Assembly: GCA_900553015.1 (NCBI GenBank)
Contig: USBY01000008.1
Span: 535-64,534 of the forward strand
Direction of reading: 5' to 3'
Length of the DNA: 64,000 nucleotides
From: an uncultured Clostridium sp.
GTDB taxonomy: Bacteria > Bacillota > Clostridia > TANB77 > CAG-508
Shown piece by piece: positions 1-64,000 of this stretch. Within the stretch, counting starts at the first letter, position 1. The number at the start of each line of letters is the position of its first letter. Position numbers and translations under genes: made by a program. The notes below the pieces were generated by a model. The model was not told where the DNA came from. It did no database searches and saw only the letters and a program-made list of their open reading frames with translations.

Positions 1-435
1 TTATTTAGTGCAAAACAAGAAATTTGTCCGATAGATATAGATACTAGAAAAATTAGAAAGATTGATACAATCAAATATCCAAAAGATATGGAAACAAAAA
101 ATGCATTTGATGAAGAACCATATTCTAAATTAAAAGAAGAATTTACAGAAGATGATTTTGTATACGAACAAAAAATATATTCATCAGATATTGACTTTAG
201 TAGACATACAAACAATGCAGTTTATGTAAGGCTTATATCAAATGTTTTGTCTTGTGATTTCCTTGACAAAAATCAAATAACAGATTTTGAAATTCATTAT
301 ATTAATGAATCAACAGAAGGACAAAGCTTAAAGATTTATAGAAAAGAAAGAAAACAAGAGATTGAATTTTTGATAAAAAAAGATGATGTAGAAATTGCAA
401 GAGCTATTTTGAAATATAAAGGTAAAAATAATTAA
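1..435 (+). CDS. acyl-ACP thioesterase, C-terminal part (5' end outside window)
   Basis: Frame 1 is open from nt 1 to TAA 433-435; track ORF 88-435 is its in-frame tail. DFSRHTNNAVYVRLI resembles the second hotdog half of acyl-ACP thioesterases. Confidence 0.55.
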   Translation, partial: LFSAKQEICPIDIDTRKIRKIDTIKYPKDMETKNAFDEEPYSKLKEEFTEDDFVYEQKIYSSDIDFSRHTNNAVYVRLISNVLSCDFLDKNQITDFEIHYINESTEGQSLKIYRKERKQEIEFLIKKDDVEIARAILKYKGKNN

Positions 436-447
436 TTGGTGGTGCAT

Positions 448-1293
448 ATGAAAACTGGATTATTGTTAGAAGGCGGAGCAATGAGAGGCTTATATACAGC
501 AGGAGTACTTGATGTTTTTATGGATAATAACATAAAAATTGATGGTATTGTAGGAGTATCTGCTGGAGCATTATTTGGAATGAATTATAAATCAAAGCAA
601 ATAGGGAGAGTATTAAGATATAACAAAAAATATGCTGGAAATAGAAATTATATGGGGTTATATTCATTTCTAACAACAGGAAATATAATGAATGAAGATT
701 TTTGCTTTAAAAGAATTGTAAATGAACTTGATCCAATAGATTATGAAACCTTTAAGAAAACAGATGTTGATTTTTATGCAGTTGTAACTAATATAGAAAC
801 AGGAAAAGCAGAATATGTAAAAATAGATGATTTAAAAGATAAGAATAACTTGGAAATACTAAGAGCATCTGGGTCTATGCCATTTGTATCTAAACCAGTA
901 GTAGTAAATAATAAAAGATATTTAGATGGAGGTATTGCAGATAGCATACCAATAGATAAAATAATGAGTATGGGATTTGATAGAATAATTGTTGTTCTAA
1001 CAAGACCTAGTGATTATAGAAAGAAAAAAACTAATCAAGCATTTCCAAAAATTTATTATAGAAAATATCCAAATTTTGCTAAAACAATAAATGAGAGATA
1101 TAAAAAATATAATGAAGAACTCGATAAAATTTCAGAATTAGAGAAAAATGATAAGATTTGTGTTATTAGACCATCTAAATTAGTAAAAATAAAAAGAATA
1201 GAAAAAGACAGTGATAAACTTCAAGAAATGTATGATTTGGGAAAAAAGGATACATTAGAATTATTAGATAAAATAAAAAGCTTTATAAATTAG
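448..1293 (+). CDS. patatin-like phospholipase family protein
   Basis: ATG 448 preferred over TTG 436. GGAMRG oxyanion motif, GVSAG (GxSxG) serine, and DGG in YLDGGIADSIP. Confidence 0.85.
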   Translation: MKTGLLLEGGAMRGLYTAGVLDVFMDNNIKIDGIVGVSAGALFGMNYKSKQIGRVLRYNKKYAGNRNYMGLYSFLTTGNIMNEDFCFKRIVNELDPIDYETFKKTDVDFYAVVTNIETGKAEYVKIDDLKDKNNLEILRASGSMPFVSKPVVVNNKRYLDGGIADSIPIDKIMSMGFDRIIVVLTRPSDYRKKKTNQAFPKIYYRKYPNFAKTINERYKKYNEELDKISELEKNDKICVIRPSKLVKIKRIEKDSDKLQEMYDLGKKDTLELLDKIKSFIN

Positions 1294-1338
1294 AAATTAA
1301 TAATAAACAAATTAATAGCAAATAAATCATTAAGAAAA

Positions 1339-1373
1339 GCATGTAATTTACGTTGAAAATTATGTGCTTTTTT
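1339..1373 (+). terminator. rho-independent terminator after patatin gene
   Basis: GCATGTAATTT / AAATTATGTGC stem (two G-U pairs) followed by T6. Confidence 0.6.
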
Positions 1374-1426
1374 GATAATATGAAGGTATAATTATAAAGA
1401 GTAATTTATAAGGAGAACTTTAAAGT

Positions 1427-1867
1427 ATGAAAAGGAAAATAATTATTATAAGTTTAGTTGTTATATTTCTTATATTAGCAATAGTATTATTGATGAATCT
1501 AAATAAAAATAGTAAAAAAGATATCAACGAAATTTTAGTACAGAAAAAAATTTATAACTATCCATATTTAACAGTAATAGAAATAGATATGAATGGAGAT
1601 ATTTTAAGGAGTAAGATAATTGATGAATTAACTTTGGAAGGTAAGCCACAGCATAACTTTTCTAAAATCGGAACTACTTCTGAAGAAGAGTTAATTACAA
1701 TAAAAAATATTATTGAAGAAATGAAAAAAGAAACATTGAAAAGCTCCAATTTTTCTGAAAATTATGGAATATCAGTAAATATAGGAGAAGATACGCTATA
1801 CGGAGGAGAATATTTCTCACAGGAGGAGGTTGATAAATTAAATGCCATTATACAGAAATATGAATGA
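1427..1867 (+). CDS. hypothetical membrane-anchored protein
   Basis: RBS AAGGAGA upstream; N-terminal hydrophobic helix IIIISLVVIFLILAIVLL; no recognisable domain. Confidence 0.5.
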   Translation: MKRKIIIISLVVIFLILAIVLLMNLNKNSKKDINEILVQKKIYNYPYLTVIEIDMNGDILRSKIIDELTLEGKPQHNFSKIGTTSEEELITIKNIIEEMKKETLKSSNFSENYGISVNIGEDTLYGGEYFSQEEVDKLNAIIQKYE

Positions 1868-1921
1868 TTTTATAATTTAAACAATATAAAATAGGTTTAG
1901 CAACAAATTTACAATAAATAT

Positions 1922-1950
1922 TTGACAAATACGGAAAAAGGCAATATAAT
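1922..1950 (+). promoter_or_regulatory. sigma-A type promoter for the pheST leader
   Basis: TTGACA (1922-1927), 17 nt spacer, TATAAT (1945-1950). Confidence 0.7.
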
Positions 1951-1956
1951 CTAGAA

Positions 1957-2182
1957 GACTAATAAATGTTGACGAAGAAATTATCAAAGTAGTTAATATG
2001 TAAATCTAACCAGGGAATTGTAGCCATAGACTGTAAGCTACAGTAGAAAGACATATTAACGAATTTCAATAATGGAGTCAAATCGTGTAAGAGCGTTAAT
2101 CTGTAATGAGGTAGTAGAGATACTATAAAAAAAGGTGGTACCACGAGCAAATCGTCCTTTTAGGATGATTGCTCGTTTTTTG
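1957..2182 (+). promoter_or_regulatory. T-box leader (Phe specifier) with intrinsic terminator
   Basis: T-box sequence AAAGGTGGTACCACG at 2131-2145 overlaps hairpin CGAGCAAATCGTCC/GGATGATTGCTCG plus T6. Candidate UUC-A specifier at 2065-2068. Located upstream of pheS. Confidence 0.8.
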
Positions 2183-2200
2183 ATTTTAAGACCACATACA

Positions 2201-2300
2201 AATAGGAAAATAGGGAGTATGGAATAGGGAAATAGGGACGTTCCTTAAATCCCTATTCGAAAACAAAAAAGGGAAAAAAAGAACGTCCCCAAATCCCTTA
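2201..2300. repeat. long-form copy of dispersed hairpin repeat (two inverted 33-bp units)
   Basis: Unit ATAGGGAAATAGGGACGTTCCTTAAATCCCTAT at 2224-2256; inverted partner GGGAAAAAAAGAACGTCCCCAAATCCCTTA at 2271-2300. Near-identical to 52055-52140. Confidence 0.85.
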
Positions 2301-2315
2301 GAAAGGAAAAGGTTT

Positions 2316-3353
2316 ATGAAAGAGAAATTAGAAGAAATCAAAACAAAAGGTTTAGAGAAAATTAAAAACGTAAAGACTATCGCTGAACTTGAAGAAGTCA
2401 GAAAAGAATTAACTGGTAAAAAAAGCGGATTATCAGAAGTTTTAAAATCTATGAAAGATTTACCAGTAGAAGAGAAAAAGACAATTGGAATGATGGCAAC
2501 AGAGATAAAAAATACATTTTTAAGTAATTTACAAGAAAAAGAAGAAGAAATAATTGCTTCTATGAGCGTATTAGATGAACCAATTGATTTAACTATTCCT
2601 GGTAAAAAGGTAAGTGGAGGAGCACTTCATCCAATAACTCAAATGAAACATGACTTAAATGATGCATTCTTATCTTTAGGCTTTGAAGTATTCAACGAAG
2701 ATGATATAAGTAGTGAAAAATATGCATTTGATAATTTGAACTTTGCTAAAAACCATCCTGCACGTCAATCTATGGACACATATTGGCTTGAAGGAACAGA
2801 AGATAAAGAAGGTGCAGAAAGATTATGCTTAAGACCACATTTAACAGGTGGTTCTGTAAGATATTTACTAAAACATGGAGCACCAGCAAGATTTGTATAT
2901 CCAGGAGAAGTATATAGAAATGAAACAACTGATGCTAGACATGAAAGAGCATTCTTCCAATATGAAGCATTAATAGTTGATAAAGATATATCTTTTTCAT
3001 CAGGTATGGTTATGATTCAAACAATCTTAGAAAAAGTTTTTGGAAGAAAAATAAAAACAAGAATGAGAGAAGGATTCTTCCCATTTACAGAGCCAGGATA
3101 TGAAATAGATATGGAATGTTTAGTATGTGGGGGAAAAGGATGTAAAGTATGTAATCATAATGGATGGATAGAAGTTATGCCAGGTGGTGTAATTCATCCA
3201 AATGTATTAAAATCAGCAGGATTAGATCCAGACATATGGACAGGATTCTATATTAATATTGGATTAGATAGATTAGTAATGATGAGATATGGAGTAGATG
3301 ATGTACGTTTATTCCATAGTGGAGATTTAAGATTTTTAAAACAATTTAAATAG
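2316..3353 (+). CDS. pheS: phenylalanine--tRNA ligase alpha subunit
   Basis: 345 aa. Class II aaRS motifs (FFPFTEPG, NIGLDRLVMM). Phe T-box upstream and pheT immediately downstream. Confidence 0.97.
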   Translation: MKEKLEEIKTKGLEKIKNVKTIAELEEVRKELTGKKSGLSEVLKSMKDLPVEEKKTIGMMATEIKNTFLSNLQEKEEEIIASMSVLDEPIDLTIPGKKVSGGALHPITQMKHDLNDAFLSLGFEVFNEDDISSEKYAFDNLNFAKNHPARQSMDTYWLEGTEDKEGAERLCLRPHLTGGSVRYLLKHGAPARFVYPGEVYRNETTDARHERAFFQYEALIVDKDISFSSGMVMIQTILEKVFGRKIKTRMREGFFPFTEPGYEIDMECLVCGGKGCKVCNHNGWIEVMPGGVIHPNVLKSAGLDPDIWTGFYINIGLDRLVMMRYGVDDVRLFHSGDLRFLKQFK

Positions 3354-3367
3354 AAAGGATTTTGAAT

Positions 3368-5785
3368 ATGAAAGTATCATTAAATTTAATTAGAAAATAT
3401 GTTGATTTACCTGAAGGTTTAACTGATGAACAAATTGCCTATGATATGACACTTCGAACAGTAGAAGTAGAAGAAGTAGAAAATACTGCAAAGAAGTTTC
3501 ATGACATAGTTGTAGGAGAAATTTTAGAAGTAAAAGAACATCCAAATGCTGATAAATTAAGAATATGTATGGTAGATATTGGAGAAGAAGAACCTGTACA
3601 AATCGTATGTGGTGGTTCTAACCTTTATGTTGGAGAACATGTAGTAGTATCAAAACCAGGAGCAGAAGTTGTTTGGCATGGTCAAGGAGAACCTGTTAAA
3701 ATAACAAAAACAAAAATGAGAGGAGAAAGCTCTTATGGAATGATTTGTGCTTCTACAGAAGTATATTTAAGTGATTTCTTCCCAAATGAAGGTGAAGAAG
3801 AAATAGTTGATTTAAAAGAATTTGATTGCAAGCCAGGAGACAGTGTTGCAGATTTATTTGGAATGAATGATACAGTATTAGAAATAGATAATAAATCTTT
3901 ATCTAATAGACCAGATTTATGGGGACATTATGGAATTGCAAGAGAATTATCAGCTATATATGATGCACCATTAAAAGAATTACCAAAATACGAATTACCT
4001 AAAGTTCCAGAATACAGTGTAGAAATAAAAGATACAACTAAATGTAATAGATATGTAGCTGTAGAAATAGATGGTATATATGAAAAACAATCTCCAATGT
4101 GGATGCAATCATTATTATCAAAAGTAGGTCAAAGACCAATAAATGCTATTGTAGATATTACAAATTATGTAATGATGGCAGTAGGTCAACCACTTCATGC
4201 TTTTGACAAAACACATGTAAGTGGAGAAAAAATAATAGTAAGAAATGCCAAAGAAAATGAAAAATTATTATTATTAGATAATAACTTTATCGAGCTTTCA
4301 ACAGACGATTTAGTAATATGTGATGAAAGTGATGCAATGGCATTAGCAGGAATTAAAGGTGGTAAAAAAGATTCTATTCTACCAGATACAAAAGGAGTTG
4401 TATTAGAAGTAGCAAACTTCTCTGCAGATACAGTTAGACAAACAGATAAAAAATTTGCAGAAAAAACAGAAGCTTCAATGAGATTTGAAAAAGGTGTTGA
4501 TACACAAAGAGTAGATGAAGGATTAAATTTAGCATTAAGATTAATTAAAGAAATATTCCCAGATAGCAAAATAATTAAATATGCAGATGTTTATCCAAAC
4601 GAAACTAAAAAGAATGAAATAAAAGTAAGTGAAAAATTCTTGGATACAAGATTAGGAAAGAAGATACCACAAGAGAAGATTGAACAAATTTTAACAGCTC
4701 TTGGATATGAAATATCATTAAATAATGGAGAATATGATGTAATAGTTCCAACATGGAGATCAACAGGTGACGTTACAATTAAAGATGACGTTATGGGAGA
4801 TATTGCAAGAATACTAAGCTTTGATAGTTTTGAAGCAAAACCAATTACTATAACTTTTGAACATTCTGTAAAACAAAATGATGTTTTACTTGAAAGAAGA
4901 ATTAAAGAATATTTAGCATATAGATGCGGATTTTATGAAATTTTCACATATCCATGGATTGAAGAAAAATATATTAAAGCAGCAGGAATAGATATGGAAA
5001 AATCTTTAAAATTAGCAACTCCACCAGCACCAGATTTAGCATATTTAAGAAGTTCTTTAATACCAGGAATGTTAGAAGCAGTTGCTAAAAACTTAAGATA
5101 CTATGATGAATTTAGATTATTTGATTGTGAAGAAGTTTATGAAAAAGGTGATTATAGACCATCTTCAGAAGATGAAATTTTACCAATTCAAAAGAATTAT
5201 TTAACTGGATGTATAGTTGGAAAAGATGCTAAAGAAATATTCTATGAAGCAAAAGGTGTAATTGAAAATATGGCTGAATACTGCCATATGGAAGAACTTA
5301 AATTAGAAAAAATGGAGAAGCCATATTGGGCAGATGTTAATGCATACTTAAATGTAGTTAAAGGTAATGAAGTAATTGGAACATTAGGATTAGTTTCAGT
5401 TAAAGTAATGGCAGATACTAAAATAAAAAGAACTAATGTAGCAATGTTTGAAATAAATACAGAAAAATTTGTCCCATATGCTTCAAGAACAAATGAATAT
5501 GAAAGACTACCAGAACTACCATTAGTAGAAAAAGACTTATCAATTATAGTTGATGAAGAAATTACATGGAAACAAATTGAAGAAAACATCAAAGCAAAAG
5601 TTAAAGAAATTGAATTTGTAGATGAGTATAGAGGAAATCAAATTCCAGAAGGTAAAAAATCAATTACATTAAAAGTAAAAATACTTAATGAAGGAACAAC
5701 TATGACATCAGAACAAATAAATGAGAAAATGAATAGTATATTAAAAACACTAGACAAGAGATGTGGAGCTAAACTAAGAGATTAA
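3368..5785 (+). CDS. pheT: phenylalanine--tRNA ligase beta subunit
   Basis: ATG 3368 (track ORF starts two codons earlier at TTG 3362). 805 aa with an N-terminal tRNA-binding domain (HPNADKL) and a typical PheT C-terminal region. Confidence 0.97.
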   Translation: MKVSLNLIRKYVDLPEGLTDEQIAYDMTLRTVEVEEVENTAKKFHDIVVGEILEVKEHPNADKLRICMVDIGEEEPVQIVCGGSNLYVGEHVVVSKPGAEVVWHGQGEPVKITKTKMRGESSYGMICASTEVYLSDFFPNEGEEEIVDLKEFDCKPGDSVADLFGMNDTVLEIDNKSLSNRPDLWGHYGIARELSAIYDAPLKELPKYELPKVPEYSVEIKDTTKCNRYVAVEIDGIYEKQSPMWMQSLLSKVGQRPINAIVDITNYVMMAVGQPLHAFDKTHVSGEKIIVRNAKENEKLLLLDNNFIELSTDDLVICDESDAMALAGIKGGKKDSILPDTKGVVLEVANFSADTVRQTDKKFAEKTEASMRFEKGVDTQRVDEGLNLALRLIKEIFPDSKIIKYADVYPNETKKNEIKVSEKFLDTRLGKKIPQEKIEQILTALGYEISLNNGEYDVIVPTWRSTGDVTIKDDVMGDIARILSFDSFEAKPITITFEHSVKQNDVLLERRIKEYLAYRCGFYEIFTYPWIEEKYIKAAGIDMEKSLKLATPPAPDLAYLRSSLIPGMLEAVAKNLRYYDEFRLFDCEEVYEKGDYRPSSEDEILPIQKNYLTGCIVGKDAKEIFYEAKGVIENMAEYCHMEELKLEKMEKPYWADVNAYLNVVKGNEVIGTLGLVSVKVMADTKIKRTNVAMFEINTEKFVPYASRTNEYERLPELPLVEKDLSIIVDEEITWKQIEENIKAKVKEIEFVDEYRGNQIPEGKKSITLKVKILNEGTTMTSEQINEKMNSILKTLDKRCGAKLRD

Positions 5786-5866
5786 TGAAATTTAGGGACG
5801 GAGCTTAAAGTTCATTGGTGGACATAAAATAGAATGCTAAAAATAAAGAACTATATTAAATTATAA

Positions 5867-5898
5867 AGACTTACCAGAAATGGTAGGTCTTTTATTTT
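5867..5898 (+). terminator. rho-independent terminator after pheT
   Basis: 10-bp stem AGACTTACCA / TGGTAGGTCT with GAAA tetraloop, then TTTTATTTT. Confidence 0.8.
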
Positions 5899-5918
5899 GG
5901 ACAAAATAATTATAAAAA

Positions 5919-5949
5919 TGTTACTTTTTTTATAAAATTATCAATATAA
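5919..5949 (+). promoter_or_regulatory. candidate ECF-type promoter of sigma gene 5994
   Basis: TGTTAC, 17 nt, CAATATAA. The same architecture (TGTAAC, 17 nt, AACTATAA) precedes the paralogous sigma gene at 38132-38162. Confidence 0.5.
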
Positions 5950-5993
5950 AGATGTAAGATATCTTAAAGTAAAAAAAGGAGTTTAGATCTAAA

Positions 5994-6521
5994 GTGAGCA
6001 AAGATAAAGAAATAAAACAATATATAAAAAATAATGAACTTGATTTAGAAAAAATAATAAATGAATATTCATCTTATATAGCCACTATTATAAATAACAT
6101 GGCAAGTGCTTTAAGTAACGAAGATAAAGAAGAGATTATTTCTGAAGTGTTTTTTATACTATGGAAAAATAAACACAAATTAGATATTAACAAAAATTTA
6201 AGTTCGTATATTGCGGGAATAACAAGAAACTTGGTAAAAGAATATTTAAGAAAAATTAAAATTGATGTAGATATTTCTGATTATGAAAATAGTTTGTATA
6301 GTTATGATAAAATTGATTTTCTTGATACTGAGATACAAGAAATTAGGAATATAGAAAAGAAACTAGAAAACATGAAAGAAATTGATAAAACAATATTTTT
6401 AGATTTTTATTATTCTTCTAAATCAATTAAGGATATAGCTATAGAACATAATATTTCTGAATTTAGTGTAAAGCAAAGGCTATACAGAATTAGAAATAAA
6501 ATAAAGAAAGAGGTTAGATAA
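5994..6521 (+). CDS. ECF-type RNA polymerase sigma factor (sigma-70 family)
   Basis: GTG start 8 nt after GGAG. Region 2-like FFILWKN..YIAGITRNL and a C-terminal region 4 HTH (SIKDIAIEHNISEFSVKQRLYRIR). Paralog of 38199-38744. Confidence 0.8.
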   Translation: MSKDKEIKQYIKNNELDLEKIINEYSSYIATIINNMASALSNEDKEEIISEVFFILWKNKHKLDINKNLSSYIAGITRNLVKEYLRKIKIDVDISDYENSLYSYDKIDFLDTEIQEIRNIEKKLENMKEIDKTIFLDFYYSSKSIKDIAIEHNISEFSVKQRLYRIRNKIKKEVR

Positions 6522-6522
6522 T

Positions 6523-7593
6523 ATGGATAATTATAAAATTTTAGAAAAAGTAAAATTAAAAATAGCTATATCCAATGTAAAAGAGGAGGATATAGTTATG
6601 AATAAAAATAAATTTAATGTTATTAAAAAAATTGGAATAGCTGCATGTGCTGCACTTTCTATGACAGGAGTAGTATTTGCTACAACTCAAATTATTAATA
6701 AGTTTGGGAAAAATAGTAGTGATGGAGTCCAAACAGCTATTAATAATGCATATTATAGTGATGTAAATACAGAATATAAAGAAGCTAATGGTATTAGCGC
6801 AAATATAGAATCTTTTTTACTAGATGACTATAATTTTGACATAACTATAAATATAAAATTTGATGAAATTTATAATTTGTCAAATATGCTATCAAAAGAA
6901 GCAAAAATAGATATAATGGACTTGAAGGTAGTAAATGAAAATAATGAAAAAGTCTTTGCAACAAGAGAACTAGAATCAGAAGAAATGACATCATTATATG
7001 AAACAGAGGAAGAAGCAAAAGCAAATTATGACAGTTATACTGGTGGATATAGTCAAGCAAGTGAGAAAATAGATGAACACGACCTAAAATTTTATTTAAC
7101 TGCTACAGGTAATGAAAAAGAATTTCCTGAATCTAAAAAATTAATAGTAACTTTTAATAAAATAAGAAATAAATATTGGGAGAACGGAGAAGAAAAATCT
7201 ATTATTTATAATGGTGAATGGAGCTACGAAATAGATGTACCTACTAAAATGTCTAAATCAAATATTATAGACTATAAGCTTGTTTCTATTAGTGATCAAA
7301 ATTATAAATTTGAAAGTGCTAAAGTCTCAAATACTGCTTTTAGAATATATTTAGATAATTGCAAAGACATTGCGTGGAGTGAAAAAGAGTATGTGGAAAC
7401 AGCTGATGGAACTAAATATTATCCTGCACATAGATCAGATGGAGATGGCGAAATAAGCGTTAAAGAAGATGGAACAGTAACATACTATAATACTTTTAAT
7501 TTAACAAATTATGATGCAACAGATACGTTAAAAGTGCATTTGTTTAAAACAACTGGTGAAGAAGTTGTTATAGAGTTGGAAAAAGAAGAATAA
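6523..7593 (+). CDS. putative anti-sigma factor, single-pass membrane protein
   Basis: Starts 1 nt after the sigma stop. Short cytoplasmic N-terminus (LEKVKLKIAISN, shared with 38734 paralog), TM helix IGIAACAALSMTGVVFA, large external domain. Confidence 0.6.
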   Translation: MDNYKILEKVKLKIAISNVKEEDIVMNKNKFNVIKKIGIAACAALSMTGVVFATTQIINKFGKNSSDGVQTAINNAYYSDVNTEYKEANGISANIESFLLDDYNFDITINIKFDEIYNLSNMLSKEAKIDIMDLKVVNENNEKVFATRELESEEMTSLYETEEEAKANYDSYTGGYSQASEKIDEHDLKFYLTATGNEKEFPESKKLIVTFNKIRNKYWENGEEKSIIYNGEWSYEIDVPTKMSKSNIIDYKLVSISDQNYKFESAKVSNTAFRIYLDNCKDIAWSEKEYVETADGTKYYPAHRSDGDGEISVKEDGTVTYYNTFNLTNYDATDTLKVHLFKTTGEEVVIELEKEE

Positions 7594-7613
7594 TGAAAGA
7601 TGAGTAAAGCATG

Positions 7614-7646
7614 AGACTTACTAGAAATGGTAGGTCTCGTTTTTTT
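7614..7646 (+). terminator. rho-independent terminator after anti-sigma gene
   Basis: AGACTTACTAGAAATGGTAGGTCT hairpin plus T-run; 23/24 identical to the hairpin at 5867-5890. Confidence 0.8.
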
Positions 7647-7750
7647 ATTAATATGTGAAACTTACGTGAAATCTTGGCTATAGCTGTTGATTTTAGCAAA
7701 GAAAAATAATAAACTATATTTCATATAGGAAAACTAAATGGAGGAGTAAA

Positions 7751-8554
7751 ATGCTTGGTAATATAGTCACAAATCCTAATTTATTAGAAGATACAGATAA
7801 AAGATATTATAGAGAATGTTACTGTGGGCTATGTAAATCATTACAAAAAGAACACAAAAACATAAGCAGATTTACATTAAACTATGATATGACATTCTTA
7901 ATAATATTATTAAATGAAGTTTATAAAGAAAATAACGAAAAATTAGAATGTAGATGTATGATGCATCCTGTAAATAAACATACTTATATTAAGGGGAAAT
8001 TTGTAGACTATGTAGCAGATATGAATATCTTATTAGCCTATTATAATTTACTTGATGATTGGCAAGATGATAAAAATGTTTTGGCTAATTGTTATGCAAA
8101 ATTAATAAAAAAGAGTTTTAAAAAAATATGTAAGAAATATCCTAAAAAAGCTGAAACTGTGCAGAATTCTTTAAAAGAATTAAATGACTTAGAAACTAAA
8201 AACATTATAAATCCAGATTTATCAGCACAATGTAGTGGCAAATTATTTGGAGAAATTTTTGCACCATTTGAAGATAAACAAGAAGAAAAATTAAGAAATT
8301 TCGGAAACTCACTAGGAAAGTTTATATACATTTTAGATGCTTGTATAGATTTTGAAAAAGATATAAAAAAGAAGAGGTATAATCCATTAATTACAAATTC
8401 AAAAACAGAATTTGATGATATGCTTAATTTACTTTTAGCAGATTGTGTAGAAAAATATAAGGAGCTAAATATTTCAAATAAAATAATTGAAAACATTCTA
8501 TATTCAGGTATATGGACAAAATATGAAATACATAAAAAGAAGGGAGAAAAATAG
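7751..8554 (+). CDS. uncharacterised protein, DUF5685-like
   Basis: RBS GGAGGAG. N-terminal cysteine motif ECYCGLCKSL. Abuts the next gene (TAG then ATG). Confidence 0.55.
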   Translation: MLGNIVTNPNLLEDTDKRYYRECYCGLCKSLQKEHKNISRFTLNYDMTFLIILLNEVYKENNEKLECRCMMHPVNKHTYIKGKFVDYVADMNILLAYYNLLDDWQDDKNVLANCYAKLIKKSFKKICKKYPKKAETVQNSLKELNDLETKNIINPDLSAQCSGKLFGEIFAPFEDKQEEKLRNFGNSLGKFIYILDACIDFEKDIKKKRYNPLITNSKTEFDDMLNLLLADCVEKYKELNISNKIIENILYSGIWTKYEIHKKKGEK

Positions 8555-9154
8555 ATGATACAAAATCCTTACGAAGTATTAGGACTATCATATGGAGCAA
8601 CAGACGAAGATGTTACAAAAGCATATAGAAAATTAGTAAAAAAATATCATCCAGATTTACATCCAGGAGATGAAGAAGCAGCAAAGAAAATGAGGGAAAT
8701 AAATGAAGCATATGATCAAATAAAAAATGGTACTGCAAATCAATATAATGGCTATTCGGGGGGACAAAATAATTCATATAGTAGTAATAGTGGAAGTACA
8801 AATCTTTATCAAGTAGCAAGCCATTTCATACAAACTGGAATGTATAGAGAAGCTCTTAGAGTACTTTCCGAAATTCAAGATAGAACCGCGGAATGGTATT
8901 ATTTAAGTAGTATTGCAAATTATTATACAGGTAATAGAATAACAGCTTTAAACCATGCAAAAATGGCTGTACAAATGGAACCTAATAATTTAAGATATCA
9001 AGAATTGTTACAACAATTGCAAGGTGGAGGAAATGTATATAGAGAGCAAAGCAGAGCATATGGAAGACCATTTAATATGGATAATATATGTTTTTGGTGG
9101 TGTTTGGCAGATACAATTTGTAATTGTTGTTGTGGTCCAAGATTTATATGTTAA
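8555..9154 (+). CDS. J-domain protein with TPR-like middle and Cys-rich C-terminal tail
   Basis: PYEVLGL...[13 protein letters not shown] (HPD motif). Tail [20 protein letters not shown]. Confidence 0.85.
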
Positions 9155-9168
9155 AGGAGGAATGTGTA

Positions 9169-9576
9169 TTGAGAAAATTTATGTATAAAATAGCTGATTT
9201 TTTGCAAGGTAGATATGGAATAGATGAATTATATAAGTTTTTATTTATTGTATTTTGGATTATTGCTATTTTAAGCATAGTTATACGAAATCCAATTATA
9301 TATTTATTAGAAATATTAATTTGTTTTTATATGATGTTTAGAGCACTTTCACGAAATATTTATAAAAGACAAAACGAAAATGCTAAATATATAAAAATAA
9401 GAGACAAAGTTAAAGGGAAACTAAAACTTCAAAAAAGAAAATGGAATGATAGAAAAACACATATATACAGAAAATGCCCTAATTGTAAAGCAGAAATCAG
9501 ATTACCAAAGAAAAAAGGTAAACATGTTTGTACATGTCCTTCTTGTAAAAAGGATTTTGATGTTAAATGTAGGTAA
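9169..9576 (+). CDS. membrane protein with C-terminal zinc ribbon
   Basis: TTG 9169 lies 8 nt after AGGAGG (alternative ATG 9181). Two hydrophobic helices, then CPNCK..17..CPSCK. Confidence 0.55.
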   Translation: MRKFMYKIADFLQGRYGIDELYKFLFIVFWIIAILSIVIRNPIIYLLEILICFYMMFRALSRNIYKRQNENAKYIKIRDKVKGKLKLQKRKWNDRKTHIYRKCPNCKAEIRLPKKKGKHVCTCPSCKKDFDVKCR

Positions 9577-9615
9577 AATGAATTTATAGAAAATAAAAAA
9601 GGAATGTAAAATTAA

Positions 9616-10539
9616 ATGAGCAATAAAGTATTAATAATTGTTAATCCAGTATCAGGAAAAAATAATATAAAAAAATATATATCAAGAATTAAAGAAAATT
9701 TTGAAAAATCTGATTTTCAGACCGAAATAAAATATACATCTATTGAGAATGGTGCAAGAAGTATTATAAAAGGTTCAAAAGAAGATTTTGACATGATTCT
9801 AATATGTGGAGGAGACGGAACATTAAATCAAGCTATACAAGAAGTTGAGTATGAAAATTTAAAAGTACCTATAGGATATATACCAACAGGTACTACAAAT
9901 GATTTTGCTCATAGCATAAATATTTCTTTTGATAAATTACATATATCAAAAAATATAAACAAATATTGTTCAAGAAAAATCGACTTAGGAATGATAAATG
10001 ATAGAGTATTTAATTATGTTGTAGCATTTGGATTGTTTTCTGAATCATCGTATAAAACAAGAATCAAGTTAAAACAAAAGCTTGGAAGATTTGCATATGT
10101 GCTTTATGGAATAAAAGAAATATTTAATCATAAAACATATAAATTACAGATTCAATCAGATGCAACTAGAATAGAAGATGAGTTTATTTATGGAAGTATA
10201 AGTAATTCTAAATATATTGGTGGTTTTGACTTGTTTAAAAATAAATCTATAGAATTTGATGATGGAAAGTTTGAAGCTGTTTTTGTAAAAAAACCTAAAA
10301 ATTTTATACAATTGGTAAGATTAATATTAAAGATATTACGAGGAAAGCTAGAAGATGAGTGTATATATTATATCCAAACATCAAATCTGGAAATAAAATG
10401 TAATAAACCTATAGAGCTTTCAATAGATGGCGAGTATGGTGGAGGTAAAACAGATATAAAAATACATGTAAAAAAACAAAGTATAGAATATCTTGTACCA
10501 ACATTAAATAAAAAGATTGATTTTACTTCACTTTCATAA
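9616..10539 (+). CDS. diacylglycerol kinase family lipid kinase (YegS/DagK-like)
   Basis: NPVSGK near the N-terminus and the GGDGTLNQ catalytic-domain motif; 307 aa. Confidence 0.85.
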   Translation: MSNKVLIIVNPVSGKNNIKKYISRIKENFEKSDFQTEIKYTSIENGARSIIKGSKEDFDMILICGGDGTLNQAIQEVEYENLKVPIGYIPTGTTNDFAHSINISFDKLHISKNINKYCSRKIDLGMINDRVFNYVVAFGLFSESSYKTRIKLKQKLGRFAYVLYGIKEIFNHKTYKLQIQSDATRIEDEFIYGSISNSKYIGGFDLFKNKSIEFDDGKFEAVFVKKPKNFIQLVRLILKILRGKLEDECIYYIQTSNLEIKCNKPIELSIDGEYGGGKTDIKIHVKKQSIEYLVPTLNKKIDFTSLS

Positions 10540-10605
10540 TTATTTTGATATTAATGTTGAAAAAAGATAAATTTTGTACTAAAATAATAAAGACATTAAA
10601 TGCTG

Positions 10606-10640
10606 TCTAGTCTATGTCTGCGACTAGATGGTATTTTTTT
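10606..10640 (+). terminator. rho-independent terminator after lipid kinase gene
   Basis: TCTAGTC / GACTAGA stem followed by GGTATTTTTTT. Confidence 0.6.
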
Positions 10641-10692
10641 GCGTTAAAGCAGAAAATACCGAAAACTTTTATACAAGAAAGGAGGAGGTATA

Positions 10693-11181
10693 ATGCCTAA
10701 AACTAAATTTCAGAATTTTATTTTTACATTAATGACTGTAATTTTAATGGCATATTTTATGATTGTATATAATATTGCAATAAATTCATCAGAAGGACTT
10801 GTTAATGGAACTTTTTTAATTGCATTAAAAGAATTTCCAGTAGAGTTTATAATTGTATTTATATTGGCATATTTTGTGGCGAGTCCTATTGCAAAGAAAC
10901 TAGCATTTAGAATTGTAAATCCCAAAGAAGATAACAAAATGTTTATAATTCTTTCAATACAAACTTTTACAGTTTGTGTTATGGTTTCATTAATGAGTAT
11001 TTATGCTTTATTAACACAAAATCTAATAAATAGTAATATTATATGTAATTGGATAGTTTTAGTATGTAAAAACTTTATAATGGCATTTCCTTTACAAATA
11101 TTAATTGTTGGGCCTGCTGTTAGAAATCTATTTAGATTGATATTCAAAAATCAATTAAAAACTACTAATGCCACAGTATAA
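10693..11181 (+). CDS. DUF2798-like multi-pass membrane protein
   Basis: RBS AGGAGGAGG; four hydrophobic segments; family call from general resemblance only. Confidence 0.5.
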   Translation: MPKTKFQNFIFTLMTVILMAYFMIVYNIAINSSEGLVNGTFLIALKEFPVEFIIVFILAYFVASPIAKKLAFRIVNPKEDNKMFIILSIQTFTVCVMVSLMSIYALLTQNLINSNIICNWIVLVCKNFIMAFPLQILIVGPAVRNLFRLIFKNQLKTTNATV

Positions 11182-11200
11182 AAAGAACTTTAAGATAATC

Positions 11201-12067
11201 TTAAAGTTCTTTTTGCAATTCATCCAAAAATATTTGTGAAGCTTTAGAAAATACTTGATATTTTTTCCATGCCATTACCAAATTAGACTTTAAATTAGGC
11301 TCGAGAGGTTTAAAACATAGATTTGGATTATTTACTAAATTATCTAAAGTTAATGCACTTCCAAAGCCTTCTTCTACAAAGAAAGAAGCATTATATATTA
11401 AATTATATGTCGCAACAATATTTAATTTTTCAACATTATGACCAAACCAACCTGTAAGTTCATTATTATCTAAAGCTTGTTTAGAAAAAATTAATGGAAT
11501 ATTTAAAAGGTCTTTAGGTTTTATATATTCAAGCTTTGCTAAAGGATTATCTTTTTTTGTTAAAAGTCCCCAATTATTATATACTGGTAATTTTATATGA
11601 TTGTATTTTTTAAAATCTGATGGCTCAAACAAAATTGCAAAATCAATAAGACCTTTATCTAATTTTTCTAAAACATCTTCACTATTACCACTAAAAAGAT
11701 GATAATGAATATTTGGATATTTATCTTGCAAATTTTTACATAGTTTAGCAATTAATTTTATTCCATCTGTTTCAGCAGCACCGATATAAATATCACCAAC
11801 TACAAGTTCATCATTTTTTTGTAATTCTGTTTCAGTTTTTTCAACTAATTCAATTATTTCACTAGCTCTTTTTCTAAGAAGCATGCCATCTTCTGTTAAA
11901 GTAATTCTTCGTTTACCTCTAATAAATAATTTTTTACCAAGTTCATATTCTAAATCCATAAGTTGTTTAGAAAGAGTTGGCTGAGTTATATGCAAACTTT
12001 CGGCTGCAGCAGTAATATTTTCTTCTCTTGCAACTTCTAAAAAATATCTTAATACTCTAAGTTCCAT
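11201..12067 (-). CDS. LysR family transcriptional regulator
   Basis: MELRVLRYFLEVAREENITAAAESLHITQPTLSKQL is a classic LysR HTH. ATG at 12067 follows AGGAGGA; the track ORF extends 9 codons further. Confidence 0.9.
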   Translation of the reverse strand: MELRVLRYFLEVAREENITAAAESLHITQPTLSKQLMDLEYELGKKLFIRGKRRITLTEDGMLLRKRASEIIELVEKTETELQKNDELVVGDIYIGAAETDGIKLIAKLCKNLQDKYPNIHYHLFSGNSEDVLEKLDKGLIDFAILFEPSDFKKYNHIKLPVYNNWGLLTKKDNPLAKLEYIKPKDLLNIPLIFSKQALDNNELTGWFGHNVEKLNIVATYNLIYNASFFVEEGFGSALTLDNLVNNPNLCFKPLEPNLKSNLVMAWKKYQVFSKASQIFLDELQKEL

Positions 12068-12148
12068 AAATATCCTCCTAAAAATATTGAACATAATTTC
12101 ATCGATAATATTATATCATATTACCATGCTTTTTGACTATGATAAACT

Positions 12149-12175
12149 ATTCAAAATAAGTATTGGCTATTTTGA
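12149..12175. promoter_or_regulatory. candidate LysR-type operator (inverted repeat)
   Basis: TTCAAAATA-N9-TATTTTGAA perfect 9-bp inverted repeat, between the divergent LysR gene and the 12204 cluster. Confidence 0.45.
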
Positions 12176-12203
12176 AAAAGTATATTTATAATATATCTAG
12201 AAG

Positions 12204-12443
12204 GTGATGAGATTGATTTATGATGCAAATAAAAAAGTGAGTTTAATGGAAAGTCTACATGACGCAGGCTGTAATAAAAAGCTAATAGACGAATTCCTTT
12301 CTTTATTAGAACAAAACAAATTCGAGAAAATATATGAGTTACTTAGAAAACATAGAGAATCTCTATTAAAAACAATACATAAAAATCAAAAAGAGATAGA
12401 TATTTTAGATTATTTAATAGTAGCTCTAAAAAAAGAAAATTAA
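12204..12443 (+). CDS. small helical protein of unknown function
   Basis: 79 aa ORF at the head of the LysR-divergent cluster. Start uncertain (GTG 12204, ATG 12207 or ATG 12246). LHDAGC motif. Confidence 0.5.
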   Translation: MMRLIYDANKKVSLMESLHDAGCNKKLIDEFLSLLEQNKFEKIYELLRKHRESLLKTIHKNQKEIDILDYLIVALKKEN

Positions 12444-12467
12444 TTTCTTATAAGAAAGGAGGTAATT

Positions 12468-13415
12468 ATGAAAAAAATAATACTTATTGTTATTTTAATA
12501 ATTTTAGTGATTATTGGCTGTTTAATTTACCAAAGAAAAACAGAAAGTGAGGTTGGTAATGAGATGGAATTACAAAATACAAATTATGATACAACTCCAA
12601 GAGAATTTAATTTTGAAACTAGAACTGTAACATTAAATAGTGGTTATGAAATGCCATTAAATGGAATAGGAACATATAGTTTAACAGGAGAGACTTGTTA
12701 CAATTCTATAACAAGTGCATTAAACTCTGGAGTAAGATTAATTGATACAGCATATATGTACAATAATGAAGAAGAAGTAGGAAGAGCAATTAGAGATTCA
12801 GGTATTCCAAGAGAAGAAATATTTGTTATTACAAAAATATATCCAAGTCAATTTGACAATTCAGAAGAAGCAATTGAAATGGCATTAGATAAATTAGATA
12901 TAGGATATATAGATATGATGTTATTGCACCATCCAGGAACTAATGATGTAAATGCATATAAAGCAATGGAAGAATATGTGAAGCAAGGAAAAATTCATTC
13001 AATTGGTCTTTCAAATTGGTATATTGAAGAATTAGAAGAATTTTTACCACAGGTAGAAACAACACCTGCTCTTGTTCAAAATGAGATTCATCCATATTAT
13101 CAAGAATTAGATGTAGTGCCATATATTCAAAGTAAAGGTATTGTAGTTCAAGGTTGGTATCCATTTGGTGGTAGAGGTCATACAAGTGAGCTATTAAATG
13201 ATAAGACAATTGTAGAAATAGCAAATGCTCATAATGTAACATCTGCACAAGTAATATTAAGATGGAACTTGCAAAGAGGAGTGTTAGTAATTCCAGGTTC
13301 AAGTAATCCAGAACATATTAAAGAAAATACTGATATTTATGATTTTGAATTAACTGATGAAGAAATGCAAAAAATAGAAGAACTTAACCGTGATGAAAAA
13401 CATGATTGGTATTAA
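12468..13415 (+). CDS. aldo/keto reductase with N-terminal membrane anchor
   Basis: MKKIILIVILIILVIIGCLIY anchor, then AKR motifs (GIGTY, IDTAYMY, LHHP, IPGSSNPEHIKEN). Confidence 0.85.
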   Translation: MKKIILIVILIILVIIGCLIYQRKTESEVGNEMELQNTNYDTTPREFNFETRTVTLNSGYEMPLNGIGTYSLTGETCYNSITSALNSGVRLIDTAYMYNNEEEVGRAIRDSGIPREEIFVITKIYPSQFDNSEEAIEMALDKLDIGYIDMMLLHHPGTNDVNAYKAMEEYVKQGKIHSIGLSNWYIEELEEFLPQVETTPALVQNEIHPYYQELDVVPYIQSKGIVVQGWYPFGGRGHTSELLNDKTIVEIANAHNVTSAQVILRWNLQRGVLVIPGSSNPEHIKENTDIYDFELTDEEMQKIEELNRDEKHDWY

Positions 13416-13430
13416 TAGAAAGGAGAAGAA

Positions 13431-14018
13431 ATGGCTAAAAAAATATTAATTCCCATTTTTATATTAATTATAGTAATTGTTATAATTTCATTATTTAGTA
13501 TGTCTAATAATAAGACAGCAAATGAGCTAACAAGTATGAATGATAATGTAAATGAGGAAACAAACAATGTAGAGAATGAAATAACGACTACTAATGAAAG
13601 TGTAGAGAATATTACAGAAAATACAAATATTATAAATGAGGAGATGAACACTATGAATAATGAAGAAATAAAGATAAATTTAATAGTAAATAATAAAACA
13701 TTTACTGCAACTTTAGAAAATAATCAAACAGTGCAAGAATTAATTCAAAATTTCCCTATGACATTAAATATGAGTGATTTACATTCAAATGAAAAATATA
13801 ATTATTTAAATTCAAGTTTAACTACAAATAGCAGTATTCCAAGAATGATAAATGCAGGTGATATTAAATTATATGGAAATAATTGTTTAGTTGTATTTTA
13901 CGATGATTTTAGAAATTCATACAGTTATACAAATTTAGGAAAAGTAGATAATGTGGATGACTTTGTTACTGAGCTTGGAAGTGGAAGTGTAAATATTAGA
14001 TTTGAGCTAGCAGAATAA
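13431..14018 (+). CDS. cyclophilin-like fold protein with membrane anchor and N/T/E-rich linker
   Basis: Anchor ILIPIFILIIVIVIISLF; C-terminal FTATLENNQT..NEKYNYL..GDIKLYGNNCLVVFY typical of the cyclophilin-like family. Paralog at 34466. Confidence 0.75.
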   Translation: MAKKILIPIFILIIVIVIISLFSMSNNKTANELTSMNDNVNEETNNVENEITTTNESVENITENTNIINEEMNTMNNEEIKINLIVNNKTFTATLENNQTVQELIQNFPMTLNMSDLHSNEKYNYLNSSLTTNSSIPRMINAGDIKLYGNNCLVVFYDDFRNSYSYTNLGKVDNVDDFVTELGSGSVNIRFELAE

Positions 14019-14050
14019 AAATAATAATTTACATGAAGGGAAGAGATAAA

Positions 14051-14908
14051 ATGGAAATTAAAAATACAATAGAAAATCAAACTTTTGATGAAGAAAGAGC
14101 ATTATATAATTTAAAAGATACAGAAGTTAGAAATTGTACTTTTGCAGGTCCACAAGATGGTGAATCTGTACTAAAAGAAACAAGAAATGTAAGAGTTATT
14201 GATAGTAAATTTTCTTTAAGATATCCTTTATGGCATGCTAAAACATATGAATTAATACATTCTACTTTTGATGATAAAACAAGAGCTCCAATATGGTATT
14301 CTGATAATGGTCTAATCGATAATTGTGATTTAGAAGGAATAAAATTATTAAGAGAATGTAATGATACAGTAATTAAGAATTCAAATATTGTTTCACCAGA
14401 ATTTGGTTGGAAATGTAATAATGTAACTATGGAAAATACAAAAATCACATCAGAATATATCTTTTTAGATAGCACAAATGTTAAATTAAAAAATGTAGAA
14501 TTCCAAGGAAAATATTCATTTCAATATATGGAGAATTTAGAGATAGAAAATTGCAAACTAGATACAAAGGATGCTTTTTGGCATAGTAAAAATGTAACTG
14601 TTAGAGATTCAGTTGTAAAAGGAGAATATCTTGCGTGGTTCTCAGATGGTTTAACTCTTATAAATTGTAAAATTATAGGAACACAACCACTTTGTTACTG
14701 CAAAAATTTAAAATTAATTAATTGTACAATGGAAGATACAGATTTAGCATTTGAATATTCAGAAGTCGATGCAGATATTAAAGGAAATGTAATGTCAATT
14801 AAAAATCCAAAATCAGGCACAATTACAGTTGACTCTGTTGGCGAAATAATAAATGAAGATTCTATAATGGAAGTTAACGGAAAAGTAATAATTAGAAAAA
14901 AAGTTTAA
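14051..14908 (+). CDS. DUF3737 family protein
   Basis: ATG 14051 after [43 protein letters not shown] matches the DUF3737 N-terminus as I recall it. Confidence 0.75.
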
Positions 14909-14922
14909 ATATAGGAGGTATT

Positions 14923-15498
14923 ATGGAAGTACAAGAATTTTTGGACAAAATGAATAGTGGCGAAACTGTAAAAGCCAATTCACCTACACATATTAAAATG
15001 TGTTCACTTTCACAAGATGCAATGAAATTAACTTCAGAATTAAATAGTACATATCATACACCAGAAGAAATTAGAGGAATTATGACAGAACTTACAGGTA
15101 AAACAGTAGATGAAACATTTTCTCTATTTCCACCATTTTATACTGATTGTGGTAAAAACTTATCAATTGGTAAAAATGTATTTATAAATAGTGGTTGTAA
15201 ATTTCAAGATCAAGGAGGAATTACAATAGGAGATGGGACTCTTATAGGTCATAATGTTGTTTTAGCTACATTAAATCATAACTCTGATGTTAACAATCGT
15301 GGAGACCTTATGCCAGAACCAATTCATATTGGTAAGAATGTTTGGATAGGCGCGAATGCAACTATTCTTCCTGGAGTTAGCATAGGAGATGGAGCTATAA
15401 TTGCAGCTGGAGCGGTTGTTTCTAAAGATGTTCCTGAAAATTCAGTTGTTGGCGGAGTTCCAGCAAGGAAAATAAAATCTATTAATATAAATATTTAA
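14923..15498 (+). CDS. sugar O-acetyltransferase (maltose/galactoside acetyltransferase-like, hexapeptide repeat)
   Basis: Hexapeptide repeats ([31 protein letters not shown]), typical length 191 aa. Confidence 0.85.
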
Positions 15499-15516
15499 AA
15501 GAAAGGATGATAAAAA

Positions 15517-16506
15517 ATGAAAGAAAAATTAAATTTAGTTCAAGAATGGGATAAAACATTCCCAAAAAGTGAAATGGTAAATCATAGAAAGGTAACATTT
15601 CATAATCGTTATGGAATAACACTAGTAGCAGATTTATATGAGCCAAAAGAGGCTAAAGAAAAATTACCAGCTATAGCTGTATGTGGACCTTTTGGAGCAG
15701 TAAAAGAGCAAGCATCTGGATTATATGCGCAAGAAATGGCAGAAAGAGGATTCTTGACGATTGCATTTGATCCTTCATATACCGGAGAAAGTACAGGAAC
15801 ACCAAGATATGTTGCATCACCAGATATTAATACAGAAGATTTTCAGGCTGCAGTTGACTTTTTGTCTGTACAAGATAATGTTGATCCAGAAAGAATTGGA
15901 ATTATAGGAATTTGTGGCTGGGGAGGATTAGCATTAAACACTGCAGCATTAGATACAAGAATAAAAGCTACTGTTGCTTCAACAATGTATGATATGAGTA
16001 GAATTAATGCAAATGGATATTTTGATGCACAAGATAGCGAAGAAGAAAGATATAATACTAGAGTAACACTAAATAATCAAAGAATAGAAGATTATAAAAA
16101 AGGAACATATAAAAGAGCAGGTGGAGTAGTAGATCCATTACCAGAAGATGCACCATTCTTTGTAAAAGATTATTATGATTACTATAAAACAAAACGTGGA
16201 TATCATAAAAGATCTTTAAATTCAAATGATGGTTGGAATGTAACTGGAACAATGTCATTTATGAATATGCCTATTTTAAAATATACTAATGAAATAAGAA
16301 ATGCAGTTTTAATAATTCATGGTGAAAAAGCACATTCATGTTATATGAGCAAAGATGCATATAAAAATATGACAGAAAACAGTAAATATACAGACAATAA
16401 AGAATTAATGATTATTCCAAATGCTGTTCATACAGATTTATATGATAGAAAAGATATAATTCCATTTGATAAAATAGAAGAATTCTTTAAAACATATTTA
16501 AAATAA
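15517..16506 (+). CDS. alpha/beta hydrolase
   Basis: Nucleophile elbow GICGWGG; C-terminal HG..AHS and VHTDLYD. Confidence 0.75.
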   Translation: MKEKLNLVQEWDKTFPKSEMVNHRKVTFHNRYGITLVADLYEPKEAKEKLPAIAVCGPFGAVKEQASGLYAQEMAERGFLTIAFDPSYTGESTGTPRYVASPDINTEDFQAAVDFLSVQDNVDPERIGIIGICGWGGLALNTAALDTRIKATVASTMYDMSRINANGYFDAQDSEEERYNTRVTLNNQRIEDYKKGTYKRAGGVVDPLPEDAPFFVKDYYDYYKTKRGYHKRSLNSNDGWNVTGTMSFMNMPILKYTNEIRNAVLIIHGEKAHSCYMSKDAYKNMTENSKYTDNKELMIIPNAVHTDLYDRKDIIPFDKIEEFFKTYLK

Positions 16507-16520
16507 GCTACTGTATTAAA

Positions 16521-16555
16521 AAAGGCAAATAATTAGTTGATAGTTATTTGCCTTT
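16521..16555 (+). terminator. hairpin after hydrolase gene (weak T-run)
   Basis: Perfect 12-bp stem AAAGGCAAATAA / TTATTTGCCTTT. Confidence 0.45.
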
Positions 16556-16586
16556 AATATTATGATAAAACAAAAGGAGAAAGATT

Positions 16587-17681
16587 ATGGAATATCGTGT
16601 TAATAAAAGAACTAATGATAGAATAAGTGTTATAGGTATAGGTTCAAGTTCTATATCAAATGCAAATAAAGAAGAGGCAATTCAAACGTTAAAATACGCA
16701 TTTGAAAATGGAGTAAATTATTTTGATTTAGCAGCAGGAGATGCTAAATGTTTTCCATATTACGGAGAAGCATTTGAAAAAGTAAGAGACAAAGTAATAT
16801 ACCAAATTCATTTTGGAGCAAATTATGAAACAGGTACATATGGTTGGACAACAAATTTAGATACTGTAAAAAAATCAATTGAGTGGCAATTAAAGGAGCT
16901 TAAAACAGATTATATTGATTATGGCTTTATACATTGTTTAGATGAAGAGAGTGACTGGAAAGCTTATCAAAAAAATGGAATATTAGATTACATATTAGAA
17001 TTAAAACAAAAAGGAATTGTAAAACATATAGGAGTTTCATCACATACACCAGAATTAATTAACGAGATTTTAGATACACAATTAATTGATATGGTAATGT
17101 TTAGTATTAATCCCGGCTATGATTATCATCACGGTGATTATGCTAACGGGTCAGCAGATGAAAGAATGAATTTATATAAAAGATGTGAAGCAGAAGGCGT
17201 AGGAATTTCTGTTATGAAACCTTTTTCTGGTGGGCAATTATTAGATGAAAAAACATCTCCATTTGGCAGAAAATTAACTAAAATACAATGTATGCAATAT
17301 GCTTTAGATAGACCAGGAGTATTAACAGTACTTCCAGGAATTAGAGGTATGGATGATTTAAAAGAAATACTAAAATATACTGAAGCAACTCCAGAAGAAA
17401 AAGATTATTCTATTATTGGAGAATTTGCGCCAGTAGATGTAACAGGTAAATGTGTTTATTGTAACCATTGTATGCCATGCCCAATGAAATTAGATATTGG
17501 ATTAATTAATAAGTATTATGATTTATCTTTAGCTGGTGATAAATTAGCAAAAGATCATTATTTGAATTTAGAAAAAACAGCCCAAGACTGCATAAGTTGC
17601 GGTCATTGTAACAATAGATGTCCATTTAAAGTTGACCAAATGAATAGGATGAAAGTGATAAAAGAGTACTTTGGAAAGTAA
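16587..17681 (+). CDS. aldo/keto reductase with C-terminal 4Fe-4S cluster domain
   Basis: AKR N-terminal part plus CVYCNHCMPCP and CISCGHCNNRCP ferredoxin-type motifs. Confidence 0.85.
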   Translation: MEYRVNKRTNDRISVIGIGSSSISNANKEEAIQTLKYAFENGVNYFDLAAGDAKCFPYYGEAFEKVRDKVIYQIHFGANYETGTYGWTTNLDTVKKSIEWQLKELKTDYIDYGFIHCLDEESDWKAYQKNGILDYILELKQKGIVKHIGVSSHTPELINEILDTQLIDMVMFSINPGYDYHHGDYANGSADERMNLYKRCEAEGVGISVMKPFSGGQLLDEKTSPFGRKLTKIQCMQYALDRPGVLTVLPGIRGMDDLKEILKYTEATPEEKDYSIIGEFAPVDVTGKCVYCNHCMPCPMKLDIGLINKYYDLSLAGDKLAKDHYLNLEKTAQDCISCGHCNNRCPFKVDQMNRMKVIKEYFGK

Positions 17682-17706
17682 AAGTCCTTTGAAAAATGTG
17701 AACAAA

Positions 17707-17739
17707 ATCACAAAAGTCAAAGGACTTTTGTGATTTTTT
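17707..17739 (+). terminator. rho-independent terminator ending the LysR-linked cluster
   Basis: Perfect 12-bp stem ATCACAAAAGTC / GACTTTTGTGAT, AAAG loop, T6. Confidence 0.85.
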
Positions 17740-17813
17740 GCTTAATGTATAATAAAGAGATAGTAGATATATATAGAATAAATTAGAAGAATAAAAAAAT
17801 TATTTAAAATATG

Positions 17814-17842
17814 TTGAAATTCTGATAAAAGGATAATATAAT
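17814..17842 (+). promoter_or_regulatory. sigma-A type promoter for gene 17876
   Basis: TTGAAA, 17 nt, TATAAT. Confidence 0.6.
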
Positions 17843-17875
17843 TAATAATACATGATTTAAAAGGAGAAAAATCAA

Positions 17876-19319
17876 ATGGATAATGAAAAAGCACCAAAAA
17901 GGAAAACGATATCTTTTAATGGAGTAGCACCATATAGTATAACGCCAATAACATTAGATGATGAAAAATTATATTTTTTAACAAGTGGAGAAGAGATTTG
18001 TTTACTAAATGAATATGGAAGTAAAGAAAAAAAAAATTTTAAATATTAGAGTACCTTTAACAGTTAGAGCTGGTGGTCCAACAACATTTCCATGTAGCAA
18101 ATTTTTAGTAGATGATGATAATATATACTTTTTTGCACGTTATGAGAATTTGGATAATATATTATTTTCATCTCCTGAAAAAGATCCATATAAAATTGAA
18201 AATAAATTATATATATATGATGCTAAAACATTAGAGCAAAAACAAGCTATTGATATGGGTAATAGAAATGTTTTTGAAGCATATTTATATAAAGGATATA
18301 TATTAGCTTTAGACTCAACAAATGGACGAATAGAAATTTTAGACAAGTCAGGTAAAAGTATAGATAGTATTGATTGTGAAGATTTGGAAGGATATTTAAT
18401 AGATAATCCTGATTTAAAAGATTTAAATCTTAAAAAGTTATTTTTTTCTGGTGCAAATTTTTCATTTGATATAGATAAATTTAAAGAAATATATGGGGAA
18501 GAATTACTTGAAAATTCTAAAATAAGGGATTCAGTATATGATATTAATACAAATACATCATATTTAGCTGGTGATAAAAATATTATTTTTGTTGAAAAAG
18601 ATGGCGACATACAAGGTATATTATATTTTAAAAATAAAATAATTACTGGAATAGATATTGATTCAAAAACAAATTCTTTGTTGGTTAGGCAAGAAAAAGA
18701 TTCTTGGAAAGCTCCAAGAAATGTTGGAGAACAATATAGAGAATATTTTGAATTAATACCTTTAGAAATTATAGAACAAGAAATGAAGAAATCAATGGAT
18801 TATTTAAGAACAATGCAAATTGCAAAAAGAGCTTTATCAATTAGCAAAGGCGATTTTAGTAAAATGGCTTATTTATTAGATAAATCTACAGAGATGGGAG
18901 ATAGTGTATATAAGTTTTTTGATAAAGAAGAACATAAAACTGAAATAGATTCTAATAATGATAATTTAGAAATTGGCAAAAAAATAGTTGAATTAAGTAA
19001 TGGAAACTTTGAAGTATTATCATTTCTGGTAAATGGAGCAAAAAATGATGAACAATTTTTTGTAGAGGCATTAAATGAAGCATTTAATTTAAAGCATTCA
19101 CCATCTGCAAGATTAGATACTGAAAAAATTCCTGAGTATATAAAAAAATATTGTGAATGTGAACAAGCAAGGTTAAAAATGAATGAAACCAAGGATAAAT
19201 ATGATGGACAAATTATGATAATTATGAAGAAAGCAGTAAAACGTTCAATTAATAGATATATGCAATTATCAGAGGAATTACATAATATACCTGAAGATAG
19301 TTTTTGGACAGGTAGGTGA
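17876..19319 (+). pseudogene. uncharacterised ~480-aa protein interrupted by a +1 frameshift in an A10 run
   Basis: ATG 17876 follows AAGGAGA. That frame stops at TAG 18047-18049. Removing one A from A10 (18027-18036) joins it in frame to track ORF 18009-19319. Confidence 0.7.
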
Positions 19320-19324
19320 ATTTT

Positions 19325-19606
19325 ATGAATTTACAAAGAAAAGCATATTCTGAAGTATATGCTTTATTACAACTTATGTCTTTAGATTTAAAAAATAAGA
19401 TACCTAATAATGTATTAAAAAGTATTGATAACAAAAGGGATAAAAGATATGAAATAAAAATAGATGATCTTGCTAACTATGAATTTTCAGAAGATGCCAA
19501 TTTTTTATTAGGTGTTTTATATAAAAATTATTTTGCAAGTAATGAAGAAAAAAAGATTATAGATGCAAAAATTAAAATTATGAAAAAAAGGAATATGAAC
19601 TATTAA
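19325..19606 (+). CDS. small hypothetical protein, coupled to 17876-19319
   Basis: ATG 19325 follows AGGTAGGTGA; 5-nt gap after the upstream TGA; 93 aa with no recognisable domain. Confidence 0.5.
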   Translation: MNLQRKAYSEVYALLQLMSLDLKNKIPNNVLKSIDNKRDKRYEIKIDDLANYEFSEDANFLLGVLYKNYFASNEEKKIIDAKIKIMKKRNMNY

Positions 19607-19666
19607 AAATAGAAAATATTCCTTTTTTCTTGATTAATTTTTTTGATTAGTAGTAACTTTAAAATT

Positions 19667-20311
19667 TTATATATCATATAATATCTTTATTTTTCTACCA
19701 TCAACTTCTATAAGTTTATCATCTTTTAAATGTTTTAATTCTCTAAACATTGCAGATCTATCAATTGCAAGGTAATCTGCTAAATCCTTAAAAGGAAAAC
19801 TTAAATAAATATTTTTAGAATGACTCTTTCTATGTTCAATTTCAAAAAATTTAAGTAATTTTTCACGTATTTGTTTTTTCTCTAAAACTTTAACTCTTTC
19901 ATTAGTTTCTCTATATTTTGTATTAATTATATCAAATAAGTTACTTAAAAATATATTAAAATAATTATGATTAGTATTTTCAGGCCTCATAAGTTTTACA
20001 TAGTCTATAATGAGTACTTCTGTATCTTCTTTTGCAATTATTTGACAGTCTTCACTATTGGTTGCAGAAATAGTTGTACCAAACACACTATCTTTTCCAA
20101 GATTTTCCTGTACCATTTCGTTGCCATTGTACTCTATATTCATGATTTGGGCAAATCCACTAAGTACAATTCCTATAATATTATCATTTTTTATAGTAGG
20201 TATTATCTCTTCACCTTTAGCATACCTATACCTGTGAACTCCTAGAAGTACAAGGAGTTTGCCTATTTGCAATTTCGTTAATCCCTCAAATGGAAGCCTC
20301 ATTTTCATCAC
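19667..20311 (-). CDS. Crp/Fnr family transcriptional regulator
   Basis: N-terminal cNMP-binding-like beta barrel; C-terminal HTH LADYLAIDRSAMFRELKHLKDDKLI. Confidence 0.8.
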   Translation of the reverse strand: MMKMRLPFEGLTKLQIGKLLVLLGVHRYRYAKGEEIIPTIKNDNIIGIVLSGFAQIMNIEYNGNEMVQENLGKDSVFGTTISATNSEDCQIIAKEDTEVLIIDYVKLMRPENTNHNYFNIFLSNLFDIINTKYRETNERVKVLEKKQIREKLLKFFEIEHRKSHSKNIYLSFPFKDLADYLAIDRSAMFRELKHLKDDKLIEVDGRKIKILYDI

Positions 20312-20340
20312 CTGAAAAAAATTTTAACAAAAAAATAAAA

Positions 20341-20358
20341 AAGTTGCAAGTGCAACTT
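20341..20358. promoter_or_regulatory. 18-bp palindrome between the divergent crp-like gene and nrdD
   Basis: AAGTTGCA-AG-TGCAACTT; function unassigned. Confidence 0.3.
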
Positions 20359-20435
20359 GTATATATATGAAATTATATATAAGATTTACTCGTAATAAAT
20401 AATACAAAAAAATAAATCAGGGGAGGAACAAAAGA

Positions 20436-22625
20436 ATGAAAATCGTAAAAAGAGATGGCCATATTGTAGACTATGACCCAGAAAAAATTAGAGTAGCAAT
20501 AGGAAAAGCAAATGAGGAGGTAAGAGGAAGAGAAAGAGCAACTAAGGAAGAAATTAAAGAAATTATAAAATATATTGAAGACTTAAATAAAAAAAGAATC
20601 TTAGTTGAAGATATTCAAGATATAATTGAACAAAAATTAATGGAATTTGATAAATATCAATTAGCAAAAAAATATATAACATATAGATATACTAGAGAGT
20701 TAGTAAGAAAAGCAAATACAACAGATAAATCAATTAAAGAATTAATAGAAGGAGAAAATGAATATTGGAATAGTGAAAATTCTAATAAAAATGCAGAAGT
20801 AGTTACAACACAAAGAGACTACTTAGCAGGAATAACAAGTACAGATATAACAAGAAGATTTTTACTCCCTGAAGATATAGTAGAAGCACATGATGCAGGT
20901 ATTATACATTTTCATGATGCTGATTATTTTGCGCAAAATGCTCTTCATAATTGTGAATTAATTAACCTAGATGATATGCTACAAAATGGAACAGTAATAA
21001 ATGGAGTTATGATAGAAAAACCACATAGATTTTTAACAGCAGCAACAATAGCAACACAAATAATATTAGCAGTAACATCATCAAGCTATGGTGGAGCAAC
21101 AGTATCACTTACACATTTAGCACCATTTGTAAGATTAAGTTACGAAAAATACTTAAAGAAATATCAAGCAAGAAATTTCAGCAAAAAAGATTGCGAAAAA
21201 TATGCTATGCAAGATACTAAAAAAGAAGTTGAAGATGGAGTTCAAACATTTAATTATCAAGTAAACTCTATGACAAATACAAATGGACAAGCACCATTCT
21301 TATCAGTTTGCATGTATTTAGGAGAAACAGAAGAATATAAAGACGAACTTGCAATGATAATCGAAGAGTTCTTAAAACAAAGAATATTAGGATTCAAAAA
21401 CGAAAAAGGCGTATATATAACACCTGCTTTCCCAAAACTTTTATATGTACTTGAAGAAGATAACATTCGTGAAGGTAGCAAATATTGGTATTTAACAAAA
21501 CTAGCTGCAGAATGTACAGCTAAAAGAATGGTTCCAGATTATATATCAGAAAAAATGATGTTAAAATATAAGAAAAATATCCTAGGTGATGGAGATTGTT
21601 ATCCATGTATGGGTTGTAGATCATTCTTAACTCCTGATAGAATGTTAAATATAGGAAATATTGCAAAAGCTAAAAATTATGTAGAAGGAAAAGGTAAATA
21701 TTATGGAAGATTCAACCAAGGTGTTGTAACAATTAATTTACCAGATGTTGCACTTTCTGCAGATGGTGATATGGATGAATTTTGGAAAATATTTGATGAA
21801 AGATTGGAATTATGCCATAGAGCATTACAAATAAGACATAAAAGATTAAGTAAAGTAACAAGTGATGTAGCACCTATTTTATGGCAACATGGCGCATTAG
21901 CAAGATTAGAGAAAGGTGAGTCAATACATGAATTATTACATCATGGATATTCAACAATTTCACTTGGATATGCTGGTTTATATGAATGTGTTAAAGTTAT
22001 GACAGGACATAGCCATACAGATAACGGACCAGGAAAAGAATTTGGATTAAAAGTAATGCAACATCTAAATGATGCAACAAATAAATGGAAAGCAGAAGAA
22101 GATTTAGATTATTCAGTTTATGGAACACCAATAGAATCAACAACATATAAATTTGCTAAATGCTTAAGAGAAAGATTTGGAACAGTTAAAGGAATTACAG
22201 ATAGAAATTATATTACTAATTCATACCATGTTCCTGTATTCGAAGAAATAGACGCATTTTCTAAATTAAAATTAGAGAGCGAATTCCAAGTATTAAGTCC
22301 TGGTGGAGCTATTTCTTATGTAGAAACACCAAACTTACAAGGAAATATAGATGCAGTAATCGAAGTAATTCAATTTATTTATGATAACATTATGTATGCA
22401 GAACTAAATACAAAATCTGACTATTGCCAAAAATGTGGTTATACTGGAGAAATATTAATAGATGACGATTTAGAATGGTATTGTCCAAACTGTGGAAATA
22501 GAGATCATAATACATTAAATGTTGCAAGACGTACTTGTGGATATATCGGAACAAACTTCTGGAATAAAGGAAGAACACAAGAAATAAAAGAAAGAGTTTT
22601 ACATATCGATAACAAGGAGGCATAA
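20436..22625 (+). CDS. nrdD: anaerobic ribonucleoside-triphosphate reductase
   Basis: N-terminal ATP-cone (VKRDG..D..KI), C-terminal Zn ribbon CQKCGY..CPNCG and glycyl-radical motif RRTCGYIG; 729 aa. Confidence 0.95.
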   Translation: MKIVKRDGHIVDYDPEKIRVAIGKANEEVRGRERATKEEIKEIIKYIEDLNKKRILVEDIQDIIEQKLMEFDKYQLAKKYITYRYTRELVRKANTTDKSIKELIEGENEYWNSENSNKNAEVVTTQRDYLAGITSTDITRRFLLPEDIVEAHDAGIIHFHDADYFAQNALHNCELINLDDMLQNGTVINGVMIEKPHRFLTAATIATQIILAVTSSSYGGATVSLTHLAPFVRLSYEKYLKKYQARNFSKKDCEKYAMQDTKKEVEDGVQTFNYQVNSMTNTNGQAPFLSVCMYLGETEEYKDELAMIIEEFLKQRILGFKNEKGVYITPAFPKLLYVLEEDNIREGSKYWYLTKLAAECTAKRMVPDYISEKMMLKYKKNILGDGDCYPCMGCRSFLTPDRMLNIGNIAKAKNYVEGKGKYYGRFNQGVVTINLPDVALSADGDMDEFWKIFDERLELCHRALQIRHKRLSKVTSDVAPILWQHGALARLEKGESIHELLHHGYSTISLGYAGLYECVKVMTGHSHTDNGPGKEFGLKVMQHLNDATNKWKAEEDLDYSVYGTPIESTTYKFAKCLRERFGTVKGITDRNYITNSYHVPVFEEIDAFSKLKLESEFQVLSPGGAISYVETPNLQGNIDAVIEVIQFIYDNIMYAELNTKSDYCQKCGYTGEILIDDDLEWYCPNCGNRDHNTLNVARRTCGYIGTNFWNKGRTQEIKERVLHIDNKEA

Positions 22626-22627
22626 TT

Positions 22628-23116
22628 ATGAGATACAATTTAATTAGAAAAATGGATATTTCAAACGGGCCAGGAGTAAGAGTATCTATATTTATGCAAG
22701 GATGTCCTTTCCATTGTAAAAACTGTTTTAACCCTGAAACATGGGATTTCGAAGGGGGAAAAGAATTTACACAAGAAACAATCGATAAGGTACTAGAATT
22801 AAGTGATAAAAACGAAGTAAAAGGTTTATCTATATTAGGTGGGGAGCCAATGGCTCCTACCAACATTGAAGGAACTGCAAAACTTGCTAAAGCATTTAAA
22901 GAAAAATATCCAGAAAAAAATGTATGGGCATGGTCAGGCTATAAATTTGAGCAAATAAAAGATAAAGATGCGTTAAAATATATTGATGTATTAGTAGATG
23001 GAAATTATGAAGATGAATTACATGATCCAACATTAAAATGGAAAGGTTCCTCTAACCAAAGAGTTATAGATGTTCAAAAAAGTTTAAAAAATGGCGGAAT
23101 TAATTTGTTAAAATAA
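22628..23116 (+). CDS. nrdG: anaerobic ribonucleotide reductase activating protein (radical SAM)
   Basis: NGPGVRVSIFMQGCPFHCKNCFN motif; directly follows nrdD. Confidence 0.93.
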   Translation: MRYNLIRKMDISNGPGVRVSIFMQGCPFHCKNCFNPETWDFEGGKEFTQETIDKVLELSDKNEVKGLSILGGEPMAPTNIEGTAKLAKAFKEKYPEKNVWAWSGYKFEQIKDKDALKYIDVLVDGNYEDELHDPTLKWKGSSNQRVIDVQKSLKNGGINLLK

Positions 23117-23120
23117 AAAT

Positions 23121-23190
23121 TTCGGGATTTTGGGACGTTCCTCAGGAAGATAGGAAGATAGGGATTTGGGGACGGTCCTAAAATCCCTAT
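23121..23190. repeat. dispersed hairpin repeat, two direct units
   Basis: TTCGGGATTTTGGGACGTTCC ... ATAGGGATTTGGGGACGGTCCTAAAATCCCTAT. Reverse complement closely matches 25137-25198. Confidence 0.85.
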
Positions 23191-23223
23191 TTTGTAAAAA
23201 TTTAAAAATAAGTATATTAAAAA

Positions 23224-23254
23224 AGTAGGTAATTTATTGTAAGTTACCTGCTTT
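23224..23254 (+). terminator. hairpin plus T4 after nrdG and repeat
   Basis: GTAGGTAA / TTACCTGC stem (one G-U) followed by TTTT. Confidence 0.45.
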
Positions 23255-23291
23255 TGTGTTATTATGCAAATAATTTAAGGAGAAACTAACA

Positions 23292-23789
23292 ATGGCTAAA
23301 TTAGTTATATTAAGAGGAAACTCTGGAAGTGGCAAAACAACTGTTGCAAAAGGCTTACAAAAGAAATTAGGACATGGAACGATGCTTATTTCACAAGATG
23401 TTGTCAGAAGAGAAATGCTATATGTAAAAGATGGTGAAAAACCTAAGGTAAGTGAATTACTTTTTCAACTTGCAGTTTATGGTAAAGAACATTGTGATGT
23501 AGTAATTCTAGAAGGAATCTTAAATTCAAAATGGTATGAACAATTATTTAAAAAACTGATGAAAGAATTTGAAGAAAATATTTTTGCTTTTTATTTTGAT
23601 ATACCATTTGAAGAAACTCTAAAAAGGCATAAAACTAAACCAAATGCAAATGAATTTGGAAAAACAGAATTACGTAAATGGTGGAATGAAAAAGATTTAC
23701 TCGACTGCATTCCAGAAACAATATTAGGAAAAGAATTAGAAGCTGATGAAATTATTAATTTGATATTTGATAAGCTTATGGAAAAATAA
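23292..23789 (+). CDS. P-loop kinase / AAA-family ATPase
   Basis: Walker A GNSGSGKTT at residues 9-17; 165 aa. Confidence 0.7.
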   Translation: MAKLVILRGNSGSGKTTVAKGLQKKLGHGTMLISQDVVRREMLYVKDGEKPKVSELLFQLAVYGKEHCDVVILEGILNSKWYEQLFKKLMKEFEENIFAFYFDIPFEETLKRHKTKPNANEFGKTELRKWWNEKDLLDCIPETILGKELEADEIINLIFDKLMEK

Positions 23790-23814
23790 TATTAATATGA
23801 ATGGAGACTAAAAT

Positions 23815-24447
23815 ATGAAAAATATTTTAATACATGGATTAGGTCAAAACGAAACAAGTTGGAATATGGTAGAAAAAGAACTAAATATTCATAGTATGAA
23901 TGTAGAAAAGCCAAATTTATATTCGATGATAAAAGATACAAAAATAGACTATTCTACTTTATATAAAAAATTTGCCGAATATTGTAACAGTTTTAACGAA
24001 CAGCTAAACTTATGCGGATTATCTCTTGGTGGAATATTGGCACTAGATTATGCAAAGGAATTTCTAGAGAAAGTAAATTCACTTATTTTAATTGGAACAC
24101 CTTATCAAATACCAAAATATCTTTTTAAACTTCAAGGTGTAATATTTCATATTATGCCAAAATCTACCTTTGAGAAAATAGGATGCACAAAAAAAGATTT
24201 TATGTCATTAGTTAGTTCAATGAGTGATTTAGATATTGGAACTAATTTAGATAAAATAGATTGCAAGACATTGATTTTATGCGGAATAAAAGATAATCAA
24301 AATATGGAAAATGCAAAATTATTAAATGAGAATATAAAAAATAGTTACTTTAAGACAATTGGCAATGCGTCACATGAAGTGAATGTTGACAATCCAAAAG
24401 AACTAGCTAATATAATCTATGATTTCTGGAGAGAAATACAAGAGTAA
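23815..24447 (+). CDS. alpha/beta hydrolase
   Basis: IHGLGQN, nucleophile elbow GLSLGG, C-terminal NASHEV. Confidence 0.75.
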   Translation: MKNILIHGLGQNETSWNMVEKELNIHSMNVEKPNLYSMIKDTKIDYSTLYKKFAEYCNSFNEQLNLCGLSLGGILALDYAKEFLEKVNSLILIGTPYQIPKYLFKLQGVIFHIMPKSTFEKIGCTKKDFMSLVSSMSDLDIGTNLDKIDCKTLILCGIKDNQNMENAKLLNENIKNSYFKTIGNASHEVNVDNPKELANIIYDFWREIQE

Positions 24448-24471
24448 AAAAATAGAAAGGAGAAAATTTAA

Positions 24472-25128
24472 ATGAGTAAAGAAAATGAGGAAACATTAAA
24501 AATATATGATAGAAAGGCATGTACATACTTAAAGACAAGTATTGCACATGACAATCTTGATCCGGAAAAGGCAAAACGTAAAAGTGAAAAATTGCATAAA
24601 TTTATTACAACTAATATTGGTACATTACCTAAAGGTTCAAAAGTATTTGAATTTGGCTCAGGAGATGGAAAAAATGCAAAATATATAGAAGAGCTAGGAT
24701 ATGATGTAACCGCAAGTGATGTAGCAGAAGATTTTATTAATGCAACTAAATCTACAGGTGTAAAAACTATAAAATTTAATGTTTTAGAGGATAAATTTAA
24801 TGAGAAATATTCAGGAATATTTGCATGGAGAGTATTTGTTCATTTTACAAAAGAAGATGCTTTAACAGTTTTAAAAAAAACGTATGACGCGCTAGAGGAT
24901 AATGGATTATTTGTTTTTAATGTTATGAATCGTGAAGGAAAAGCTGTTGATGAAGAATGGGTGGATTTTCCTAATGAATATCATATGGGAGCAGACCGTT
25001 ATTATAGATACTTTAGCGAAGATGAAATGAATGAAATCATTGCAAAAACAGGATTTAAAATTTCTGAATTTCACACAGAAGGCGGAACCAATAATAACAA
25101 ATGGTTACTATATGTTTTGAAAAAATAA
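24472..25128 (+). CDS. class I SAM-dependent methyltransferase
   Basis: SAM-binding motif I VFEFGSGDGKNA followed by an acidic residue (ASDV). Confidence 0.75.
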   Translation: MSKENEETLKIYDRKACTYLKTSIAHDNLDPEKAKRKSEKLHKFITTNIGTLPKGSKVFEFGSGDGKNAKYIEELGYDVTASDVAEDFINATKSTGVKTIKFNVLEDKFNEKYSGIFAWRVFVHFTKEDALTVLKKTYDALEDNGLFVFNVMNREGKAVDEEWVDFPNEYHMGADRYYRYFSEDEMNEIIAKTGFKISEFHTEGGTNNNKWLLYVLKK

Positions 25129-25136
25129 TAAATATA

Positions 25137-25198
25137 ATAGGGAAAAAAGGAACGTCCCCAAATCCCTATATTTCTTAGGACCGTCCCAAAATCCCGAA
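25137..25198. repeat. dispersed hairpin repeat, inverted relative to 23121-23190
   Basis: ATAGGGAAAAAAGGAACGTCCCCAAATCCCTAT (25137-25169) is the exact reverse complement of 41031-41063. The end GGACCGTCCCAAAATCCCGAA mirrors the start of 23121. Confidence 0.85.
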
Positions 25199-25207
25199 GG
25201 AGGAAAT

Positions 25208-25513
25208 ATGAAAGTAATAACTGTATGTGGAAGCTATAAATATAAAAATGAAATGAAAGAAATAACAGAAAAAATGGCTTTAAAAGGAAATTGTATGCTA
25301 ACTCCAATAGAGCTTACTAAGCCTAATAAAGAGGCATATACAAAGGAAGAAGCATCAATGATTGATAAAATGCATAAAGAAAAGATTAAATTATCTGATG
25401 CTATATTAGTTGTTAATGTAGACGGATATATTGGAAATAGCACAAAAAGCGAAATTGAATATGCTAAGTCATTAAATAAAGAGGTTTTATATTATACAGA
25501 TTTAATTAAATAG
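25208..25513 (+). CDS. small hypothetical protein (possibly nucleoside 2-deoxyribosyltransferase-like fold)
   Basis: RBS GAAGGAGG; 101 aa. The fold suggestion rests only on the ITVCGS..ILVVN pattern and is weak. Confidence 0.45.
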   Translation: MKVITVCGSYKYKNEMKEITEKMALKGNCMLTPIELTKPNKEAYTKEEASMIDKMHKEKIKLSDAILVVNVDGYIGNSTKSEIEYAKSLNKEVLYYTDLIK

Positions 25514-25532
25514 TAAGAAAAGAAGGAGAATA

Positions 25533-26855
25533 ATGAAAAACTTTAATTTATTTGAAGATAGTAATGATGCAAAACAAGCACCTTTAGCAAGTAGAATGAG
25601 ACCATTAAGCTTAGATGAAATAGTAGGTCAACAACATATAATTGGAAAAGATAAATTGCTTTATAGAGCAATAAAAGCAGATAGGCTAGGTTCTATAATA
25701 TTATATGGACCACCTGGAATAGGAAAAACTACTATTGCAAAAGTAATCGCTAATACAACAAATTCATATTTTAGCAAATTAAATGCTACAAATGCAGGAA
25801 TTAAAGATGTAGAAAAAATTATAGATGACGCAAAATTTAATTATGGTGCATATAAAAAGAAAACAATATTATTTATAGACGAGATACATAGATTTAATAA
25901 AAACCAACAAGACTATTTGCTTCCATTTGTTGAAGATGGTGTTGTTACTTTAATTGGTGCAACTACAGAAAATCCATATTTTGAAGTAAATAATGCGTTA
26001 CTTTCAAGGTGTAGGATATTTGAATTAAAGCCACTAGAGAAAGATGATTTGATACATATAATGGATAGAGCACTAAAAGATAAAGAAAGAGGCTTAGGAG
26101 ATATAGATATAGTCATTGATAATGACGCAAAAGAATTTTTAGCAGATATGGCAAATGGAGATGCCAGAAGTGTTTTAAATGCATTGGAATTAGCATATCT
26201 TACGACAACGCCAGAAAGTGATGGAAGCTTACATATTACTCTTGAAGTTGCAGAAGAATGCATACAAAAAAAGGCTATAAGATATGATGTAAATGGAGAT
26301 AATCATTATGATGCAATTTCAGCATTTATAGAATCAATGAAACATACTGAGCCAGATGCTACATTATATTATTTAGCTAGAATGTTAGTGGCTGGAGAAG
26401 ACATAAAATATATTGCAAGAAGAATTTGTGTATGTGCCTCAGAAGATGTTGGTCTTGCAAATTCTGAAGCTTTAGAAGTTGCAACAACAGCTATGATTGC
26501 TGTTGAAAAAGTAGGAATGCCGGAAGCTGCAAAAATATTAGCTCATGCAGCTTTATATGTTTGTTGCTCTCCAAAATCTGATACTGTTTTTGGAATTTTA
26601 TCTGCCATGAAAGATGTAGAGAGAACAGGAAATATTCCTATTCCACCATTTTTACAAGATTCAAGTTATAAAAATGCTTATAAACTTGGTAGAGGAATAG
26701 GGTTAGATGATATACATGTATTTCCAAATCATTATTCAGGTCAGAACTGTATGCCAGAAGAATTAAAAGATAGACATTACTTTAAATTATCTGGAACAGG
26801 AAATGAAAAGAAAATACTAGAATTCTTAGATTATTTAAAAAATAATTTGAATTAA
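25533..26855 (+). CDS. rarA: replication-associated recombination protein A (AAA+ ATPase)
   Basis: LDEIVGQQHI, Walker A GPPGIGKTT, Walker B LFIDEIHRFNK, GATTENP, typical MgsA C-terminal domain. Confidence 0.92.
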   Translation: MKNFNLFEDSNDAKQAPLASRMRPLSLDEIVGQQHIIGKDKLLYRAIKADRLGSIILYGPPGIGKTTIAKVIANTTNSYFSKLNATNAGIKDVEKIIDDAKFNYGAYKKKTILFIDEIHRFNKNQQDYLLPFVEDGVVTLIGATTENPYFEVNNALLSRCRIFELKPLEKDDLIHIMDRALKDKERGLGDIDIVIDNDAKEFLADMANGDARSVLNALELAYLTTTPESDGSLHITLEVAEECIQKKAIRYDVNGDNHYDAISAFIESMKHTEPDATLYYLARMLVAGEDIKYIARRICVCASEDVGLANSEALEVATTAMIAVEKVGMPEAAKILAHAALYVCCSPKSDTVFGILSAMKDVERTGNIPIPPFLQDSSYKNAYKLGRGIGLDDIHVFPNHYSGQNCMPEELKDRHYFKLSGTGNEKKILEFLDYLKNNLN

Positions 26856-26925
26856 GCTAATATTAAAAATTGTGATTTTACTTGGATAGCTATAATCTAA
26901 GCAAAGAAATAGAATAGGTGGTATT

Positions 26926-27432
26926 ATGGATATAACTTTAATAAGACATGGTGAAAGCGAATATAATCGAATTGGTTTATTGCAAGGAAGAATTGATTGT
27001 AATTTGAGTGAATATGGAATAAAACAAACACAAGAAAAAGCTAAGATTTTTGATTGTAGTAAATTTGATTTATGTTTTTGCTCACCTCTTAAAAGAACTA
27101 GACAAGCTGCAGAAATTTTAGTCCCTCAATTAAAAATAATTTATGATGAACGAATTATTGAACGAAGTTTAGGAGATTTAGAAAGCACACCTAATTCTGA
27201 TGAGAAACAATTCTTATTAAAGCAGATTGATTCCGCTCCAACTAATGGAGAATCTATTAATGATATACAAGAAAGAGTAAATGATTTTATTAATTTCTTA
27301 AAAGAAAATTATAGTGCCAAAAAGATTTTAGTTATAACACATGCAGGTGTTATTTATGCTATTCAAAGAGTGCTTAATTTAAAAGTAAATACAGTAAAAA
27401 ATTTGGAAGAAATAAAAATACATATAGATTAA
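26926..27432 (+). CDS. histidine phosphatase family protein (phosphoglycerate mutase-like)
   Basis: LIRHGESEYN catalytic RHG motif, later ITHAGVI. Confidence 0.8.
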   Translation: MDITLIRHGESEYNRIGLLQGRIDCNLSEYGIKQTQEKAKIFDCSKFDLCFCSPLKRTRQAAEILVPQLKIIYDERIIERSLGDLESTPNSDEKQFLLKQIDSAPTNGESINDIQERVNDFINFLKENYSAKKILVITHAGVIYAIQRVLNLKVNTVKNLEEIKIHID

Positions 27433-27463
27433 ATTGAGCTTTGATAAAGCAGGAGGAGATTAA

Positions 27464-27959
27464 ATGAATTTTATAGATAAAATATCTAATATCTACAAGA
27501 CTAATAAAAATATTGAAATTTATATAGATATGGATGGTACTATTGTAGAACTTTTATTTGATAAAGAAGGAAGCTATACAAAAAAAAGGTGTGTATTTAA
27601 ATAAAAGACCAATAATACCAGTAGTTAATAAACTAGAAGAGATAAAAAACAAATTTCCACTAATAAAATTTAAAATATTAAGTTGTTCAAAAACAAATCA
27701 GATGCGAAACGAAAAAAATGAATGGCTTAATATTCAAATGCCATACATAAAGAAAGAAGACAGAGTCATCTTTTCTGAAGAAGCAGGTGATTATGCAAGA
27801 GAGGATAGAAATCTTGTAAAAGCTGAGTATATAAACAAAAATATTGACGATGATAAGATAATAATTCTGATAGATGATGATATAGAGGTATTAAAAGGGG
27901 TACAAAATTTAAATAAAGAAAATGTATTACCTGTTCATGTTACTTCTATTTTAATTTAG
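27464..27959 (+). pseudogene. HAD-superfamily 5'-nucleotidase-like gene with +1 frameshift in an A8 run
   Basis: ATG 27464 follows AGGAGG. YIDMDGTI (DxDxT) is in the first frame, which stops at 27602-27604. Removing one A from A8 (27580-27587) joins it to track ORF 27558-27959 (LIDDD). Confidence 0.7.
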
Positions 27960-27976
27960 GAAAAGAGTGATAGCTT

Positions 27977-28675
27977 ATGAATATTAAAATCTTACAGTTA
28001 ATTGAAGGTGCAAAACAGGCAACAGGAACAGCTGTAATTATAGATGTGTTTAGAGCATTTACTGTTGAGGCATATTTAGTAAATAACGGTGTACAAAAAT
28101 TAATTCCAGTTGGAGACAAACAAATTGCATATGATTATAAAGAAAAACATAAGGATTGTATATTAATTGGTGAAAGAAGAGGAATAATGCTTGAAGGTTT
28201 TGATTATGGAAATTCACCAACTCAAATAGAAAAAATAGATTTTTCTGGAAAAACAGTTGTACATACTACAAGCTCAGGTACGCAAGGAATAGCAAATGCG
28301 CAAAATGCCAAAGAGATTTTAACAGGAAGTTTGGTAAATGCAAAAGCTATAGCTGAGTATATAAAAATGCAAAATCCAGAAGATGTTTCATTGGTTTGTA
28401 TGGGCAATGGCGGCCTATCAGAAGCAGAAGAAGACACTTTATGTGCAAAGTATATAAAAAGTTTATTAGAAGGGAAAAATCCTGATTTTGATAAAGAAAT
28501 TGACGAATTAAAAAATATTGCAGGTAAAAGATTTTTTGATCCAAAATTACAAAATATTTTTCCAGAAAGAGATTTTTATTTGTCTACAGAATTAAACAAG
28601 TTTAATTTTGCTTTAAAAGTTGAAAAAGATAATGAAGGATTAAATTATGTTAGAAAAATAGAAGAAACTAACTAG
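27977..28675 (+). CDS. comB: 2-phosphosulfolactate phosphatase family protein
   Basis: VIIDVFRAFT near the N-terminus, GERRG, DYGNSP motifs; 232 aa. Confidence 0.75.
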   Translation: MNIKILQLIEGAKQATGTAVIIDVFRAFTVEAYLVNNGVQKLIPVGDKQIAYDYKEKHKDCILIGERRGIMLEGFDYGNSPTQIEKIDFSGKTVVHTTSSGTQGIANAQNAKEILTGSLVNAKAIAEYIKMQNPEDVSLVCMGNGGLSEAEEDTLCAKYIKSLLEGKNPDFDKEIDELKNIAGKRFFDPKLQNIFPERDFYLSTELNKFNFALKVEKDNEGLNYVRKIEETN

Positions 28676-28727
28676 TAAAGATACAATATGAAAATAACTG
28701 GTTATTGTATGGAATATTCGATAGTAA

Positions 28728-28759
28728 AAATAGAGGTTAGAAATAATCTCTATTTTTTT
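28728..28759 (+). terminator. rho-independent terminator after comB-like gene
   Basis: AAATAGAG / CTCTATTT stem followed by T7. Confidence 0.7.
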
Positions 28760-28839
28760 GCTATAAAACTTATTTTACTACAGCCATAACAGTTATGGCA
28801 AATTCTGAAAGAAAAAGGAAAAAATTTTAAAAAAACTGT

Positions 28840-28892
28840 TGACACGGTGTCAGCAAAATGATATATATTAATTGCAAATTGACACGATGTCA
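28840..28892. promoter_or_regulatory. two copies of a TGACAC-NN-GTGTCA type palindrome (candidate TetR operators overlapping a promoter)
   Basis: TGACACGGTGTCA at 28840-28852 and TGACACGATGTCA at 28880-28892, 40 bp apart. Each begins with TTGACA. A TetR gene lies two genes downstream. Confidence 0.6.
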
Positions 28893-28915
28893 GAAAAAGA
28901 AAGGTGGCTAAGATT

Positions 28916-29842
28916 ATGAATTTACCAAAAATTGCCCTAGGAGCTTGGGCATGGGGAAATGACGGAACATTTGGAGTTAATTATACTGCAAATGAATTAA
29001 AAGACGTATTTGAAGAAGGTATGAAAAATGGATTAAATTTATGGGACACAGCATATGCATATGGAATGGGCCAAAGTGAAAAAGTTTTAGGAGAATTTAC
29101 AAAAAATTATGATAGAAATCAATTAATAATTTCTGATAAATTTACTCCTCAATGTGAAGATGGAACACAGGATGCTATGAAAAATATGTTAAATACTAGT
29201 ATGAATTTATTACACACAGATTATATAGATATTTATTGGATTCATAATCCAATGGATGTAGAAAAATATACTCCTATGATTGCACCATTATATAAACAAG
29301 GATTAATTAAAAATGTGGGTGTATCAAATCATAACTTACAAGAATTAAAAAGAGCACAAGAAATTTTAAACAAAGATGGGATTAAAATTTCTGCAGTACA
29401 AAATCATTATAGTTTATTAAATAGATCAAGTGAAACATCTGGAATATTAGAGTATTGTAAAGAAAACGACATTACGTTTTTCTCATATATGGTTCTAGAG
29501 CAAGGAGCTTTAACAGGAAATTTTGATAAAAATCATCCATTTCCAGAAGGGTCAGACAGAGCAAAAAGTTATAATGATAAATTAGAAAAATTGGAAGAGT
29601 TAAACAAAGTATTAAATGAAGTAGCACAAACTCATAACACAAAAATACCAGTTATTGCTACAGCATGGGCTATTAATAAAGGAACACTACCAATTATAGG
29701 AGTGACAAAGACAGACCATGTATTAGATGCAAAAGAGGCAAATCAAATTGTTTTAAATGACGATGAAATAAAATATCTTGAAGAAACAGCAGATAAGCTA
29801 AATGTTTCTACAATAAGATATTGGGAAAAAGAGATGAAATAA
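28916..29842 (+). CDS. aldo/keto reductase
   Basis: ATG 28916 preferred (track ORF starts at GTG 28904). LGAWAWG, DTAYAYG, IHNP, GVSNH motifs. Confidence 0.85.
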   Translation: MNLPKIALGAWAWGNDGTFGVNYTANELKDVFEEGMKNGLNLWDTAYAYGMGQSEKVLGEFTKNYDRNQLIISDKFTPQCEDGTQDAMKNMLNTSMNLLHTDYIDIYWIHNPMDVEKYTPMIAPLYKQGLIKNVGVSNHNLQELKRAQEILNKDGIKISAVQNHYSLLNRSSETSGILEYCKENDITFFSYMVLEQGALTGNFDKNHPFPEGSDRAKSYNDKLEKLEELNKVLNEVAQTHNTKIPVIATAWAINKGTLPIIGVTKTDHVLDAKEANQIVLNDDEIKYLEETADKLNVSTIRYWEKEMK

Positions 29843-29855
29843 GGAAGGCGAAAAA

Positions 29856-30467
29856 ATGATAAAGAAAATAATTGATGCAAGAAAAGAAGAAATTATAAAT
29901 AGTTGCGAGAAACTATATAAAGATAATAACTTTAAAGATATCACAATAAAAAGTATTGGTGAAGAAACAAGTTTTTCGCGTACATCAATATATAATTATT
30001 TTCAAACAAAAGAAGAAATATTCCTAGCGCTTTTTACTAGAGAATATGAAATATGGATAGATGATTTAAGTAAAATGTATGAGCAAAATTCTACTATGAC
30101 TAAAGAGGAATTTGCAGACAAACTAGCTACTACAATTTCAAAAAGAAAAAATTTACTTAAATTACTTTCTATGAATATGTACGATATGGAAGAAAATAGT
30201 AGAATGGAAGAATTAACAGAATTTAAAAAGGCTTATGGGAATTCTATGAAAATGGTTAGAAAATGTATAGATAAATTTTTTAACACAATGAGTGAAGATA
30301 AAAAAGACGAATTTATATTTTTATTTTTCCCATTTATGTATGGAATTTATCCTTATGCAGAAGTAACAGAAAAACAAAAACAAGCAATGTCAGATGCAGA
30401 CGTTCCTTTTAAATATTTAACTATATATGAAATTACTTATAAAGGAATTTTACAGTTTTTAAAATAA
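29856..30467 (+). CDS. TetR/AcrR family transcriptional regulator
   Basis: N-terminal HTH ITIKSIGEETSFSRTSIYNYFQTKEEIF. Confidence 0.85.
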   Translation: MIKKIIDARKEEIINSCEKLYKDNNFKDITIKSIGEETSFSRTSIYNYFQTKEEIFLALFTREYEIWIDDLSKMYEQNSTMTKEEFADKLATTISKRKNLLKLLSMNMYDMEENSRMEELTEFKKAYGNSMKMVRKCIDKFFNTMSEDKKDEFIFLFFPFMYGIYPYAEVTEKQKQAMSDADVPFKYLTIYEITYKGILQFLK

Positions 30468-30498
30468 TAGTAGCTTAATTAAAACGGAGGTAATAATT

Positions 30499-31032
30499 AT
30501 GAAAATCGTTATATTAACAGGAAGTTATAATTTGCATGGTACATCAAACACATTAGTTGATGAATTTATAAAAGGTGCTGAAGAAAATAATAATGAGATA
30601 ATAAGATTTGATACTGCACATTTAAATATACGTCCATGTATTGGTTGCAATCATTGTGGTATGGATGGAGATTGTGTATTTAAAGATGATATGGTGCAAA
30701 TATTAGATGCAGTAGAAGATGCAGACATGTTAGTTTTAGCAACACCAGTTTATTATTTTGCAATGACAGCTCCACTAAAAGCTGCAATAGATAGATTTTA
30801 TTCTAGGACTGGAAGAATAAGTCGTAAAAGATTAAGAACAGCATTTATTATGACTTGTTGGAATACAGATGATTCTACAGTGGAGCCATTAATAGTACAT
30901 TATAAAAAATTAGTTAGTTACATGAACTATAAAGATGAAGGTATGATTATAGGAAAAGGTTGTGGAACTGTAGGAATGATGCCAACACATTTTTATAACG
31001 AAGCATATGAATTAGGTAAAAAGATTAAATAA
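30499..31032 (+). CDS. flavodoxin-like FMN reductase / iron-sulfur flavoprotein
   Basis: MKIVILTGS..GTS flavodoxin-fold start, CIGCNHCGMDGDC cysteine motif. No signal or anchor, so cytoplasmic. Confidence 0.75.
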   Translation: MKIVILTGSYNLHGTSNTLVDEFIKGAEENNNEIIRFDTAHLNIRPCIGCNHCGMDGDCVFKDDMVQILDAVEDADMLVLATPVYYFAMTAPLKAAIDRFYSRTGRISRKRLRTAFIMTCWNTDDSTVEPLIVHYKKLVSYMNYKDEGMIIGKGCGTVGMMPTHFYNEAYELGKKIK

Positions 31033-31049
31033 AATTTTGGAGGAATACT

Positions 31050-32504
31050 ATGAATAAAAAGGTTGTTGCACTCATAATTGCAATTATCATTGTAGGAGTT
31101 ATATCGGGACTAATTTATGTAATGAATAAGCAAGATGAAAATGGAAACGAAACAAATAATCTAGTAAGTACAAATAATGCAGAACTAACAAATGATCTAA
31201 TCTTAATTAATGGAGGAACTTATCTGATGGGAAGTCCTGAAACAGAAATGCAGAGGGAAACAGATGAGGTACAGCATGAAGTTACAGTAAGCGATTTCTA
31301 TATTGGAAGATATGAAGTAACACAAAAAGAATATGAAGAAGTAATGGGAGAAAATCCAAGTAATTTTGAAGGAGAAAATTTACCTGTAGAAAATGTTACA
31401 TGGTATGAAGCAATTGAATATTGTAATAAATTAAGCGAAAAAGAGGGATTAACACCTGTTTATACAATTGATGGTGAAAACGTAAGTTGGGATAGAAGTG
31501 CAAATGGATATAGATTGCCAACAGAAGCTGAATGGGAATATGCAGCAAGAGCAGGAACAACATCGACTTTTAATACTGAAAACTCAATAAGTGATGAAGA
31601 AGCAAATTACTATGGACATTATCCATATGGAATAGAAGAAAATTATTTTACACAAGAAAATCTTGAGACAGAGCCAGGACAATATCGACAAACAACAGTT
31701 GAAGTTGATAGCTTTTCTCCAAACAAATGGGGCTTATATAATATCCATGGAAATGTAGCAGAATGGTGTTTTGACTATTATGGGGCATATGATTTAGAAA
31801 ATACAGACAATCCATCAGGACCTACAACTGGAACATTAAGAGTAAATAGAGGTGGAGGTTGGAATGATTATGCAAAACATTTAAGATGTGCATACCGTGC
31901 ATCAACAACACCAGACCAAAAAATGAGTAATATTGGTTTTAGAGTAGTAAGAAATGGGGACAATAATTCTGACACATCAGTGATTAGTGATACAAATAGA
32001 AATTTACAAACACAAACAGGCGGAAATATATTAATTGCATATTTTTCTTGGAGCGGAAATACCGAAAATGCAGCACAAGTAATTCAAGAACAAACAGGAG
32101 CAGATATTATAGAATTAAACCCAGCAGAACCTTATTCATCAAATTATAGCGAGGTATTAGACCAAGCACAAAAAGATATGAATGCAGATGCAAGACCAGA
32201 ACTTGCAAACCATGTAGAAAATATGGAGCAATATGACACTATATTACTAGGGTATCCTAATTGGTGGGCGACAATACCAATGCCAGTGGCAACATTTATA
32301 GAAGAATATGACTTTAGTGGAAAAACAATAATTCCATTTTGTAGCCATGGTGGTGGAGGATTTGGCCAAAGCATAACAGATATTTCTAAACTTGCACCAA
32401 ATTCAAGAATAGGAGAAGGTTTAAGCATACATTATTCAGGAGGCACTAGTTTAGAAAATGATATTACAACTTGGTTAAATTCTAATGGAGTTGCTACAAA
32501 TTAA
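31050..32504 (+). CDS. membrane-anchored fusion: formylglycine-generating-enzyme (SUMF1) domain plus flavodoxin domain
   Basis: Anchor VVALIIAIIIVGVISGLIYV. FGE-type motifs (GGTYLMGS, RLPTEAEWEYAARAG, HGNVAEWC, RGGGW, GFRVVR). Then flavodoxin_4-like ILIAYFSWSGNTE...YPNWW. Confidence 0.8.
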   Translation: MNKKVVALIIAIIIVGVISGLIYVMNKQDENGNETNNLVSTNNAELTNDLILINGGTYLMGSPETEMQRETDEVQHEVTVSDFYIGRYEVTQKEYEEVMGENPSNFEGENLPVENVTWYEAIEYCNKLSEKEGLTPVYTIDGENVSWDRSANGYRLPTEAEWEYAARAGTTSTFNTENSISDEEANYYGHYPYGIEENYFTQENLETEPGQYRQTTVEVDSFSPNKWGLYNIHGNVAEWCFDYYGAYDLENTDNPSGPTTGTLRVNRGGGWNDYAKHLRCAYRASTTPDQKMSNIGFRVVRNGDNNSDTSVISDTNRNLQTQTGGNILIAYFSWSGNTENAAQVIQEQTGADIIELNPAEPYSSNYSEVLDQAQKDMNADARPELANHVENMEQYDTILLGYPNWWATIPMPVATFIEEYDFSGKTIIPFCSHGGGGFGQSITDISKLAPNSRIGEGLSIHYSGGTSLENDITTWLNSNGVATN

Positions 32505-32521
32505 AATGTGGGGTAAAGAAA

Positions 32522-33193
32522 ATGAAAAATAAAGTGAAAATGATAATAGATATAGCAATGACAATATTGTTTATTATACTAATGGGTTATTATGTAACAG
32601 ATAGTGCTGTACACGAAATATTAGGAACAATTACATTTATACTATTTATACTGCATCATATCCTAAATATAAAATGGTATAAATCTATATTTAAGGGCAA
32701 GCATAGTTTTAGAAGAACATTTCACATCATTCTTAATTTATTACTATTTTTAGCAATGGTTGGAATGATGGTAAGTGGAATAATGATTTCAGCTGATGTA
32801 TTTGCATTTTTAGATATACCAACTACAATGTTTGGAAGGAATTTACATATGATTTCAACAGCATGGGGGTTTGTACTAATGGGAATACATGTTGGACTTC
32901 ACATAGCAGGTTTTATGAATAAATTAAATAAAAAAATGAAAAATAGTACATTTGAATATGTATATTACTTTATATTAATACTATTAGTTGGCTTAGGAAT
33001 ATATTCATTTATATCTTTAAGATTATGGGAAGAAATGTTTTTATTAGTACATTTTAAATTTTTTGATTACGAGCAAAGTCCATTAATGTTTTATTTAAAA
33101 TATATAGTATTATTAATTGCTATCATTCTAATTGTTTATTGGATATTTAATTTTATAAATAAAGTTAAAAATAAAAAAGAGGGAGGAAATTAA
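32522..33193 (+). CDS. DUF4405-like polytopic membrane protein (cytochrome b-like, His-rich helices)
   Basis: Six hydrophobic segments with intramembrane His (HEILG, LHHILN, LHMIS, IHVGLHI). Confidence 0.6.
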   Translation: MKNKVKMIIDIAMTILFIILMGYYVTDSAVHEILGTITFILFILHHILNIKWYKSIFKGKHSFRRTFHIILNLLLFLAMVGMMVSGIMISADVFAFLDIPTTMFGRNLHMISTAWGFVLMGIHVGLHIAGFMNKLNKKMKNSTFEYVYYFILILLVGLGIYSFISLRLWEEMFLLVHFKFFDYEQSPLMFYLKYIVLLIAIILIVYWIFNFINKVKNKKEGGN

Positions 33194-33194
33194 A

Positions 33195-33737
33195 ATGCAA
33201 AAAAATATTGGTTCAAAATTAGCATTATATCCAATGCCATTATTAGTAATAGGAACAATGGTAGATGGAAAAGTAAATTGGCTTTTAGCAGGTCATAGTG
33301 GAATTATAGGGCATGACAAGGTTATGGTTAGTTTAGTTAAAACACATTACACAAATAAAGGAATTAAAGACACAAAAACATTATCAATTAATATAGTTGA
33401 TGAAAGTATGCTAAAAAAAGCAGATTATGTTGGAAGTGTAAGCGGTAGCAAAGTAGATAAATCAGAAGTATTTGAATATCACATAGGTGAAGCAGGTGCT
33501 CCAATAATAGATAATGCACCAGTAGTTATGGAATGTAAAGTAGAAGATAATTACGAAACTGAAACTTTTGATAATTTTATAATGTCTATATCAAATACTT
33601 ATGTTCAAGAAGAAAATTTAGATGAAAAAGGAAAAATTGATTATACTAAATTTAGTCCAGTTTTATTTGAATTTCCTAAATATACTTATTTAAGAACAGG
33701 AGATACTATAGGAAATTGTTTAAGATTAGATAAATAA
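33195..33737 (+). CDS. flavin reductase family protein
   Basis: 180 aa, flavin-reductase-like beta barrel (LYPMPLLVIGT...). No anchor. Start is 1 nt after the DUF4405 stop. Confidence 0.7.
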   Translation: MQKNIGSKLALYPMPLLVIGTMVDGKVNWLLAGHSGIIGHDKVMVSLVKTHYTNKGIKDTKTLSINIVDESMLKKADYVGSVSGSKVDKSEVFEYHIGEAGAPIIDNAPVVMECKVEDNYETETFDNFIMSISNTYVQEENLDEKGKIDYTKFSPVLFEFPKYTYLRTGDTIGNCLRLDK

Positions 33738-33760
33738 TTAAATATATGGAGGATAAAATT

Positions 33761-34450
33761 ATGAACAAAAAAGTAGTAGTGTTAATAGTTTTAATATTAG
33801 TAATAGTTATAGCAGGAATAATTATAGGTATTAATTTAGCGGGAAGAAATGAAAATACAAATATAGCAGAAAACAAAACAAACAATGAAAGACAAACAAA
33901 TACAGAGGAAGTAGCACAAGCTACGAATAATGAAACAAATACAGAGATAGCTCAAAACAATGAAGGAAATGGAAGCGGAAAAATATTAGTAGTATATTTT
34001 TCACATACAGGAAATACAGAAACTGTTGCAAACTTTATACATGAAGCAGTTGGAGGAGATATTGTAAAACTAGAAACAGAAGAAGAATATACTGATAATT
34101 ACAATGATTTATTAGATATAGCACAAGAAGAAAAAAATGAAAATGCAAGACCAGCTTTAAAAACAGAAATCTCTAGTATTGATGAATATGATACTATATT
34201 TTTAGGCTATCCAATTTGGTGGGGAGATATGCCAATGGCATTATATACATTTTTAGATGAATATGATTTAAGTGGAAAAACAATAGTACCATTTACTACA
34301 AGTGGAGGCTCTGGACTTTCTGGAACACCTAGTGATATAGGGGATGAAGAGCCAAATGCAACTGTAACAGAAGGATTATCAATAATAGATGACAATGTAG
34401 AAAATTCACAAGATGATGTAAACGAATGGTTATCTGAAATAGGTTTTTAA
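33761..34450 (+). CDS. membrane-anchored flavodoxin
   Basis: ATG 33761 after GGAGGA. Anchor VVVLIVLILVIVIAGIIIGI, N/T/E-rich linker, flavodoxin_4-like ILVVYFSHTGNTE...YPIWWG. Confidence 0.8.
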   Translation: MNKKVVVLIVLILVIVIAGIIIGINLAGRNENTNIAENKTNNERQTNTEEVAQATNNETNTEIAQNNEGNGSGKILVVYFSHTGNTETVANFIHEAVGGDIVKLETEEEYTDNYNDLLDIAQEEKNENARPALKTEISSIDEYDTIFLGYPIWWGDMPMALYTFLDEYDLSGKTIVPFTTSGGSGLSGTPSDIGDEEPNATVTEGLSIIDDNVENSQDDVNEWLSEIGF

Positions 34451-34465
34451 GGAGAATAATATAGT

Positions 34466-35035
34466 ATGAAAAAAGTTATATTAATAATAATTCTATTAAT
34501 AATTATACTCGGTGTTATAGGAACAATAGCATATTTTAATAAAAATGAAAACATTCAAAACAATAATAATTTGGAACAAGAGAGGACAGAGGATAATATA
34601 AATAATGTTATTGAAAATAGTAGTAATGCAAATGATTCTCAAAATTTACAAAATGAGGGAGAAGAAGTAAGTATGGAAAATGCAAGAATAAAATTAACTG
34701 TAGATGGAAATGAAATATTTGTTAGATTAGATGATAATCAAGCAAGTAGAGATTTTTTAGAGATGTTGCCTTTAACTTTAACATTTGAAGACTTTAATAA
34801 TACAGAAAAAATAGCAACTTTACCAAATAAATTATCAACAGAAGATTTACCTTCAGGATATACACCACAAGTTGGAGATTTTTCATATTATGCACCTTGG
34901 GGAAATATATCAGTATTTTATAAAGATTTTAGATATTCTAATTCTTTATATAAGTTAGGAACAATAGAAGCCGGTACTGAAATATTAGGAAATTTAAATA
35001 ATGATTTTGAAGTAACTATTGAAAGAGTTAATTAG
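34466..35035 (+). CDS. membrane-anchored cyclophilin-like fold protein
   Basis: Anchor VILIIILLIIILGVIGTIAYF. C-terminal IKLTVDGNEIFVRLDDNQAS..NTEKIATL..GDFSYYAPWGNISVFY. Paralog of 13431. Confidence 0.75.
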   Translation: MKKVILIIILLIIILGVIGTIAYFNKNENIQNNNNLEQERTEDNINNVIENSSNANDSQNLQNEGEEVSMENARIKLTVDGNEIFVRLDDNQASRDFLEMLPLTLTFEDFNNTEKIATLPNKLSTEDLPSGYTPQVGDFSYYAPWGNISVFYKDFRYSNSLYKLGTIEAGTEILGNLNNDFEVTIERVN

Positions 35036-35089
35036 AAATATTATTATTATGTTTAAATTAATTTAAAATATAAAAAAGGAGGTCTTATT

Positions 35090-35386
35090 ATGAGTTTTAC
35101 AATTAATATTTATTATACAGGAGAAAACGGAAGTGCAAAAAAATTTGCAAAAGAAATGGTAGAAAAGGGAGTAGTAGAAAGAGTAAGAGCTGAAAAAGGT
35201 AATCAAAAATATGAATATTTCTTCCCAATGGATGATCCAGAAACTGTTTTATTAATAGATAGATGGGAAAATCAAGAAGCTTTAGATGCACATCATAAAT
35301 CTCCAATGATGAAAGAAATTGCAGATTTAAGAGATAAATATCATCTTCATATGAGAGTAGAACAATTTGTAGAAAGAAAAATATGA
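35090..35386 (+). CDS. antibiotic-biosynthesis-monooxygenase (ABM) family / putative quinol monooxygenase
   Basis: 98 aa ferredoxin-like fold pattern; WENQEALDAHHKSPMM is the typical ABM motif. Confidence 0.75.
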   Translation: MSFTINIYYTGENGSAKKFAKEMVEKGVVERVRAEKGNQKYEYFFPMDDPETVLLIDRWENQEALDAHHKSPMMKEIADLRDKYHLHMRVEQFVERKI

Positions 35387-35414
35387 AGAGCTAACTCTAA
35401 CTGAGTTAGCTCTT
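35386..35414. terminator. bidirectional hairpin between convergent genes
   Basis: Perfect 12-bp stem AAGAGCTAACTC / GAGTTAGCTCTT. Confidence 0.7.
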
Positions 35415-35454
35415 CAATTTGCAAAAATTCATTGAATCTTTGCCTGTTTTTTTC

Positions 35455-36081
35455 CTATACAAATTCTTTTTTGGGAAGTATCATATCTGAAGCGTCCCAC
35501 AGAATAATACAATGTTCGGGATTCAAGTCTATTTCTTTCCCTACATTGAATTGGACTGCTGCTTCTTCCGGTTCCCAGTATTTCTGCTTCAATATGCAGA
35601 TTTCATCCCAAGTAGGCCATTTATCTCCTCCAAATATAATTAGTTTATTATCCTTAAAAATGACCTTTTTTTCTTGAGAATAATATTTTCTTTTAGCATC
35701 TGCATATGCTTGTTTAATTCTTTCTACTAATTTCCTTTCAGCTTTTGCATAGACAGCTCTATATCTCCATAGATGTAAGGAGAATATTTCAATATTTACA
35801 TATTGTGATTTTGCAGGATGTACCTGCATTGCAACTTCATCTTGTTCCCAAAACAATTCTTTTAAGCTTACCATTTCTTCATAAGTTGGTAGCCTATGTT
35901 TGGGATTGAGCATTACATGCTCAAAATCATCATCTTTAAAGTTGATAGCCGAAATAGTGGCTGTTTTAGTAATGCTAGGAAGTAAAAATTCGGAACGCTG
36001 AGACGATGAAATTCCCATTTCCCGAATAATAGATTCTTCTGAAGTATTGTGTTCTAATTGAATTGTTCTTAAATCTTTCAT
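35455..36081 (-). CDS. hypothetical protein with an internally duplicated ~45-aa domain
   Basis: Own promoter and the shared terminator. Two related segments (LPTYEEMVSLKELFWEQDEVAMQ...LHLW and WPTWDEICILKQKYWEPEEAAVQ...IILW). Locally higher G+C. Confidence 0.6.
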   Translation of the reverse strand: MKDLRTIQLEHNTSEESIIREMGISSSQRSEFLLPSITKTATISAINFKDDDFEHVMLNPKHRLPTYEEMVSLKELFWEQDEVAMQVHPAKSQYVNIEIFSLHLWRYRAVYAKAERKLVERIKQAYADAKRKYYSQEKKVIFKDNKLIIFGGDKWPTWDEICILKQKYWEPEEAAVQFNVGKEIDLNPEHCIILWDASDMILPKKEFV

Positions 36082-36137
36082 TTTGCAAAATCCTTTCTTA
36101 TTTTTAATATAGGAATATAACGTAACTTCAAGTATAT

Positions 36138-36167
36138 ATTATATCAGGAAAATTGTATTTATGTCAA
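36138..36167 (-). promoter_or_regulatory. sigma-A type promoter for 35455-36081
   Basis: On the minus strand: TTGACA, 18 nt, TATAAT. Confidence 0.6.
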
Positions 36168-36205
36168 CAAAAGCAAATCTATAAAATTCTATCTGATAAA
36201 ATATT

Positions 36206-36243
36206 AAAAAAAAGATGGAGCCTAATTTACTTTGAATTAGGCT
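36206..36243 (-). terminator. rho-independent terminator after 36244-36822
   Basis: AGCCTAAT / ATTAGGCT stem next to the stop, followed on the minus strand by T8. Confidence 0.7.
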
Positions 36244-36822
36244 TTATATACTTTCTACAATTTTTTTTGCTTCTTCATAACCTTCCAAATCACTTAATTT
36301 AAGATTTTCAAAATCAGCATATATCTTATTTTTATAACAATAAATATCTATTGGAATTTTTATAATTTTATTAATCGGATAAGATTGAGAATTTAATAAT
36401 AATGTTAATATTTTATATGCATTATTATCTTTTAATTTATATACATTTATAAATTTTTCTTTATATAAAATTGTAATATAATATAGTTTATAACAACTTC
36501 TTCCATGGCAACTAAATCCCGTATTAATAACATAACCTGTATTTTTTTTACCAATTTCTTTTAAATATTTATTTTCTTTATTATTTTTTGGTGCAAAGTA
36601 CATAGTTAATGCCATAATTCCTAAAATAGCGCTGTATGAAAATGCAATAATCAGTGTTAATACGATAAAATTCTTATTATTTGCAATTAAAGCTAATATA
36701 GTAAAAATAATCATACCAATTAACCAAAGTGCAAATAAAAAATACTTTAATTTTTTATTTGTGAAAATATCGTTAGACTCTAATTCTTGTAATTTATATA
36801 ATTCTTCCATATTTTTCTCCAA
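36244..36822 (-). CDS. hypothetical membrane protein
   Basis: Two to three N-terminal TM helices, then a ~100-aa soluble tail (GYVINTGFSCHGRSCYKLYY). Confidence 0.5.
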   Translation of the reverse strand: MEKNMEELYKLQELESNDIFTNKKLKYFLFALWLIGMIIFTILALIANNKNFIVLTLIIAFSYSAILGIMALTMYFAPKNNKENKYLKEIGKKNTGYVINTGFSCHGRSCYKLYYITILYKEKFINVYKLKDNNAYKILTLLLNSQSYPINKIIKIPIDIYCYKNKIYADFENLKLSDLEGYEEAKKIVESI

Positions 36823-36965
36823 TTTTTTATTTCCTTTTTATTCATTATAAATCAGTTAAATTAAAAAATAAAGAAAATAAAAATATATAATCATTCGATT
36901 AGTTGTTATCTGGATATTTTTATGTTATCATGATGAATAAGTTGAATAAAAGGAGAGAGCTTTAC

Positions 36966-37499
36966 ATGATATATGTAGCAAACTATAAATCACCTATTGG
37001 AAATCTTTTAATTGCAAGTAAAAATAACAAATTAATAGGTTTATGGATTGAGGGACAAAATATTACTTCTCGAATTTTAAAGATGAAGTTCAACAATTAG
37101 ACAATAATATTTTATTAGATACAAAAAAATGGTTGGATAAATATTTTAATAAAGAAAAGCCCAGTATAAATGATTTAGAAATAAATCTTATAGGTAGTAA
37201 GTTTAGAAAAGAAGTTTGGAAAATATTATGTACAATTCCGTACGGAAAAGTCATTACATATAATGATATTTCTAAACAAATTGCACATAATAGAGGAATA
37301 AATAAAATGTCCGCACAAGCAATAGGAGGAGCGGTTGGTCATAATCCAATTTCTATAATTATTCCATGTCATAGAGTTGTTGGTTCTAATGGAAATTTAA
37401 CCGGATATGCCGGAGGAATAGATAAAAATATACTTACTAAAGCATGAAGAAGTTGATATGGAAAATTTGTTTTTTCCAAGAAAGGGGATTGCTTTATGA
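36966..37499 (+). pseudogene. ogt: methylated-DNA--protein-cysteine methyltransferase with two frameshifts
   Basis: Three frames carry consecutive Ogt parts: SPIGNLLI..LWIEGQ (stop 37098-37100); YYFSNFKDE..IPCHRVVGSNG (active-site PCHR); IYLLKHEEVDMENLFFP ending TGA 37497-37499. Shifts lie near A4 37057-37060 (one nt missing) and A5 37424-37428 (one nt extra). Confidence 0.75.
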
Positions 37500-38044
37500 A
37501 TAAAAAAAGATGTAAATGGTGTAATTTAAAAAATGAGTTATATGTAAAATATCATGATGAAGAATGGTGCAAGCCAAACTTTGATGACAAGTATTTATTT
37601 GAAATGTTGATATTAGAATCCTTTCAGGCTGGACTATCTTGGGAATGCATATTAAATAAAAGAAAAGAATTTGAAAAAGCATATGATAACTTTGATTTAA
37701 ATAAAGTTTGTAATTATGATAATAAAAAGATAGAAGAATTAATAGAAAATAAAGGAATTGTAAGGAACAAATTAAAAATAAATGCTAGTGTGAATAATGC
37801 TAAAATATTTAGAAATATAAAAAGAGAATATGGAAGTTTTTATAATTATTTAAAAACATTTACGAATGGAGAAATAATCTTTGAAACAGGAAAAACTACT
37901 AATGAGCTGTCAGATACAATTTCAAAAGATTTGAAGAAAAGAGGAATGAAGTTTGTAGGAAGTACAATTATTTATTCGTACCTACAAGCCATTGGAATTA
38001 TTGATTCACACGACAAAGAGTGCTATTTATATTCGAAAAATTAA
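37496..38044 (+). CDS. tag: DNA-3-methyladenine glycosylase I
   Basis: RCKWC..YHDEEWC zinc motif, FEMLILESFQAGLSW, GMKFVGSTIIYSYLQAIG. Confidence 0.9.
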   Translation: MNKKRCKWCNLKNELYVKYHDEEWCKPNFDDKYLFEMLILESFQAGLSWECILNKRKEFEKAYDNFDLNKVCNYDNKKIEELIENKGIVRNKLKINASVNNAKIFRNIKREYGSFYNYLKTFTNGEIIFETGKTTNELSDTISKDLKKRGMKFVGSTIIYSYLQAIGIIDSHDKECYLYSKN

Positions 38045-38131
38045 CATTGATTAATAAAATATTAAATTATATAAAGTAAAAAAGCCTTACTACATTAATA
38101 GTGAGGTTTTATTAGTTATATTAAAAAAAGC

Positions 38132-38162
38132 TGTAACCTTTTTTAAAAAAATGGAACTATAA
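38132..38162 (+). promoter_or_regulatory. candidate ECF-type promoter of sigma gene 38199
   Basis: TGTAAC, 17 nt, AACTATAA; parallels 5919-5949. Confidence 0.5.
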
Positions 38163-38198
38163 TAGTGAAAGTACTTTTACAAGGAGTTTAGATCTAAA

Positions 38199-38744
38199 TT
38201 GGAAAATGAAACAATAGCATTTTATGAAGAAAAAGGAATATTAAATTTAGAAAAAATAATTAATAAATACAATTCTTATATTTATACTATATTACGAAAC
38301 AGTATATCTAATGAATCAGATATCGAAGAAATGTTATCAGATGTGTTTTTTGTATTCTGGAAAAACTATAAAAGATTAGATGATAAGACAGAAATAAAGA
38401 AATATTTAGCAGGAATCACAAAAAACTTAATAAAAAAGAAATACAGAAATTCTAATTTGAATATTGAGAATATTGAATTATATGAAAATAATATATTTGA
38501 CAATATCAATCTTGAAGAATTAGTTGAAAATAACGAAAAATCTAAAGTGATTTCTTTTACATTAGAAAATATTAAAAAAACCGATAAAGATGTATTTATA
38601 ATGTTTTATTATAATCAACAGAAAATTAAGGATATTTCAAAGTTACTAAATATATCAGAAGCAAAAGTAAAAATAATTTTATATAGAACAAGAAAGTTAA
38701 TAAAGAAAAATTTAAAAGAAAGAGGGTATAGCTATGGAAAATAA
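38199..38744 (+). CDS. ECF-type RNA polymerase sigma factor (paralog of 5994-6521)
   Basis: TTG start directly after the same 16-nt GGAGTTTAGATCTAAA as the paralog. LEKIINKYNSYIY, YLAGITKNLIKK, C-terminal HTH. Confidence 0.8.
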   Translation: MENETIAFYEEKGILNLEKIINKYNSYIYTILRNSISNESDIEEMLSDVFFVFWKNYKRLDDKTEIKKYLAGITKNLIKKKYRNSNLNIENIELYENNIFDNINLEELVENNEKSKVISFTLENIKKTDKDVFIMFYYNQQKIKDISKLLNISEAKVKIILYRTRKLIKKNLKERGYSYGK

Positions 38745-39165
38745 TGAATTAAATAGAAAAGTTCTTGAAAAAGTAAGAAACAGAATAGTTATATCTAATT
38801 TGGAAAGTGAGGAGAATATGAAATTAAATAAGAAAAAGCAAATTATATCAATAGCTGCAGTTTTAGTTGTATTATTTACAGGAAGCTTTATTACTGTAAA
38901 TGCAGCTACAGATGGAGAATTAGTAGATAAAGTAACAAATACAATTAAAGTTATATTTGTTAAGGATGATGGAACGGAAAACGAAGTAAAAGGAACAACA
39001 TATACTGATTCAAACAATCATACAATAGAAAAATATGAAGTTGAAGATAATAACACTAAACATATAGTAGAAGTAGATAAAAACAATTTAGATAAAGATA
39101 ATATGACTATTAATGCAACTATAAATGATGATGAAGCTGGTATTATAATTGATAAGCAAAAATAA
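38734..39165 (+). CDS. putative anti-sigma factor, short single-pass membrane protein
   Basis: Overlaps the sigma gene by 11 nt. N-terminus LEKVRNRIVISN like the 6523 paralog. TM helix IISIAAVLVVLFTGSFITV. Confidence 0.6.
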   Translation: MENNELNRKVLEKVRNRIVISNLESEENMKLNKKKQIISIAAVLVVLFTGSFITVNAATDGELVDKVTNTIKVIFVKDDGTENEVKGTTYTDSNNHTIEKYEVEDNNTKHIVEVDKNNLDKDNMTINATINDDEAGIIIDKQK

Positions 39166-39180
39166 AGAAGATATTAAATA

Positions 39181-39211
39181 AGTGGACATAATAGTAGTCC
39201 ACTTATTTTTT
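39181..39211 (+). terminator. rho-independent terminator after anti-sigma gene
   Basis: AGTGGAC / GTCCACT stem followed by a T-run. Confidence 0.75.
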
Positions 39212-39316
39212 TGTACTCGCGGTACAAAAAAATAAAAATAATTGACTTGTTTTTAGATTTATATTATCCTAATAAAGGCGAAAAAATAGAAAATAAATAT
39301 GGAGGAAATATAAATT

Positions 39317-41029
39317 ATGAGCAAAGATATTTTAGAAGTAAGAGATTTAAAAGATATGTTAAACAAAACAAAAAATTTATATGCAGACAGACCATGTTAT
39401 ACAATTAAGACTGAAGAAGGAGAATATAAATCTTATACACATAGTGAAGTAAGAGACATGATTGATTACCTTGGTACAGCATTAATTAGTTTAGGTTTAA
39501 AAGATAAGAGAATTGCTGTTATAGGAGAAAATAGATATGAATGGGAACTTGCATATTTATCAGTAGCATGTGGTACAGGTATTGTAGTTCCTTTAGATAA
39601 ATCATTACCTGCAAATGAATTAGAAGATTTAATAGAAAGATCAGAAGTTGAAGCAATTTTTTATACAAAGAAATATCAAGAGACAGTAGAAAAAATAAAA
39701 TATAATGAAAAAAATAAATTAAAGCACTTAATTTCTATGGATTCAGATATACACAAAGAAGGAATTTATTCTCAAAAAGAATTAATAGAAAAAGGAAAAG
39801 AATTAGTAGAAGCAGGAAATAGAGAATTTATTGATGCAAAAATAGATCCAGAAGTAATGGACATAATGTTATTTACATCAGGAACAACATCAAGATCTAA
39901 AGTTGTAGCACTATCACATAAAAATTTAGTTTCTAATTTAATGGATTGTGCTCATGTAATAGATTTAGATTCTACTGATAGAGTATTATCATTTTTACCA
40001 TTACATCATGTTTTTGAATGTACAGTAGGTATGTTACTTTCATTATATTTAGGAGCAAATAGATTTTTCTGTACAGGAATGAGACATATAGTAGAAAATT
40101 TAAATGAATATAAAATAACATTTACATCTTTTGTACCAGCTATTTATGAAGCAATGCATAAAAATATTTTAAAGACTCTTGAAAAACAAGGTAAACTTGA
40201 AGCAGTTAGAAAACTTATGGAAGCAAATAAAGATAAAACTATGGCAGAAAAGAAAGAAATATTCCAAGATATTCATAATATATTTGGTGGAAATATAAAG
40301 ATGTATATAAGTGGAGCAGCAGCATTAGATAAAGAAGTAGAGGAAGATTTTAGAGCTTGGGGAATTAATTTATGTCAAGGATATGGATTAACAGAAACAT
40401 CTCCAGTTATTGGTGTAGAATATAGAGATAACTTTAGAGTTGGTTCAATAGGTCAAGCACTTCCACATATTCAAGCAAGAATAGATGATGCAAATGATGA
40501 AGGAATGGGAGAACTTGTTGTAAAAGGACCAAATGTAATGCTTGGATATTACAATGATGAAGAAGCAACAAAAGAAGTTATGGAAGATGGTTGGTTCCAC
40601 ACAGGTGATTTAGCAAAAATAGATGAAGATGGATATATCTTTATTTGTGGAAGAAAGAAAAGTGTAATAGTACTTAAAAATGGTAAAAATATATTCCCAG
40701 AAGAAATGGAAGCATTAGTAAATAAAATAGAAGGTGTAAAAGAATCATTTATTTTCGGAAAACAACAATCAGATGATAAAGATGATATAAAAATAAATGT
40801 AAAAATAATATTTGATAGAGAAGTAATGAAAGAAGCATATAAAGTAGAGACAGATGAAGAAATCTATAAAGTTTTAGCAGATAAGATAAAAGAAATAAAC
40901 CAAATAATGCCAAAATATAAAGCAATAAGAGGAATATTAATTTCAGAAGAACCATTAATAAAAACAACAACAAGCAAAATCAAGAGACAAGCAAATCTAG
41001 AAGTAATAGAAAAAGAAAGCAGAGATTAG
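39317..41029 (+). CDS. long-chain fatty acid--CoA ligase (AMP-binding enzyme)
   Basis: AMP-binding motifs FTSGTTSRSK, GYGLTET, GWFHTGD, GRKKS. Confidence 0.88.
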   Translation: MSKDILEVRDLKDMLNKTKNLYADRPCYTIKTEEGEYKSYTHSEVRDMIDYLGTALISLGLKDKRIAVIGENRYEWELAYLSVACGTGIVVPLDKSLPANELEDLIERSEVEAIFYTKKYQETVEKIKYNEKNKLKHLISMDSDIHKEGIYSQKELIEKGKELVEAGNREFIDAKIDPEVMDIMLFTSGTTSRSKVVALSHKNLVSNLMDCAHVIDLDSTDRVLSFLPLHHVFECTVGMLLSLYLGANRFFCTGMRHIVENLNEYKITFTSFVPAIYEAMHKNILKTLEKQGKLEAVRKLMEANKDKTMAEKKEIFQDIHNIFGGNIKMYISGAAALDKEVEEDFRAWGINLCQGYGLTETSPVIGVEYRDNFRVGSIGQALPHIQARIDDANDEGMGELVVKGPNVMLGYYNDEEATKEVMEDGWFHTGDLAKIDEDGYIFICGRKKSVIVLKNGKNIFPEEMEALVNKIEGVKESFIFGKQQSDDKDDIKINVKIIFDREVMKEAYKVETDEEIYKVLADKIKEINQIMPKYKAIRGILISEEPLIKTTTSKIKRQANLEVIEKESRD

Positions 41030-41030
41030 G

Positions 41031-41063
41031 ATAGGGATTTGGGGACGTTCCTTTTTTCCCTAT
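41031..41063. repeat. single 33-bp unit of the dispersed hairpin repeat
   Basis: ATAGGGATTTGGGGACGTTCCTTTTTTCCCTAT, starting 1 nt after the stop codon. Exact reverse complement of 25137-25169. Confidence 0.9.
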
Positions 41064-41086
41064 AATTATATATTTGTAAAAAAAGG

Positions 41087-41121
41087 TTGATTTAGTAAAA
41101 AAGCTAAGTCAATCTTTTTTT
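41087..41121 (+). terminator. rho-independent terminator after acyl-CoA ligase gene
   Basis: TTGATTTA / TAAGTCAA stem (one G-U) followed by TCTTTTTTT. Confidence 0.6.
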
Positions 41122-41214
41122 GCGTGTATAAAATTGTAATAAAATGTAATATTAAAAATATGGAAAACTAGATTGAATAATGATAAAATACATAAAAAGA
41201 TAAGGAGATTATTT

Positions 41215-42666
41215 ATGATAGAAAAGCTCAATAATGAATTGATAAATATTATAAATGAAGGTGAAGGAATAACAACAGAATTTAAAGAAGCTTCTAATAG
41301 ATTGCCTAGAAATTTGTTTGAGACTGTATGTGCCTTTTTAAATAGAAATGGTGGTAATATTTTTTTAGGAGTTTCAGATAGTGGAGAAGTAATTGGCGTT
41401 AATAAAGAAAAGATTAGCATGATGAAAAAAGATTTTGTCAACTTATGTAATAATCCAGAGAAAATAGAGCCAACAATATATTTAAATATTAATGATTATG
41501 AAATTAATAATAAAGTAATATTACACATATATGTTAACGAAAGTTCAAGCGTTCATAGAACAGCAGGTAAAGTCTTTGATAGAAATGAGGATGGAGATTA
41601 TGAAGTAAAACAAGCAGAAAGAATAGCCAACATATATATAAGAAAACAAGAGTTTTATACAGAAAATAAAATTTTTCCATATGCAGAAATGGAAGATTTA
41701 AGACCAGATTTAATACAAAGGGTAAGACAAATGGCAATAAATCGAAATGGTCAAAATCATATATGGGCCAATATGTCTGATGAAGAAATGCTTAGAAGTA
41801 GTAATTTATTTGCAAAAGACTTTGTAACAGGTAAAAAAGGTTTAACTCTTGCTGCAATTTTATTATTTGGAAAAGACGAAACTATTTTATCTGTTCTTCC
41901 TCACCATAAAACAGATTGCATATATAGAGTAAAAAATTTGGATAGATATGATGATAGAGATGATGTTAGAACTAATTTAATTGAAAGTTTTGATAGATTA
42001 ATGGCATTTGTGGAAAAACATTTAGATGATAAGTTTTATTTAGAAGGAAATCAAAGAATAGATGTTAGAAATAAAATTGCAAGAGAATTATGTGTAAACA
42101 TGTTAATACATCGTGAATTTTCTAATCCGTATCCTGCTAAACTTATTATTGAGAAGGATTATTTAAGGACTGAAAATGCAAATAGAGCAAAAATGATTGG
42201 AAAAATAAATGTGGATTTTTATGAGCCATATCCCAAAAATCCTAAAATAGCTAAAATATTTAAAGAAATAGGATTGGCTGATGAGCTAGGTTCAGGTGTT
42301 AGAAATATGTATAAATATACTAAGATTTATTCTGGAGGCTTACCTGACTTAAAAGAAGATGATATTTTTAGAGCATATATTCCTCTTACAGAGAATGCAA
42401 AAGAACATGCTATTGAATATCAAAGTGACCGTGTAAATGACCATGTAAATGACCGTGTAAATGACCGTGTAAGTGGATATATTGCAGATAAAGAATTAAA
42501 AATCATAAGATTAATAGAAGAAAATGCTCGTATAACGCATAATGAAATGGCTAATAAACTAGGAGTATCAGAAAAAACAGTAAGAAGAAGTACACAAAAA
42601 TTAAAAGAAAAAGGTATAATCAGAAGGGTCGGAGCTGATAAAAATGGATTTTGGGAAATAATTTGA
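41215..42666 (+). CDS. AlbA_2 (Schlafen-like) DNA-binding domain protein with ATPase-like middle and C-terminal winged HTH (often annotated RecG-like)
   Basis: ATG 41215 after AAGGAG. EGEGITTEFKEA...AFLNRNGGNIFLGVSDSGEVIGV is the AlbA_2 signature. C-terminal HTH ITHNEMANKLGVSEKTVRRSTQKLKEKGIIRR. Confidence 0.75.
   Translation: MIEKLNNELINIINEGEGITTEFKEASNRLPRNLFETVCAFLNRNGGNIFLGVSDSGEVIGVNKEKISMMKKDFVNLCNNPEKIEPTIYLNINDYEINNKVILHIYVNESSSVHRTAGKVFDRNEDGDYEVKQAERIANIYIRKQEFYTENKIFPYAEMEDLRPDLIQRVRQMAINRNGQNHIWANMSDEEMLRSSNLFAKDFVTGKKGLTLAAILLFGKDETILSVLPHHKTDCIYRVKNLDRYDDRDDVRTNLIESFDRLMAFVEKHLDDKFYLEGNQRIDVRNKIARELCVNMLIHREFSNPYPAKLIIEKDYLRTENANRAKMIGKINVDFYEPYPKNPKIAKIFKEIGLADELGSGVRNMYKYTKIYSGGLPDLKEDDIFRAYIPLTENAKEHAIEYQSDRVNDHVNDRVNDRVSGYIADKELKIIRLIEENARITHNEMANKLGVSEKTVRRSTQKLKEKGIIRRVGADKNGFWEII
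42427..42474 (+). repeat. in-frame 12-bp tandem repeat x4 inside 41215-42666
   Basis: GACCGTGTAAAT GACCATGTAAAT GACCGTGTAAAT GACCGTGTAAGT encoding DRVN DHVN DRVN DRVS. Confidence 0.95.
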
Positions 42667-42737
42667 ATACATTAAATCAAAAAATGAAGCAAGATATACG
42701 GAAAATAACGAACTAAAAAAATGAGGGTGAGTATTTA

Positions 42738-43373
42738 ATGGATAATAATGCTAAAATAGTTATATTTGATTGGGGAGGAGTAATAGAAAGCCATAGAGAT
42801 GGTGAATATTGCTTAAATACAGCAATAACTAATCTTATAAAACATTTTAATAATAATGTAGATGAAAGCAATTTAATTGAAAAATATTTTTATGTTACAG
42901 CTCGCAAACTTAGGGAGGACTTTAAAGAATATACATGGTTTGACAAAATAAAAAATGAGTTTAATTTACAATGCGATGAAGAAGAATTCTATGATTTTTA
43001 TATAAAAGAATTTGATAAAATAGAATATTATAAAGATGTAGTAGATTATGCTCATAGCTTAAAATCTAAATGTAAAATAGGGATATTATCCAATCTAGGT
43101 ACAATTGATAAGCAAAGATTAGATAAACAAGTTGATTTAAAACAATTTGATTATGTTTGGCTTTCATGTGAACTAAAATACAGTAAACCTAATACAAAAG
43201 TCTATGAAATTGTAGAAAATGATTGTAAACTTAATCCTACTAATATTTTATTTATAGATGATGTACAAGCAAACTTAGAACCCGCCAAAGAAAAAGGATG
43301 GAATATTTGTAATGCATTTGGTTATGAATTAGACAATATACAAAGAAGTGTAGAAGAATTTTTAAGAAAATAG
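42738..43373 (+). CDS. HAD family hydrolase
   Basis: VIFDWGGV (DxG variant of motif I), ILSN, KP, and FIDD motif IV. Confidence 0.7.
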   Translation: MDNNAKIVIFDWGGVIESHRDGEYCLNTAITNLIKHFNNNVDESNLIEKYFYVTARKLREDFKEYTWFDKIKNEFNLQCDEEEFYDFYIKEFDKIEYYKDVVDYAHSLKSKCKIGILSNLGTIDKQRLDKQVDLKQFDYVWLSCELKYSKPNTKVYEIVENDCKLNPTNILFIDDVQANLEPAKEKGWNICNAFGYELDNIQRSVEEFLRK

Positions 43374-43385
43374 GAGGGAATTAAA

Positions 43386-43727
43386 ATGAATGATACAAAA
43401 GAGTATATTGGTAAAATGGTAGAAGCTAAAATAGATAGGCCAATGGGAACAGGACATCCTGAATTTCCAGAATCTATATATCCTATTAATTATGGATATA
43501 TTCCTAATACAATTAGTGGAGATGGAAAAGAGTTGGATTGCTACATATTAGGTGTATTTGAACCAGTAAAAACTTTTAAAGGAAAATGTATTGCTGTATT
43601 ACATAGGGTTAATGATAATGATGATAAATTAATTATAGCGCCAGAAGGCAAAGATTATTCTGATGATGCAATAAGAGCATTAACTGAATTCCAAGAAAGA
43701 TTTTTTGAAAGTATAATTATAAGATAA
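43386..43727 (+). CDS. short inorganic diphosphatase-like protein
   Basis: YPINYGYIPNTISGDGKELDCYILG resembles the family I PPase core. At 113 aa it is shorter than canonical. Confidence 0.6.
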   Translation: MNDTKEYIGKMVEAKIDRPMGTGHPEFPESIYPINYGYIPNTISGDGKELDCYILGVFEPVKTFKGKCIAVLHRVNDNDDKLIIAPEGKDYSDDAIRALTEFQERFFESIIIR

Positions 43728-43741
43728 TATAGATACAATAA

Positions 43742-43781
43742 AAGCCACTAAAAAGTATATATAAATAGCTTTATAGTGGCT
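43742..43781. terminator. bidirectional hairpin between convergent genes
   Basis: AGCCACTAAAAAG / CTTTATAGTGGCT 13-bp stem with one mismatch. Confidence 0.65.
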
Positions 43782-43874
43782 AAAAATTTAATTTATTCAT
43801 AATCCTCTATGTATAATGCTTTAGCTATAAAAGGAGTTATTTCTTTAATATTGTACCAACCAGAACTTTTACTA

Positions 43875-44549
43875 TCATTTTCTAGACCGATTAGGATTAG
43901 AAACATAAACCATATTATTTTCATCTGCAGCAAGTAGTACCATATAATGTGAAGCAGTAGTCCAACGATTATTGGATGGTTTATTCCAAACACAAACAAT
44001 AATAGGTCTATTTGATTGTAAATGCTCTATAATTGTTTCATTTGATAAGTGATTAGAATCATAATAAAAGTCAGAATTTTTTATACCAAATTTTGAAGAT
44101 AGTTCTTTAGATAATTTTTCATAATCCATTACTGGATAATACATCTTTCTTAATTTTTCTGGTGTGTAGTCTTTACCATATCCACTCAAAATAATTGACA
44201 TAACAGTTATACCACAACCATTTTCTGCCATAGTACCACCCCAATATTCTTTGTTGCTCCATGACGAATTACCATTCTGTTTATATTCTTTATAAGTTTT
44301 TTTATACTTATCTTCTGTAGTAAAAGTTGTAAAATAACCATCTTTATCTTTTACTTTTTGCTGACCAGTACCAGGATAATTTTTATTCGAATCTTTTTTT
44401 ATTACTTTATATTCACTTGAAATATTAAAAAAATTCAAAATCCTAGTCGAATTATTCCCTAAAAATTTTACTATAAAAATTAAACTAATAATTAATATTA
44501 AAATTATAAAAATTCTTTTTGGTAATCTTCTTTTGTTATTTTCTTTCAC
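43875..44549 (-). CDS. membrane-anchored papain-like cysteine peptidase (C39-like domain)
   Basis: Anchor IFIILILIISLIFIV. Candidate Cys in ENGCGITVMS and His in ASHYMVLL. Confidence 0.5.
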   Translation of the reverse strand: MKENNKRRLPKRIFIILILIISLIFIVKFLGNNSTRILNFFNISSEYKVIKKDSNKNYPGTGQQKVKDKDGYFTTFTTEDKYKKTYKEYKQNGNSSWSNKEYWGGTMAENGCGITVMSIILSGYGKDYTPEKLRKMYYPVMDYEKLSKELSSKFGIKNSDFYYDSNHLSNETIIEHLQSNRPIIVCVWNKPSNNRWTTASHYMVLLAADENNMVYVSNPNRSRK

Positions 44550-44701
44550 TTCAATTCCTCCTTTAAATTAAGACTATTATAGCTAAAATAAATGAAGATG
44601 ATTTTAAGAACTCATTAACTATTTCTTAATTTTTTCTTACAATGTATCAAATAAATGGAAAATACATGTGCTTATGTTATAATCAAAATGGGGGATATGA
44701 A

Positions 44702-45389
44702 ATGAACGTTTTAATATTGGATGATGAAAAAGAAATTGTTGATTTATTAGAAGTTTATTTAAAAAATGAAAATTATAATGTGTATAAATTTTATACATCA
44801 GAAGATGCAATAAAGTGTATAGATACAGTACATTTAGACATTGCTATTTTAGATGTTATGATACAAGGGAAAAATGGTTTTGAAATATGTAAATATATCA
44901 GAGAAAAGAAATTAAGATTTCCTGTTATAATGCTAACAGCCAAAATAGAAGATAATGATAAAATAAAAGGATTAACTCTTCGGGGCAGATGATTATATAA
45001 CTAAACCATTTAATCCATTAGAAGTAGTCGCACGAGTAAAATCAGCATTAAGAAGATACACTTTATATAATACAGAAAATAAAACTAATAATATAATTGA
45101 AATAAATGGTTTAATTATAGATAAAGACGAACATAAATGTTTGTTATATGAAAAAGAAGTAGATTTAACTCCAACAGAATTTGAAATATTGTCGTATTTA
45201 GCAAATAATAGAGGGAAGGTAATAAGTTCTGAAGAATTATTTGAAAAAGTATGGAAAGAAAAATATTTGGATAGTAATAATACAGTAATGGTTCATATAA
45301 GAAGAATAAGAGAAAAATTACATGAGGATTCAAAAAATCCAAAATTTATAAAGACTGTGTGGGGAGTGGGATATAAAATTGAAAATTAA
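44702..45389 (+). pseudogene. OmpR/VanR-like response regulator with a +1 frameshift in the receiver domain
   Basis: MNVLILDDE..LDVMI..MLTAK..GLTL stops at TGA 44990-44992. Removing one nt at 44978-44985 (CTTCGGGG) restores GADDYITKPF and joins to the winged-helix part (track ORF 45141-45389). Confidence 0.75.
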
Positions 45390-46464
45390 TAGTTTAACTA
45401 AAACAAAAATCAGACTATTTATGTCTTTAATTACAAATGTTGTAGTTGTAAGTATAATTGCCATAGCAATATATTTTGTTTTAGCATTATTTTTTGAAAA
45501 TAATATATCAGTTTTTATTGCAAACTTAAATTATGAAGTATATTCATGGATTGTGCATAACAGAGATATAGTGTTATATGTTTATATAGTTGTTGTTTTG
45601 TTAGTAATTACATATAGATTTATTTCGAAATATATAGATGATATAAACCAAGTATATAACTCATTAGATTTAATATTAAAAGAGGATAATACAACAATAA
45701 AACTACCAGATAATGTAAGTCAATTTGCTGAAAAATTAAATGATATAAAGTATAATTATATAGCAAGCAAAAATAGGGAGCGCGATGCAAGTCAAAAGAA
45801 AAATGACTTGATTATGTATATGGCACATGACTTAAAGACTCCACTTACCTCAGTTATTGGGTATTTAACATTACTTTCTGACGAAAAAGGTATCTCAAAA
45901 GAATTACAAGAAAAGTATACAAAGATTGCTTTAACTAAGGCTCTAAGACTTGAAGAATTAACAAATCAATTTTTCGATATAACTAGATATGATTTACATA
46001 CTATGGTAATTAATAAAAATGAGATAAATATTGCATATTTGTTGGAACAATTAGTTGACGAATGTTATCCAATGCTAGAAAAGAATAGCCTAAAATGTAA
46101 GTTAGATACACCAGCTAAAGTTATGTATGTAGGAGATGGAGATAAATTAGCAAGAGCATTTGGAAATTTATTAAAAAATGCAATAAATTATAGTTATAAA
46201 AATACTACAATCGAAATAAAACTTGAGCAAGTAGATGATAAAATAAGAGTATCATTTAAAAATAAAGGTGATAAGATACCAGAATACAAACTTAATAAGA
46301 TATTTGAAAAGTTTTATAGAGGAGATGATTCAAGAGCAAGTTCAACAGGTGGCGCAGGATTAGGACTAGCAATTACAAAAGAAATAGTAGAATTACATAG
46401 AGGAACTATAAAAGTAAAAAATGATGATGAATATATTGAATTTGTTATTGAATTAAATGTATAA
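45379..46464 (+). CDS. VanS-like sensor histidine kinase
   Basis: Two N-terminal TM helices, H-box MAHDLKTPLTSVIGYLTLL, N box LLKNAINYS, G box GGAGLGLAI. Overlaps the regulator gene by 11 nt. Confidence 0.88.
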   Translation: MKINSLTKTKIRLFMSLITNVVVVSIIAIAIYFVLALFFENNISVFIANLNYEVYSWIVHNRDIVLYVYIVVVLLVITYRFISKYIDDINQVYNSLDLILKEDNTTIKLPDNVSQFAEKLNDIKYNYIASKNRERDASQKKNDLIMYMAHDLKTPLTSVIGYLTLLSDEKGISKELQEKYTKIALTKALRLEELTNQFFDITRYDLHTMVINKNEINIAYLLEQLVDECYPMLEKNSLKCKLDTPAKVMYVGDGDKLARAFGNLLKNAINYSYKNTTIEIKLEQVDDKIRVSFKNKGDKIPEYKLNKIFEKFYRGDDSRASSTGGAGLGLAITKEIVELHRGTIKVKNDDEYIEFVIELNV

Positions 46465-46480
46465 AATAATAGGAGTAATT

Positions 46481-47215
46481 ATGAAAAAGAAACTAATATT
46501 TATAATAGGTACTATTTTAATAATAATTATTACAATACTTTTACTTTGGTATAATGGGGTTATTATTTTTAATTATCCTTCAGAAAAGAGATATGAGGTC
46601 AGAGGTGTAGATGTTTCATCTTATCAAGGAGATATCAATTGGAATGTCTTAGCTAAGCAAGGTATAAGTTTTGCCTTTATTAAAGCAACAGAAGGAAGTT
46701 CATTTTCAGATGAAAAATTCAAGGAAAACTACGAGAATGCAATAAAAACAGACTTAAAAATAGGTGTATATCATTTTTTTAGTTTTGATAGTAATGGAAA
46801 TACACAAGCAGACAACTTTATAAAAAATGTGCCCAAAAAAGATGATATGCTTCCGCCAGTTGTTGATATCGAATTTTATGGTGATAAGTATAAAAATGTT
46901 CCAGACATAGAAGAAACACAAAAACAATTACAAATCTTATTGGATAGACTAGAAGAATATTATGGAAAAAAGGCAATAATATATGCAACATACAAATCTT
47001 ATAATTTATACATAATGAATAACTTTAAAGACAATTATATTTGGATTAGAGATGTCTTTTTTAGACCAAGCTTAAGAGATAATAGAGATTGGACTTTCTG
47101 GCAATATACTGACAAAGTCAAGCTGGATGGATATAATGGAAAAGAATCTAAGATTGATATGAATGTGTTTAATGGCAATAGCGAAGAGTTTAGGAAAATA
47201 TTTAATATAGAATAA
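46481..47215 (+). CDS. membrane-anchored GH25 muramidase (lysozyme)
   Basis: ATG 46481 after AGGAG. Anchor, then RGVDVSSYQGDINW..FAFIKATEG..YHF typical of GH25. Confidence 0.85.
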   Translation: MKKKLIFIIGTILIIIITILLLWYNGVIIFNYPSEKRYEVRGVDVSSYQGDINWNVLAKQGISFAFIKATEGSSFSDEKFKENYENAIKTDLKIGVYHFFSFDSNGNTQADNFIKNVPKKDDMLPPVVDIEFYGDKYKNVPDIEETQKQLQILLDRLEEYYGKKAIIYATYKSYNLYIMNNFKDNYIWIRDVFFRPSLRDNRDWTFWQYTDKVKLDGYNGKESKIDMNVFNGNSEEFRKIFNIE

Positions 47216-47224
47216 GGAGTTTTT

Positions 47225-47869
47225 ATGGAGAATTTAGAAGTAAAAATGAAAAAATTATTTGAAAAATGGAAACAAGATCATAAGAATGATAAACTATATG
47301 AATATGATACGCCTAGTATAGATGGGAAAATTATTCCAAAAGATAATTTTATAAGTGATGGCTTTTGTCTATCTAATGTAATTAAAGAAAATACTATATT
47401 ATATATTTCTAAGGAAAGTCATGAATATGATAAAAATAGCATTATAGATAAAGAGAAAATAAAAGAATATGAATATCTAAAAAATTGTTTTGCTGATAAT
47501 AAAAAATCTTTGTTTCCTACAAGAATAAGGAATATGCAGGAAGAAGTATTGGATAAAAATATTGATGATATAACTTTCATGAATATTAATAAAAGAGGTG
47601 GCTTTTCTTATACAAATATGGCAATTTTAAATACATATGCTATGCAATTTAGTGATAATATCGTAAGTGAAATTGAAATAATTAATCCAGAGCTTATTAT
47701 ATGTTGTGGTATTGGTTTAAAAAGAATTATTAATATGGTTTACACTAAATGTGATAAAAAACTTAATAAACCTATAGTAGAAGTTAATCATCCATCATAT
47801 GTTATAAGTAAGGAAAAATATTTAAACTCATTTAGAGAAGAATTAAGAAAAATCAATAAATTTGTATAA
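47225..47869 (+). CDS. hypothetical protein, possibly uracil-DNA-glycosylase-superfamily fold
   Basis: RBS AAGGAG. The suggestion rests only on LYISKESH, NINKRGG and C-terminal NHPSY patterns and is weak. Confidence 0.4.
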   Translation: MENLEVKMKKLFEKWKQDHKNDKLYEYDTPSIDGKIIPKDNFISDGFCLSNVIKENTILYISKESHEYDKNSIIDKEKIKEYEYLKNCFADNKKSLFPTRIRNMQEEVLDKNIDDITFMNINKRGGFSYTNMAILNTYAMQFSDNIVSEIEIINPELIICCGIGLKRIINMVYTKCDKKLNKPIVEVNHPSYVISKEKYLNSFREELRKINKFV

Positions 47870-47881
47870 AGGAGAATAATT

Positions 47882-48532
47882 ATGAAATTATTTGATAAAT
47901 TTAATAAAAAAGAAACTAATAAAATAAATGCTCAAGGTTGGGATGCAATTACAAAAGAATGTGAAAGAATTTATCCTAATCAAACAAATCCAAAGCACTA
48001 TGGAACATTAATAAATTGGAAATTGGGAGGAAATGATCCTCTTGAAGGTATTAGTATATATGATGGTGGAGATTATTGGCATTTTGTTACATATGGTTTA
48101 TCAGAGTTATATGAAAAAGAATCTAATAATCAAGATATCAGTGGTTATGGAATGGAATTTACTCTTAAATTAAAGAAAGATAATTATGAAGATGAAGAAG
48201 CAGAAATAAAATGTATATGTGGAATATTGCAGGCGATTGCAAGAATTACTTTTACTAAAGGCGAGTTATTTAAGGCTTACGAATATTTATATACAGGACA
48301 AACAACTGGAATAGATACAAAAATGGAGTCTAATATAACAGGTTTTATAACGATTCCAGATAATAATTTTAACTCTATAAATACTCCAAATGGAACAGTT
48401 GACTTTGTAGAATTTATTGGTGTTACAAATGAAGAGTTATTGGCTATAATGAATAAAAAGCTTGATGTAAAAACATTATATGAAAAATTAGATAGTGATA
48501 TAACTAGTTATGATAGGAAATCAGTTATTTAG
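47882..48532 (+). CDS. suppressor-of-fused (SUFU)-like domain protein
   Basis: GWDAITKECERIYPNQ..PKHYGT...ISIYDGGDYWHFVTYGLSELY matches bacterial SUFU-like proteins as I recall them. Confidence 0.65.
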   Translation: MKLFDKFNKKETNKINAQGWDAITKECERIYPNQTNPKHYGTLINWKLGGNDPLEGISIYDGGDYWHFVTYGLSELYEKESNNQDISGYGMEFTLKLKKDNYEDEEAEIKCICGILQAIARITFTKGELFKAYEYLYTGQTTGIDTKMESNITGFITIPDNNFNSINTPNGTVDFVEFIGVTNEELLAIMNKKLDVKTLYEKLDSDITSYDRKSVI

Positions 48533-48549
48533 ATTGATAGTGAGAACAA

Positions 48550-48598
48550 ATTAAGCCTACTGAAAAAAATTTTAAGAAGGCTTAATTTTATTTTTTTC
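48550..48598. terminator. bidirectional hairpin between convergent genes
   Basis: ATTAAGCCT / AGGCTTAAT 9-bp stem followed by TTTATTTTTTT. Confidence 0.7.
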
Positions 48599-49267
48599 AA
48601 TTGCTTTTAGAATATATTTTGTTGCTAATGGTGTCTTACAACTTGTGTCACCCATATCCACAAAAACTTCTCCGATAACCTTTGAAACATTGAGGGCTTC
48701 TGCCTGTAAAAGTTTATAAAAACTCCCAACAGCAATTACAAAATTATTCATCGAATAGCGAACACGATTAGGACTTTGATGTATATTTAATTCAATGTTA
48801 TGCAAGTATTGTTTGATTTTTTCTTTATTAATTTTATCATTATTTTTATCTTAAAATAGATTACAGTAGCATGACCAACCTGCTGACTGGTGCAAGTCTT
48901 TATTACTAAATATCCATTCGTCTGCAATTTCTTGAGCCATAGAAGATTTAGCCAATGTAGTTGCAACAGTATAATCGGATAATCCATGACAATATGCATT
49001 TTCAATCCATTTTTCAAAATCTTCTTTTGTCATTTTTAATGGGTCTGCAATTAAGCCTGCTAAATACATGGCATCATAGTTTCCTGTTTCATATAGTTTT
49101 ATTGATAAATCATAATTCTTTTTTATTTCTCTTACAATAGGTCGTAAATCCATTGTTTTTATACCAAATAAAGGCTCTTTTGCACCATGCTTTATATAGA
49201 TTTTTTTAATTTGCTCATTACCTAGACTTTCTAGTTTTTGCATAATAAGGTTAACAGTATTTTCCAT
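48572..49267 (-). pseudogene. DNA alkylation repair protein (AlkD-like HEAT repeat) with an in-frame TAA
   Basis: Track ORFs 48851-49267 and 48572-48805 are in the same frame. Reading through TAA at 48851-48853 gives ...GWSCYCNLF*DKNNDKINKEKIKQYLHNIELNIH... Confidence 0.65.
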
Positions 49268-49420
49268 ATTTAAATCCTTTTTATTTTAGTATATCATGTT
49301 TAAATTTTTCTATTCTTACTGTATAACAACTATAATTTACAAAAAGACTACACAAATTATAAAAAATATGTTACAATTATTACCGTAATTTATAGAAAAT
49401 AATAAAGAGGAGGAATTAAG

Positions 49421-50146
49421 ATGTCAGGACACAGTAAATGGCACAACATACAAGCCAAAAAAGGAAAAGCTGATGCAGCAAGAGGAAAAATATTTACAAA
49501 ACTAGGAAGAGAAATATTAATCGCAGTAAAACAAGGTGGACCAGACCCGGCAGGTAATTCCAAATTAAAAGATGTAATTTCAAAATGCAAGGCAAATAAC
49601 ATGCCTAATGATACAATAAATAATGCTATTAAAAAAGCTTCTGGAGCAACAGATACTTCAAATTATGAAGAAATTACATATGAAGGATATGGAACAAATG
49701 GTGTTGCAGTTATAGTAGAAGCTAGTACAGATAATAGAAATAGAACAGCAGCAGATGTAAGACACGTATTTGATAAAGCTGGTGGAAATTTAGGAACAAC
49801 AGGTTGTGTATCATACTTATTTAATAAAAAAGGAATTATTGTTATAGATAAAGAAAGTACAAATATGGAAGAAGATGATTTAATGATGCTAGCATTAGAT
49901 GCTGGTGCAGAAGATTTTTCTTCAGACGAAAATTGCTACGAAATAACAACAGCTCCTGCTGATTTCTCAAGTGTAAGGGATGCGTTAGAAGAAGCTGGAT
50001 TAGAATTCGTAGAAGCAGAAGTACAAATGGTTCCAACTACATATGTTTCTTTAAGTGAAGCAGATGGAGAAAAAATGCAAAGATTAATAGATAATCTAGA
50101 AGATTTAGATGATGTTATGAATGTATACCATAACTGGGAACAATAA
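49421..50146 (+). CDS. YebC/PmpR family DNA-binding transcriptional regulator
   Basis: [28 protein letters not shown] is the invariant YebC N-terminus. Confidence 0.93.
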
Positions 50147-50260
50147 GAAAAGTTGTTCTGCAATTGCACACGCATATAAAGTTTAACATTGCTAATTCAT
50201 AGACAAATAGCAACTTTTTAATATGCAATAAGTTAAAAAATAGTAATAATTTATATATAA

Positions 50261-50292
50261 AGCACATATATATTTAATATATGTGCTTTTTT
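50261..50292 (+). terminator. rho-independent terminator after the YebC-family gene
   Basis: AGCACATATAT / ATATATGTGCT stem followed by T6. Confidence 0.8.
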
Positions 50293-50350
50293 CATGTTCT
50301 ATTATTAAGTTTTCGAATATGAAAAGCATAAATATGGAAAGGACAAGGTA

Positions 50351-51280
50351 ATGACATATAACGAGATTTTAAGATATTTTCCAAGAAGAATAAGTACTAG
50401 CCTAGAAGATATTTTTAAACAAACAAATTATGTTATAGAAGAAATTAGATTGAGAACAGAAAGACCAATAATAATAAAACATTCCAAAGGGGAAGAAATA
50501 TTAAAAACAACAGTTTCTATAAATGAAATATTAGAAACACTTCAACATATTTGTGATAATTCAATATATACATATCAAAACCAAATTTGCAATGGATTTG
50601 TTACTATAAAAGGTGGACATAGAATAGGAATATCAGGAAGTGTAGTACAAACTGATGGAAAAATAACCAATATAAACTATATTTCAAATCTTAATTTTAG
50701 AATAGCCAGACAAATAATAGGTGCTAGTAATGAAATCTTAAGATACATAATAAATATGGAAGAAAATAGTATATACAATACTTTAATAGCATCATCACCA
50801 GGAGCTGGTAAAACAACGATCTTAAGAGATGTTGTAAGAAGACTAAGTGATGGAATTGATCAAATTAATTTTAAAGGTAAAACAATAAGTCTTGTAGATG
50901 AAAGAGGAGAGATTGCTGCAGTATATAAAGGTGTTCCGCAAAATGATATTGGAGTTAGAACAGATGTTATGGACAACGTGGACAAAAGTATCGGTATGAG
51001 ACTGTTAATAAGATCTATGTCTCCAGAAATAATTGTTGCAGATGAAATAGGTAAAGACGAAGATGTAGAAGCTATAAATTATGCAGTTTGTTCTGGAATC
51101 AAGGGGATTTTTACTGCACATGGTGGAAGTTTAAAAGAATTACAATTAAATCCTGCTATATCAAAAATAATAGACAAACATATATTTGAAAGAATAATTT
51201 TTTTGGATAAAACAATTAAAGGAAAAGTAAAAACAGTATATGCTTTAGACAAAATAAATAATGAATATGTAACAATTTAA
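50351..51280 (+). CDS. spoIIIAA: stage III sporulation protein AA (ATPase)
   Basis: Walker A SPGAGKTTILRD, EIRLR...P N-terminal motif; first gene of an eight-gene spoIIIA array. Confidence 0.92.
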   Translation: MTYNEILRYFPRRISTSLEDIFKQTNYVIEEIRLRTERPIIIKHSKGEEILKTTVSINEILETLQHICDNSIYTYQNQICNGFVTIKGGHRIGISGSVVQTDGKITNINYISNLNFRIARQIIGASNEILRYIINMEENSIYNTLIASSPGAGKTTILRDVVRRLSDGIDQINFKGKTISLVDERGEIAAVYKGVPQNDIGVRTDVMDNVDKSIGMRLLIRSMSPEIIVADEIGKDEDVEAINYAVCSGIKGIFTAHGGSLKELQLNPAISKIIDKHIFERIIFLDKTIKGKVKTVYALDKINNEYVTI

Positions 51281-51334
51281 ATTCTTAGTTCTAAAATGAA
51301 ATTTAGTGAATATATATAATAGGGGAAGATAAAA

Positions 51335-51844
51335 ATGGGAATTTTTAAAATAATACTTTTAACAGCAATAATGGGTATGTGTACAGTTTTAGGAATTATG
51401 AAAGCAAATAAATATAAATTAAGAGTAATTGATTTGCAAGAAATAAAAAAAGCTTTAAATTTGGCAATAACAAAAATGAGATATACATATGAACCATTAC
51501 CGGAATTATTTAAAGAAATATCAAAAGATTTAAATGAAAACATAGCTAATATTTTTATTAAAGCACATACATATATGGAAACCTTAAATGCGGGACAGGC
51601 ATGGGAAAAAGCGGTTGATGAAAGTAGCAATAACTTTACAAATGAGGATATGAATATCATTAAAGGACTATCAAAACTATTAGGCAAAACAGATTTAGAA
51701 GGACAACTTATGCAAATAGAATTAACAACCAAATTAATAGATGAACAAATCATAGAAGCAACAAATCTACAAAATAAAAACACCAAATTATATAAAACAT
51801 TAGGCGCAACTGTCGGACTGGCTATAATGATTATTTTTATATAA
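51335..51844 (+). CDS. spoIIIAB: stage III sporulation protein AB
   Basis: 169 aa, terminal TM helices, position and size as in spoIIIA operons. Confidence 0.85.
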   Translation: MGIFKIILLTAIMGMCTVLGIMKANKYKLRVIDLQEIKKALNLAITKMRYTYEPLPELFKEISKDLNENIANIFIKAHTYMETLNAGQAWEKAVDESSNNFTNEDMNIIKGLSKLLGKTDLEGQLMQIELTTKLIDEQIIEATNLQNKNTKLYKTLGATVGLAIMIIFI

Positions 51845-51856
51845 GGGGAGAGCAAT

Positions 51857-52051
51857 ATGGATATAAATTTATTATTTAAAATAGCAGCAATAGGAATTTT
51901 AGTAGCGGTACTATACCAAGTATTAGTACGAGCAGGGCGAGAAGACCAAGCTATGATGACAACACTTGCAGGTCTAATTATTGTATTAACAATGGTAATA
52001 AAGGAAATAAGTACACTGTTTGGCAGTGTTAGAACAATGTTTAACCTATAG
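51857..52051 (+). CDS. spoIIIAC: stage III sporulation protein AC
   Basis: 64 aa, two TM helices, FKIAAIGILVAVL..GREDQA motif. Confidence 0.9.
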   Translation: MDINLLFKIAAIGILVAVLYQVLVRAGREDQAMMTTLAGLIIVLTMVIKEISTLFGSVRTMFNL

Positions 52052-52054
52052 AAA

Positions 52055-52140
52055 AATAGGAAAATAGGGAAATAGGGACGGTCCTTAAATCCCTATTCGA
52101 TACAAAAAAGGGAAAAAAGGAACGTCCCCAAATCCCTAAA
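52055..52140. repeat. long-form copy of the dispersed hairpin repeat inside the spoIIIA operon
   Basis: Unit at 52064-52096 (ATAGGGAAATAGGGACGGTCCTTAAATCCCTAT) plus inverted partner at 52110-52139. Fills most of the spoIIIAC-spoIIIAD gap. Confidence 0.9.
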
Positions 52141-52158
52141 ATTCCTAAAGGAGCTAAT

Positions 52159-52545
52159 ATGGATATTATAAAAATAGTGGGAATTGGTATAGTTGCAGTA
52201 ATTATAATAACTATAATAAAACAGTATAAACCAGAATTTGCTATTTATGTTTCTATCATTGCCGGTATAATCATCTTTTTTATGGTTTTTGACCAACTTT
52301 CTGGAATAATTAATTTGATAAACGAATTAACGTCTAAAGCAAATATAAATAGTGATTTTATAAAAATACTTCTAAAAATTACAGGAATAGCTTTTTTAGC
52401 AGAATTTGCAGTTCAGATATGTATGGACTTAGGAGAGTCTGCTTTAGCTAATAAAGTTGATTTAGGTGGCAAAGTTATAATAATTTCTCTTTCTATTCCA
52501 ATACTATCTTCATTAGTAGAATCTGTTGTACAAATTCTACCTTAA
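52159..52545 (+). CDS. spoIIIAD: stage III sporulation protein AD
   Basis: 128 aa polytopic membrane protein; position and size match. Confidence 0.88.
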   Translation: MDIIKIVGIGIVAVIIITIIKQYKPEFAIYVSIIAGIIIFFMVFDQLSGIINLINELTSKANINSDFIKILLKITGIAFLAEFAVQICMDLGESALANKVDLGGKVIIISLSIPILSSLVESVVQILP

Positions 52546-52557
52546 AGGAGTTTGCAA

Positions 52558-53706
52558 ATGAAAAAACTAATAACAATATTTGCTATTCTGATTTGTATTT
52601 TTGGTACAAGTATTTCTATAGCAGATACAGAAGATGAAGTTATAAATTCACAAATGGATTCATTTAATATTTCTAATTTTATAGATGAGGCCAACAAATA
52701 TTCCAATGATATTCTTAAAGATATTGACATACAAGAATTGTTAAATAACGCTATAAAAGGAGAATTAGACACAAATCAATTATTAAAAAATATTTTTCCT
52801 CTTCTCGGCACAGAAATTAAAGAAGCATTAAAAGTTATGGGAAGTATATTAATAATTGTATTAATACATAGTGTACTAAAAAGTATAAGTGATAATCTAA
52901 ATAATAAAAGCGTAGCTCAAATTACATATTATGTACAATATATTTTAATTGCAACAGTAATAATGACTAATTTTTCAAGTATTATAACACTTACAAAAGA
53001 AGCAGTAGGAAATATGATTTCTTTTATACAATTACTATTTCCTCTTCTAATGACATTAATGCTTGCTTCTGGAAGTGTTGTGTCGGTAAATTTAGTACAA
53101 CCAATAATATTATTTATAATAAATTTAATTTCAAATATATTTCAATCAATAATCATACCAATAATCTTAGTAGGTACAGCACTTGCAATTGTTTCAAAAA
53201 TATCAGATAGAATTCAAATAGATAAATTATCAAAATTTTTAAAATCTAGTTCAGTTTGGGTAATAGGATTATTACTTACAATATTCGTAGGAGTTTTGTC
53301 AATAGAAGGAACTTTAGGCAGTAGTGTAGATGGTATAACAGCTAAAACAGCCAAAGCTGCAGTTTCTAGTTTTATCCCTGTTGTAGGTAAAGTACTAGGA
53401 GATGCAGTTGATACAGTAATTGGTTGTTCAGCAATTTTAAAAAATGCTATAGGAATAGTTGGCGTTATTGTAGTAATTGCTATATGTATAACACCAATAT
53501 TAAAACTAGCAATTATAACTATAATATATCATCTTACTGCAGCTTTATGTGAGCCAATAGCAGATTCAAAAATTGTATCATTAATAACTCAAATGGCAGA
53601 TACATTTAAGATATTACTAGCAATACTGTGTTCTATAAGTGTGATGCTTATAATTGGAATAACTTTAGTTATTAATATTTCTAATACAGGACTAATGTAT
53701 AGGTAG
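52558..53706 (+). CDS. spoIIIAE: stage III sporulation protein AE
   Basis: ATG 52558 after AAGGAG. Signal-like N-terminus then multiple TM helices; ~380 aa. Confidence 0.88.
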   Translation: MKKLITIFAILICIFGTSISIADTEDEVINSQMDSFNISNFIDEANKYSNDILKDIDIQELLNNAIKGELDTNQLLKNIFPLLGTEIKEALKVMGSILIIVLIHSVLKSISDNLNNKSVAQITYYVQYILIATVIMTNFSSIITLTKEAVGNMISFIQLLFPLLMTLMLASGSVVSVNLVQPIILFIINLISNIFQSIIIPIILVGTALAIVSKISDRIQIDKLSKFLKSSSVWVIGLLLTIFVGVLSIEGTLGSSVDGITAKTAKAAVSSFIPVVGKVLGDAVDTVIGCSAILKNAIGIVGVIVVIAICITPILKLAIITIIYHLTAALCEPIADSKIVSLITQMADTFKILLAILCSISVMLIIGITLVINISNTGLMYR

Positions 53707-53714
53707 GTATTAAA

Positions 53715-54308
53715 ATGATTTCATGGTTTAATAGTTGGGCACAAGGAATTATTCTAGCAGTTATAATTGTAACTATTTTAGAGATGATTGTGCCAGAAGG
53801 AAAAAATAAAAAATACATAAAGATTGTTATGGGAGTCTATATTACATTTACAATAATTTCTCCAATAATTACAAAAGTTACTGGAAATAATTTTGAACTT
53901 GATGTTAGTAAATATGAAGATCTATTTAATTCAAATTCTGTACAAGGAGCAAATGAGATTACAAGTATTAATAATCAAAGTATAGAAAATTTGTATTTAA
54001 ATACTATTAAGACAGATATAAAGACAGAATTAGATAATGAAGGGTATGAAAGTAAAAAGATTAATATAACTGCAGATATAAATGTAGAAAACGAAGAAGC
54101 TAAAATATACAAAATTGATATTGAGGTAACTAAAAAGCAAAATGAAAAAGATATAAAGAAAGTAAACAAAGTAGAGATAGGTAATAGTACAGATGAATCT
54201 AATGTAGAAGAATCTACTATATCATCAGGTGAAGTAAATAAATTAAAAGAAGTATTAGCAGAAAAATATGAAATAGAAAAAGAAAAAATTTATATAAATG
54301 GAAAGTAA
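53715..54308 (+). CDS. spoIIIAF: stage III sporulation protein AF
   Basis: N-terminus W..I..IIL..I...L.ML.P, two TM helices; operon position. Confidence 0.85.
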   Translation: MISWFNSWAQGIILAVIIVTILEMIVPEGKNKKYIKIVMGVYITFTIISPIITKVTGNNFELDVSKYEDLFNSNSVQGANEITSINNQSIENLYLNTIKTDIKTELDNEGYESKKINITADINVENEEAKIYKIDIEVTKKQNEKDIKKVNKVEIGNSTDESNVEESTISSGEVNKLKEVLAEKYEIEKEKIYINGK

Positions 54309-54321
54309 GGAGGTGGTATGA

Positions 54322-54930
54322 ATGTTAAAAGAAAAAATACAACAATTAAAGGAAAATATGACTAAAAGTGATAATAAAACTGGTAAGAAAAAAGTAGAAA
54401 ATTTAGTAGTTGGAATACTTATATTAATAGTAACAGTAATTGCAATTAATACCATCTTGGCAGATGATGATAAAAAAGAAACAAGCAAAGATAGTAATAC
54501 AACAAATAACACGACAGTAGCAGAAACAACACAGGTAAACAATAATAGTTTAGAAGAAAGATTAGAAGGCATATTAGCAAAAATTAAAGGTGTTGGAAAG
54601 GTAGATGTATTAATTAATTATTCTGAAAGCACAGAAGTAGTTGCAATGTATAATGAGAACATAAAAGAAACTTCTACAGAAGAACAAGATGAATCTGGAG
54701 GTACTAGGGTTATAACAGAAAATGATATTCAAAGAGATGTAATATTTCAGGAAGATAATGGAGAGAAAACACCAATTACACAAAAGACTATTATGCCAAA
54801 AATAGAAGGAACAATAATAACTGCAGAAGGTGCAGGAGATGCAAACGTAAAGGAAAATATCATACAAGCAGTATCAGCAGCTACAGGACTTGCATCACAT
54901 AAAATACAAGTTTTCCAAATGTCAAAATAA
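54322..54930 (+). CDS. spoIIIAG: stage III sporulation protein AG
   Basis: Single TM helix, then the ring-building domain (LEERLEGILAKIKGVGKVDVLI). Confidence 0.85.
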   Translation: MLKEKIQQLKENMTKSDNKTGKKKVENLVVGILILIVTVIAINTILADDDKKETSKDSNTTNNTTVAETTQVNNNSLEERLEGILAKIKGVGKVDVLINYSESTEVVAMYNENIKETSTEEQDESGGTRVITENDIQRDVIFQEDNGEKTPITQKTIMPKIEGTIITAEGAGDANVKENIIQAVSAATGLASHKIQVFQMSK

Positions 54931-54948
54931 ATAAAAGGAGAGAAAATT

Positions 54949-55533
54949 ATGAATTTAAAGAATATTAAAAGTAATCAAATTATTTTATTTGTTGTAGCAT
55001 TAATGCTAGTGTCAGCAGGATATTTAAGTTATAGTATGAGAGGAACACCTGTTTCTAGTAACATTGTTTCAGAAAATGAGGTATCTAGTATTGGAGACGC
55101 ACAATTAGTTTCTAGTAATAACATTATAGATTCTAATAGTTTAAATGAAGTAAGTGTAGCAACTAGCAGTAGTTCCTCTTCTAGAACTGATGACTATTTT
55201 GCAAGCTCTAGGTTAGGTAGAGATACTATGTATTCACAAATGATAGAAAGTTATCAAAATTTATTAGATAATCAAAATGTGAGTGAGGAGCAAAAGACTG
55301 TAGCTACACAAGAGATTACAGAAATTAATAATACGCAGAATAGTATTATGATTTGTGAGAATTTAATAAAAACAAAGGGAATTAGTGATGTTGTTATTTT
55401 TGTAAATGATAAAAGTATAAATGTAATAGTAAAAGCAGATACATTAGAACAAGATACTATAGCTCAGATTCAAAATATTATAGCAAGAGAAATGAATGCA
55501 GAAATAGAGAATATACATATTAGTAATAAGTAA
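54949..55533 (+). CDS. spoIIIAH: stage III sporulation protein AH
   Basis: Single TM helix, DYFASSRLGRD..Y, C-terminal YscJ/FliF-like part; last gene of the array. Confidence 0.85.
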   Translation: MNLKNIKSNQIILFVVALMLVSAGYLSYSMRGTPVSSNIVSENEVSSIGDAQLVSSNNIIDSNSLNEVSVATSSSSSSRTDDYFASSRLGRDTMYSQMIESYQNLLDNQNVSEEQKTVATQEITEINNTQNSIMICENLIKTKGISDVVIFVNDKSINVIVKADTLEQDTIAQIQNIIAREMNAEIENIHISNK

Positions 55534-55534
55534 T

Positions 55535-55563
55535 TTGCGGTATTTTACATAAAGTGGTATAAT
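55535..55563 (+). promoter_or_regulatory. extended -10 promoter for 55633 (shares a ~25-nt block with 56029-56067)
   Basis: TTGCGG, 17 nt, TATAAT with TGG just upstream. Block ACATAAAGTGGTATAATTAATATGTAAC. Confidence 0.55.
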
Positions 55564-55632
55564 TAATATGTAACCCGAAAACAGCTGAATAAAATCTTTT
55601 CCCTACAATCTTTTTTCGTCAGGAGGAAGTAC

Positions 55633-55968
55633 ATGAAAATTTTGCTTGTGTTATTTTTTATTGTGTTTGCATTAGGAAGTTTGTTTATGCCAATTTTTAC
55701 AGTAAAATTAATTTGGAAGTTTGAACCCAAGAAAAAAGTCGGCATTAAAAAAATAATACGGTGTAATTATTTCCAAATTGCAGCCGGTTCTATAAACGGA
55801 TATATACTTAGTTTTACTATATGGCTGTTCAGTTTAGGCAAATTTGAAAATGCAATATATCTGTTTTTTATAATAACAGTAATAACATATATTATTGGAA
55901 AAGTATCATACAAGATCTTTTACAAAAAAATTAATAACAAATTAAGTAACAATATAAATAAGTATTAA
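55633..55968 (+). CDS. small hypothetical membrane protein
   Basis: RBS AGGAGGAAG; 111 aa; three hydrophobic helices. Confidence 0.5.
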   Translation: MKILLVLFFIVFALGSLFMPIFTVKLIWKFEPKKKVGIKKIIRCNYFQIAAGSINGYILSFTIWLFSLGKFENAIYLFFIITVITYIIGKVSYKIFYKKINNKLSNNINKY

Positions 55969-56028
55969 AAATGTATGCAGGGAAAAGTCGGAGGAGTCTG
56001 AGCCTTTGTTTTTTTATGTTTATAAAGT

Positions 56029-56057
56029 TTGTGTTTAACATAAAAAAGTGGTATAAT
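56029..56057 (+). promoter_or_regulatory. extended -10 promoter for 56208 with ~140-nt leader
   Basis: TTGTGT, 17 nt, TATAAT. Block ACATAAAAAAGTGGTATAATTAATATGTTAC nearly identical to 55547-55574. Confidence 0.55.
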
Positions 56058-56207
56058 TAATATGTTACAAGTGTTTTTTGCAAGTATTATATTTATCGCC
56101 AGGAATGGTAAGTACTCCTAAATATTGGATGGAAGAATGAATATAAACTTAAGGCTTGTACACTAAAGACGAAGGTACTCCTAGAAAGAGTACAAGGAGG
56201 ACTTAAT

Positions 56208-56456
56208 ATGTTAGGCAGAAAAAGAAAGATTCAGTGGCAATTGATTGAAAGTATTCTTGTTGAAAACAGCGAAAAGATTACCAATTCTGAAATGTGGAAA
56301 GTGGTAATTTATATTCCAATCAAAAAGGGAACTTTATACAAAAGAAATAAAGAGAATTTAGAACTTTTAGGTTGGACAGTGGTAGAAACTTTCGAGGAAG
56401 AATATTTTATCGTTCCAACTGCAATGTTCTTTCTTCAGGATAAGTTAGCAGGGTAA
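56208..56456 (+). CDS. small hypothetical protein (82 aa)
   Basis: RBS AAGGAGGA 6 nt upstream; own terminator; no recognisable domain. Confidence 0.5.
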   Translation: MLGRKRKIQWQLIESILVENSEKITNSEMWKVVIYIPIKKGTLYKRNKENLELLGWTVVETFEEEYFIVPTAMFFLQDKLAG

Positions 56457-56470
56457 TCTGCTAACTTTTT
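56444..56470 (+). terminator. rho-independent terminator overlapping the stop of 56208
   Basis: GTTAGCAG / CTGCTAAC stem followed by T5. Confidence 0.8.
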
Positions 56471-56564
56471 CTATTTATACAATAATTTTATACAAATTCA
56501 AATAAAACTCTTGAAATAAAACAATATAATTGATATCATATAATTTGCGTAAGGAGGCATATAA

Positions 56565-57068
56565 ATGAAATTAAACATTGTACTAGTAGAACCAGAAATA
56601 CCACAAAATACAGGCAATATTGTAAGAACTTGTGCAGCAACAGGAGCTAAATTACATTTAGTAGAACCATTAGGATTTCAAATATCAGATAGATATTTAA
56701 AGAGGGCTGGTTTAGATTACTGGGACAAGTTGGAAATAGAAAAACATATTTCTTTTGCAGAATTTCTAAAAAGATATGACCCTACACAAACAAATATGTT
56801 TTTTATTACATCTAAAGGTACACATAGATATGATGAACCTAAATACGAAAATATGGATGAAGTATTTTTATTATTTGGTAAAGAAACAAAAGGGCTACCA
56901 GAAGATATAATGAAAAAATATATTGATAAAACTATGAGAATTCCAATGATAGATGGAATTAGATGTTTAAATTTATCAAATGCTGTTTCTATTTTAGCAT
57001 ATGAAGTTTTAAGACATACTAATTTTGAACACTTAAAAGAAACAAGTGAAAGATTATTGGAAGATTAA
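56565..57068 (+). CDS. trmL: tRNA (cytidine/uridine-34 2'-O)-methyltransferase, SpoU/TrmL family
   Basis: LVEPEIPQNTGNIVRTCAATG and C-terminal LNLSNAVSILAYE knot motifs. Confidence 0.82.
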   Translation: MKLNIVLVEPEIPQNTGNIVRTCAATGAKLHLVEPLGFQISDRYLKRAGLDYWDKLEIEKHISFAEFLKRYDPTQTNMFFITSKGTHRYDEPKYENMDEVFLLFGKETKGLPEDIMKKYIDKTMRIPMIDGIRCLNLSNAVSILAYEVLRHTNFEHLKETSERLLED

Positions 57069-57126
57069 ATCACTGTATATTAGTATGTGATTATGTTTGT
57101 ACTTATCAATTAGGGAGGTTTTTTAA

Positions 57127-58269
57127 ATGATTAAAAAAGTAGCAATTTTAGCAAATGGTGGAGATGTTTCAGGTTTTAATGCTGTTATAAGAGCAATTAA
57201 AAAGACTTGTGAAACAAATGGAATTGAATGTTATGGTTATATTGATGGATACAGAGGTCTTGTAAACAATAATTACATTCGTTTAGATGGAAACGAAAAA
57301 GCTTCTGGTATTTTAACAAAAGGAGGTTCTATTATAGGTTCTTCAACAAATGCTATAGTATTCCATTATAAAGTAGAACATGAAGATGGAACAGTTACTT
57401 ACGAAGATTTATCAGACCAATGTGTAAGAAATGTAAAAGAAGCAGGATTTGACTGTGTATTTACATTAGGTGGAGATAGTACACAAAAATCTGCAAGAGA
57501 CTTATATTTAAAAGGAATTAACACAATAGGTGTTCCAAAAACAATAGATAATGATGTTGCTTGTACAGATGTTACATTTGGATATAATACAGCTGTTCAT
57601 GTTGCAACAGAAGCTTTAGATAGATTACATACAACTGCAGAAACACATGACAGAATAATGGTACTAGAAGTTATGGGTAGATTTGCTGGTTGGATAGCTT
57701 TAGAGTCTGCTATTTCTGGAGGTGCAGATGTTGCTTTAATACCAGAGATTCCATATGACATAAATAAAGCAGCTGCAGCAATTAATAAAAGAAAAGAAAA
57801 CGGAAAAAGATTTAGCGTTGTTGTTGTATCAGAAGGAGCTCATCCAATAAATGAAGAACAAACAACACATGAAGCAGAAGGCATAGATAATAAAGCTGGA
57901 ATAAGTGTAAAATTTGGCGGAGAAGGAAATAGAGTTGCAAAAGAACTAAAAGAATTAACTGGTTTAGATTCTAGATGTACAATTTTAGGATACATGCAAA
58001 GAGGCGGAACTCCAACAGCATATGATAGAGTTTTATCTACAAAATATGGTGCAAAAGCAATGGAACTTGCAATGGAAGGAAAATTTGGAGTTTTAACAGT
58101 TATCAAAAATGGAAAATTAGATTGTGTTCCATTAGAAGTTGTTGTTGGTGAAAACAAAGAGATTGGTGCTGTTCAAGGTGGTACAGCAGAAAGTAACGTA
58201 AGATATGTTACAATGGACGATGATTTAGTAAAAACAGCAAGAGATATTGGAATTTGTTTAGGTGACTAA
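57127..58269 (+). CDS. pfkA: 6-phosphofructokinase
   Basis: GGDVSGFNA, LGGDST, GVPKTIDNDV, EVMGR, MQRGG motifs. Confidence 0.88.
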   Translation: MIKKVAILANGGDVSGFNAVIRAIKKTCETNGIECYGYIDGYRGLVNNNYIRLDGNEKASGILTKGGSIIGSSTNAIVFHYKVEHEDGTVTYEDLSDQCVRNVKEAGFDCVFTLGGDSTQKSARDLYLKGINTIGVPKTIDNDVACTDVTFGYNTAVHVATEALDRLHTTAETHDRIMVLEVMGRFAGWIALESAISGGADVALIPEIPYDINKAAAAINKRKENGKRFSVVVVSEGAHPINEEQTTHEAEGIDNKAGISVKFGGEGNRVAKELKELTGLDSRCTILGYMQRGGTPTAYDRVLSTKYGAKAMELAMEGKFGVLTVIKNGKLDCVPLEVVVGENKEIGAVQGGTAESNVRYVTMDDDLVKTARDIGICLGD

Positions 58270-58287
58270 TTTAAAAATTAATTTAAG

Positions 58288-58329
58288 AATCCATATTGTT
58301 ATATGAATGTTTAACAATGTGGATTTTTT
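58288..58329 (+). terminator. rho-independent terminator after pfk
   Basis: AATCCATATTGTT / AACAATGTGGATT 13-bp stem (one G-U) followed by T-run. Confidence 0.8.
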
Positions 58330-58397
58330 CTTTGTCTAAACAAGAAATAATTATTGATTAAATTATGTTAACATGAATGTAAGCTTATTGACACAAA

Positions 58398-58426
58398 TTG
58401 ACATAATATTATAAAATCAGTATAAT
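58398..58426 (+). promoter_or_regulatory. sigma-A type promoter for 58463
   Basis: TTGACA, 17 nt, TATAAT. Confidence 0.65.
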
Positions 58427-58462
58427 TAATAATGGAATAAATATGTTGAAAGGGGAAGAAAC

Positions 58463-59467
58463 ATGATAAAAGTGAAAAACAATCTTAATGCAATTGTATT
58501 ACGGAAAAAACTTATCAATAACTCTAAAGATGTAGTACATATTGGGGATAGTAAATCTAATCCCTATGAAACTATGGCGCCAGCATGGACGTCTAACGAA
58601 AACAGTGGTTATATCCGTCAAATCTTAAAAACTTCTGATTCAGTTCTATCTGTAGCCAGTACATTAGACAATGTTATAGATATGGCATTATATGGAATAC
58701 GAAATATATATGCTGTAGATATAAATCCATCACAGCTACCTGTATCTTGGCTTAAGTACGCTTCTGTTGTTTATCTTAAGGAATATTCGGAGTTTTATGA
58801 TTTTGTAGTATCAACATCTGAGAATGCACTTTCTAGAAAAATTGCCAACAAAATATTAAATGCTGAAGAAACAATAACTGAAGAAAACAAGTTCTGGAGA
58901 ATGCTATATAATGATAACACAGCAACAGATATTCGCCGGAAATATTTCTTAAATGAGCCATATTATATAGACAAACACATGAAAAGAGTAATGCATTTTG
59001 ACTATATAAAGCCGGACAGATGGAATGAAGCAAAAGAGGCATTAGATGCATCTACAATATATGTAGAAAATAGTGATATTTTTAACATCTACCTGCCAGA
59101 TAACGCATTTGATGTGATATATCTATCAAACTTACATAATTTTTATACACCTAATGATTATGTGAGTAAGATTAGAAAAATGCATAGTCATTTAAGAAAC
59201 AAAGGCCGAATTCTTTTATACTGCATAGGCATGAAAGAAAACTGGTTTTATGCATGGGACAGAAGAATATCACCGGATATATCTGCTGATGATTTTGATC
59301 AGAATTACAGAGAATTCTTTGATGAGATTAGGAGACAGATAATAGAAACAATGATAATGTATTCAATGTTAAAAGAAGAATTCAAAGTATTGATCATTCC
59401 TCTTAAAACAGGAGGAGGCTATATGTACTATAATACACCAACCGATTGTGTCTTAGTTATACAGTAA
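58463..59467 (+). CDS. DUF3419 (BtaA-like) / SAM-dependent methyltransferase-fold protein
   Basis: VLSVASTLDNVIDMALYGIRNIYAVDINPSQ and FDVIYLSNLHNF resemble DUF3419. Locally G+C-richer. Confidence 0.45.
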   Translation: MIKVKNNLNAIVLRKKLINNSKDVVHIGDSKSNPYETMAPAWTSNENSGYIRQILKTSDSVLSVASTLDNVIDMALYGIRNIYAVDINPSQLPVSWLKYASVVYLKEYSEFYDFVVSTSENALSRKIANKILNAEETITEENKFWRMLYNDNTATDIRRKYFLNEPYYIDKHMKRVMHFDYIKPDRWNEAKEALDASTIYVENSDIFNIYLPDNAFDVIYLSNLHNFYTPNDYVSKIRKMHSHLRNKGRILLYCIGMKENWFYAWDRRISPDISADDFDQNYREFFDEIRRQIIETMIMYSMLKEEFKVLIIPLKTGGGYMYYNTPTDCVLVIQ

Positions 59468-59498
59468 ACAGTAGAGTGGAAACTTTAATCATTAATTT

Positions 59499-59537
59499 AA
59501 CCGGAGGGAAGCGTAATTCCTCCGGTTTCTTCGTTTT
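59499..59537 (+). terminator. GC-rich rho-independent terminator after 58463
   Basis: AACCGGAGGGAA / TTCCTCCGGTT stem followed by TCTTCGTTTT. Confidence 0.7.
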
Positions 59538-59629
59538 AACAATACAAAACTCTTAAATCTATAAAGAAAATTTGAAAATACTATAAAGTAGTGATATAAT
59601 TTATTAAAAATTTATAGGAGGTATATGTT

Positions 59630-59767
59630 ATGGGAAGAAAACATCGGAGGTCAGTAGAATCAAAAGATAGGCAGGAATGGAAGAAAGGTCCTGATGGAAA
59701 GTGGGAGCTTGTTTCAAGAAGGGACAGAAAACTTAACCATGAAAAGGAAAGCTTAAGAAAACCATAA
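59630..59767 (+). CDS. small basic protein, 45 aa (not in the ORF track)
   Basis: ATG 59630 is 8 nt after AGGAGG. MGRKHRRSVESKDRQEWKKGPDGKWELVSRRDRKLNHEKESLRKP. Followed by its own terminator. Confidence 0.45.
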   Translation: MGRKHRRSVESKDRQEWKKGPDGKWELVSRRDRKLNHEKESLRKP

Positions 59768-59773
59768 CATACA

Positions 59774-59816
59774 ATAGGGTTGTAGCATATCAATGATGCT
59801 ATAATCCTATTTTTTT
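59774..59816 (+). terminator. rho-independent terminator after the small basic ORF
   Basis: ATAGGGTTGTAGCAT / ATGCTATAATCCTAT stem (two G-U) followed by T7. Confidence 0.7.
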
Positions 59817-59888
59817 GTCAAAAATAATGTTATTAAATTATATTAAACTGGAAATACTTATATAAATTATAAAATGGAGGTAGACATT

Positions 59889-61442
59889 ATGAAAATATAT
59901 ATAAATGGGGATTTTATAACTCTGGAAAATGACAATATAGGAGCGATTGCAACAGAAAATGATAAAATTATAAAAACAGGATCTAAAGATGAAATAATAA
60001 AATTAGCAGATGATAATACAGAGATAATAGATTTAAAAGGGAATACATTGATGCCATCATTTATAGATGCTCATAGCCATATATTTGCGTTAGCTAAAAG
60101 TTTAATGCAGATATCCATAGATGGGTTAACTAGTACAGAAGAAATTAAGAATTGCCTAGCCAAATATAAAAAAGAGAATAGAACAAATGAATGGATTATA
60201 GTAAATGGTTATGATAATAACATATTAAATAATAGAAAACATATTACTAAACAAGAATTAGATGAAATATTTCCAGATACTCCTGTTATTATAGAAAATA
60301 AATCTAGACATAATGGTATTGCAAATAGTAAAGCATTAGAAAAATTAGGCATAACAAAAACAACAGCAGCCCCAGAAGGTGGAAGAATTATTTTTGATAC
60401 AGGATTATTAGAAGAAAATGCATTTATTGATTCTCTTAAAAAGATACCTCTTCCAAAAATAGATGAAATTATGAATGCGTTTAAAAAAGCACAAGAAATA
60501 TATGCATCACATGGAATAACTATGGCACAAGAAGGTGTTATTACAAACGAATTAGCAAAAATATACAAGTTATTGGCAGATAAGCATGAAATATTTCTTG
60601 ATATAGTTGCATACATGGATTACAAAAATGTGGATGAAATAAAGAAGGAATATAGTGAATTTATTAATAAATATAACAATAATTTTAAAATAGGTGGAAT
60701 AAAAATATTTTTAGATGGTTCACCACAGGCAAAGACTGCATGGTTAAGAGAAGCGTATATAAATGAACCAGAATATTATGGATATAGAATAATGAAAGAT
60801 GAAGAGGTAGAAGAAATATTAGAAAATAGTAAAGAAAGCAATTTGCAAATATTAGCTCATTGTAATGGTGATAAAGCAGCAGAACAATATATAAATGCAA
60901 TTAAAAAGGTATCAGGATTAAAAAGACCAGTTATGATACATGCACAGCTCTTAGGTTTAGACCAATTACCTTATGTAAAAAAATATAATATAATACCTTC
61001 ATTCTTTATAAGCCATATATATTATTTTGGAGATATTCATATAAAAAACTTAGGAATGAAACGTGCAGAACATATTAGTCCAGCAGGTTCAACTCTTAAA
61101 CAAAATATATTATTTACTTTTCATCAAGATACACCTGTTATAGAACCAGATATGTTCGAAACAATTTGGTGTGCTGTAAATAGAAGAACAAGAGCTGGTA
61201 AAGTACTAGGAGAAGATGAGAAAATTTCTGTATTAGAAGCCATAAAAGCTGTTACGATAAATGCTGCATATCAATATGGCGAAGAAGAAATAAGAGGAAG
61301 TTTAAAAGCTGGAAAGAAAGCAGATTTAATTATTGTAGACAAAAATCCATTAAAGGTTGCAAAAGATGAACTGCGAAATATAAAGATTTTACAAACAATA
61401 AAGAATGGTAAAGTGATTTGGAAAAATTCTTTGGGATATTAG
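59889..61442 (+). CDS. amidohydrolase family protein (metal-dependent hydrolase)
   Basis: ATG 59889 after GGAGG. PSFIDAHSH metal-binding motif, HCNGD, HQD, C-terminal GSLKAGKKADLIIVD. Confidence 0.82.
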   Translation: MKIYINGDFITLENDNIGAIATENDKIIKTGSKDEIIKLADDNTEIIDLKGNTLMPSFIDAHSHIFALAKSLMQISIDGLTSTEEIKNCLAKYKKENRTNEWIIVNGYDNNILNNRKHITKQELDEIFPDTPVIIENKSRHNGIANSKALEKLGITKTTAAPEGGRIIFDTGLLEENAFIDSLKKIPLPKIDEIMNAFKKAQEIYASHGITMAQEGVITNELAKIYKLLADKHEIFLDIVAYMDYKNVDEIKKEYSEFINKYNNNFKIGGIKIFLDGSPQAKTAWLREAYINEPEYYGYRIMKDEEVEEILENSKESNLQILAHCNGDKAAEQYINAIKKVSGLKRPVMIHAQLLGLDQLPYVKKYNIIPSFFISHIYYFGDIHIKNLGMKRAEHISPAGSTLKQNILFTFHQDTPVIEPDMFETIWCAVNRRTRAGKVLGEDEKISVLEAIKAVTINAAYQYGEEEIRGSLKAGKKADLIIVDKNPLKVAKDELRNIKILQTIKNGKVIWKNSLGY

Positions 61443-61483
61443 TGCGTTCCTTGGGAATTTGGGGACGTTCCTTAAATCCCGAT
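61443..61483. repeat. copy of the dispersed hairpin repeat directly after a stop codon
   Basis: GCGTTCCTTGGGAATTTGGGGACGTTCCTTAAATCCCGA followed by T7. Confidence 0.8.
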
Positions 61484-61657
61484 TTTTTTACATAATAAGT
61501 GTAATTTAATGATAACTTACAATACATTTAGAACAAGATTACTTTATTTATATATGATTTTAACAATTATTTGATTATGTTATATAAAAACTCCTATACA
61601 ATTTATATTTTATATGATATAAAAAATTATGAAAAATATTATAAATGGAGAGAACAA

Positions 61658-62380
61658 ATGATAGAACTAAAAAATGTAAGTAAAGCTTATGTGAAAGATA
61701 AGAAAGTAGTAGAAAATATAAACTTAAAAATAGAAGATGGAATTATTTTCGGATTTATTGGACCAAATGGTGCTGGTAAAACAACGACAATGGAAATGCT
61801 TACAGGCATATTAGATATAGATGAAGGCGAAATTTTAATTGATGGAATAAATATAGAAAAAGAACCTATTAAAGCCAAAAAAGAATTTGGATTTGTACCA
61901 GATTCACCAGATGCATTTGAAAAATTAACCGGTATAGAATATTTGAATTTTATTGGTGATGTATATGGTGTTGATCAAAAAACAAGATATGAGAGAATAT
62001 CAAAACTTGCAAATGAATTTGGAATATATAATTCTTTAAAAGACAGAATACAAGGATATTCACATGGTATGAAACAAAAAATAGTTATTATAGGAGTGTT
62101 ATTACATAATCCTAAAAATTGGATTTTAGATGAACCAATGACTGGATTAGACCCTAAAGCTTCATTCCAATTAAAAGAATTAATGAGAGAACATAGTGAT
62201 AAAGGAAATACAGTATTCTTTTCTACACATGTTTTAGAAGTAGCAGAAAAAATATGTGACAAAATAGCAGTAATAGATAAAGGAAAAATTAAATTTGTTG
62301 GAACTTGTGAAGAACTAAGAGAAAAATGGAAATCTAATAGTTCTTTGGAAGAATTATTCTTAAAAATTATAGAAGAATAG
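61658..62380 (+). CDS. ABC transporter ATP-binding protein
   Basis: ATG 61658 after GGAGAG (track ORF is extended upstream). Walker A GPNGAGKTT, signature YSHGMKQK, Walker B ILDEP. Confidence 0.9.
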   Translation: MIELKNVSKAYVKDKKVVENINLKIEDGIIFGFIGPNGAGKTTTMEMLTGILDIDEGEILIDGINIEKEPIKAKKEFGFVPDSPDAFEKLTGIEYLNFIGDVYGVDQKTRYERISKLANEFGIYNSLKDRIQGYSHGMKQKIVIIGVLLHNPKNWILDEPMTGLDPKASFQLKELMREHSDKGNTVFFSTHVLEVAEKICDKIAVIDKGKIKFVGTCEELREKWKSNSSLEELFLKIIEE

Positions 62381-62391
62381 GATATATAGAG

Positions 62392-64000
62392 ATGAAAGAA
62401 TTAACAAAAGTTATTTTTAAAAATGCTTATAGAAGAGATAATGTAAATAAAGATATTACTGCAAAAATTTTATCAGTTTTTGTTTTTGTCATTATATTTG
62501 GAACAATTTCATCATTAATGGCATTTGCAAGTTATAGATTAACAAATCAGCTTATAGAAGTAGACCAAGCACCAGCATTTATAAATATTATTTTACTTAT
62601 AATGATAGTTTTTTTATTTTCAAGAAGTGTTTTTGAAAGTTTAAATAATTTATACTTTTCTAAGGATTTAAAAATATTTTTACGAATGCCGATAAAACCA
62701 TTACAATTAGTTAAATCAAAGATCAAAAACATGATCGTTTCAGAGTATTTAATGGAACTAATGTTATTAGCCTCACCAATAATTGTATATGGAATAATAA
62801 TGAACGTAAATTATATATTTTATATTTATTCAGCAATAATATTGCTGTTGTTACCAATAATACCAATTGTGCTGACATCACTAATTACTGCAATAATTAT
62901 GAGATTTACAAATGTAATAAAAAACAAGACACAGGTACAATACATAACTGTATTTATAATATTTGTAATTTTAGGAATAATAACTAGTTTATTTTCTACC
63001 GGTGAAGGTTTTTCTACAGATATTTTTACAGAAAGAATGCTTCAAGTTAATGGTTTAATCGAATTGATTTCTGACTATTTTGTAATATTAAAGCCAATAA
63101 TGAATAGTTTACTATATTATCAAGAATTAAGTGGATTAATTAATATTGTAATTTTTGCAGCAGAAAGTATAATTTGTTATTATGTTATGACATGGTTGAT
63201 TTCTAAAGTATACTTAAAAGGAGCTATAGGTGCAACTATAAATGGATCAATAAAAGATAGAATAATAGATGTTAAACTAAAACCAGAAGATTTTAAACCA
63301 AGAAATTCAAAGATAGCATACTTATCAAAGGAACTAAAACAAATTATTAGAACACCTATATTTTGTATGCAATGTATAATATTTCCAGTAGTATTTCCAG
63401 TAGTATTTGTAGGCTTACCAGTTTTTGCATTAATTGCTTTTGCAAGAAGTATAGGATTAGACTTTTTAGCAGATGCACAGCAAAACATATTAAAACCGAT
63501 TGGTGTAGTAATATGCGTATGTATTGCACAGGTATTATACATAATGAACTTTACATCAATTACAGCAATCTCAAGAGAAGGAAAATCTGCTAAATTAATG
63601 AAAACAATTCCTATTGGTCTATATAATCAATTTAAATATAAATTATATCCAGGTCTAATAGCCAATGGAATAATAGCAATAATAATTACAGCATTTTATG
63701 GTCTTTTTATGCCAGAATTTAATTTTATATTAGTTTTAACATTATTTGTTGTATTAATAGAATTATGCTTATTAGAAGAGAAGATAATGGTATTGATAGA
63801 TTTAAATGCACCAAAAATAACGTGGACAAGCGAATATACTATGATGAAGGAAAATGTAAATGTAATGTATGAATTCTTTTATGCTGTAGTTGTTATTATT
63901 TTACTTGCATTAACTACATTTATTTTTAGAAATTCAACAGCATTATTAATATTTTTATTGATAGTATTACTTGCACTTAATGCCTTAATTAATAGATATG
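62392..64000 (+). CDS. ABC exporter permease-like polytopic membrane protein (3' end outside window)
   Basis: I read the frame by hand from ATG 62392 to the window end and found no stop. Many hydrophobic helices. Directly follows the ATPase gene. Confidence 0.7.
   Translation, partial: MKELTKVIFKNAYRRDNVNKDITAKILSVFVFVIIFGTISSLMAFASYRLTNQLIEVDQAPAFINIILLIMIVFLFSRSVFESLNNLYFSKDLKIFLRMPIKPLQLVKSKIKNMIVSEYLMELMLLASPIIVYGIIMNVNYIFYIYSAIILLLLPIIPIVLTSLITAIIMRFTNVIKNKTQVQYITVFIIFVILGIITSLFSTGEGFSTDIFTERMLQVNGLIELISDYFVILKPIMNSLLYYQELSGLINIVIFAAESIICYYVMTWLISKVYLKGAIGATINGSIKDRIIDVKLKPEDFKPRNSKIAYLSKELKQIIRTPIFCMQCIIFPVVFPVVFVGLPVFALIAFARSIGLDFLADAQQNILKPIGVVICVCIAQVLYIMNFTSITAISREGKSAKLMKTIPIGLYNQFKYKLYPGLIANGIIAIIITAFYGLFMPEFNFILVLTLFVVLIELCLLEEKIMVLIDLNAPKITWTSEYTMMKENVNVMYEFFYAVVVIILLALTTFIFRNSTALLIFLLIVLLALNALINRY
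63381..63404 (+). repeat. perfect 12-bp tandem duplication inside the permease gene
   Basis: ATTTCCAGTAGT x2, encoding FPVVFPVVF. Confidence 0.9.

Follow-up and report, generated by a model that had tools for sequence, protein, structure and literature searches.

The hairpin repeats dispersed through the 64,000-nucleotide stretch of DNA analyzed here (the window) very probably belong to a TIRYT-like REP/BIME-RAYT system, in which the hairpin has no GTAG foot and the transposase carries a C-terminal helical extension. They are assigned to this known kind of element because the same species carries a matching transposase with these hairpins on both sides. That species is an uncultured member of the human-gut Clostridia, and its genome measures approximately 1.7 Mb at 27% GC. 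The kind of system is already known and the sequence family is unnamed; the preliminary description had likewise failed to recognize it. An Rfam scan of the window at gathering scores returned no matches, and at E <= 0.5 it returned only a T-box at 1966-2162 and one chance match, with none at the repeats; no description of the family was found in the literature searched.

A 33-bp imperfect palindrome with the consensus ATAGGGATTTGGGGACGKTCCTWWWWTCCCTAT is present in the window as eight full and two half copies. Its core, GGGACGKTCC with at most one mismatch, occurs ten times (2235+, 2280-, 23132+, 23169+, 25149-, 25178-, 41042+, 52075+, 52119-, and 61462+). Chance predicts 0.20 occurrences, and no shuffle among 100 gave more than two, which bears out the six intergenic loci first described. 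A scan of the window with an nhmmer profile that drew on 64 units from other genomes gave no significant match beyond these eight full and two half units. Each unit of 33 nt forms a 7-10-bp stem, ATAGGGA(TTT)/(AAA)TCCCTAT, around a loop that starts with GGGGACG(G/T), and the palindrome is near-perfect with an inner GGAC.GTCC-like element. Fold energies as DNA range from -3 to -9 kcal/mol, and 82% of the stem cells are paired across the 64 units, a register upheld by a slide control. As had been noted earlier, the 33-mers at 41031-41063 and 25137-25169 are exact reverse complements of each other, and the copy at 52107-52139 differs from them by 2 nt. The two half units retain the 5' arm and the core and lack the 3' arm. 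A further GGGACG at 35493(-) was dismissed as a chance match because it falls within an ORF and forms no hairpin. The figure of about 270 units per genome that follows from 10 units per 64 kb is only an extrapolation.

All copies in the window are intergenic according to ORF calls, in agreement with the original statement that none lies in a coding sequence, and the neighboring genes were identified from Pfam. Upstream of pheS, a full unit at 2224..2256 (+; nhmmer E 2e-11; DNA hairpin -5.9 kcal/mol) forms the left arm of an inverted, REPIN-like pair, the right arm of which is the full unit at 2268..2300 (-; E 3e-08) with one core mismatch (GGGACGTTCT). The left arm has the pheS start codon on one side and, on the other, the T-box leader of pheST at 1966..2162 (+; RF00230, 77.2 bits, E 5.6e-15), a full-length match, yet under the gathering score of 93. 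Given this leader, the pair at 2224-2300 lies within the transcribed 5' UTR, where its RNA folds at -28.5 kcal/mol. A single unit at 5786..5816 (+; TGAAATTTAGGGACGGAGCTTAAAGTTCA), directly 3' of the pheT stop codon, had been listed as a degenerate seventh locus, but it is not a member of the family: it belongs to a sister family with the stem GAACTT/AAGTTC and, apart from some three substitutions and the lack of one A, closely resembles the TGAACTTTAGGGACGGACCTTAAAAGTTCA units that flank another RAYT, P0098 (L113).

Four nucleotides past the stop codon of nrdG, which ends at 23116, lies a half unit at 23121..23142 (+; profile positions 3-24; E 4e-05) that consists of the 5' arm plus GGGACGTTCCT, followed by a full unit at 23158..23190 (+; E 5e-13) with a 10-bp stem and then TTTTG. 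The arrangement is thus direct, as had been reported, but it joins a half to a full unit and not two full ones. The full unit folds at -8.8 kcal/mol as DNA and at -32.3 kcal/mol as RNA, where it is followed by UAUUUUG, and it is plausibly an intrinsic terminator for nrdDG. The same half-plus-full composite recurs in inverted form at 25137-25198, where a full unit (25137..25169, -) begins 8 nt past the stop codon of a methyltransferase gene ending at 25128 and a half unit (25175..25198, -; profile positions 3-26) abuts the ribosome-binding site of the gene at 25208; a 44-nt stretch with 82% complementarity accords with this. The lone full unit at 41031..41063 (+) begins 1 nt past the stop codon of an AMP-binding ligase gene (end 41029). 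A second inverted pair, formed by full units at 52064..52096 (+, left arm) and 52107..52139 (-, right arm), lies inside the spoIIIA operon between spoIIIAC, which ends at 52051, and spoIIIAD, and folds as RNA at -38.2 kcal/mol (52064-52139). The last full unit, at 61451..61483 (+; E 1e-10), stands 3' of an amidohydrolase gene ending at 61442 and is followed by T7; as RNA it folds at -20.0 kcal/mol with a following AU7, and an intrinsic terminator is again plausible. A degenerate half unit is discernible ahead of it, at approximately 61430-61450.

The T tracts are as first described, with T4 after 23190 and T7 after 61483, and none was found 3' of the copies before pheS, spoIIIAD, and 25208. 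Two of the six window loci (23158-23196 and 61451-61490) therefore have the hairpin-plus-U-tract layout of an intrinsic terminator, and the other four have no T tract. Across all loci, T tracts accompany units in 3 of 17 operon-internal positions, 15 of 41 long co-directional gaps, and 11 of 24 convergent gaps, so that their enrichment where transcription units end amounts to no more than a trend. Most units (161/179) lie outside ORFs, though ORFs cover 85.6% of the DNA; 42 of 99 begin no more than 10 nt from a stop codon, and 69 are in sense and 42 in antisense orientation.

Bona fide units were found at about 75 low-GC loci in approximately 30 species-level metagenome-assembled genomes (MAGs) of gut Clostridia, and the matches in high-GC DNA lacked the hairpin. 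Phage contigs yielded one bona fide unit (L223); six other phage-contig matches, in higher-GC DNA, were attributed to chance. In the MAGs the units are arranged as singles, inverted pairs, half-plus-full dimers, and nested, BIME-like mosaics of the form A-B...B'-A' (L016, L017, L072, and L003). Pairs with inverted ends measure about 75-150 bp, and their internal sequences are not conserved. Orthologous sites are filled in some species and empty in others. Two units follow the gene that ends at 58269 of the window in L098 and L102, where the window has an ordinary terminator; the gap between spoIIIAC and spoIIIAD, filled in the window, is without a unit in L056; and L034 carries a terminator and one unit 3' of nrdG. 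Among strains, the cluster in the spoIIIA gap is rearranged in L195 and L201, the latter showing a different REP arrangement between flanks that are 98-99% identical. No presence/absence polymorphism was seen at the pheS, nrdG, or methyltransferase sites among strains of at least 99% ANI, and any present-day activity is therefore slow.

A cognate transposase is encoded in the species of the window itself. Listing the members of RAYT protein clusters identified P0256, a 256-aa Y1/HUH transposase, on the 1.72-Mb contig CAXVQW010064035.1, which also holds a spoIIIA region 98.9% identical to the window; the gene is flanked by TTAGGGATTTGGGGACGTTCTTTAAATCCCTAA upstream and by an inverted unit downstream, as in a REPtron. 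A related transposase (L100, positions 270-1058) lies between units at 84-116(+) and 1071-1104(-) and matches Pfam Y1_Tnp with 40 bits (cut-off 23); its best NCBIfam match is REP_Tyr_transpos (E 2e-18), with a RAYT score of 66.7 that falls below the curated cut-off of 80. Elsewhere one flanking unit is present, upstream in L008 and downstream in L063. The RAYT gene occurs once per contig examined and in a conserved chromosomal position, with the gene order ferredoxin, RAYT, small wHTH gene common to L100 and L220, the ferredoxin side visible in L008 and the wHTH side in L063. The wHTH gene was rejected as a synteny marker because its homologue, on a 1.7-Mb contig, belongs to a prophage replication module. 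An IS200 next to the pheS cluster in strain L207 was also considered as the mobilizing enzyme and rejected, as it has a Y...Q motif and unrelated end hairpins and is absent from other strains.

The related RAYT proteins are 254-268 aa long and have an invariant HUH motif (NH[AV]H) and an invariant catalytic Tyr within YIHxNPVKA, or more generally YIH[NEKQR]NP; S141 is invariant and S142 is present in at least 90% of the sequences. A motif ILGIGKNRI is conserved in the C-terminal extension, residues 183-260 of which are modeled as helical; the extension is HTH-like, with a weak match of the sigma-70 region-4 type. An AF2 model (pLDDT 82) matches 4ER8_A best (E 2.9e-7, TM 0.72), the structure of E. 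coli TnpA_REP with a bound REP hairpin. 4ER8 is also the sole PDB match at the sequence level, and the second-best structural matches are to IS200/IS605 TnpA.

The hairpins that flank these transposase genes follow a common rule, in that the stems differ and co-vary between loci and the loop always opens with GGGAC(G/A). GGGACR upstream and its complement downstream were found at 42 of the 51 RAYT loci that could be evaluated, with GGGACG in 66% and GGGACA in 34% of the flanking units. A perfect stem of 6 bp or more is present in 60% of the units against 5.7% in shuffles, and among 41 distinct arms every stem position shows all four Watson-Crick pair types. Covariation inside one family is not significant (a score as high as that observed came up in 59 of 500 shuffles), and the structure therefore rests mainly on the comparison between families. 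The foot of the hairpin varies (ATAG, TTAG, TCGG, or AAGG), with no GT[AG]G, and the invariant element is the GGGAC(G/A) in the loop.

From the invariant HUH and Tyr residues and the match of the modeled fold to 4ER8, we infer that the RAYT may bind and cleave the repeat in its single-stranded form. By analogy with E. coli TnpA_REP and IS200/IS605 TnpA, a P0256-type enzyme would probably bind the hairpin in single-stranded DNA, for instance at a replication fork, and would then cut and rejoin the strand beside or within the conserved motif. Units or doublets would be copied to new intergenic sites, very often no further than about 10 nt from a stop codon, and once inserted would be transcribed as stable RNA hairpins. 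Those with a T tract probably serve as intrinsic terminators, and those within operons or 5' UTRs (pheS, spoIIIAC/AD, and 25208) are probably neutral or act as mRNA-stabilizing or processing structures.

It might instead be argued that the hairpins are cis-acting RNA elements of the host, either terminators or structures for mRNA stabilization or processing, which selection has kept and multiplied, and that the link to a transposase is incidental. The position of units directly past stop codons, the T4 or T7 after two window copies, the RNA fold energies of -20 to -38 kcal/mol, the stability of sites among strains, and the units of L098 and L102 standing where the window has an ordinary terminator would all agree with such an origin. 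We nevertheless regard it as improbable, since it leaves unexplained the near-identical 33-mers at unrelated loci in about 30 species, the invariant GGGACR loop motif, the occurrence of both orientations (69 sense, 42 antisense), the copies without a T tract in a 5' UTR and in the spoIIIA operon, and the consistent bracketing of RAYT genes, while the T-tract link is a trend only. An RNA-element role is best seen as secondary and exapted, and not as the origin of the family.

The palindrome, with its inner element, and the HTH-like C-terminal domain of the RAYT also bring to mind operator sites read as duplex DNA, whether by that domain or by the neighboring wHTH protein. Such a function is highly unlikely for units that mostly lie 3' of genes at stop codons and not in promoter regions, next to functionally unrelated genes (nrdG, pheS, spoIIIA, amidohydrolase, and ligase), that form arrays, half units, and nested mosaics, and that differ in presence at orthologous sites; moreover, the stem changes between RAYT clades are compensatory, which suggests that it is the hairpin, and not the duplex sequence, that is conserved. 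The preliminary description had spoken of REP/BIME- or MITE-like behavior, and the arrangements and the cognate transposase support the former part. The latter, under which the inverted pairs would be non-autonomous derivatives of a DDE-type insertion sequence moved in trans through their terminal inverted repeats, could draw on the inverted-ended pairs, about 75-150 bp long, and on the IS200-type element inserted beside the pheS cluster in L207. It is extremely unlikely, given that neither window pair (2224-2300 or 52064-52139) has a visible target-site duplication at its flanks, that lone 33-bp units and half units are common, that pair interiors are not conserved, that no insertion sequence was found to have matching ends, that the end hairpins of the L207 IS200 are unrelated, and that the RAYT is the only gene consistently bracketed by units.

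As a REP-RAYT system, these repeats and their transposase add an abundant family from an uncultured human-gut Clostridia lineage with a small genome to a field in which such systems have been characterized almost only in Proteobacteria and Cyanobacteria, with no Firmicutes REP family listed (PMC3733652). They also provide a simple rule over dozens of related transposase loci, by which the stem varies and the loop opens with GGGACR, and a concrete substrate-enzyme pair for biochemistry. The units are a possible strain-typing marker in metagenomes and, because many RAYT contigs reach only about 1 kb, may explain contig breaks near RAYT genes. Strong hairpins in essential transcripts, such as the pheST leader and the spoIIIA operon, may affect expression.

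The REP/BIME and RAYT (TnpA_REP) systems of E. coli and Pseudomonas, with their REPtrons and REPINs, are compared here as presented in two later papers (Ton-Hoang 2012; Bertels and Rainey 2011; via PMC6006769 and PMC5581495). As in those accounts, the Clostridia repeats are short extragenic imperfect palindromes that lie mainly 3' of genes, singly, in inverted doublets, or in mosaics; a single-copy Y1/HUH transposase has its own repeats on both sides, the hairpin sequence is particular to each transposase clade, and the fold best matches 4ER8. Unlike the REPs so presented, the Clostridia hairpin lacks GT[AG]G at its 5' foot, and (G)GGGAC(G/A) stands on the 5' side of its loop of 11-15 nt. The Clostridia transposase exceeds theirs by about 100 aa and ends in a helical HTH-like domain, and the host is a low-GC Firmicute and not a proteobacterium. 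An affiliation with the CGTC-tagged REPs, suggested by the CGTC within the core, was rejected, as in that class the tag is terminal and there is no transposase (PMC3733652). With the TnpA of IS200/IS605 elements (IS608 and ISDra2) the system shares a Y1/HUH enzyme and imperfect hairpins in single-stranded DNA. It differs in that the Clostridia gene occurs once per contig examined, at a conserved chromosomal position and with no tnpB partner, that its enzyme has Y...NP and not Y...Q, and that its hairpins are dispersed alone and are not the ends of a gene-carrying mobile element; the hairpins of the genuine IS200 in L207 differ from the 33-bp unit.

TIRYTs and their TIRtrons (Di Nocera et al., 2013; PMC3733652) correspond to TnpA_Y1 subclass 2.1 (Quentin et al., 2018; PMC6006769) and have also been equated with RAYT group 1 of Bertels, which occurs in Clostridia (PMC5581495). 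The Clostridia flanking repeats are clear hairpins with co-varying stems, whereas subclass 2.1 was reported without REP-like structure, and the largest RAYT-like class, with a C-terminal HTH, was reported without REPs (PMC6006769). Compared by published motifs alone, NH[AV]H here stands against NHVH or NH[YF]H in subclass 2.1, and the Y motif YIH[NEKQR]NP, against Y[IV]HLNP or YIELNP there, looks nearer to subclass 2.6. It is conceivable, if rather doubtful, that the gut, rumen, and termite Clostridia harbor a distinct REP class with the signature (G)GGGAC(G/A) in the loop, a free stem, and long HTH-bearing TIRYT- or subclass 2.1-like RAYTs as partners, proteins that have been reported to lack REPs. 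The layout of the loop signature resembles origins cut by rolling-circle Rep proteins more closely than it does GTAG-footed REPs. On this view, recurrent half units that stop just past GGGACGKTCCT could be footprints of in-loop cleavage and rejoining. The flanking inverted repeats of TIRYTs read GGGGWSAS, from which the main Clostridia units, GGGGACG(G/T), depart by G for A at position 7; among flanking units, GGGACG (66%) departs there and GGGACA (34%) fits where S follows, and the type-B units GGGGACAC and GGGGACAG fit exactly. Like the TIRYTs, the Clostridia system combines proteins of this size class (about 240-260 aa) in which a C-terminal HTH is present and the catalytic Tyr is followed by an SS motif (PMC3733652) with repeat families of which some are moderately abundant and occur in dimers or clusters.

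The core GGGACGKTCC, allowing at most one mismatch, matched ten times in the window, against a mean of 0.20 and a maximum of 2 in shuffled sequences, and a unit profile built from 64 units, all from other genomes, recovered eight full and two half units with no further significant match. On these counts the repeats are real and lie at the loci of the preliminary description. As claimed there, 41031-41063 is identical to the reverse complement of 25137-25169 (exact over 33 nt); the copy at 52107-52139 differs from this shared 33-mer by 2 nt. All window copies are intergenic by ORF calls, which bears out the statement that none lies in a CDS, and Pfam agrees with the flanking genes named at the time (NrdD/NrdG, TehB-type methyltransferase, AMP-binding ligase, SpoIIIAC/AD, amidohydrolase, and PheS/PheT). 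The half units, 23121-23142 and 25175-25198, each comprise the 5' arm and the core to about GGGACGKTCCT without the 3' arm, and a full unit is next after each. Because both 23121-23190 and 25137-25198 are a half unit followed by a full unit, they represent one half+full composite type in opposite orientations. The former had been described as a direct pair, and its units do share an orientation, but the first is a half unit. The sequence at 5786-5816, taken for a degenerate seventh copy, belongs instead to a separate family with a GAACTT stem; in the nearest relative identified, units of that family flank P0098, a second REP-associated Y1/HUH tyrosine transposase (RAYT).

Each full unit forms a symmetric hairpin according to folding on paper and DNA energy parameters. 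The outer stem, ATAGGGA/TCCCTAT, reaches 10 bp in TTT/AAA variants, and an apical mini-stem, GGA/TCC, encloses a CGK triloop, so that the variable T/G base is left unpaired. In a set of 64 units drawn from many genomes, pairing extends to 82% of the stem cells, and shifting the 3' partners by one column as a control lowered this value to 68% or 54%; within-family covariation was not significant, the observed score being reached in 59 of 500 shuffles. Also, one to three additional TAGGRA-like repeats with an 8-nt period precede the 5' arm of full units (e.g., TAGGAAAA TAGGGAAA TAGGGACG; sites at 2201-2240, 23143-23175, 41021-41048, and 52049-52080), and they may be binding repeats of the iteron type or else traces left by successive insertions. 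The two inverted composites (23121-25198) enclose three genes, encoding an AAA-type kinase, a hydrolase, and a methyltransferase.

A search for genes enclosed by inverted units led to a contig from a relative (L100), on which 270-1058 encodes a 262-aa protein with a Pfam Y1_Tnp match of 40 bits (cut-off 23) and, as its best NCBIfam match, 'REP-associated tyrosine transposase' (E 2e-18; 66.7 bits, where the cut-off is 80). Units flank this gene at 84-116(+) and 1071-1104(-), and partial homologues with adjacent units are found in L008 and L063. A protein search returned 613 relatives, each about 256 aa long and each containing PF01797, and an alignment of 35 of these has invariant H61 and H63 (HUH motif) and Y121 (YIHxNPVKA), a 'YSS' motif after YIHxNPVKA, and a C-terminal extension of roughly 100 aa ending in a conserved HTH-like 'ILGIGKNRI'. 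The AlphaFold model (pLDDT 82) best matched 4ER8_A (E 2.9e-7, TM 0.72), the complex of E. coli TnpA_REP with a REP hairpin, followed by ISDra2 and IS608 TnpA; at the sequence level, 4ER8 alone in the PDB matched the RAYT. The window's species is common in human-gut metagenomes. The window matches contigs from such metagenomes at 100% identity over 20.6 kb (L107) and over 3.4 kb (L196), and it matches part of the 1,722,723-bp contig CAXVQW010064035.1 at 98.9%. The latter contig carries P0256, a gene for a 256-aa RAYT 59% identical to the L100 protein, with a 56-aa ferredoxin gene on one side and a 101-aa wHTH gene on the other. The order ferredoxin-RAYT-wHTH is common to this locus and L100; in L008 the ferredoxin half of this arrangement is seen, and in L063 the wHTH half. 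Since P0256, from the window's own species, has TTAGGGATTTGGGGACGTTCTTTAAATCCCTAA upstream and an inverted unit downstream, the RAYT-type transposase that the preliminary description proposed to look for is present in the species and bracketed by units.

Several further features were noted around these genes. An inverted fragment, TTTTAAAGAACGT, which is the complement of the right loop part and part of the arm, follows directly on the upstream RAYT-proximal unit in three species (L100 121-137, L008, and L220 3845-3860). The small wHTH gene directly 3' of the RAYT in L100 (1123-1429), L063, and L220 (4855-5160) has 70%-identical homologues in a prophage replication module (L213 3001-3327), and some RAYT cluster members bear a Caudoviricetes label from their sources. 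In L142 and L143, a short RAYT-like ORF, matching query residues 1-144 only, has four to five head-to-tail repeats 142-245 nt downstream of it, with a 26-nt period and each with GGGACGGTCC, an array unlike the hairpin arrangement at other RAYT loci.

Searching metagenomes with the RAYT protein alignment returned 80 loci, and among those with enough two-sided flank 51 were evaluable. Of the 51, 42 have GGGAC(G/A) on the upstream side with the complement on the downstream side, six have the motif on one side only, and three lack it. The motif lies 1-2 nt past the 5' arm, inside a loop that is mostly 11-15 nt long. Arm sequences are wholly different between loci (GGGATTT, TGAACTTT, GTGATCCTTTTT, ATTGCCA, TGGAAAC, AGACAA, ATGTCA, and others), yet among the 41 distinct arms complementarity is kept despite divergence; 60% of RAYT-flanking units have a perfect stem of 6 bp or more, versus 5.7% of shuffled ones, and all four Watson-Crick pair types are seen at each stem position. 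Because the arms vary and stay complementary while the motif is constant, what is conserved is hairpin formation together with a fixed motif in the loop.

A degenerate core of 18 nt, run against species-representative genomes, matched more than 104 stretches. The search of relatives did reveal further copies: among the matches listed, the whole hairpin is present at about 75 loci of low GC (24-31%), which come from about 30 MAGs, and the scattered high-GC core matches lack it. These MAGs are named 'uncultured Clostridia' or 'Clostridium sp.' and come from the guts of human, chicken, rabbit, and others. At the low-GC loci among the matches listed, ORFs cover 85.6% of the DNA, yet 161 of 179 units fall outside them, a stop codon falls at most 10 nt before the unit start for 42 of 99 units, and of the units in co-directional gaps 69 are sense and 42 antisense. 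Other species likewise have inverted pairs and half+full dimers, and in addition two unit types, A (with GGGACGTTCC) and B (with GGGACAcTCC), nested there as A-B...B'-A' mosaics, which is a BIME-like organisation. Beside window-type units in the related L098 (~840-960) is a further repeat type that shares their core; it consists of GACCAATGGGGACGTTGTTAAATTGGTTGAA and an inverse copy about 60 nt away. Its presence there suggests coexistence of several REP families within one genome.

Presence or absence at orthologous sites, a comparison proposed at the outset, differs between species. After the gene ending at 58269, L098 and the related L102 have two units and the window none, only an ordinary terminator hairpin; the spoIIIAC-spoIIIAD gap holds an inverted pair in the window and nothing in L056; and after nrdG, where the window has a half+full composite, a canonical terminator and one unit are found in L034 (81% identical). 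Among strains of at least 99% ANI, the pheS, nrdG, and methyltransferase sites are the same apart from SNPs, and repeat sites are more static within the species than between species. The spoIIIA gap of strains L195 and L201, whose flanks are 96-99% identical to the window, contains a different, non-alignable REP arrangement. In strain L207 of the same species, an IS200-type element (1870-2334; 154-aa Y1_Tnp, Y...Q motif, own end hairpins) lies upstream of the pheS REP cluster, at a point just upstream of window ~2180, where other strains have the 146-aa gene and the T-box region instead. Strain L110 lacks 33737-39202 (roughly 5.5 kb), with about 330 nt of other sequence instead, and no REP units were found at the borders of this indel.

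The pheS gene is preceded by a full-length T-box leader at 1966-2162 (77.2 bits, E 5.6e-15); it was absent from the default Rfam scan because the gathering score is 93. Given this leader, the pair at 2224-2300 is inside the pheST 5' UTR, after the T-box terminator and before the pheS start codon. As RNA, the pairs are predicted to form strong hairpins; those in the pheS leader (-28.5 kcal/mol) and the spoIIIAC/AD gap (-38.2 kcal/mol) are followed by no T tract, and those at the 3' ends of nrdG (-32.3 kcal/mol) and the amidohydrolase gene (-20.0 kcal/mol) run in a terminator-like manner into UAUUUUG and AU7, respectively. Termination is predicted at 23190 and 61483, and read-through or processing at 2300 and 52139. 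A T run after the last unit was found in 3 of 17 operon-internal, 15 of 41 long co-directional, and 11 of 24 convergent gaps, which is a trend only. A reading of the units purely as terminators is unsupported, and so is one as operator sites. Of the two affinities originally proposed, REP/BIME-like is supported and MITE-like is not.

Starting from the observed association of units with RAYT genes and from unit anatomy, we infer the remainder of the mechanism from what PMC6006769 and PMC3733652 summarise about the Y1/HUH enzymes E. coli TnpA_REP and IS608. By this analogy, the RAYT would bind the hairpin in ssDNA, cleavage and rejoining would take place near the conserved motif, and units or doublets may be copied by the enzyme into intergenic DNA.

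The repeat remains unnamed, in line with the preliminary description, and the type of system is already known. Our literature search found no mention of REPINs or RAYTs in Firmicutes. Canonical REPs have GT[AG]G at the hairpin foot, which window-type units lack. Group 1 RAYTs are present in Clostridia, with flanking 16-mers of only about 12 copies (Bertels et al., PMC5581495). The closest published description is TIRYT/TIRtron, RAYT-like genes bracketed by inverted repeats sharing GGGGWSAS, some of which are moderately abundant families (Di Nocera et al., PMC3733652). Quentin et al. equated TIRYT with subclass 2.1, whose members carry an SS motif and an HTH at the C terminus, and found no REP-like structure for it (PMC6006769). 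The type-B units fit GGGGWSAS, whereas the main units here read GGGGACGK. The Y motif of the present RAYTs (YIHxNP) is nearer to subclass 2.6, so their subclass may be 2.1 or 2.6. What is distinctive here is the loop-motif architecture and the long RAYT, both of which are worth biochemistry.
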